Source of the DNA: Flavobacteriaceae bacterium
GTDB lineage: Bacteria > Bacteroidota > Bacteroidia > Flavobacteriales > Flavobacteriaceae
Assembly (NCBI GenBank): GCA_965224465.1
Contig: OZ245049.1
Coordinates: forward strand, 2,700,001-2,732,000
DNA length: 32,000 nt
Direction: 5' to 3'
The position numbers and the translations under genes are program-made. Under the pieces are notes generated by a model. That model did no database searches, had not been told where the DNA came from, and saw only the letters and a list, made by a program, of their open reading frames with translations. Positions 1 to 32,000 of this stretch are shown in pieces (position 1 is the first letter of the stretch; the number at the start of each line of letters is the position of its first letter).

Positions 1-301
1 CCATCAAAGGCTCATTACAGTACACACAACTTAAACTTTTAAAACGTTCTTGTACATGTTGATTTGAGCCACAACTCTTGCATTTGATCAAGTCTATTTT
101 ATCTGTAAAAGCATTGTCGCCCACCACTTTTAAATAGTGCGTTAACTCAAGTTCTTCAAAACTGGTTTTTGACTGCTCTATAAATTCTTCATAGCCACAA
201 TACGCACATTCTAATTGCGTACTCCCTGGCTTAAAAGCAAGGGCTGCACCGCAATCGGCACAGCTCTTTTTAATTGCTGTATTTTTAATTTCGTCTTGCA
301 T
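1..301 (-). CDS. zinc-ribbon protein, N-terminal part only (gene runs off the window start)
   Basis: Own translation of the minus strand from the ATG at 299-301: MQDEIKNTAIKKSCADCGAALAFKPGSTQLECAYCGYEE...KCKSCGSNQ...SCVYCNEPL. It has two CxxC...CxxC pairs and is open to the window edge. It starts 19 nt after the SPFH stop. It is absent from the ORF track because no stop lies in the window. Confidence 0.55.
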   Translation of the reverse strand, partial: MQDEIKNTAIKKSCADCGAALAFKPGSTQLECAYCGYEEFIEQSKTSFEELELTHYLKVVGDNAFTDKIDLIKCKSCGSNQHVQERFKSLSCVYCNEPLM

Positions 302-320
302 ATTATTGCATCAAAAAAAA

Positions 321-1454
321 TTAGATTGTTGGTAATGGCGGAGGGGTATTACCTCCTAAAAATGACTTTAATTCTTCCACGTTTTTTAAAGCAGTCCAAG
401 AGGTCATGCCTTGTTTCCATACCAATGAATCTTTATTGATTACACGAGTTGCAAACAAACTTTTAAGAACACTCATAGCAACGGGACCCGCCTGCTGGCC
501 ATTTGCTGCATAAAAATACTGAACCGCTGTAGGTATTGGTGGAGGCATTACTGATGTAGGAGACTGAACACTTGCCTGTGCCCCTTGCATTGGGTTCATA
601 AACTGTCCCATTTGCTGCGCCATAGCAAAGCCCATTCCCATACCCATTCCTGCACCCGCAGCACCACTTTCGTTTGCTGCAGCAACTTCAATAGCCTTTG
701 CTGCTTTGAATTGGGTGAGTTTATTTAAATCTATTTTATTCAATCTAGAATACTCAAAAATTTCTTTTTTAAGTTCTTCTGGCATCGAAACGTTCTCTAT
801 ATAAAACCGTTCCAATTCTATTCCTACCCTATCAAACTCTGCCTGCATTACATCTTGACATGTTTGAGACAATTCGGTGGTATTAGCAGCGTACAATTCA
901 ATCGGAATATTCGCCTTCCCAACGGTATCCGTAAAGCGTGTTGCAATTAAACTCTTTAAGTGTTCGTTGATTTCAAAACTGGTAAAATTACCATCTGTCC
1001 CCACAACATCAACAATAAACTTTCCCGCGTCTTCTATTCTAAAACTATAAGTTCCAAAAGCTCTGATTTCCACCAGTCCATAACGTTCATCATTTAAAAT
1101 AATAGGATTTTTAGTTCCCCATTTTTCATCTGTAAACAAATGTGTATTCACAAAATACACTTCGGCTTTAAAAGGAGAATTGAAACCGTATTTCCAGCCC
1201 TTTAATGTACTTAAAACGGGAAGGTTTTGGGTTGTTATATCGTAGGTTCCTGGTTTAAAAACATCTGCCAGCTTTCCTTCGTTGATAAAAACCGCTGTCT
1301 GACCTTCTCTTACGATTAATTTGGCACCATTTTTAATTTCGTTTTGATAGCGTTCAAAACGGTGTACAATCGTGTTATCTGTAGCATCTAACCATTCTAC
1401 TATGTCAATAAATTCGTGACTTAGTTTATTTTTAATATCATCAAAAATTCCCAT
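321..1454 (-). CDS. SPFH/band-7 family protein (YdjI/COG4260-like) with a C-terminal GYF_2-like domain
   Basis: 377-aa ORF. The N-terminal ~270 aa match the family pattern as I recall it (MGIFDDIK...FIDIVEWLD...NEIKNGAKLIVREGQTAVF...TQNLPVLSTLKGWKYGFNSPFKAEVYF). A Gly/Met/Gln-rich linker (GAAGAGMGMGMGFAMAQQMGQFMNPMQGAQ) and a Pro-rich stretch follow. The C-terminal block looks GYF-like (YFYAANGQQAGPV...LVWKQGMTSWTALKNVEEL). Confidence 0.85.
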   Translation of the reverse strand: MGIFDDIKNKLSHEFIDIVEWLDATDNTIVHRFERYQNEIKNGAKLIVREGQTAVFINEGKLADVFKPGTYDITTQNLPVLSTLKGWKYGFNSPFKAEVYFVNTHLFTDEKWGTKNPIILNDERYGLVEIRAFGTYSFRIEDAGKFIVDVVGTDGNFTSFEINEHLKSLIATRFTDTVGKANIPIELYAANTTELSQTCQDVMQAEFDRVGIELERFYIENVSMPEELKKEIFEYSRLNKIDLNKLTQFKAAKAIEVAAANESGAAGAGMGMGMGFAMAQQMGQFMNPMQGAQASVQSPTSVMPPPIPTAVQYFYAANGQQAGPVAMSVLKSLFATRVINKDSLVWKQGMTSWTALKNVEELKSFLGGNTPPPLPTI

Positions 1455-1530
1455 GTTATTTTTTTGGTTAAATATAAGAATATTTTAGAAAACAGCCCCA
1501 TAGTTCCACTTCACACGTTGAGAACTATTT

Positions 1531-1606
1531 TACCAGCAATTACAATCCAAAATGATCGATATAAATGATTTATTTTACGTTGTATCGTTGTTCAAAAACA
1601 GACCAC
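1531..1606 (+). repeat. MITE/REPIN-like element, 5' half only (copy A)
   Basis: taccagcaattacaatccaaaatgatcgatataaatgatttattttacgttgtatcgttgttcaaaaacagaccac aligns with the first ~75 nt of the 161-bp copies. It lies between the permease stop and the SPFH start. Confidence 0.8.
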
Positions 1607-1616
1607 ACTTACGCCC

Positions 1617-3380
1617 CTATATGATCAAGCGCACACCACCGAGCTCTTCAATTCTATACGGGAACTTTTCACTTGGAGAACCAATAAACATAAAATTGAT
1701 TGGAATATTCCATTGTTCAGAAAGTTCACGAATCAATGCAGGAGAAAACACCCCTTCAACAACAACAAGTTCCACATCGATCTCTGGATATTCCCTGTCT
1801 AAAAAGCCAATCTCTAATTTCAGATGTTCTGGTTGCTGTTGTCCTTTTTTAAGAACAATTGCAATTTTAATTTTTTTGGTATGTTCGTTTTTAGATACAT
1901 ACAACATCACCTTATTCAAAGACGCAATATTATCGCCTTTGGTAAAAAACACAAACTCTTGTTCATTGATATCATCGATCAATTGTTGTATTTTTTTATC
2001 GGTAGTAATGGCAAATCTTCGAATGGGATTAAAAATTGCATCCATAGATTTTAACAGTAATTTCAACAAAATAGTTCTGTTTAACATCACCAAAACAAAC
2101 AACATAGAAGGAATAAAATAGTACAAAAACACGGTTAAATTACTAGGTGAACCTTCCTTAGAAGGCATGATAATATTCCCCACTAAAGCGATCAAAACAG
2201 CACCAATAGCAATAAATAAAGAAAGCCAAGAAGCTTTTTCTGGTCTTGGTATTTTTCCTCTTTTCACTTTTAATAAAACATTCCCAATCCCAAACAATGC
2301 CATTACAGACAAAAAGGAGATGGTATAAACACCTGCTAATAATTTCACATTCCCATCTGTAATCAACAAGACGGAAACAGACAATAAGAAAAACAAAATT
2401 ATAATTCTATATGAACTTCCTTTTTTATTCTTTTTTAAGAAAAACGGAGGCATAATTCTATCCAATGCCATTCTTTCAAGCAAACCAGTAACTCCTACAA
2501 ACGAAGTTAACACAGCTCCACTTAAGACCAAAAATGCATCAATAGCAATTAAATAGGCAAGCCAATCGCCCCCTACATGTTTCCCCATTTCAATCAATAA
2601 TGTGTTTTGATATTCATCACTTTGCAACACAGGTATTGTAAATAAAGCCAAGGCAAAAACTGCCATCAAGGGATTGATAACACTTACAATAAACCACATG
2701 TTTTTTAAGGTCTTTGGAAAGACACCTTTTTCTTGTTCTTCAACAAAATTAGCAGAACTTTCAAATCCAGAAACACCTAACATAGAAGCTGCAAACCCTA
2801 AAAATATAGCATTTACAATACTCCCATGCTGTAAAGGATAATGCCAATTTTCAAAAAAGACTGCCACATCATTTTGAAATAAATAATAAATAATTACCCC
2901 GCTCAAAACAAGTAGAGAAGCCAAATGAAATATAAAAATTCCAATAGCTACTTTTGCTGACTCAGAAATCCCACCAATAACCAATAGAGAGAAAAGTCCT
3001 AACAAAACAATGGTTACAGGAATAATAGGCATTGCAGGAATAATATGATGCAAATAATGAATGGCTTCATTTCCAGAAATCACAGCCGTAGCCATGTAAG
3101 ACAACAAGGTAAGTGTAGCTGCAAAAGAGGCCGTAGACTTACTTGTAGTATTTAACAACGCATTGTAAGCTCCTCCATTTAAAGGAAGTGCACCAACCAC
3201 TTCGCCATAAATTTTACGGAATAAAAACAACACAAAAGACACAATAAGTAAAGTAACCCAAGCGTACTGTCCGGCAAATGCAATGGCCAAGGCAGAGACA
3301 TATAATACCGAAGAACTAATGTCATTTCCACAAATAGCCGTTGCCGACAATTCGTTTAATTTTTTATTTATTTTTTCCAT
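1617..3380 (-). CDS. APC-superfamily (amino acid/polyamine-type) permease with a soluble C-terminal extension
   Basis: The ORF track gives 1617-3413. I prefer the ATG at 3378-3380 (MEKINKKLNELSATAICGNDISSSVLYVSALA...). About a dozen hydrophobic segments are followed by a ~150-aa non-hydrophobic tail. Confidence 0.75.
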   Translation of the reverse strand: MEKINKKLNELSATAICGNDISSSVLYVSALAIAFAGQYAWVTLLIVSFVLFLFRKIYGEVVGALPLNGGAYNALLNTTSKSTASFAATLTLLSYMATAVISGNEAIHYLHHIIPAMPIIPVTIVLLGLFSLLVIGGISESAKVAIGIFIFHLASLLVLSGVIIYYLFQNDVAVFFENWHYPLQHGSIVNAIFLGFAASMLGVSGFESSANFVEEQEKGVFPKTLKNMWFIVSVINPLMAVFALALFTIPVLQSDEYQNTLLIEMGKHVGGDWLAYLIAIDAFLVLSGAVLTSFVGVTGLLERMALDRIMPPFFLKKNKKGSSYRIIILFFLLSVSVLLITDGNVKLLAGVYTISFLSVMALFGIGNVLLKVKRGKIPRPEKASWLSLFIAIGAVLIALVGNIIMPSKEGSPSNLTVFLYYFIPSMLFVLVMLNRTILLKLLLKSMDAIFNPIRRFAITTDKKIQQLIDDINEQEFVFFTKGDNIASLNKVMLYVSKNEHTKKIKIAIVLKKGQQQPEHLKLEIGFLDREYPEIDVELVVVEGVFSPALIRELSEQWNIPINFMFIGSPSEKFPYRIEELGGVRLII

Positions 3381-3822
3381 TTTTAATATCCAACAGGTGG
3401 TTTTATTTCGCACAAACTCAAAAATACAGCATCAAAAATCAAAAGAATCTTTAATCTGTATTCAACATTGCACACGTAAGTTATTGCTTTTAAACAATCG
3501 TAGTGATTAAAAAAATATCAAAAGCTATTCAAAAGTAGTTTTATTCTAAGAGGAAACGAACTATTTACAGTCTTTTTTTTACTTTAAATATTTATTTTTA
3601 AGCGATAACGTTTTCGTGAGAACAGCTTCTTTATCATTTAAAAAACCCACTTTATTTGCGGATTACGCAGCTCGAAATCACTGTAAACACCCTATCATTC
3701 AAACCGAAATCTGAACCTAACTACACATATTCCTTCCTTATCTTATGTTAATTTTAATGACAATTGAATTTCAAGATTACAGCCCTTATCAACGAATCTA
3801 TTCTAGATTTTCTACAAGTGAT

Positions 3823-3855
3823 GACAAATACATTTCCAAGTGACAGTTTAGAAAT
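3823..3855 (-). repeat. MITE/REPIN-like element, 3'-terminal fragment (copy K)
   Basis: acaaatacatttccaagtgacagtttagaaat matches the reverse complement of the 3' terminus of the long copies (ccaaatacatttccaagagacggtttagaaat). Confidence 0.55.
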
Positions 3856-4133
3856 TTAGTTGGTATCACTACGTCAGATGTAAAGCATCCTTTGCAATCC
3901 AAAACTACACAAGGTAAAAGCTACATAAACTATTCTGAATATATACTTCGGGATAATACACACGCCACCAATTTAAAACGTTGCAAAACAATTAGCCACA
4001 CAAGAACTTCAGCCATTTCCCCACAACACTTCACTCAAACCAACCAATAAACGGTGTTTTTTACAAGTAAAAACCTTTGATAAAACTACAAATACAAGCA
4101 AGAACAGCTATGATTTGTGGCTATTTTTGTAAT

Positions 4134-7118
4134 ATGTTTATAAACAATCACACGTATTACAGCCTACGATATGGCACTATGAGCCCCGAAAGATTAGCCA
4201 CACTAACTACTGTTATGGGGGCTAGCACGCTTGTACATACAGATATAAACAACACCTCTGCCAGTTTAGACATGCTTCGTTTGGCAAAAGAACACCAACT
4301 AAAACCTGTATTGGGAATTGATTTTAGAAACGGTGCCAAACAGGAATTTATAATGCTCGCAAAAAACAATACTGGTTTTAAAAACTGCAATCAATATTTA
4401 TCCTCTTTTTTACATCAAACAACGTTCACAATCCCACAAAAATGCGCACCACTTCAAGATACTTTTGTAATCTATCCTTTCCAAAAAAGCATCGATTTTA
4501 AACTATCCAATCATGAATTTATAGGCATCAAGAAGGAAGAACTAGGGAAATTAAGATTTTCCGAATGGAGACATCAATTACACAAACTAGTTGTGCTACA
4601 AACCATCACTTTTGAAGACAAAAAAGGTTTTAACAGCCACCGGTTGTTGCGAGCTATTGAGAACAATACGCTTCTGAGTATGCTTCCTGTTTCGGAACAA
4701 GCAAGCCCAAACGATTCTGTAATTTCTGTAGAGGATTTACGCCTTTCATTTTCGGAGTTCCCAGAAATAATCACCAATACGGAGCGCTTATTATCTCAAT
4801 GTAGCATCTATTTTGACAGCTCCTCAGAAAAATCTAACAATCAAAAAAACTACAGTTCAAATCCAATTTTAGACTTCAAACTCTTAAAAAAACTAGCCTA
4901 CGACGGACTTTCATACCGCTACGAGAACCCGAGTAAAGCGGTTTATAAACGCATTAAAAAAGAACTGGATATTATCAAAGAAAAAACATTTGTGTCCTAT
5001 TTCTTAATCAATTGGAAAATTTTAAAATACGCCCGTTCCAAAGGTTATTTTTATGTAGGAAGAGGCAGTGGCGCCAATAGTATTATCGCTTATTTATTAC
5101 GTATTACCGATGTAGATCCCGTAGCATTAGATTTGTATTTTGAGCGTTTTATCAACCTCTACAGAAAAAGCCCTCCCGATTTTGACCTAGACTTTTCTTG
5201 GCGTGACAGAGACGATATTACGCGTTATATTTTTGAGCATTTTAAGCATACCGCTCTTATTACGGTGTACAATACATTTAAGCACAAGGCATCTGTACGT
5301 GAGTTGGGAAAGGTATTTGGCTTACCAAAGGCAGAAATTGACAAACTTAGCACACAACAATATAATTATACAAATTTAGACCAACTCTCCAAACTGGTAC
5401 TTATATACAGCAAACACATCCAGGGATTCCCAAATTATTTAGGCATCCACGCAGGAGGAATCTTAATCTCGGAAGCACCAATTCACCAATACAGCGCCAC
5501 CTTTATGCCTCCAAAAGGCTATGCCACAACACAATTTGACATGGTGGTTGCAGCACATACAGGCTTGCATAAATTCGATATTCTGAGTCAGCGAGGATTG
5601 GGAAAAATTAAGGAAGCCGTTGCTATTATTGCCTATAATCAACCCCATATTCCTAGCATAGACATCCATGATATCAAACGCTTTAAAACAGACGAACGCA
5701 TTAAAAACCTTTTAAAAACTGCACAGGTAATTGGTTGTTTCTATGTAGAATCTCCTGCCATGCGGATGCTCTTAAAAAAACTACAAGTAACCGATTATTT
5801 AGGCTTGGTAGCTGCGAGTTCCGTTATTCGCCCTGGCGTAGCAAAATCGGGCATGATGCGAGAATACATTTTACGATACCGTTTTCCAGCACGCAGAAAA
5901 GAAGCACATCCGGTAATGCTAGATATCATGCCCGAAACTTTTGGTGTGATGGTATATCAAGAAGACGTAATAAAAGTAGCCCATCATTTCGGAGGGCTCA
6001 CCTTGGCAGAATCAGATGTCCTACGTAGAGGAATGTCAGGAAAACAACGTTCCAAAGGAGAATTCAATACGATAAAAGACCAGTTTTTTAGCAATTGTAA
6101 ATCAAGCGGAAAATCCGATAAATTAGTTGGTGAAATTTGGATGCAAATAGAAAGTTTTGCAGGATATGCTTTTGCCAAAGGACATTCCGCCTCCTACGCC
6201 GTAGAAAGTTACCAAAGTTTATTTTTAAAAGCGTATTTCCCCTTGGAATATATGGTGGCAACTATTAATAATTTTGGAGGGTTTTATCGTACAGAACTCT
6301 ATGTACACGAAGCCCGTATGCATGGAGGAGACATCCAGCCACCCTGCATCAACAAAAGCTATACACAAACCGTAATTTACGGAAAAGCAATTTATTTAGG
6401 CTTTCAATTTTTAGCATCGTTACAGTCAAAAACAAGCAAAGAAATTGTCAAAGAAAGAACGTCCAATGGCCCATTTAAACACCTCGATGATTTTATTGAT
6501 AGAGTCCCTATTTCCATAGAGCAACTAGCGATTTTAATAAAGATTGATGCGTTTCGATTTACAAAAATAAACAAACGAGAATTACTGTGGGACACACATA
6601 TAAAAATAGGAAAAACAGCGATCAACAAACCCACCATTACGCTTTTTAAACAAGAGCGCATTCACTATAAAACCCCAAAACTTACATCCACAGCAGCAGA
6701 AGATGCCTTCGACCAAATTGAGCTATTAGGATTTCCTATTTGTTCGTATTTTAAATTATTAAAAAAACCTGTAATCAGTCCGATTCGCGCCAAGGAATTA
6801 ACACAACTTAAAGGGAAAACAATATGCATAGCAGCATATTTAATTACAGTAAAAAAAACGATTACTAGCAATGGAAAGCCCATGTATTTTGGAACATTTT
6901 TAGATATAGATGGTGATTTTATTGACACTGTTCATTTTCCTCCTTCAGCAGAAAAACACCCATTCCGAGGGACAGCAGTCTACCAAATAACTGGAAAAGT
7001 AATCGAGGAATTTGATTGTATAAACATAGAAGTAAGCAGTATGGAACGACTTGCAATTATAGAAGACCCACGCTATACTGACAGCAGAAAAGCACAAAGA
7101 CCAAGACCTAAAAAATGA
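4134..7118 (+). CDS. dnaE2: DNA polymerase III alpha-like, short error-prone DnaE2-type
   Basis: Motifs seen: a PHP-like N-terminus (MFINNHTYYSLRYGT), palm motifs PPDFDLDF and GIHAGGILIS, KFDILSQRGL, and FAGYAFAKGHSASYA. A C-terminal OB-like segment is present. At ~995 aa it is much shorter than a replicative DnaE. I place the start at ATG 4134, not the track's 4077. Confidence 0.85.
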   Translation: MFINNHTYYSLRYGTMSPERLATLTTVMGASTLVHTDINNTSASLDMLRLAKEHQLKPVLGIDFRNGAKQEFIMLAKNNTGFKNCNQYLSSFLHQTTFTIPQKCAPLQDTFVIYPFQKSIDFKLSNHEFIGIKKEELGKLRFSEWRHQLHKLVVLQTITFEDKKGFNSHRLLRAIENNTLLSMLPVSEQASPNDSVISVEDLRLSFSEFPEIITNTERLLSQCSIYFDSSSEKSNNQKNYSSNPILDFKLLKKLAYDGLSYRYENPSKAVYKRIKKELDIIKEKTFVSYFLINWKILKYARSKGYFYVGRGSGANSIIAYLLRITDVDPVALDLYFERFINLYRKSPPDFDLDFSWRDRDDITRYIFEHFKHTALITVYNTFKHKASVRELGKVFGLPKAEIDKLSTQQYNYTNLDQLSKLVLIYSKHIQGFPNYLGIHAGGILISEAPIHQYSATFMPPKGYATTQFDMVVAAHTGLHKFDILSQRGLGKIKEAVAIIAYNQPHIPSIDIHDIKRFKTDERIKNLLKTAQVIGCFYVESPAMRMLLKKLQVTDYLGLVAASSVIRPGVAKSGMMREYILRYRFPARRKEAHPVMLDIMPETFGVMVYQEDVIKVAHHFGGLTLAESDVLRRGMSGKQRSKGEFNTIKDQFFSNCKSSGKSDKLVGEIWMQIESFAGYAFAKGHSASYAVESYQSLFLKAYFPLEYMVATINNFGGFYRTELYVHEARMHGGDIQPPCINKSYTQTVIYGKAIYLGFQFLASLQSKTSKEIVKERTSNGPFKHLDDFIDRVPISIEQLAILIKIDAFRFTKINKRELLWDTHIKIGKTAINKPTITLFKQERIHYKTPKLTSTAAEDAFDQIELLGFPICSYFKLLKKPVISPIRAKELTQLKGKTICIAAYLITVKKTITSNGKPMYFGTFLDIDGDFIDTVHFPPSAEKHPFRGTAVYQITGKVIEEFDCINIEVSSMERLAIIEDPRYTDSRKAQRPRPKK

Positions 7119-8281
7119 GCATAGAACGCGCAATAGTACACATGGATTTGGATACTTTTTTTGTATCCTGCGAACGTCTCTTAGACACGCGACTGGAAGG
7201 AAAACCTATATTGATCGGAGGCACATCAGACCGCGGGGTAGTCGCAGCTTGCAGTTACGAAACACGCCTATTTGGTGTGCATTCTTCTATGCCCATGCGC
7301 ATGGCAAAACAACTCTGCCCAGAAGCAATAATCCTGCGTGGAAACACTGAAACTTACACAAAATTCTCTAAAATAGTCACCGATATTGTCAAAGAAAACG
7401 TGCCTTTATACGAAAAAACATCCATTGATGAGTTTTATATTGATTTGACGGGAATGGAGACCTTTTATGGGAGTCACCAACTGGCGAGTGAACTTCGAAA
7501 AAACATCATCAAAAACACGGGACTTCCTATTTCGTTTGGTTTATCAATCAACAAAACAGTTTCTAAAATTGCCACGGGAGAAGCCAAACCAAATAACGAA
7601 ATCAAAATAGACAACGGACAGGAGAAAGAATTTTTAGCCCCTTTATCGGTAAAAAAAATACCCATGGTAGGTGAAGTTACTTATCGTACTTTATGTGATT
7701 TAGGTATTAAGAAAATTAAAACCATACAGGAAATGCCCTTGGAAATGATGGCAAAAGTATTGGGTAAAAACGGAATTGCTATTTGGAAAAAATCTCAAGG
7801 TATAGACCCAAGCCCCGTATTGCAATACCAAGAACGTAAATCCATTTCTACAGAACGTACTTTTGAAAAAGACACCACCGATGTGGTGAAACTGGAAGGT
7901 ATTATTGCTGCCATGACAGAAAACCTCACGTACCAACTACGCAGAGGAAATAAACTCACTGCTTGCATCACTTTTAAAATACGCTATTCAGATTTTCAAA
8001 CCTATACCGTACAAAAAAAGATCCCCTACAGTGCCGCTGACCACAAAATTATACCATTGGTAAAAGCACTTTACAAAAAACTATACCAACGCAGGTTACT
8101 TGTCCGTTTGATAGGCGTAAAATTCAGTCATTTAGTAGAAGGAGGGCACCAAATAGATTTGTTTGACGACCATGAAAAAACCATCAATCTAACCCTCGCT
8201 ATGGATAAAATGAGAGAACGCTATGGAGACACAGCGGTTATCCGTGCCATAGGAATGAACACAAAAAACATCCGCCGATAG
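7115..8281 (+). CDS. dinB: Y-family DNA polymerase IV (DinB-like), catalytic residues present
   Basis: Motifs seen: VHMDLDTFFVSCE, SIDEFYIDLTG (catalytic Asp/Glu retained) and SFGLSINKTVSKIATG. The start overlaps the dnaE2-like stop by 4 nt (ATGA at 7115-7118). Confidence 0.9.
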   Translation: MSIERAIVHMDLDTFFVSCERLLDTRLEGKPILIGGTSDRGVVAACSYETRLFGVHSSMPMRMAKQLCPEAIILRGNTETYTKFSKIVTDIVKENVPLYEKTSIDEFYIDLTGMETFYGSHQLASELRKNIIKNTGLPISFGLSINKTVSKIATGEAKPNNEIKIDNGQEKEFLAPLSVKKIPMVGEVTYRTLCDLGIKKIKTIQEMPLEMMAKVLGKNGIAIWKKSQGIDPSPVLQYQERKSISTERTFEKDTTDVVKLEGIIAAMTENLTYQLRRGNKLTACITFKIRYSDFQTYTVQKKIPYSAADHKIIPLVKALYKKLYQRRLLVRLIGVKFSHLVEGGHQIDLFDDHEKTINLTLAMDKMRERYGDTAVIRAIGMNTKNIRR

Positions 8282-8416
8282 CATCTATTTAAAAGACCTC
8301 CTATAACAGCAAACCTAAAACTCTAAAAACCGACAATTACCATCAACCAAAGCACAGATTTAAACCCTAAATTACACCGTGATTGTTTTATTTATACGCA
8401 CCTAAAACTAGTTGCT

Positions 8417-9571
8417 TCAAACAATTTCAGGCACTTGTTTGGAAGCATTTGATATTTCCAATAACCGTCCTTTAGAATCAAAAACCCCTGAGATGTGATC
8501 TGTTTCTTTTTTTGCCAGTAAATGATCACCTGACAACACTACTTCATATCCTTTTTGGCTTAAATAGCAAAAGAGTCCCTCCTTGTGATCAAACGCTATT
8601 CTTGTAATTGTTCTCGAAAAATGAGCACAAATTAAAGCCGGAATTATGAGCGCTTTTACCTCTAATATCTGAGCTGTAATCAAGACATACACCACCAATC
8701 CATTATAGAGTAAAGGCACATAACAACTCGACGGTATAAGTCCCGATGCTACCACAGAAAAATAATGCCCAGGATCGTGGTCTAGCACTAACTTAGGACT
8801 TAATAAATCTTGAATACCATGCTTTTCTCCCAACGCTTTCATTGCTAAAGAAGTTTCTAAAAGGTGTTCTGGAATACCACTTTGTGTATTTGCCCATCCC
8901 CATAACCAAGACTGCTCCATCTCCGAATAAGTTCCAATAATTTGCATATCAAATACATGTTCGCCGTAAGTCACCAAGCCTTCCATCATATTACAACTCC
9001 AAGCCAATCCTTCAATAATTTCCGAAAAAATATCTTGACGTTCAAATGTCAAAACAAGGGACTGATTGTGTAGTTGTGACAGTGTCATTTTTTTAAAAGC
9101 ATCAGACTTTAGCAAAGTCTCTTTTTTCTTAACCGCTTTATCCGACATGTTGGAAAATGTTTCTAAATGAGTTTGTAAAAGGAAACATATTCTTTTAACT
9201 TTCTCCGCTATATTAGCTGCATTAACTACAGGACTGTGATTTATTTTTAGAACACCTGCTTCAAAGCTTATGGCGCTATCTAAATTAGACCCATCACACT
9301 CGTTCACAATAAGCACTTTTTTCAATCCGTTTTTAAGCCGTCTTTTACCGAAATCATCTGCACAAATGATCTTAAAACTTTCCACTAATGGATAAAAATA
9401 AATCTTAGGATAGGTATCCTTATACAGGTGTGAAAATTGTTCTTCTATAAGTGTATCCCAAGCAATTGAAATTGGCACACAAAATCCAGCTGCTGCTATA
9501 ATTGCAGCCTCTAATGCAGGAAATTGATCTTCTTTAAATGCTTGAATTATTCTTGTTTCTTTAAATCCCAT
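8417..9571 (-). CDS. hypothetical two-domain protein; N-terminal ~136 aa are paralogous to ORF 11195-11605
   Basis: 384-aa ORF with no competing ORF. The N-terminal domain aligns without gaps to the 136-aa ORF. Shared blocks include FP.L...I.AAA.F.VP..IAW, HLY.DTYPKIYF.PL, ADD.GK, GVL...HSPV.NA. The C-terminal half carries a WLWGWAN motif. I cannot name the family. Confidence 0.65.
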   Translation of the reverse strand: MGFKETRIIQAFKEDQFPALEAAIIAAAGFCVPISIAWDTLIEEQFSHLYKDTYPKIYFYPLVESFKIICADDFGKRRLKNGLKKVLIVNECDGSNLDSAISFEAGVLKINHSPVVNAANIAEKVKRICFLLQTHLETFSNMSDKAVKKKETLLKSDAFKKMTLSQLHNQSLVLTFERQDIFSEIIEGLAWSCNMMEGLVTYGEHVFDMQIIGTYSEMEQSWLWGWANTQSGIPEHLLETSLAMKALGEKHGIQDLLSPKLVLDHDPGHYFSVVASGLIPSSCYVPLLYNGLVVYVLITAQILEVKALIIPALICAHFSRTITRIAFDHKEGLFCYLSQKGYEVVLSGDHLLAKKETDHISGVFDSKGRLLEISNASKQVPEIV

Positions 9572-9602
9572 ACGTTGTTTTCACTTTATAGTTGTTGTTT
9601 TA

Positions 9603-9647
9603 CACCAATTACAATCCTAAATCACCGATATAAATAGTTTGTTTTAC
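9603..9647 (+). repeat. MITE/REPIN-like element, 5' fragment (copy B)
   Basis: caccaattacaatcctaaatcaccgatataaatagtttgttttac matches the 5' ~45 nt of the long copies. Confidence 0.75.
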
Positions 9648-9680
9648 AAAAAAACACCCTTTAAATCTAAGGGTATTTTT
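9648..9680 (-). terminator. intrinsic terminator candidate downstream of the lipoprotein gene
   Basis: The minus strand reads aaaaataccctt-agattta-aagggtgttttttt. That is a 6-bp GC-containing stem followed by a T7 run, ~40 nt after the stop at 9718. Confidence 0.5.
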
Positions 9681-9717
9681 CGAGTACTACTTCTGCCTAC
9701 TAAGAAACAGTATGTTT

Positions 9718-10698
9718 TTATTTTAGCGTTTCAACCGTCAAATTAACTCTATATTTCTCAGGTAAGTACGTATCTAAAACAACATTGATTTCTGACCTGT
9801 CTATTTTTTTGAAATCAAAGAATTTTTTTGTCTTTACCGTAAACGAGGGAGCATCAACACTTACAAAATACTGTCCTACTGGTATTAAGGAGAAATAATC
9901 GGTAGCTTTTCCTGGCACTTCCTTACGCAACTGAAGGGATACATAATAATGATCTAAATTATGCTGATCTACCCAGATATCTTGTAGAAACAATTGCATG
10001 TTCTTTTTATTTAGTTGTTTTACTAATGCTTTTTCAATCCTATCAACGGTAACAGAACCACTATTGTGAATTAAAATTCCATTTTGTTTATAGCGATATT
10101 CATCTTGGGAATCATCAAAAGTATCAGGTTTCACAATAAGTTGATAAAACCCGATAGAGTCTTGAGCTGTTTTAAAATCAACGCGCACCTCTCTACTCCA
10201 TGCCAAAGGGTACTCTTCTACTGTTTTTTTAATGATTTCTCCATACTCATACAAGAGGTCCAACGAAGGTTTTTCTTTAAGCTGTAAAGCAAGTTTCTGG
10301 TTAAAATCATCAATAGTCAACTGTTCTACTCGACCTTCCAAACTAGATTTCAAATGCTCCCTAAGACTCACCCGACTTTGAGCCTCAGCGGTCAAGGTTT
10401 CTATTGAATAATCGCCTTCTTCAAAATATGGTTTCAGTATTTTTTTAAGCTTGGAATCCCACTCAAATGAAATATAAACATCCGCTACGTCACGTAATTT
10501 TAATTCAACCCTAAACAAATGAGGGTTCATATTGGCTTCATTAAAATTCCTTCGAAAGAAAACCACATCATACCTATTTGCATGTAAGTTTTCTAAATAT
10601 TGAACAAAGCCATTTTTTGCCTTTCTAGAAGAAAAGCTACATGCAGAAAAAAAGCATAAGCAAAGTAAAGCTACACCAATCAACATTATTTTATACAT
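9718..10698 (-). CDS. hypothetical lipoprotein
   Basis: 326-aa ORF. The N-terminus MYKIMLIGVALLCLCFFSAC has a hydrophobic core followed by Cys, which is lipobox-like. No recognisable catalytic motif. Confidence 0.65.
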   Translation of the reverse strand: MYKIMLIGVALLCLCFFSACSFSSRKAKNGFVQYLENLHANRYDVVFFRRNFNEANMNPHLFRVELKLRDVADVYISFEWDSKLKKILKPYFEEGDYSIETLTAEAQSRVSLREHLKSSLEGRVEQLTIDDFNQKLALQLKEKPSLDLLYEYGEIIKKTVEEYPLAWSREVRVDFKTAQDSIGFYQLIVKPDTFDDSQDEYRYKQNGILIHNSGSVTVDRIEKALVKQLNKKNMQLFLQDIWVDQHNLDHYYVSLQLRKEVPGKATDYFSLIPVGQYFVSVDAPSFTVKTKKFFDFKKIDRSEINVVLDTYLPEKYRVNLTVETLK

Positions 10699-10929
10699 TC
10701 TATTTATATTAAAAGTTACTCAAATCCCACACAACCTATCGCGTAAAATTAAGAGAGAAATTATACAGAGGCGCATCTATTTACAAAAACGATTCCAAAG
10801 CGCCCTGTGCGTCGTTTATTTTTAAACAATACTTAAAAAATTCAGTTGCTCTAACAATTCGGGATACAATTCCATTATTTGACAAAGCGATTATTGGTTC
10901 TACAGGGATTGCTGCCAAACGCACTACTT

Positions 10930-11033
10930 TTATTACTTATCCAAAATAACCGATATAAACAGTTTGTTTTACGTTCTAGCTATGCGAAAAACAATTCTAT
11001 TTCTAAACCGTCTCTTGGAAATGTATTTGGTAT
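10930..11033 (+). mobile_element. MITE/REPIN-like element, internally deleted form (copy C), head-to-tail with copy D
   Basis: Both termini are present (ttattacttatccaaaataaccgatataaac ... ctaaaccgtctcttggaaatgtatttggtat). The central ~57 nt, including the hairpin, are replaced by tatgcg. Confidence 0.8.
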
Positions 11034-11034
11034 T

Positions 11035-11195
11035 ATACCAATTACAATCCAAAATGACAGATATAAATAGTTTATTTTACGTTCTAGCGTTGTTGAAAAA
11101 TAGAACGATAGCTACGGCTATCCTTAGATTTTCCGCCTAACTAGAACAAAAAACAATTCTATTTCTAAACCGTCTCTTGGAAATGTATTTGGTAT
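11035..11195 (+). mobile_element. MITE/REPIN-like element, full 161-bp form (copy D)
   Basis: The 5' end is ATACCAATTACAATCCAAAATGACAG. The reverse complement of the 3' end is ATACCAAATACATTTCCAAGAGACGG, so the termini are imperfect inverted repeats. Internal hairpin: gatagc-tacg-gctatc. Roughly nine in ten positions match copy E by eye. Confidence 0.85.
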
Positions 11196-11605
11196 TATAA
11201 ATTGTTTTCTAATAATGCTATCAAGATTTTTGTTCTAGAAGCTACATCATCAGCATTTGCAACAGGGCTGTGATCTACGGTTAAAACTCCAGTAGAAAAA
11301 GTATAAGCATGCACAGGATTATGGTGATCGTTTTTATTTGTGATCACTATTTTTGACAAACCTAAAGCCAGGGCTTCTTTCCCCATATCATCCGCAGTAA
11401 TTGCAGTAAAAGCATCGATTAAAGGTTGAAAATAAATTTTCGGATAGGTATCCTGATATAAATGTAAGAAACGCTCTTCGAACAAACTAGACCAGGCAAT
11501 CTCTAAGGGAACATCAAAACATGCTGCAGCAACTATTTGTTGTTTCAAATCCGGAAATTGTTCTTCTTGAAATGTTTTTGTAAATCGTTTTTCTTTAAGT
11601 CCCAT
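11195..11605 (-). CDS. hypothetical protein, stand-alone or truncated paralog of the N-domain of ORF 8417-9571
   Basis: 136-aa ORF, roughly 45 percent identical by eye to residues 1-136 of the 384-aa protein. Its stop codon (11195-11197) lies on the last base of MITE copy D plus the next two nt. Confidence 0.6.
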   Translation of the reverse strand: MGLKEKRFTKTFQEEQFPDLKQQIVAAACFDVPLEIAWSSLFEERFLHLYQDTYPKIYFQPLIDAFTAITADDMGKEALALGLSKIVITNKNDHHNPVHAYTFSTGVLTVDHSPVANADDVASRTKILIALLENNL

Positions 11606-11709
11606 ACGTCAGTTTTAAAAAGTTAATGTTTAACGATGTCAAAACTACCACCACTTGATTCATAAAGTTCATTTGGTTTTATAAGTGCTGTTTCTTATTT
11701 CATATTTGT

Positions 11710-12447
11710 TTATTCACTACGACTCAAAAATCGTTTCAAGTAGGATTTTTTTCTGGTTGCGAGAGGAACCTCTTCTCCACCAACTAATTTCACTGTATTT
11801 GCGCTTACCGTTGCAATATATTTTATGTTCACCAAATGAGATTGATGGACCCGAGCAAACACATGAGAACTCAAAATATTTTCATAATATTTCAGATTTC
11901 TTGCACTCATTATTTTTCGTTTCTTAGTATAAAACGTAGTATAACTCCCATCAGACTGACAGCGAATAATATCATCTATCTGAAGAAAAAACTGCCCTTC
12001 GGTAGTTTTAATCAGCAAGGTATTTCGAATTTCTTTTTTATCTAATTCAGAAACTTTCCCTATCGCCTCTATATAACGCTGTTCTTTTTTAAACGATTCC
12101 CGAAAGCGCTCCATACAACTTGCAAGTTCGTCAGAATCTATGGGTTTTAAAAGATAATCTACGGCATCAAATTTAATTGCTTTGATAGCAAATTCATCAT
12201 AAGCAGTGGTGAAAATAATTTTAAAATCGATGGTATCTAGCGTTTCTAATATTTGAAAAGCATTTCCACCAATCAACTCGATATCCATAAATACCAAATC
12301 TGGACTTGTAGTCTTCAAAAAGGAGATAGCCTCTGGCACAGTATTTATTTTCGCTATGATTTCAACATCTTTTTGCGTAAATTTAATGAGTTTATCCAAT
12401 GCATTTAAGGCATTAAATTCGTCTTCAATAATAATTGCTTTGATCAT
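11710..12447 (-). CDS. LytTR-family response regulator (receiver + LytTR DNA-binding domain)
   Basis: Receiver motifs are present (IIEDE, DLVFMDIEL, TTAYDEFAIKA, DYLLKP). The C-terminal LytTR-like block reads I.RCQSDGSYTTFYT...RNLKYYENIL....F.RVHQSHLVN. The start overlaps the HK stop by 4 nt (ATGA). Confidence 0.9.
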   Translation of the reverse strand: MIKAIIIEDEFNALNALDKLIKFTQKDVEIIAKINTVPEAISFLKTTSPDLVFMDIELIGGNAFQILETLDTIDFKIIFTTAYDEFAIKAIKFDAVDYLLKPIDSDELASCMERFRESFKKEQRYIEAIGKVSELDKKEIRNTLLIKTTEGQFFLQIDDIIRCQSDGSYTTFYTKKRKIMSARNLKYYENILSSHVFARVHQSHLVNIKYIATVSANTVKLVGGEEVPLATRKKSYLKRFLSRSE

Positions 12448-14297
12448 GATCTCTTTAATTTGAATGCTACTTTTGTTCCTGCTGACTTCTTATTTTCGTC
12501 AAATAAGTCTTGTATTTGAAAGGTTTTTTCTTCGCCTTTTCCTCTAATTTGAAGACGTTCTAAAAAAATATCTGTAGCATGTAAATCCTCAGAAACTTTA
12601 GATTCTTTAGCTTTTGCGGATCTCCCTACCCCATTGTCTACAACTTCAAAAATTAGATCCGTTTGGTCTTTCCTAATTTTTAAGCTTAGAAAACCGCCCC
12701 CATTTTTTTCTTTAAGCCCATATTCAATGGCATTTTCTAAGAAAGGCTGTAACAACATAGGTGGTACTTTTTCGGATATTAAATCAATACTTTCATCTAC
12801 CGAAACCTCATACTCAAAAATATTATTAAATCGCAATTGCTGTGTTTGAATATAATTAGAGATCATTGCCAATTCTTCTTTCAAGGATATTTCTTCTTTT
12901 CTTACATAGTCAAAATTTTGACGAATCAACTTCGAGAATTTTGCAATATAGTTAGAGGATCTCACGGGATCCCCTTCCAATGTAATATTCTGAATTGCTG
13001 CAAGGGTATTAAAAATAAAATGAGGATTCATTTGAGCCCTTAACAAGCGTTGCTCTAGTAATGTTGTTTTATTGGCTGCTCGTAATTTCGAATTATAATT
13101 AAAAAAACCGAAGATCACAATCAATAAGACCAAGGATACAATAATACTTCCTAAAAGCAATCTGTTTTTATTATTTATATTTTCTTGGAGTCCAAAAGCT
13201 TCCTCTTGTTGTTTAAGCTCATATTTTACATTAGCAAAATGCAAAAGCTGTTCTTTTTCTTTATTTTTAACATGTAAATTAATGCGATCACGTATGATTT
13301 GATGATTCAAAGCCTCCTGATAATCCTCGGTTAAAATAGCAATAGAAATAAGTTTATCTAGGACATCAATTTCTTCTGAATACACTTTTTTTTCATGATA
13401 GATATCGAGGGCTATTTTGTAATTTTTTTTTGCCAAACCAAGTTCGTTTTTCACCAAAAACATTGCCCCCAACCCTTTATAAGGAGCCGCATTTACCGCC
13501 TTAATATTCTTATTTAGGGTAACAGCTCCTCTTAAGAATTTCTCGGCACTCTTAAAGTCTTTAACCTCTATATAGGTATATCCAATATTATTTAAAACCC
13601 TTACAATTGTTTTGGGATCTTTTATTGATTGCCCCAAGGCAAGTGCTTTTGAGTAATTTTTTAGCGCTTTATTATACTGTTTTAAGCGTAGATAAATTGT
13701 TGCTATGTTTCCTTTGGTAGCAATAAGGGATGTTGTATCAGTAGAACTGGCAAACAACCGATCGGTTTGCTCGATATACATCAATGCTTTCGCATAATCT
13801 TTTAATCTAAAATGCAATAGAAAAAGTTGATTATTTGCCTTTGCTTGTAATCTTAAATTCCCTAGCAACTCACCTATACGCAATGCTTCAACAGCATATT
13901 CCTGAGCGGACTCAAACTCCCTTAACTTAAGACAAGCCGCACTCAAGGTTATTAAACTACGCCCACTGTTATAATCATCTTTTAATGTTAAAAACAACTC
14001 ATACGCTTTTAATTGTAGACTTAATGCTTGCTGATATTGATCATTCAAATAATAGACCTCTCCTTTTTCAAATAATAGAAGGGCTTTTTCAGATTTTGTT
14101 AAACCCGACATATAAAGCAGTAAACTGTCCATTTTTTGCAGGGCTTTTTTAGGCGATTTCTGAGAATAACCATCAAAAAGCAATAATTGATCTTTTAATT
14201 CCTGCCTCACAGCATCTTGTTTTGAGCAACAAACGGCTAAAAGACTAAAAATCAACACAAAAACAACTTGAAAAAAACGTTTAACTGAAATACACAT
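12444..14297 (-). CDS. sensor histidine kinase (LytS/His_kinase type) with an N-terminal TPR sensor region
   Basis: Order of parts: signal/lipobox-like N-terminus (LLAVCCSKQ), repeated TPR-like units (A...Y..AL..), one TM segment (LLLGSIIVSLVLLIVIFGFF). The kinase block then reads AQMNPHFIFNTLAAIQ, with an ATPase block LLQPFLENAIEYG...DNGVG. Confidence 0.85.
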   Translation of the reverse strand: MCISVKRFFQVVFVLIFSLLAVCCSKQDAVRQELKDQLLLFDGYSQKSPKKALQKMDSLLLYMSGLTKSEKALLLFEKGEVYYLNDQYQQALSLQLKAYELFLTLKDDYNSGRSLITLSAACLKLREFESAQEYAVEALRIGELLGNLRLQAKANNQLFLLHFRLKDYAKALMYIEQTDRLFASSTDTTSLIATKGNIATIYLRLKQYNKALKNYSKALALGQSIKDPKTIVRVLNNIGYTYIEVKDFKSAEKFLRGAVTLNKNIKAVNAAPYKGLGAMFLVKNELGLAKKNYKIALDIYHEKKVYSEEIDVLDKLISIAILTEDYQEALNHQIIRDRINLHVKNKEKEQLLHFANVKYELKQQEEAFGLQENINNKNRLLLGSIIVSLVLLIVIFGFFNYNSKLRAANKTTLLEQRLLRAQMNPHFIFNTLAAIQNITLEGDPVRSSNYIAKFSKLIRQNFDYVRKEEISLKEELAMISNYIQTQQLRFNNIFEYEVSVDESIDLISEKVPPMLLQPFLENAIEYGLKEKNGGGFLSLKIRKDQTDLIFEVVDNGVGRSAKAKESKVSEDLHATDIFLERLQIRGKGEEKTFQIQDLFDENKKSAGTKVAFKLKRS

Positions 14298-14322
14298 TAA
14301 GTAGGGATTATATCAATGATTT

Positions 14323-14483
14323 ATAGCAATTACAATCCAAAATGATGGATATAAATAGCTTATTTTACGTTCTAGCGTTATTGAAAAACAGCACGATAGC
14401 TAAGGCTATCCTTAGACTTTCCGTCTAACTATAACAAAAAATAATTCCAATTCTAAACCGTCACTTGGTAATGTATTTGGTAT
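14323..14483 (+). mobile_element. MITE/REPIN-like element, full 161-bp form (copy E)
   Basis: atagcaattacaatccaaaatgatggatataaatagcttattttacg ... hairpin gatagc-taag-gctatc ... ctaaaccgtcacttggtaatgtatttggtat. It starts 25 nt upstream of the HK start codon. Confidence 0.85.
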
Positions 14484-15105
14484 TAGTTGGTAAATAAACA
14501 ATAATAAAATCAGCTTATAAAACAAATTGATGGATATCACAAAATCATTTCCCTAACACTGTTTCTAAAAGGGCTTTTTATGCTGGTTGAATTCAAATAT
14601 AAAAGAAACAATAGCACTTATAAAATAAATACCCAAAAAAACAAAAAACACAGTAGTTTTATCAAAAACTTACTATTTATTATCTGATACAGGCGCTTAA
14701 GAAACTCGTACTTATGGAAATGTCACTAAAAAAGCAACTAGCGTACAACTACAATACTGTAGCTCAATTAATCACTACAAAAACCAATACAATTATTGAT
14801 TTTAAAGAAGTTCACAAAAATGTCAACCAAAAATAAAAATAGGAAACACACAGTTTCTTATCTCCAATTCTAGGGACGGTGCAACTGGAGCAAACACGTC
14901 TATAATAATGAATTTAGAATATACTTTTAAACACCAGAACAAACCATATACAGCTATAACTCAAACAACATTTTATGATTTTTCTGACGTTCAAAACTTC
15001 TCAAATATTCCTCATTTCTATTTTATTGATATGTACCCTAAACTTATAAAAAATGCCTTAATCTTATCTAAACAGCATATAGAATATCGTTTAAAGGAAC
15101 CTTTA

Positions 15106-15147
15106 ATACCAATTAAATTCCAAAATAACAGATATAAATTATGTTTA
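15106..15147 (+). repeat. MITE/REPIN-like element, diverged 5' fragment (copy F)
   Basis: ataccaattaaattccaaaataacagatataaattatgtttaat matches the 5' terminus and the GATATAAAT core. Confidence 0.6.
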
Positions 15148-15314
15148 ATCCTTCACTGTAAAATTAATTCGCCAAGGATTATTCCATAAATAGCATCGTG
15201 ATTCAAAAACACACCTGGTATCTTAAAGACATAAGTGTCCCTCTATTTATTCAAAAACTAAACTCATTCAAAACAATCACAAGAAATACCTTAGATATAA
15301 AATACCTACTTCAT

Positions 15315-15417
15315 ATCTCAAACACATTCCCTAGTGACGGTTATAGAAATATTTTTTAACAATGCTAGAACATAAAACAACCTATTTATACCAGTCGTTT
15401 TGAATTGTAATTGGATT
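15315..15417 (-). mobile_element. MITE/REPIN-like element, internally deleted form (copy G)
   Basis: The reverse complement reads atccaattacaattcaaaacgactggtataaataggttgttttatgttctagcattgttaaaaaatatttctataaccgtcactagggaatgtgtttgagat. Both termini are present and the hairpin core is missing. Confidence 0.75.
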
Positions 15418-15599
15418 AGTACCGTCCTAAAATTAGAACAAGCAACAAAGCAACTAAAAATAGCTGTTTTATTTCTCAAACAATAGAATATAGATAATAG
15501 TATGAAATACGATTGCAAACCATGTATATTTAGTTTTTAGGACTCTAAAAAAGACAAGGAGACATCTATTGCTTGAGAAAAGTAGTGGCTATTTTGGGA

Positions 15600-15950
15600 C
15601 TAATCTTCGTTACATTTAATCCTATGCTTATCCAATTCTACACCCATATTCAAAATAAACTGGGTGCCAACTATTAAATCTTCTATAAGTAGCAATACAC
15701 TTTCATCAACTTTTAAACAAAAATCGATCAAGGTAGAAGTTGTCCAAATAGTATTCCTGCGTTTCCCTCCACAACTTTCACAGTTACAAGGCTCATGCGA
15801 ATTACGAACTACGCGGAGCAGAGAATTCACATCTCTTTCGGTCATAAAAATCCCGACAGTTCCAATAACCATTTGGAGTTTATGTTTAGATGTAGGACCA
15901 TCCGCTACACCGTAAAATGTACCATAATCATTTTTGTAAATCAATTCCAT
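15600..15950 (-). CDS. hypothetical small protein with a CxCxxC motif
   Basis: 116-aa ORF (…SHEPCNCESCGGKRRN…). It is the only long ORF in a ~2 kb ORF-poor stretch. I recognise no family, and coding status is unverified. Confidence 0.4.
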   Translation of the reverse strand: MELIYKNDYGTFYGVADGPTSKHKLQMVIGTVGIFMTERDVNSLLRVVRNSHEPCNCESCGGKRRNTIWTTSTLIDFCLKVDESVLLLIEDLIVGTQFILNMGVELDKHRIKCNED

Positions 15951-16194
15951 ATACTTAACTTTTATTCTCTGTATAATTCAAAAAAGGAACAGCATAACCG
16001 CTCACTCTAAGGCAACTTAACATCACTTTTCAAAATTAAAACCAACTACTAAATAGGACTTCATGCTCTTTTAAATCAGCCGTTCCTCTTCTCAAAGGGC
16101 ACTCTCTAAAACAACTATGTATTTAGAATTGTTCTTAATAAGGTGTTGCAAATATAAACTTTATTTTGAATGAATCTAAATAACAAGAGTAAAT

Positions 16195-16464
16195 TTAAAA
16201 AATAAGTTCGTTACACTGCAGCCCATCACCCACTTTACATTTCCACTCCAACCACATGATTGTTCGCTTTCTATCCATAAACGGATTGGTAAAATAGTAG
16301 TCCAGAGGATTGGTATGCTCAGTTAAAATATAGGTATATAGCATACGGTTACTCTTTGCCAGCCAAACAGCTATATTTTTAACAAAAACAGCATTAAAGT
16401 GGCACAAATTGAACCGTGGAAGAAAGTATTCTTTATGTGTGTGAGACAGTACATTTTCCATCAT
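16195..16464 (-). CDS. hypothetical small protein
   Basis: 89-aa ORF (…TIMWLEWKCKVGDGLQCNELIF). It is on the same strand as ORF 15600-15950. No family recognised, and a hairpin with a T-run sits immediately upstream. Confidence 0.3.
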   Translation of the reverse strand: MMENVLSHTHKEYFLPRFNLCHFNAVFVKNIAVWLAKSNRMLYTYILTEHTNPLDYYFTNPFMDRKRTIMWLEWKCKVGDGLQCNELIF

Positions 16465-16821
16465 TAAATTAAAAGTAGTCCCTGACTCAGGCTACTTTCT
16501 AGTAAGAACTCAACTATAGCGTTTACTTACACCGTTTGTGTGTGTTGTTATTACTGACAATCAGTTACGGTAAATCTTAATACACTTCTTAACTTTTGCA
16601 CCAAAACAATACGTAGATATTACAAATTTTAGCAAAAGGTCTATTCTAAACATCTCCAAATTGGGGATACTACACGAACGTTTAGCTCGCAAATAAATCT
16701 ATTTTTCTGTTAGCCCTGATGCCATACGAGTAACCGTAGCGTTACCACGATATTATCTCGTGCAGTCAACGAGTTAAGCCATGATTTATTCGAGTTCCTA
16801 AAAAAAACAGCACCTTTAAAA

Positions 16822-16911
16822 ATGAGTCGTAATTATAAAATTCACAATCCTAAAGGTATCTATTTTGTACATTTTATCACAGAATACTATGGAAGTTGGG
16901 TATTGTTGTAA
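16822..16911 (+). pseudogene. 5' remnant of an IS200-like / REP-associated tyrosine transposase (RAYT) gene
   Basis: Own translation: MSRNYKIHNPKGIYFVHFITEYYGSWVLL*. The first ~18 residues fit the N-terminus I recall for Bacteroidota IS200-like transposases (MSRKYKFHN..G.YFVSFAT). Similarity then stops and a stop codon follows at codon 30. Confidence 0.45.
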
Positions 16912-17358
16912 TGCGTATTAAGAGTTCTTATTAAGTATTGTTAAGTTGCTACGATCACACGATACAATCGAGAGAGAGAGCGGGGTTTTATTCTATATTT
17001 TTTTTCTTAGTAAGTTCATTAATGCTACTTATTCCTGTAAGTGGTAAAACAAGAAGTATTGAAATAAGATCCTGATTTTTTACACCAACTAAACTCATTT
17101 TTAATTTTACGGAACTCTAAAATGTTTAGATGTACCTGTAAGTATTCAGTACTAAGCAAATCTTATTAAATTCCCCTTTTATCTCTTGTGTTTTTGTAAT
17201 ATCTTCGCCTCTTAGCATGTTTTGTGCTTTCTTGTTCGTACTTAAAAGCACAAAAAAACCAAGGGTTTACCTTGGTTTTCATGCTATTTATTTTCACTTA
17301 ACACCTGTAAATCATGGGTACGAAACTTGAGTTCTATTTTAATAACTAAGTAATTGAA

Positions 17359-18484
17359 GCTTAAATTCAACTAATAAACGCAACTTTTCGATTTGATTCT
17401 ATGATGGTTATATTTTCAAAACAGAAAAGTAGGAAAACCTACCTTTCTTGTCTTGATGGATATGTATCTTACGGTCTCAAATCTCGAAAAAAGAAGTTGT
17501 ATGAAACACATCACCCAAGCGCAAAGATACACAATTTGTTGCATGTTAAAACAAGGTTATAAACAGGTTGAGATAGCAGCTGCTATAGGAAAAGACAAGT
17601 CTGTTATTAGCAAAGAGATTAAGCGTAATTCAGACAAAAGAAATGGAGTTTACAAGCATGAATTAGCCCAAAAAAAGTATGCTAAACGTCATAAAGAAAA
17701 GCCTAAAAGAAAACGCTTTACAGAAGATATTCAACAAGCAATAGAGTTGTTATTGCGAGACGATTATAGTCCTGAGCAAGTAGTTGGTGTCCTAAAAAAA
17801 CAAGGTAAAGAAACGGTGTCTATTGAGCGTATATATCAGCATATTAGGGAAGACAAGAGGAATGATGGTGATTTACATACACACCTTCGCAGACAGGGAA
17901 GGAGATATAGAAAACGTGGCTCATCAAAGGATTCTAGAGGGGTTATAAAGAATCGTATTAGTATAGAACAACGCCCTGAAGTTGTTGAACAAAGAAATCG
18001 ATTTGGAGATTTAGAGGTCGATTTAATCATAGGTAAAAACCATAATCAAGCCATACTTACCGTAAATGATAGAGCTTCTGGAATGCTTAAAATGAAAAAA
18101 GTAAGCTCTAAAGAAGCAGTTGTTGTCACTAAAGCTATCAATGAAATATTAGAAGACTGGAAGCCTTATCTACATACTATAACAGCTGATAATGGAAAAG
18201 AATTTGCAGGCCATGAGCAGGTTGCAGAAAATTTATGTATTGATTACTTTTTTGCGCATCCATATCACTCTTGGGAAAGAGGATCTAACGAAAATTTAAA
18301 TGGTTTGATTAGACAATATTTTGCCAAAGGAAGTGACTTTACAAACCTAACAGATCAAAGAATCAAAGAGGTAGAAACAAAATTAAATAACAGACCTAGG
18401 AAGAGACATAAATATCAAAACCCTATATTTGTAATGGAACAATTATTATTTAACTAAAAGTTGCGTTTGTGACTTGAATTCAGC
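17359..18484 (+). mobile_element. IS30-family insertion sequence, apparently intact
   Basis: The left end is gcttaaattcaactaataaacgcaactttt (17359-17388). The reverse complement of the right end (18456-18484) is gctgaattcaagtcacaaacgcaactttt, with the inner 13 nt identical. These flank a single transposase ORF. Confidence 0.8.
17501..18457 (+). CDS. IS30-family DDE transposase
   Basis: It has an HTH-like N-terminus (MKHITQAQRYTICCMLKQGYKQVEIAAAIGKDKSVISKEIKRN). The catalytic core reads GDLEVDLIIG...ITADNGKEF...HPYHSWERGSNENLNGLIRQY. I prefer ATG 17501 over the track's 17453. Confidence 0.85.
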   Translation: MKHITQAQRYTICCMLKQGYKQVEIAAAIGKDKSVISKEIKRNSDKRNGVYKHELAQKKYAKRHKEKPKRKRFTEDIQQAIELLLRDDYSPEQVVGVLKKQGKETVSIERIYQHIREDKRNDGDLHTHLRRQGRRYRKRGSSKDSRGVIKNRISIEQRPEVVEQRNRFGDLEVDLIIGKNHNQAILTVNDRASGMLKMKKVSSKEAVVVTKAINEILEDWKPYLHTITADNGKEFAGHEQVAENLCIDYFFAHPYHSWERGSNENLNGLIRQYFAKGSDFTNLTDQRIKEVETKLNNRPRKRHKYQNPIFVMEQLLFN

Positions 18485-18640
18485 ATTTTTATAATTAGAA
18501 ATACTGGATTTCCGCTATATTGAAAAGAGCGAGAACATTTAATCATGCACTAAAAAACGAAAATTCTAAATAAAATACTCCTGAAAACACATTAGTACCC
18601 AATCATCGAAATTTTGTCAGTAAATTTGTCAGCAGAAATG

Positions 18641-18680
18641 AAAAAACCTCTTGAAAATCAATTGATTAACAAGAGGTTTA
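18641..18680 (-). terminator. intrinsic terminator after tRNA-Leu
   Basis: The minus strand reads aacctcttg-(loop)-caagaggtt, a 9-bp stem, followed by ttttttc. It begins directly after the tRNA 3' end. Confidence 0.7.
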
Positions 18681-18681
18681 G

Positions 18682-18765
18682 TACCTTGGGTGGGAATCGA
18701 ACCCACACTCCGAAACCGGAACTGGATTTTGAATCCAGCGCGTCTACCAATTCCGCCACCAAGGC
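18682..18765 (-). tRNA. tRNA-Leu (anticodon CAA)
   Basis: Folded by hand from the reverse complement GCCTTGGTGGCGGAATTGGTAGACGCGCTGGATTCAAAATCCAGTTCCGGTTTCGGAGTGTGGGTTCGATTCCCACCCAAGGTA. It gives a 7-bp acceptor stem and an anticodon stem CTGGA/TCCAG with loop TTCAAAA. It also has a long variable arm and a T-arm GTGGG-TTCGATT-CCCAC. No CCA is encoded. Confidence 0.9.
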
Positions 18766-18837
18766 TTTTAAGACGATGCAAATCTAAAGAATAAAATGAA
18801 GGAATCGCTACAAAATTCACTTTATTTTTAGGGAACT

Positions 18838-19392
18838 TTAATTTTCTAAAAAAAAGTACAAGTCAAAATTTACAAGTAACTCATTTCTAGTAATAACAAG
18901 ACCCAACATGGCAGATGGAGGTTTCATATCAAAATCCGAGAACTTGATTTCCTGACTACCGGAGAGCCTAAAACCATTGTTTTTGGCGAGCATATAAGCC
19001 GCTTTAAAGGATTTCTTTTTAGTAATCCCCGCAACTGTGTACAAAGCGTTATCGGTATATACGGAATCATTTTTAAAATAAAAATCTTCTAAACGAATAC
19101 TAATCATTGGATATGTTTTCGACTGCAATACTTTTAATATCTTTTTTTTCATTCCTTTTTTTGGCGGAACCATCCCTTTTATAGGAAACGCAACAGAAAT
19201 ATGCGTTAGCTGATTTTCTAAACAAACAACTTTTTTTAAGCGCAGCTGACTCATGTTTACTTTAAGGGTCCAATCATGCAAACTAGAATGACCTAAAACA
19301 GCAATTCGACTCTCTGAAACATCCACCTGGAACTGTCCAAAAACAACTATATTGCTCAATAAAGAAAACAGAAAAATTACTTTTTGTATCAT
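18838..19392 (-). CDS. YceI-like periplasmic/secreted protein (tentative)
   Basis: 184-aa ORF with a signal-like N-terminus (MIQKVIFLFSLLSNIVVFGQ). An early S.I...G.S.LHDW pattern and a C-terminal IKFSDFDM...LLVNFDLYF resemble YceI-family features as I recall them. Confidence 0.45.
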   Translation of the reverse strand: MIQKVIFLFSLLSNIVVFGQFQVDVSESRIAVLGHSSLHDWTLKVNMSQLRLKKVVCLENQLTHISVAFPIKGMVPPKKGMKKKILKVLQSKTYPMISIRLEDFYFKNDSVYTDNALYTVAGITKKKSFKAAYMLAKNNGFRLSGSQEIKFSDFDMKPPSAMLGLVITRNELLVNFDLYFFLEN

Positions 19393-19738
19393 AAGAATAT
19401 ATATTTCTACTCCAAAGTTACATAAAATTACAGATTTACAAAAAAATGCCTTCTAAAAATAAAAAAAGGATGTCTTTTGAGAAACATCCTTTATAGTGGG
19501 GAATTTTAACTAATTTAAGGGAAAAGTTAAGTCATATAAAAACAATCGAACATACATGTTCGAACAATCTATTCAATATTAAATTTTAGTACTATGAAAA
19601 CTCATCTTACTGTTTTTTGGGGACGCTTACATAAAAATCTACAGTCACAAATATAGTTAATTATTTGTTCCAACATGTAAAAAAAATAAAAAATCTAATA
19701 ATAATACAGAAATCATAAGTTAACTGTTCAAATATCTT

Positions 19739-19746
19739 TAAATTTG
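19739..19746 (+). promoter_or_regulatory. Bacteroidota-type -7 promoter box (TAnnTTTG) upstream of prs
   Basis: TAAATTTG lies 40 nt upstream of the prs ATG and is followed by a CA-rich leader. The same TTTGCAGCCA continuation occurs upstream of metG. Confidence 0.4.
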
Positions 19747-19785
19747 CAGCCATAAACAACCACACACACAAAACACAACTAAAAC

Positions 19786-20727
19786 ATGGACCATAATCAG
19801 TTAACACCTAAGATTTTTGCTTGTTCTCAAAGTATAGAATTGGCAGAAAAAATTGCCAAGTCTTTTGGAATGGAACTTGGGAAAGTAAAAGTATCTCGCT
19901 TTAGTGATGGAGAATTCCAACCAGCATTTGAAGAATCTGTAAGAGGGCGACGTATTTTTATCATTGGATCTACCTTTCCTACTTCGGACAATTTAATGGA
20001 AATGTTATTAATGCTAGACGCTGCAAAACGCGCATCAGCAAGACATATTACCGCAGTAATCCCTTACTTCGGATGGGCAAGACAAGATCGCAAGGACAAA
20101 CCACGTGTGGCGATTGGCGCAAAACTAGTAGCTAATTTAATTCAAACTGCTGGAGCAACAAGGATTATGACCATGGATTTACACGCAGATCAAATTCAAG
20201 GTTTTTTCGAAAAACCAGTAGATCACTTATACGCATCTACTATATTTTTACCTTATATAGAAAGCTTAAAATTAGAAAATCTATCCATCGCATCTCCTGA
20301 CATGGGAGGTTCTAAAAGAGCCTATGCCTATTCTAAATTTTTACAAAGTGATGTCGTAATTTGTTACAAACAACGAGAAAAAGCCAATATAATTTCTACC
20401 ATGGAATTAATTGGAGATGTAACAGGAAAACATGTAATCTTAGTAGACGACATGATAGATACAGGAGGAACACTAGCAAAAGCTGCTGATATAATGATAG
20501 AAAAAGGAGCCTTAAGTGTACGTGCTATCTGCACCCACCCTATCCTATCTGGCGACGCGTACAACAAAATAGAGAACTCTAAACTTATCGAATTGATTGT
20601 TTCTGACACAATTCCGTTAAAAAGGAAATCTTCTAAAATTAAAGTTGTATCTTGCGCCCCGTTATTTGCTGATGTTATGCTTAATGTGCAGGACAATACA
20701 TCTATCAGCGGTAAATTTTTAATGTAA
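19786..20727 (+). CDS. prs: ribose-phosphate pyrophosphokinase (PRPP synthetase)
   Basis: Motifs seen: RFSDGE, VIPYFGWARQDRK, TMDLHADQIQGFF, and the PRPP-binding loop VILVDDMIDTGGT. Confidence 0.95.
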   Translation: MDHNQLTPKIFACSQSIELAEKIAKSFGMELGKVKVSRFSDGEFQPAFEESVRGRRIFIIGSTFPTSDNLMEMLLMLDAAKRASARHITAVIPYFGWARQDRKDKPRVAIGAKLVANLIQTAGATRIMTMDLHADQIQGFFEKPVDHLYASTIFLPYIESLKLENLSIASPDMGGSKRAYAYSKFLQSDVVICYKQREKANIISTMELIGDVTGKHVILVDDMIDTGGTLAKAADIMIEKGALSVRAICTHPILSGDAYNKIENSKLIELIVSDTIPLKRKSSKIKVVSCAPLFADVMLNVQDNTSISGKFLM

Positions 20728-20750
20728 GAAAATAATTAAATATATTTATA

Positions 20751-21368
20751 ATGAAATCGATTACAATCAAAGGATCTCAAAGAGAAAGCGTAGGTAAAGT
20801 ATCAACCAAAGCCTTACGTAATGCTGGTCAGGTTCCTTGCGTATTATACGGAGGAGACCAAACAGTTCATTTTTCTGCTGAAGAAAAAGCGTTCAAAGCG
20901 TTGGTATATACTCCAAAGGTACATACTGCAACGATTGAACTAGACGGCAAAACGTATGCTGCAATTTTACAGGACATTCAATTTCACCCTGTATCTGACG
21001 CTATTTTACACGTAGATTTTTATCAAATCTTTGACGATAAAGAAATTACCATGAACATTCCTGTTATATTAGAAGGAAGTGCTCCTGGAGTTTTAAATGG
21101 TGGATCTTTACGTTTTACAAACCGTAAACTAAAAATAAAAGCTTTACCAGCTAACTTACCTGACTTTATTACTGCAAACATTTCTGAATTAAAAATTGGA
21201 GACAAATTACAAGTTGCAGAATTAGCTGCTGAAGGTCTTTCTATTTTACATGCAGAGTCAATGGTTGTTGTTCAAGTTAGAACATCTCGTAATTCAACTG
21301 AGGATGAAGCTGAAGGTGAAGAAGGTGAAGCAACAGAAGCTACTGAAGAAGGAGCAGCTACTGAATAA
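20751..21368 (+). CDS. rplY: 50S ribosomal protein L25 / general stress protein Ctc
   Basis: Motifs seen: [25 protein letters not shown] and [15 protein letters not shown], plus an acidic Glu/Ala-rich C-terminal tail. It sits in the conserved prs-ctc-pth order. Confidence 0.9.
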
Positions 21369-21385
21369 GCTTAAAAATTACTGTA

Positions 21386-21417
21386 AAAAAGCTCGCTCTT
21401 GGCGGGCTTTTTTCTTT
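21386..21417 (+). terminator. intrinsic terminator after rplY
   Basis: agctcgc-tcttg-gcgggct forms a 7-bp stem with one G-U pair and is followed by tttttctttt. Confidence 0.65.
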
Positions 21418-21418
21418 T

Positions 21419-21461
21419 ATAATTCTTATACAAAATGATCGATATAAATAGTTTGTTTTAT
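21419..21461 (+). repeat. MITE/REPIN-like element, 5' fragment (copy H)
   Basis: ataattcttatacaaaatgatcgatataaatagtttgttttat carries the conserved AAAATGAnnGATATAAATAGTTTnTTTTA core. Confidence 0.65.
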
Positions 21462-21531
21462 ACATGCAATGGATCAAATTTTATAAAAAAAATCGATCCA
21501 TAATAAATCAGAAAACACCACACCGCTTATC

Positions 21532-22113
21532 ATGAAAAAATTTTTAATTGTAGGTCTCGGAAATATTGGTGCTCAATACGAAAACACACGTCATAATATT
21601 GGCTTTAAGGTATTGGACGAATTGGCCAAACAAGAAGGTGTTTCGTTTGAATCTAATAAACTTGGAACTACCACAAGTTTTCGTTTTAAAGGGCGAACTT
21701 TTATGCTACTCAAACCATCAACCTTTATGAATTTGAGCGGAAAAGCAGTGAAATATTGGATGACACAAGAAAAAATACCCGTTGATAACATCTTAATTAT
21801 TACAGATGATATAAACCTCCCCTTTGGAACAATGCGAACCAAAGCAAAAGGAAGCGCTGGTGGACATAATGGACTCAAAGACATTCAAGAAAAATTAAAC
21901 GCCAATAACTATCCAAGATGCAGGATGGGTGTAGGAGCCGAGTTTTCTAAAGGCCGTCAAGTAGATTACGTTTTAGGTGAATGGAGTGCAGGAGAAGAAC
22001 GCTATTTCCCAGAACTACTTGACAAAGGAGCACAACTCGTAAAATCTTTCGGAACAGCAGGATTAGAACGTACAATGAATCATTTTAATGGCTCTATTGA
22101 TATGACTACTTAG
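21532..22113 (+). CDS. pth: peptidyl-tRNA hydrolase
   Basis: Motifs seen: LIVGLGNIGAQYENTRHNIGF, MNLSGKAV, and GSAGGHNGLKDI. Confidence 0.95.
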   Translation: MKKFLIVGLGNIGAQYENTRHNIGFKVLDELAKQEGVSFESNKLGTTTSFRFKGRTFMLLKPSTFMNLSGKAVKYWMTQEKIPVDNILIITDDINLPFGTMRTKAKGSAGGHNGLKDIQEKLNANNYPRCRMGVGAEFSKGRQVDYVLGEWSAGEERYFPELLDKGAQLVKSFGTAGLERTMNHFNGSIDMTT

Positions 22114-22158
22114 TGCAGTTGGCAGTATAGGCAGTGGACAGTAAGGCAGTAGGCAGTG
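22114..22158. repeat. irregular iterations of GGCAGT
   Basis: tgcagt-tggcagt-ataggcagt-ggacagt-aaggcagt-aggcagt-gg, starting at the base after the pth stop codon. Confidence 0.6.
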
Positions 22159-22235
22159 GTTCAATAACAGACAATACGGATACAACAGAACAAACCATCA
22201 CCAAAGCACTTCTCCACATTTTTAATATTGATTGA

Positions 22236-22973
22236 TTACTCGTTTTTAGGCAAAATAACATTGGTCTTAATCGCTTTTAATGCTTTTTTTTGTTTCCTAT
22301 CATACCTCATGATTACAATGGCACTGAAGGCACTTATTATTAGAATTACTAATTTTTGATTGAATGCTATATCGTTTAGCAGTTCGCTTTGAGAAATATT
22401 AAAGAAAGCATGGAATAGCCCTGCAAATAGTAATGATTTTGATCGATCGGCTACATACCCAATTCCTACGCTACCTATAAATAAGACTAGAAAAAAGATT
22501 AAATTCCCAATCGACAGCTCGAAATTTAGATGCCACACAAACCATAGAATAGTAATAATCAGATATTTGATTGTTTTATTCATGCCCCGCAATTCAGATT
22601 GCAAATAATTTCTCCAACCGTATTCCTCAAAAATGGCATAAACCAACATCAACACAATATATTTAGGAGCAATTACGTCCAGTTCTCCCGTATTCAGAAT
22701 TCCAACAATTAAAAACAATACTATTGGGATGCTAATTGCTAAAAGTGATTTAAAAAAACCAATCCCTAATAGTTTTAGTTCATTTGGTCTTTTTAATATT
22801 TTCACCACAAAGAGCCCTCCCAATAATGGACCTATTCCTTGTAATAATACATGTACAAAAAGAGTTGAATTTATAAAAAAATCTGGTTTAAATTCCCTTA
22901 TATAAATTCTCAATCCAATCGCTATCATGTAAAATAGTGTAATTGCTGTAATTTTTTTGATTGAACGTGTCAT
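22236..22973 (-). CDS. CPBP-family intramembrane metalloprotease (CAAX protease-like)
   Basis: A polytopic membrane ORF with the EExxxR motif (FEEYGWRNY) and the later FHAFFN (HxxxN) motif. Confidence 0.8.
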   Translation of the reverse strand: MTRSIKKITAITLFYMIAIGLRIYIREFKPDFFINSTLFVHVLLQGIGPLLGGLFVVKILKRPNELKLLGIGFFKSLLAISIPIVLFLIVGILNTGELDVIAPKYIVLMLVYAIFEEYGWRNYLQSELRGMNKTIKYLIITILWFVWHLNFELSIGNLIFFLVLFIGSVGIGYVADRSKSLLFAGLFHAFFNISQSELLNDIAFNQKLVILIISAFSAIVIMRYDRKQKKALKAIKTNVILPKNE

Positions 22974-23210
22974 GATTTATTTTTACACAAAAAAACAGCT
23001 CTTAATCAATCTCACCAACTTAAGTAGCCTCAGTTGTTGTATTCGCAAGCTGAATTGATCATCGAACCGACTTTTAAATTAACAGCCTTCAAACCGAGAG
23101 TACGAACTATACTACCAAAAGACTATGACCCATTTCGAGGCAGATCCTCAGGGAATTACACCATCAATAAGACAAAAAAAAACAGGAAATCTTAAAACCA
23201 ATAAAGAATA

Positions 23211-24005
23211 CTATACCACATCCATCTTGCGCATCACTTTACTCACTACACGAGGGCAAAATCGTTTTAAATACACAACCAACTTTTCTTTAAAACCACC
23301 AATCACTAATTCTTCTGGGTCACGTTTCATTTTTTTAATAAAACAATCCACAAAATGCCCTACAGACAATCCGTTTTTTGTGGCAGTATCCAAAATATTC
23401 TGAGGACTCCCATCCCCCGTCAAAGCATTAAGAGAAACGTGCGTGTTTACAAAACCAGGACACAGCAATGTAATTTTAACATTGTTCTCATACACCTCCG
23501 CTCTTAAGCTGTCAAAAAAGCCATGTAAGGCATGCTTGGATGCGGAATACGAAGACCTTAATGGAGTCGACACTGTACCAACAACACTGGTAACAACTAT
23601 AAAATACCCCTCATTATTCTGGAAAAAATGCGGTAATATAGCCTTGGTTAAAGCCACCGTACCAATATAATTAACATTCATTATTTTTTGATCCACAGCA
23701 ATACCCGTATCCTTGCCCAAAGAGCGCTGACTGATTCCTCCATTGTGAATAAGTATGTCTACCCTCCCAAATGCCTTAACAGCCTCCGAAACTTTTAAGG
23801 GCATTTGATCAAACGCTTCTAAATCCAAAGGCAAAACACAAACATGCTGTGTATTCTCACAATTAGACCTTACTACATTTAAAGCTTCTTTATTCCTAGA
23901 AGAAAGAATTAGTTTGGTATTTAACTTTGACAATGCTAATGCCATTCCTTTCCCAATACCTGAAGAAGCACCGGTAATCCAAATCACTTTATTATTAAAA
24001 TTCAT
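23211..24005 (-). CDS. short-chain dehydrogenase/reductase (SDR) family oxidoreductase
   Basis: Motifs seen: TGASSGIGKG (TGxxxGxG), HNGG, and the catalytic YSASKHAL (YxxxK). Confidence 0.9.
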   Translation of the reverse strand: MNFNNKVIWITGASSGIGKGMALALSKLNTKLILSSRNKEALNVVRSNCENTQHVCVLPLDLEAFDQMPLKVSEAVKAFGRVDILIHNGGISQRSLGKDTGIAVDQKIMNVNYIGTVALTKAILPHFFQNNEGYFIVVTSVVGTVSTPLRSSYSASKHALHGFFDSLRAEVYENNVKITLLCPGFVNTHVSLNALTGDGSPQNILDTATKNGLSVGHFVDCFIKKMKRDPEELVIGGFKEKLVVYLKRFCPRVVSKVMRKMDVV

Positions 24006-24164
24006 CTTTCAATTTTTACGCAACAAATTAGTGAAAATTTTTTTAAACTTAAATTTTCACTAGATTTGGTCTAGTTATTGCGTAATCCTTATGAAAAATT
24101 AGCGCATATCAATAATTTTCATTTTGTTTGAATCTTATAACATATCAACCATTAAAATACACCT

Positions 24165-25592
24165 ATGAAAAAGTTATTACTTCTAATTGTATTGACCATT
24201 TCCCAATTTGTCTTTGCTCAATCTAGCAAGCACTTAGAATTAATGACAACAGATTCTATAAAAACCCAAGTCACTATTAAAGGTACTTTTGAACCTACAG
24301 CAAATTACACGTGGGTCATCATGTACAGAATAACAGGTTCTCAACAACGGTATGTTGCAAATACGGGATTAAAAAAAGGTAAATTCTCGATGAAAATGCC
24401 TAAAAATGCCATTCAAGGAATGTATAGATTAACCTACGACATAAACAATAATGGCTATATAGACTTCATCTACAATAACAAAAACATAGAACTGGTTTTT
24501 AACCCAAGAAAGCCTAACAATTCTGTAAAGTTTATACATTCAGAAGAGAACAAATACTTCCAATCCTATTTGATGGATAGTCGCAAACTCCAAAACAAAT
24601 TGGATGCACTCCAAATCTCTTATTTTAAAACAAAAAACAAGAAAAAAATAGCTAAAGACTACCGATCCGTTTATAAAAACATAGAAAAAAAACAAGAAAA
24701 ATATGCCGACACATCGAGAGCTACAATCAGTGAGAGTTTTATCTATGCCCTACAAAAATACAACACACCAGAAATAATTGAAACAGGACAAGAATACCTG
24801 AATAGCACCAAGGCACATTTTTTTGATTTTATAGATTTCAAAAACCCTTTATTGATGAATTCCACAATCATCACAAAAAAGGTTGTGAATTACATTTATT
24901 ACTTAAACACTTCTAGTGATTATCAAATGCAACAGGCGCTGTACAAACGCTCGCTGCTAGATGTTTTTGAAAAAACAGAAGACCAACCAAAATTAGAAGC
25001 AGAATTACTGACTACCTTAATGTATGGATTTGTTCAAATGAAAAACCTGCCAATGGTAGATTTCATAATGGATACTTATTATAAAAAACTACCTTTAAAC
25101 ATACAAGACCCTGAGGTAATTAAAAGTATTACACTACAAACAAAGGTAGCTGTAGGGCGTATTGCTCCAGATTTTAGCTATGACGACGGAAAAAAATTAA
25201 ATCAATTTTATTCCATTAAAAACCAAGAACCTATTGTATTGGTTTTTTGGAGTACTAGTTGCTCACATTGCCTCAAGGAAATCCCTTTATTGCACGCCTA
25301 TTCAAAGCTACATAAAAACATAAAAATAGTTGCCGTAGCGCTAGAAAAAGATGAACTCGGTTTTAATCATTATAAAGAAGAACTAGCAAACTTCACCAAC
25401 ATACTGGCTTTAGACAAATGGAAAAACCCCATTGCTAAATTGTACAATATCAATTCAACACCTAATTATTTTATAGTAGACACGCATAAAAAAATAATTG
25501 CAAAGCCTAAAGACGTAAAAGAACTAAAAGCCTTTTTTAATACTTTAGAGAATAAAGCAACGGATACAATCCCATTAAAAGAGAACAAATAA
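24165..25592 (+). CDS. secreted TlpA/AhpC-like thiol-disulfide oxidoreductase with a long N-terminal domain
   Basis: It has a signal peptide (MKKLLLLIVLTISQFVFAQ). The C-terminal thioredoxin fold carries WSTSCSHC (CxxC) and a ...STPNYFIVD... block. Confidence 0.75.
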   Translation: MKKLLLLIVLTISQFVFAQSSKHLELMTTDSIKTQVTIKGTFEPTANYTWVIMYRITGSQQRYVANTGLKKGKFSMKMPKNAIQGMYRLTYDINNNGYIDFIYNNKNIELVFNPRKPNNSVKFIHSEENKYFQSYLMDSRKLQNKLDALQISYFKTKNKKKIAKDYRSVYKNIEKKQEKYADTSRATISESFIYALQKYNTPEIIETGQEYLNSTKAHFFDFIDFKNPLLMNSTIITKKVVNYIYYLNTSSDYQMQQALYKRSLLDVFEKTEDQPKLEAELLTTLMYGFVQMKNLPMVDFIMDTYYKKLPLNIQDPEVIKSITLQTKVAVGRIAPDFSYDDGKKLNQFYSIKNQEPIVLVFWSTSCSHCLKEIPLLHAYSKLHKNIKIVAVALEKDELGFNHYKEELANFTNILALDKWKNPIAKLYNINSTPNYFIVDTHKKIIAKPKDVKELKAFFNTLENKATDTIPLKENK

Positions 25593-25717
25593 TCGCAAAT
25601 ATCTATTTACACATCACACCATTATTTGGTTTAACTAAACGAAAGCTATAACAAAAAGCGTGAATATACTATAAAAGGAACATGGCCGACATGGGAATTA
25701 CACCAATTAAATTTCAC

Positions 25718-26083
25718 TTAAAAGAATAAAAAACCATCCTCTATATGTTCAATTTTTCGCTCTTTTGAATTTAAAACAATGGCCATAATATCAAACCGCA
25801 CTTCTTTGCTCCATTGCAATCTTTGCACATACTCGTCGGCAGCATCAACAATATGACCAATTTTTTTAGGAGTGATAAAATCTTGCGGATCCCCAAAATC
25901 ATCTGTACTACGAGTTTTGACTTCAACAATTACCAACACATCGTCTTTTTTAGCAATAATATCAATTTCTGCCTTTTTAAAATACCAATTTCGTTCGCAA
26001 ATCTGATAGCCATTATCAATCAAATAATCTGCCGCTACTTGCTCTCCTTCCTTTCCTAACTCGTTATGTGATGCCATAGTCAA
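25718..26083 (-). CDS. yraN: YraN-family (UPF0102) endonuclease-like protein
   Basis: The 121-aa ORF reads GKEGEQVAADYLIDNGYQICERNWYFKKAEIDIIAKKDDVLVIVEVKTR, the typical family core. Confidence 0.85.
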   Translation of the reverse strand: MTMASHNELGKEGEQVAADYLIDNGYQICERNWYFKKAEIDIIAKKDDVLVIVEVKTRSTDDFGDPQDFITPKKIGHIVDAADEYVQRLQWSKEVRFDIMAIVLNSKERKIEHIEDGFLFF

Positions 26084-26139
26084 TCATTTTTATTTAGCGA
26101 TATTTTGAACTTGTACATAAATACCAACACAAATGCTCA

Positions 26140-26613
26140 CTACTTTTTACGTTTTAAATCATTCAATAATTTATAAAAAGCCTTTGTTGTAGTATCTAAT
26201 GGATTTGCGATGTTTACATCAAACTTACGAATAAGCTTATTCAATGCTTTGGATTCGTTCTTCATCACAGCATTTAAGCGCTTAAATTCGATTTCCATTT
26301 TCTGATAAATCGTGAGTTTTTTACCGTATAACCTATCGCCTGTCGAAGAATCACTTCCATATTGATCACTTAACTTACGTATGATTTTCTTAGGAACGCG
26401 TTTTAAACTTCCGTCCAGCTGCTTATTTCTAATAATATAAGAGGCCTTACTACCCGCTCTATTCATAATTTCTGTCCAATCCCCTGCCAGCATAAATTTA
26501 TGAATACCACTTTGTACATTTTTCTTCATCACTTTCTCCGTGGCTTCTACAGAACTATATCCCTCCAAAATCACTACAATTACCTCTTCCACTAGGCCCG
26601 AATACTTATACAT
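26140..26613 (-). CDS. hypothetical protein
   Basis: The track ORF 26140-26685 overlaps the upstream gene. The Met at 26611-26613 (MYKYSGLVEEV...) begins 8 nt after the LD-carboxypeptidase stop. The protein is basic and helical-looking, with no family recognised. Confidence 0.5.
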   Translation of the reverse strand: MYKYSGLVEEVIVVILEGYSSVEATEKVMKKNVQSGIHKFMLAGDWTEIMNRAGSKASYIIRNKQLDGSLKRVPKKIIRKLSDQYGSDSSTGDRLYGKKLTIYQKMEIEFKRLNAVMKNESKALNKLIRKFDVNIANPLDTTTKAFYKLLNDLKRKK

Positions 26614-26620
26614 CTTTAAT

Positions 26621-27634
26621 TTATTTTTCGTCAAAAATAACGCTACTTCCATTATCAGACACCGATAATGTAACATTTCTCCCAAAAATTAGCGCTACAT
26701 TTTTATTTTTATGACCTGCTGGCATTCCAAAAGCCACAGGAATGTTTAATCCTTCTAAATTATCCAATACAACCTGCTGAACAGTTTTCCCAAAAGGTGT
26801 TGGGTTTTTTCTAATACGGCTAATATCTCCCATAATAACCCCTTTTACATGTTTAAAATAACCCGCACGTTTTAGACTTTGTAACATTCTATCTACGTGA
26901 TACACATACTCGCCTACTTCTTCTATAAATAAGATTTTATCCGTTGTATCTATCGATGTTTCTGAGCCCAACATGGAATTCAATAAAGTTAGGTTCCCTC
27001 CCACTAATTGTCCTTTGGCAGTTCCTTTTTTATTGTATCTATTTGCAGGAATTTGGTACACTAAAGCATCTCCAAAAATAGCTTTTTTAAACGTGGCAAC
27101 CGTTTCCTTTATTACTGTTGGATTGTTCCCGAAATTAACGGCCATCATCCCGTGTATGGTTTCAAATCCTAAATTATGGACTTGGTTGTGTAAAGCCGTT
27201 ATATCCGAATAACCAATAATCCATTTTGGGTTTTCTATAAATTTTGTATAGTCAAGCTTATCTAAAATACGTACCGTTCCATAGCCACCACGTGCCGTCC
27301 AAATAGCCTTTATATTTGGATTGTCTAAAGCCTTTTGAAAATCAAGAGCACGCTGAGCATCAGACCCTGCAAAATGATCCTGCTGCTTGTACATATTTTC
27401 TCCTACTTTTACGTGTAAGCCCCAAGATTCCACAATAGTTATCGCCTTTGAGATTATTTCCTTTTTATTTCGCAATATTCCTGCCGGAGCAAGCAAAGCA
27501 ATGGTATCTCCTTTTTGAAGGTACGGAGGACGGACTAAAACCTTCGACGTCAATGTTTTCGGAACTTCTTGATTCACACCTTGACAGCGAATGCAACATA
27601 CAATACTCATAAAAAGCACAACTTTTTGAATCAT
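26621..27634 (-). CDS. LD-carboxypeptidase (peptidase S66, LdcA/MccF-like)
   Basis: Motifs seen: ARGGYG, GYSDITALH (nucleophile Ser), LFIEEVGE, and the C-terminal FGMPAGH. A signal-like N-terminus is present. Confidence 0.85.
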   Translation of the reverse strand: MIQKVVLFMSIVCCIRCQGVNQEVPKTLTSKVLVRPPYLQKGDTIALLAPAGILRNKKEIISKAITIVESWGLHVKVGENMYKQQDHFAGSDAQRALDFQKALDNPNIKAIWTARGGYGTVRILDKLDYTKFIENPKWIIGYSDITALHNQVHNLGFETIHGMMAVNFGNNPTVIKETVATFKKAIFGDALVYQIPANRYNKKGTAKGQLVGGNLTLLNSMLGSETSIDTTDKILFIEEVGEYVYHVDRMLQSLKRAGYFKHVKGVIMGDISRIRKNPTPFGKTVQQVVLDNLEGLNIPVAFGMPAGHKNKNVALIFGRNVTLSVSDNGSSVIFDEK

Positions 27635-27690
27635 AACTAGATATTTTTTATAAAAATAGAATATTTATTAAACAATGGGGTCTAATTTAC

Positions 27691-27698
27691 TATTTTTG
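27691..27698 (+). promoter_or_regulatory. Bacteroidota-type -7 promoter box (TAnnTTTG) upstream of metG
   Basis: TATTTTTG lies 23 nt upstream of the metG ATG and is followed by GCAGCCA, as at prs. Confidence 0.4.
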
Positions 27699-27720
27699 CA
27701 GCCAAATAACCATGTAAATT

Positions 27721-29781
27721 ATGAGTACTTTTAACAGATATACGATTACTGCCGCTTTACCATACACAAACGGACCTGTGCATATTGGACACCTAGCTGG
27801 TGTATATGTACCTGCCGATATTTATGCGCGTTACCTACGCTTAAACGGTAAAGACGTTGCCTTTATCTGTGGTTCTGACGAACATGGAGTACCCATAACC
27901 TTAAAAGCAAAAAAAGAAGGCGTAACACCACAAGACATTGTAGACAAATACCATGCAATTATTAAGAAATCGTTTCAAGATTTCGGGATAACATTTGATA
28001 ATTATTCTAGAACTACGTCTAAAATACATCACGAAACTGCTTCTGAGTTTTTCAAAACTTTATATGACAACGGTAAATTCATAGAAAAAACTACCGAGCA
28101 ATTATACGATGCCGAAGCCAATCAATTTTTAGCAGACCGTTTTATCGTCGGAACCTGTCCAAAATGCGGAAATGAAGAGAGCTACGGTGACCAATGTGAA
28201 AAATGTGGAACCTCCCACAATGCCACCGATTTAATTGACCCTAAATCTGCAATTACAGGAAACAAACCTAGCCTAAAAGCAACTACACACTGGTTTTTAC
28301 CTCTAGATGAATACCAAGACTTTTTACAAGAATGGATTGTAGAAGGACATAAAAACGATTGGAAAGCAAATGTTTTAGGACAAGTAAAATCTTGGATAGA
28401 TGATGGATTAAGACCCAGAGCGGTAACCCGTGATTTGGATTGGGGCATTCCAGTTCCTGTAAAAGGAGGAGATGGAAAAGTACTCTATGTTTGGTTTGAT
28501 GCTCCAATCGGTTATATATCTTCTACCAAAGAATGGGCAAAAAAAACAGGTAAAGACTGGAAACCATATTGGAAAAGTGACGACACAAAATTGGTACACT
28601 TTATAGGAAAAGACAACATTGTTTTCCATTGTATTATTTTTCCTGCCATGTTAAAAGCAGAAGGAAGCTATATTTTACCAGAAAATGTTCCTGCCAATGA
28701 ATTCTTAAACTTAGAAGGCGATAAAATATCAACCTCAAAAAACTGGGCTGTTTGGTTGCACGAATATTTAGAAGATTTCCCAGGAAAACAAGACGTATTG
28801 CGGTATGCCTTAACAGCAAGCGCACCAGAAACCAAAGACAACGATTTTACTTGGAAAGATTTTCAAGCAAGAAACAACAACGAGTTGGTAGCCATTTTCG
28901 GAAACTTTATAAACCGTGTAGTTGTATTAACAAATAAATATTACGAGGGTGTTGTTCCTGCCCAAGGCGAATTGACTGACGTAGACACTGCTACTTTAGA
29001 AAAATTAGCAGAATACCCTGCCATCATTTCTAAATCTATAGAACGCTACCGTTTTAGAGAAGCTTCTCAAGAACTGATGAACTTAGCAAGACTCGGAAAC
29101 AAATACTTAGCAGACGAAGAACCTTGGAAAAAAATTAAAACAGCTCCAAATAGGGTTGAAACCATTATGAATATTGCCTTACAAATAGCCTCAGGATTGG
29201 CTATTTTAAGTGAACCACTATTGCCTTTTTCTTCTACAAAATTAAAAGGGTTTTTAAATATGGAGACTTCTACATTAACTTGGAGTGACGTGAGTGCTCA
29301 AGAGACATTGATTAATGATGGTCATACCATCAACAAAGGAGGCTTATTATTCGCAAAAATAGAAGATGACGAAATTCAAGTTCAATTAGACAAACTAGAA
29401 GCTTCAAAAAAGCTAAATGAACTGGCTAATAAAATTACAGAACCTCAAAAAGAAACTGCTACTTTTGAAGATTTCACAAAGTTAGACATCCGTGTAGGAA
29501 CAATTGTTGCCGCAGAAAAAATGCCAAAAACAAAAAAATTACTCATCCTTAAGGTAGACGTTGGATTAGATACTAGAACCATTGTAAGCGGTATTGCAGA
29601 ACATTTTAAACCAGAAGCTATTATTGGTCAAAAGGTGACTGTTTTGATAAACTTAGCACCCCGAAAACTAAGAGGTGTAGAAAGTGAGGGGATGATCCTA
29701 ATGACAGACACCAATGATGGTGGCTTGAGTTTTGTAGCACCTAACTCTGACAAAATAAGCAATGGAGAAACTATTAGCTAA
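27721..29781 (+). CDS. metG: methionine--tRNA ligase with a C-terminal tRNA-binding (Trbp111/EMAP-like) domain
   Basis: Motifs seen: the HIGH motif (PVHIGHLAG), a zinc knuckle ([18 protein letters not shown]), and a KMSKS-like KISTSK. The C-terminal OB-type domain reads LDIRVGTIV...VDVG...RTIVSGI. Confidence 0.95.
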
Positions 29782-29790
29782 TAGCTAGCA

Positions 29791-29868
29791 ATACAACTAC
29801 ATTTCCAAGTGATGGTTTAGAGCGTAAAATAAACTATTTATATCGGTCATTTTGGATTTTAATTAAAT
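29791..29868 (-). mobile_element. MITE/REPIN-like element, shortest internally deleted form (copy I)
   Basis: The reverse complement reads atttaattaaaatccaaaatgaccgatataaatagtttattttacgctctaaaccatcacttggaaatgtagttgtat. Both termini are present and ~83 nt of interior are absent. Confidence 0.75.
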
Positions 29869-29910
29869 TAAATAGACCTACTCTTTAATAAACAACGGGT
29901 CTTAAACATA

Positions 29911-29947
29911 AAAAACCGATAATTAGATGACTAATTATCGGTTTTTT
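29911..29947. terminator. strong bidirectional-looking intrinsic terminator downstream of metG
   Basis: aaaaaccgataattag-atga-ctaattatcggttttt has arms of 16 nt including the A/T runs. Confidence 0.75.
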
Positions 29948-30005
29948 ACAATCCATTCAACTGAACATTTGTTAAATTCTTCTTTCCAAATTCGTATTTT
30001 AAAAC

Positions 30006-30013
30006 TACCTTTG
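30006..30013 (+). promoter_or_regulatory. possible -7 promoter box (TAnnTTTG) upstream of the PorP/SprF gene
   Basis: TACCTTTG lies 110 nt upstream of the preferred ATG at 30123. Confidence 0.3.
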
Positions 30014-30122
30014 CATTGATTTTCTAGTAGTTATAAGAAAACACACAGAACATCCTGTAAAAAAATTAATAAGTTACCCCATAAGCATGCATTCACAACG
30101 CGCTTATCAATTTACGACACCC

Positions 30123-31031
30123 ATGAAACGATTGATATTTCTTTGTTTAGGAATTTATTCCTACACCCTCACCGAAGTAAATGCTCAACAAGAACCACAG
30201 TTTACTCAGTACATGTATAACATGTTTATTATCAACCCCGCATATGCAGGATCCAACAATGTACTTACAGCTGTAGGATTTTACCGTTCTCAATGGAACG
30301 ATATACCTGGAGCACCTAAAACTATTTCGTTTACAATGGAGAAACCATTGAGTAACGAAAAAATAGGCGTCGGTTTTACAGCGTATTCAGATCAAATAGG
30401 TCCCTCCAAAGAATTATTTGCCAGTCTAAGTGCCTCCTACTCCATCCAAACCAGTCAGAATAGCGAACTCTCTTTTGGATTGAAAGCTGGAATTCACAAC
30501 TTGGCAGTAAACTTTAACCAAGCGAATTACCAACATGAAGATTTGATAGAAAACTTCAGTAAATTTTCTCCAACAATAGGTCTTGGAGCCTTTTGGTACA
30601 GTAATAATTGGTATGTTGGTGCATCGATCCCAAACATACTACAAACAAATTATTTAGATCCTGTCCTAAAATCTGAAGCTTCTAAAAAACCACATTATTA
30701 CCTTACTGCTGGTTATATTTTTATGCTTAATGACAACTTAAAATTTAAACCAGCTGCATTATTAAAAGCAGTAACTGGAGCTCCTATGAGTTTTGATATC
30801 AGTGCAAATTTTATGTTTAGCGATAAATTAACTTTAGGAACTGCCTACAGATTAGAAGATTCTGTAGCTTTATTAACAAGTTTTCAAATCACCGAACAAT
30901 TAAATCTAGGATATGCTTTTGACTATGGCATAGGAGATATTTCCGAAATCTCTAAGTTCTCTCATGAATTTATGCTTAAATATGAATTCAATTCTTACAG
31001 AACACGTTCCTATTCTCCACGTTTTTTCTAA
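30123..31031 (+). CDS. PorP/SprF-family type IX secretion system membrane protein
   Basis: After the signal peptide (MKRLIFLCLGIYSYTLTEVNAQ) comes the hallmark QQEPQFTQYMYNMFIINPAYAG. The rest has a beta-barrel-like alternating pattern and ends in F. I prefer ATG 30123 over the track's 30087. Confidence 0.85.
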   Translation: MKRLIFLCLGIYSYTLTEVNAQQEPQFTQYMYNMFIINPAYAGSNNVLTAVGFYRSQWNDIPGAPKTISFTMEKPLSNEKIGVGFTAYSDQIGPSKELFASLSASYSIQTSQNSELSFGLKAGIHNLAVNFNQANYQHEDLIENFSKFSPTIGLGAFWYSNNWYVGASIPNILQTNYLDPVLKSEASKKPHYYLTAGYIFMLNDNLKFKPAALLKAVTGAPMSFDISANFMFSDKLTLGTAYRLEDSVALLTSFQITEQLNLGYAFDYGIGDISEISKFSHEFMLKYEFNSYRTRSYSPRFF

Positions 31032-31355
31032 TCCAAAAACACTACCTACCTAACAGGGCATCTCAAAAAGGTGCTCCATAAAACCAACCTAATACACCCA
31101 GCCTGCGTAGTTCTACTATCACTTAGAAAATAAGACATACAATGGATAGATTTCTATCTATAACTAAAAAACAAGCGGAGGTAAATGATGTTAGAGAAGC
31201 CACACATCAAAGGACATTTGCTGCTTATTATTAAATTAGGACTTACATCGAGATCCTCACAGCGCCTTAGACCCGTATAACTTTATAATGCCGCATGATA
31301 CTTATTCTTTATTACACGCTATTTTAATGGGTATCACTTTTATAGTGCGAAAATA

Positions 31356-31516
31356 ACACCAAACACCTTTTCAAGTCACGGTTTAGAAGTATCCTTATTT
31401 TTTGTTTTAGCTAACCGAAAAATCTAAGGATAGCTATTGCTATCGTTCTATTTTTAAACAAGGCTAGGACGTAAAACAAACTATTTATATCGCTTATTTT
31501 GGATTGTAATTGGTGT
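31356..31516 (-). mobile_element. MITE/REPIN-like element, full 161-bp form (copy J)
   Basis: The reverse complement begins acaccaattacaatccaaaataagcgatataaatagtttgttttacg. It contains the hairpin gatagc-aata-gctatc and ends ctaaaccgtgacttgaaaaggtgtttggtgt. Confidence 0.85.
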
Positions 31517-31600
31517 AATTCTATATAATGATACGGACTTAACAAATAAATTGGCATCGAACAGCATTCCATAGAGAAGAAACACCTTGATATATCACAT

Positions 31601-31637
31601 AAAAAAACCGCAACATCCAAAGATGTGCGGTTTTTTG
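31601..31637 (-). terminator. intrinsic terminator after tRNA-Ala
   Basis: ccgcaacatc-caaa-gatgtgcgg is flanked by A7 and T6 runs. On the minus strand it directly follows the tRNA 3' end. Confidence 0.7.
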
Positions 31638-31711
31638 TGGAGCATATCGGAGTCGAACCGATGACCTCTTGGCTGCCAGCCAAACGCTCTAGCCAACTGA
31701 GCTAATGCCCC
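31638..31711 (-). tRNA. tRNA-Ala (anticodon GGC)
   Basis: Folded by hand from the reverse complement GGGGCATTAGCTCAGTTGGCTAGAGCGTTTGGCTGGCAGCCAAGAGGTCATCGGTTCGACTCCGATATGCTCCA. The anticodon loop is CTGGCAG. The G3:U70 pair in the acceptor stem is the Ala identity element. Confidence 0.9.
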
Positions 31712-31720
31712 ATTTTATTT

Positions 31721-32000
31721 TTATACATCGCCTTGTAAAATCAACAAAGGCATTCTGCATTCAAAATCTTCTTTCTTTACGCTATTGTCTTTCCAAAGTT
31801 TTTCAAAAAATCCTTTTTTCCGACGAATAACACATATTAAATCAGGAGAATTAGCATTCAAATGCTCAAGTAAACCCTGAAAAATAGTCCCGTTTTCCGA
31901 GGTTTTAAAAGTACTACAAATATTGGTCAACTCTTGATTTATTATCAAATCTTTTTCCTTGACATAAGGCGTTATCACTTGCAATAAATTCAATGTGATT
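31721..32000 (-). CDS. universal stress protein (UspA)-like, C-terminal part (probably continues past the window end)
   Basis: The C-terminal pattern DLICVIRRKKGFFEKLW.....K......MPLLILQ resembles the Usp DLIV.G..G.....L.GS......-PVLVV ending. The N-terminus is outside the window. Confidence 0.4.
   Translation of the reverse strand, partial: ITLNLLQVITPYVKEKDLIINQELTNICSTFKTSENGTIFQGLLEHLNANSPDLICVIRRKKGFFEKLWKDNSVKKEDFECRMPLLILQGDV

Follow-up and report, generated by a model that had tools for sequence, protein, structure and literature searches.

The 11 related repeats in the window, the stretch of 32,000 nucleotides that was analysed, are probably the mostly decayed, old copies of a non-coding MITE family with TTA/TAA targets in a Lutibacter-like marine bacterium. 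The family is a new one of a well-known kind of element, not a new kind of element. Half of the original prediction, a MITE-like family, agrees with what was found: the units are non-coding and shorter than ~500 bp, they end in terminal inverted repeats, they are dispersed in multiple copies flanked by a direct 3-bp target duplication, and orthologous sites without the element exist, giving a presence/absence polymorphism. The other half, a REPIN/RAYT-like family, was not borne out.

Copies of the repeat in the window

A profile HMM was built from five full-length copies, three from the window and two from MAGs. The search with nhmmer re-found the same repeat at all 11 predicted sites (11/11) and at no extra site in the window, with E-values from 3e-52 down to ~0.08, the weakest being those of arm pieces. 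The core AAAATnAnnGATATAAATAGTTTnTTTTA matched nine times in the window with up to three mismatches, compared with no match in 100 shuffles, and a motif of the 3' arm matched four times, again with none in shuffles. These results bear out that the 11 sites hold one element. Of these, three are full-length copies, four have internal deletions, one more than first listed, and the remaining four consist of a solo 5' arm, so that 8 of the 11 are truncated or deleted. The copies diverge from each other by 9-20%, and the five full copies have no indels among them.

The full copies D (11035-11195, plus strand, E 3e-52), E (14323-14483, plus strand, E 4e-50) and K (31356-31516, minus strand, E 4e-48) are each exactly 161 nt long under the boundaries first proposed. 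After the boundary had been moved in by 1 nt per end, the unit amounted to 159 bp, TACC...GGTA, at 11036-11194, 14324-14482 and 31357-31515, respectively. Copy K is the most divergent full copy (80-83% identity to the others) and has the termini CACC...GGTG. Covarying termini had been noted for a copy labelled J; the ACACC...GGTGT pair is real, but it belongs to the copy at 31356-31516 and is absent from the one at 29791, which starts ATTTAATT.

Among the internally deleted copies, C (10930-11033, plus strand, 104 nt) is divergent at the 5' tip and matches copy D with 100% identity over the 51 nt of its 3' end; one TTA is common to both copies (GGTA-TTA-TACC). Copy H (15315-15417, minus strand, 103 nt) has decayed tips, its 5' arm being found with an E-value of 4e-12 and its 3' arm with 0.08. 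Copy J (29791-29868, minus strand) is 78 nt long. Copy B had been listed as a bare fragment at 3823-3855, but a MAFFT alignment together with the flanks revealed the 11-nt 5' tip ATACCAACTAA (3856-3866, minus strand) joined to the 3' arm; the copy (3823-3866, minus strand; nhmmer 3825-3862, E 1.2e-4) is therefore a deep internal deletion. Deletion junctions carry microhomology (AAAAA, and TCTA in copy J), as expected for slippage across a palindrome.

The solo 5' arms all lie on the plus strand. Copy A (1531-1606; element positions ~3-70; nhmmer 1535-1602, E 1.5e-15) is cut off just ahead of the hairpin apex and flanked by two minus-strand genes. Copies B2 (9603-9647; positions 2-46; E 1e-7) and I (21419-21461; E 6e-4, with a zero-mismatch core match) both stop at element position 46, and copy I has a variant tip like that of copy C. 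Copy G (15106-15147; positions ~2-35; E 0.017) is 91% identical to copy D across 34 nt and lies in gene-poor surroundings.

No recognisable gene is disrupted by any copy, in line with the original prediction; copy G is located inside a 93-aa ORF without a Pfam match. The predicted proximity to stop or start codons holds as well. The TTA to the right of copy D serves the minus-strand ORF 11195-11605 as its TAA stop codon. Copy E is located upstream of a minus-strand histidine kinase gene, 26 nt from the start codon (14297), and copy B2 lies 32 nt upstream of the start codon of the minus-strand gene 8417-9571. Copy I is located between the terminator of the L25 gene and pth; copy J comes after the stop codon of metG (29781) and before the intrinsic terminator of this gene (~29913-29946).

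Structure and coding capacity

The first 12 nt of the two ends agree at 11 of 12 positions. Further inwards, the element consists of two arms of ~70 nt each which are imperfect inverted copies of each other and, therefore, each full unit forms one long imperfect hairpin. Copy D folded with -58.6 kcal/mol on the minus strand (z -8.5) and with -41.4 kcal/mol on the plus strand. The consensus structure comprises 59 pairs, and 93.6% of its cells are paired, compared with 39-46% if the partners are slid. The longest ORF common to the copies encodes 28 aa; copy K has lost the ATG of this ORF, which also shows many amino-acid changes. The element is without conserved coding capacity. The subterminal core (positions 17-46) is better preserved than the tips in copies C and I, which are decayed, and in the full copies this 5' core varies at 5 of 30 positions, its pairing partner at 10 of 30, which hints at a constraint beyond the binding of ends by a transposase.

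Target-site duplication and empty sites

No target-site duplication beyond 1-2 nt had been visible under the first boundaries. This was overturned by the 1-nt shift, after which a 3-bp direct repeat, TTA/TTA, was seen at all three full copies in the window: at 11033-11035 and 11195-11197 for copy D, at 14321-14323 and 14483-14485 for copy E and, for copy K, as TAA/TAA when read on the plus strand, corresponding to TTA/TTA in the orientation of the element. Since the flanks are direct and not inverted, they are no extension of the inverted repeat. The flanks of the two MAG copies are TAA/TAA (locus L002, in NORP129) and TTA/TTG (locus L001), the latter also being found at copy J.

The copy in NORP129 sits exactly on the purF stop codon, with the unit placed between the stop TAA and a second TAA. 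In three relatives (L006/L007, L008 and L009), whose purF genes are ~89-90% identical at the nucleotide level, the flanks are collinear and the site is empty. A gapless alignment of the empty site needs removal of the element plus one TAA; for each of the three relatives, removing 159 nt and one TAA gave the best alignment or tied for it, and it reproduced the 47-nt length found in L008 and L009. The filled and empty purF sites thus indicate that the element inserts and duplicates its target, as a MITE does. The exact 3-bp size of the duplication is drawn from this one informative empty site, compared across species whose genomes are ~10% diverged, together with the flank statistics. At the sites of copies J and K, the closest relative (L003/L004) has no element.

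As a mechanism we propose that a transposase supplied in trans, presumably of the DDE type, would recognise the inverted ends of the 159-bp unit and insert it at T(T/A)A by a 3-bp staggered cut, which would leave the direct 3-bp duplication. As TAA is a preferred target, insertion exactly at a stop codon would occur in some cases, and such copies would come to lie in the 3' UTR between stop codon and terminator. Decay takes two routes: either the hairpin apex is deleted at short direct repeats, or one of the arms is lost. With 9-20% divergence and 8 of 11 copies decayed, the family is probably an old one that has ceased to be active in this genome. With copies located on stop codons, within 3' UTRs and shortly upstream of start codons, the expression of neighbouring genes may be altered.

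Spread of the family

A scan of 185,579 species genomes (GTDB) with the subterminal core yielded two further MITE copies, both in MAGs of other species. Altogether 13 copies are known, 11 in the window and two in MAGs, and they occupy unrelated loci in the genomes of three different species. The repeat was absent from JGI metagenomes, viral contigs, plasmids and phages. Rfam at gathering thresholds matched two tRNAs in the window and nothing else, and for the copies, relaxing the limit to E 10 brought up nothing but spurious matches to microRNA and snoRNA hairpins, far below threshold. These searches are consistent with the original statement that the element belongs to no named family. Phylogenetically, the family is very narrow.

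An autonomous parent was not found in the DNA examined, although this negative is not decisive. The sole transposase in the window is of the IS30 family and its ends are unrelated to those of the repeat. The core scan of the species genomes returned no longer element, although a parent having only the extreme tips in common would escape such a scan, and in the DNA examined there were no additional tip matches flanking a gene. Copies from different species are 90-91% identical, compared with 84-90% for the coding DNA of the hosts, and the intergenic DNA is unalignable. Judged from these sequences, the identity across species counts against a plain MITE reading, which would need horizontal spread or selection on the element in addition. 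It also suggests that Flavobacteriaceae of subseafloor and marine habitats have recently exchanged mobile DNA.

Alternative explanations

The hairpin of two inverted arms, the solo arms, the intergenic positions, the asymmetric folding of the two strands and the conserved TTA on the 5' side, which is readable as a target or cleavage motif, recall REPINs or IS200/IS605-type elements, which a Y1 HUH transposase (RAYT) moves in the form of single-stranded DNA. A RAYT-like remnant had been predicted nearby, and the ORF at 16822-16908 does begin with MSRNYKIHNPKGIYFV, which we take, as a lead only, to resemble the N-termini of IS200-like proteins of Bacteroidetes; under this explanation it would be a dead copy of the transposase gene. 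We consider it very improbable. The 29-aa ORF has no detectable homology in Pfam, NCBIfam, the PDB or 1.84 billion representative proteins, and the repeat does not flank it, with 1.4 kb to the closest copy. Y1 elements insert without duplicating their target, and their ends are not inverted, in contrast to the inverted ends and direct, co-varying 3-mer flanks (TTA/TTA and TAA/TAA) seen here. REP units are palindromes of 20-40 bp with a GTAG or CGTC tag (PMC3733652). By contrast, the arms of the present element measure ~70 nt, and direct reading of their sequence showed neither a REP palindrome with such a tag nor a stable internal palindrome. As to membership among the REPINs, none of its three features, tagged REP units, a flanked RAYT gene and a missing target duplication, was found.

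It is also unlikely, but less so, that the repeats function as a structured, strand-specific module made of RNA or single-stranded DNA, whether as a MITE that has been domesticated or as an RNA element present in multiple copies. Within 3' or 5' UTRs, the bottom-strand transcript would fold into a ~70-bp hairpin that influences the stability, processing or termination of the mRNA, and the sequence would be kept by selection and not by recent transposition. The bottom strand folds better in seven of the eight hairpin-bearing copies (in copy D with -57.4 versus -39.9 kcal/mol), the consensus folds with -43.6 kcal/mol (59 pairs) on the bottom and -26.0 kcal/mol (49 pairs) on the top strand, and wobble pairs occupy 30 cells (16 sites) on the bottom versus 6 cells (6 sites) on the top strand; however, with 16 against 6 sites the asymmetry is borderline (binomial p ~0.05) and partly inherited from one founder. 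Three pairs are changed on both sides, compared with 1.0 +/- 0.8 in shuffles (21 of 500 reach three). As signals of RNA function, the asymmetry and the few compensatory changes are only suggestive. The full copies without indels and the 91% identity between the copies of different species would fit selection, but truncation or deletion of 8 of 11 copies is unlike a needed RNA, and Rfam has no match even with E-values of up to 10. A position between stop codon and terminator is common to copies J and L002, and the apex resembles a weak bidirectional terminator, yet both copies are already followed by separate intrinsic terminators, and the L002 copy lies top-sense within its 3' UTR. Relative to transcription, ~6-7 copies are bottom-sense and two top-sense, which is not significant. 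A functional RNA alone leaves the 3-bp target duplication unexplained and would be an addition to the MITE reading, not its replacement. In the same vein, there is a small chance that the element is a horizontally spreading, selection-kept, strand-specific hairpin with a constrained 5' core that is preferentially inserted at stop codons and acts on RNA stability, processing or termination in the 3' and 5' UTRs of Flavobacteriaceae genes, or that it is moved by a type of transposase not yet linked to MITEs in this phylum.

Least probable of all, with hardly any likelihood, is a non-mobile origin, in which the repeats would be a cis-regulatory or protein-binding module, or would result from local segmental duplication and gene conversion in this region. 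The subterminal 5' core is the best-conserved part, a start codon follows the same end of copies E, B2 and L001 at a distance of 26-33 nt, and the identical 3' arms of C and D show that local conversion or duplication has taken place. The copies at unrelated loci in the genomes of three species and the precise presence/absence difference at the purF site argue against this, the inverted ends with direct flanks are the signature of transposition, and the core, inspected by eye, has no clean TAnnTTTG box as in a Bacteroidetes-type promoter.

Comparison with known elements

The family adds to the known MITEs a cleanly delimited one for which boundaries, target and deletion variants are described and one insertion is documented; in Bacteroidota such elements have been catalogued in bulk but seldom dissected. 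The current understanding of bacterial transposons is not changed by it. MITEs are reported to be abundant in Bacteroidota genomes (PMC11602168). Annotators of genomes should mask the copies, which may also break short-read assemblies.

Correia elements (CREE/NEMIS) of Neisseria are non-coding, ~100-160 bp long, form a single hairpin from inverted ends and are intergenic and often co-transcribed; they occur as full-length and ~50-nt-shorter, internally deleted forms in hundreds of near-identical copies with a TA duplication, and a parent transposase is not known for them. The present family is like them in size, in being non-coding and intergenic, in its inverted ends and one hairpin, in its two length forms (161 nt versus 103-104 nt) and in that no parent transposase was found. 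Unlike them, it has an unrelated sequence, belongs to another phylum, has a 3-bp (TTA/TAA) duplication instead of TA and is known from 13 copies that are 9-20% diverged. ERIC/IRU elements of Enterobacteria and Yersinia are transcribed, intergenic imperfect palindromes of ~127 bp whose mobility and target duplication are poorly defined. They resemble the present repeat as intergenic imperfect palindromes whose RNA folding depends on orientation through wobble pairs, but there is no relation in sequence, and for the present family one insertion event is documented.

As a lead only, Tourist-like MITEs/PIF-Harbinger and the IS5 family (IS1031, IS427 and ISL2 groups) have short inverted ends and a 3-bp duplication of the T(T/A)A type, as does the present element. 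Its ends TACCAATTAC... do not resemble the typical GA/GG... tips of the IS5 family, however, and no IS5-family transposase was seen; 3-bp duplications are likewise made by IS30- and IS3-family elements. Within the same phylum, MITECca01 of Cardinium (~240 bp) derives from the IS982-family element ISCca4, a parent that was found via common inverted repeats (PMC9769881). Like the present family, it is limited to one lineage and was found by manual curation (PMC9769881). For the family described here, by contrast, no parent was found, and its unit is a near-complete palindrome.

Identification of a 159-bp element with 3-bp target duplications

An exhaustive repeat search of the window found the repeat family on both strands, and a profile HMM based on five full-length sequences recovered each of the 11 sites named in the original prediction and no others in the window. 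The core AAAATnAnnGATATAAATAGTTTnTTTTA occurred nine times at ≤ 3 mismatches, compared with no occurrence in 100 dinucleotide shuffles, and the motif of the 3' arm four times versus none in the shuffles. Three copies are full-length (D, 11035-11195, plus strand; E, 14323-14483, plus strand; K, 31356-31516, minus strand); under the boundaries first drawn all have the predicted length of 161 nt, and they aligned without indels with two copies from other genomes. Four further copies are internal-deletion variants: C (10930-11033, plus strand, 104 nt), H (15315-15417, minus strand, 103 nt), J (29791-29868, minus strand, 78 nt) and B, the latter having been taken for a fragment at 3823 but actually being a deep internal deletion (3823-3866) with the 5' tip fused to the 3' arm. 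The junction of C lies in the short direct repeat AAAAA and that of J in TCTA; slippage in replication across a palindrome usually leaves junctions in short direct repeats. The remaining four are solo 5' arms on the plus strand (A, 1531-1606; B2, 9603-9647; G, 15106-15147; I, 21419-21461). B2 and I both stop at element position 46 and carry the G40 variant, a common endpoint which may be a coincidence or mark a separate 45-nt sub-element.

The covarying termini ACACC...GGTGT do exist but are found in K and not, as described before, in J. When the boundary was shifted inward by 1 nt at each end, a 159-bp unit TACC...GGTA (CACC...GGTG in K) was obtained, and direct 3-bp flanks appeared where no target-site duplication longer than 1-2 nt had been seen. 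D, E and K are flanked by TTA on both sides and the copy in the metagenome-assembled genome (MAG) NORP129 by TAA on both sides, so that in this copy the substitution is present at both flanks together; the copy in the MAG NORP150 and the decayed copy J have TTA at the 5' and TTG at the 3' flank. Since the 3-mers are direct and not inverted, they are no extension of the inverted repeat. C and D are joined head-to-tail with a single TTA common to both. An exact 51-nt duplicate with a period of 162 nt (10987-11037 and 11149-11199) spans the 3' arms of C and D together with the TTA and two bases beyond it. As the 5' arms of the two copies are only ~ 72% alike, a tandem duplication or local conversion event seems to have taken place here recently.

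The right-hand TTA of copy D is the stop codon of an ORF (11195-11605); the target was the stop codon itself, as in the purF case described below. We considered whether copy D had cut this ORF short; this was rejected, because the in-frame TAA is the duplicated target, so the ORF already ended there before the insertion, and tblastn gave no downstream continuation. The ORF (136 aa) is paralogous to the gene at 8417-9571, which encodes a 384-aa DUF6882 protein; it is 51% identical to the N-terminal part of this protein and lacks the DUF6882 domain.

Occurrence in other genomes and insertion downstream of purF

A scan for the core in one genome per species (185,579 species) gave only two matches, both of them full-length copies in the Flavobacteriaceae MAGs NORP150 and NORP129. 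Two scan patterns gave no matches in JGI metagenomes (0 each), and there were none in viral contigs or, by blastn, in plasmids and phages; ~ 66 kb of DNA from relatives contained no copy. In NORP129 the unit directly follows the purF stop codon, TAA, and precedes the intrinsic purF terminator by ~ 65 nt. A comparison of filled and empty sites, as proposed with the original prediction, was run at this site with three relatives (GCA_002400885.1 and two JGI contigs, L008 and L009), whose purF is 95-96% identical on protein and 89-90% on nucleotide level. The flanks are collinear and the site, filled in NORP129, is empty in all three. It reads GCGTAT TAA (159 nt) TAA GAAGTAGT GAGATATTAG in NORP129, GCGTAC TAG TAAGTTGT GAGATATTAG in L008 and GCGTAC TAG ATAGTATT GAGATATTAG in L009. 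When the unit and one TAA were removed, 47 nt remained, matching the length in L008 and L009, and the global alignment with each of the three relatives was the best or tied for best; assuming no duplication, or one of 2 bp, lowered the score or required a gap. From this comparison, made across genomes with ~ 10% divergence and not between strains, we infer that the purF case documents an insertion with a 3-bp target duplication.

At the J and K sites, the closest relative (metG product 92% identical, 84% on nucleotide level) has no element, the intergenic DNA being too diverged for junctions to be read. Its syntenic region also lacks a stretch of ~ 320 bp which in the window separates copy K from the PorP/SprF-family gene (31037-31355); between this gene and the tRNA-Ala terminator the relative has only ~ 30 nt.

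Copies from different species are 90-91% identical and those within the window 80-90%, which we regard as the same; the coding DNA of the hosts is 84-90% identical and their intergenic DNA cannot be aligned. It follows that the element either postdates the split of the species, having spread horizontally together with its transposase, or is constrained.

Hairpin structure, strand asymmetry and coding capacity

The entire unit is a single long imperfect hairpin with the tips TACCAATTACAATCC ... GGAAATGTATTTGGTA, in which two arms of ~ 70 nt, ~ 70-75% inverted copies of each other, flank the conserved apex GATAGCnnnnGCTATC. Conservation is highest in the 5' subterminal core (positions 17-46), in which 5 of 30 positions vary; in the sequence with which it pairs, 10 of 30 do. 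On either strand, the apex hairpin (31429-31444 in K and the same spot in every full copy) has an A-run before it and a T-run after it, and a terminator scan flagged it as weakly terminator-like whichever direction was read.

Copy D folds with -58.6 kcal/mol (z = -8.5) on the minus and -41.4 kcal/mol (z = -5.3) on the plus strand of the window, and the bottom strand, the complement of the orientation in which the element was first described, folds better in seven of the eight hairpin-bearing copies. The same was found for the consensus (-43.6 kcal/mol and 59 pairs, versus -26.0 kcal/mol and 49 pairs for the other strand). Arm mismatches form wobble pairs at 16 sites (30 cells) on the bottom and at 6 sites (6 cells) on the other strand (binomial p ~ 0.05). 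Changes on both sides were found in three pairs, two of them in the tips; shuffles gave 1.0 ± 0.8, and the observed value was reached in 21 of 500. With five sequences, these double-sided changes are only suggestive. Like the similarity between species, the strand and pair features are slightly more than a plain dead MITE would show.

The sole ORF common to the full copies encodes a hydrophobic peptide of 28 aa (MTDINSLFYVLALLKNRTIATAILRFSA; 11054-11140, top strand of copy D). It is below the length used by gene callers, intact in four of five full copies and not conserved, and is probably not a gene; the change of ATG to ATA in K and the frequent amino acid changes argue that the element is non-coding.

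Nature of the element

The element represents a new family with a very narrow distribution, within a kind already known, the MITEs. In the best-supported explanation, which we consider likely, it is a non-autonomous transposon moved by a transposase acting in trans. This enzyme, presumably of the DDE type, would bind the inverted ends, and insertion would occur at T(T/A)A by a 3-bp staggered cut. Elements of the IS30, IS3 and some of the IS5 families, as named in ISfinder, make 3-bp duplications, which serves as a lead only. A complete-looking IS30-family insertion sequence is present (~ 17357-18487, beside tRNA-Leu at 18681-18765), and its transposase gene lies at 17453-18457 (NCBIfam NF033563, E 1e-86). 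Its inverted repeats (...AATTCAA..AAACGCAACTTTT) are unrelated to the ends of the MITE, and it was rejected as parent for this reason. Elsewhere in the window and in the DNA retrieved from relatives, no gene is flanked by a sequence resembling the tips. The divergence of 9-20% between copies and the decay of 8 of the 11 indicate an old family, which is probably inactive in the window's genome. Correia elements have a similar architecture, with both long forms and forms carrying internal deletions; the present family differs from them by its 3-bp target T(T/A)A. In Bacteroidota, 81,380 distinct MITEs were reported from 46,051 genomes (PMC11602168), and a curated example is known from Cardinium (PMC9769881).

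That the element is instead a REPIN mobilised by a RAYT is highly improbable. The RAYT-like remnant noted nearby, a 29-aa ORF at 16822-16908 (MSRNYKIHNPKGIYFVHFITEYYGSWVLL), had no match in Pfam, NCBIfam, PDB or 1.84 billion representative proteins and is not flanked by any copy; a single-copy palindrome, GTAACCGTAGCGTTAC, lies ~ 80 nt upstream of it (region 16730-16908). REP criteria include a GTAG/CGTC tag (PMC3733652), and a palindrome with this tag is absent from the arms. Further, the target duplication argues against a Y1/RAYT mechanism. A transcribed hairpin with a secondary role in mRNA stability or termination is unlikely. Copy J follows the stop codon of metG and precedes its terminator, and the orientation relative to transcription (~ 6-7 bottom-sense, 2 top-sense) is not significant. 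In line with the prediction that the element belongs to no named family, Rfam returned only two tRNAs for the window at gathering thresholds and, for the copies at permissive thresholds, only spurious matches to eukaryotic microRNA/snoRNA hairpins. In E, B2 and the NORP150 copy, the same element end precedes a start codon by 26-33 nt; an outward promoter in the 5' arm is speculation, and no clean Bacteroidetes -7 box (TAnnTTTG) was seen there by eye.

Genomic neighbourhood

The host genome is that of a Lutibacter-like member of the Flavobacteriaceae and has ~ 5.24 Mb. In the gene-poor stretch of ~ 2.9 kb at 14484-17350, which is followed by the IS30 element, there are two copies of the MITE, both decayed, and small ORFs that match no family (15600-15950 and 16195-16464); the stretch has the appearance of degraded or variable DNA. 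At 4077-8281, two overlapping genes read from their translations as those of a DnaE2-like error-prone polymerase (1013 aa) and a Y-family polymerase (388 aa), and together look like a typical mutagenesis cassette.
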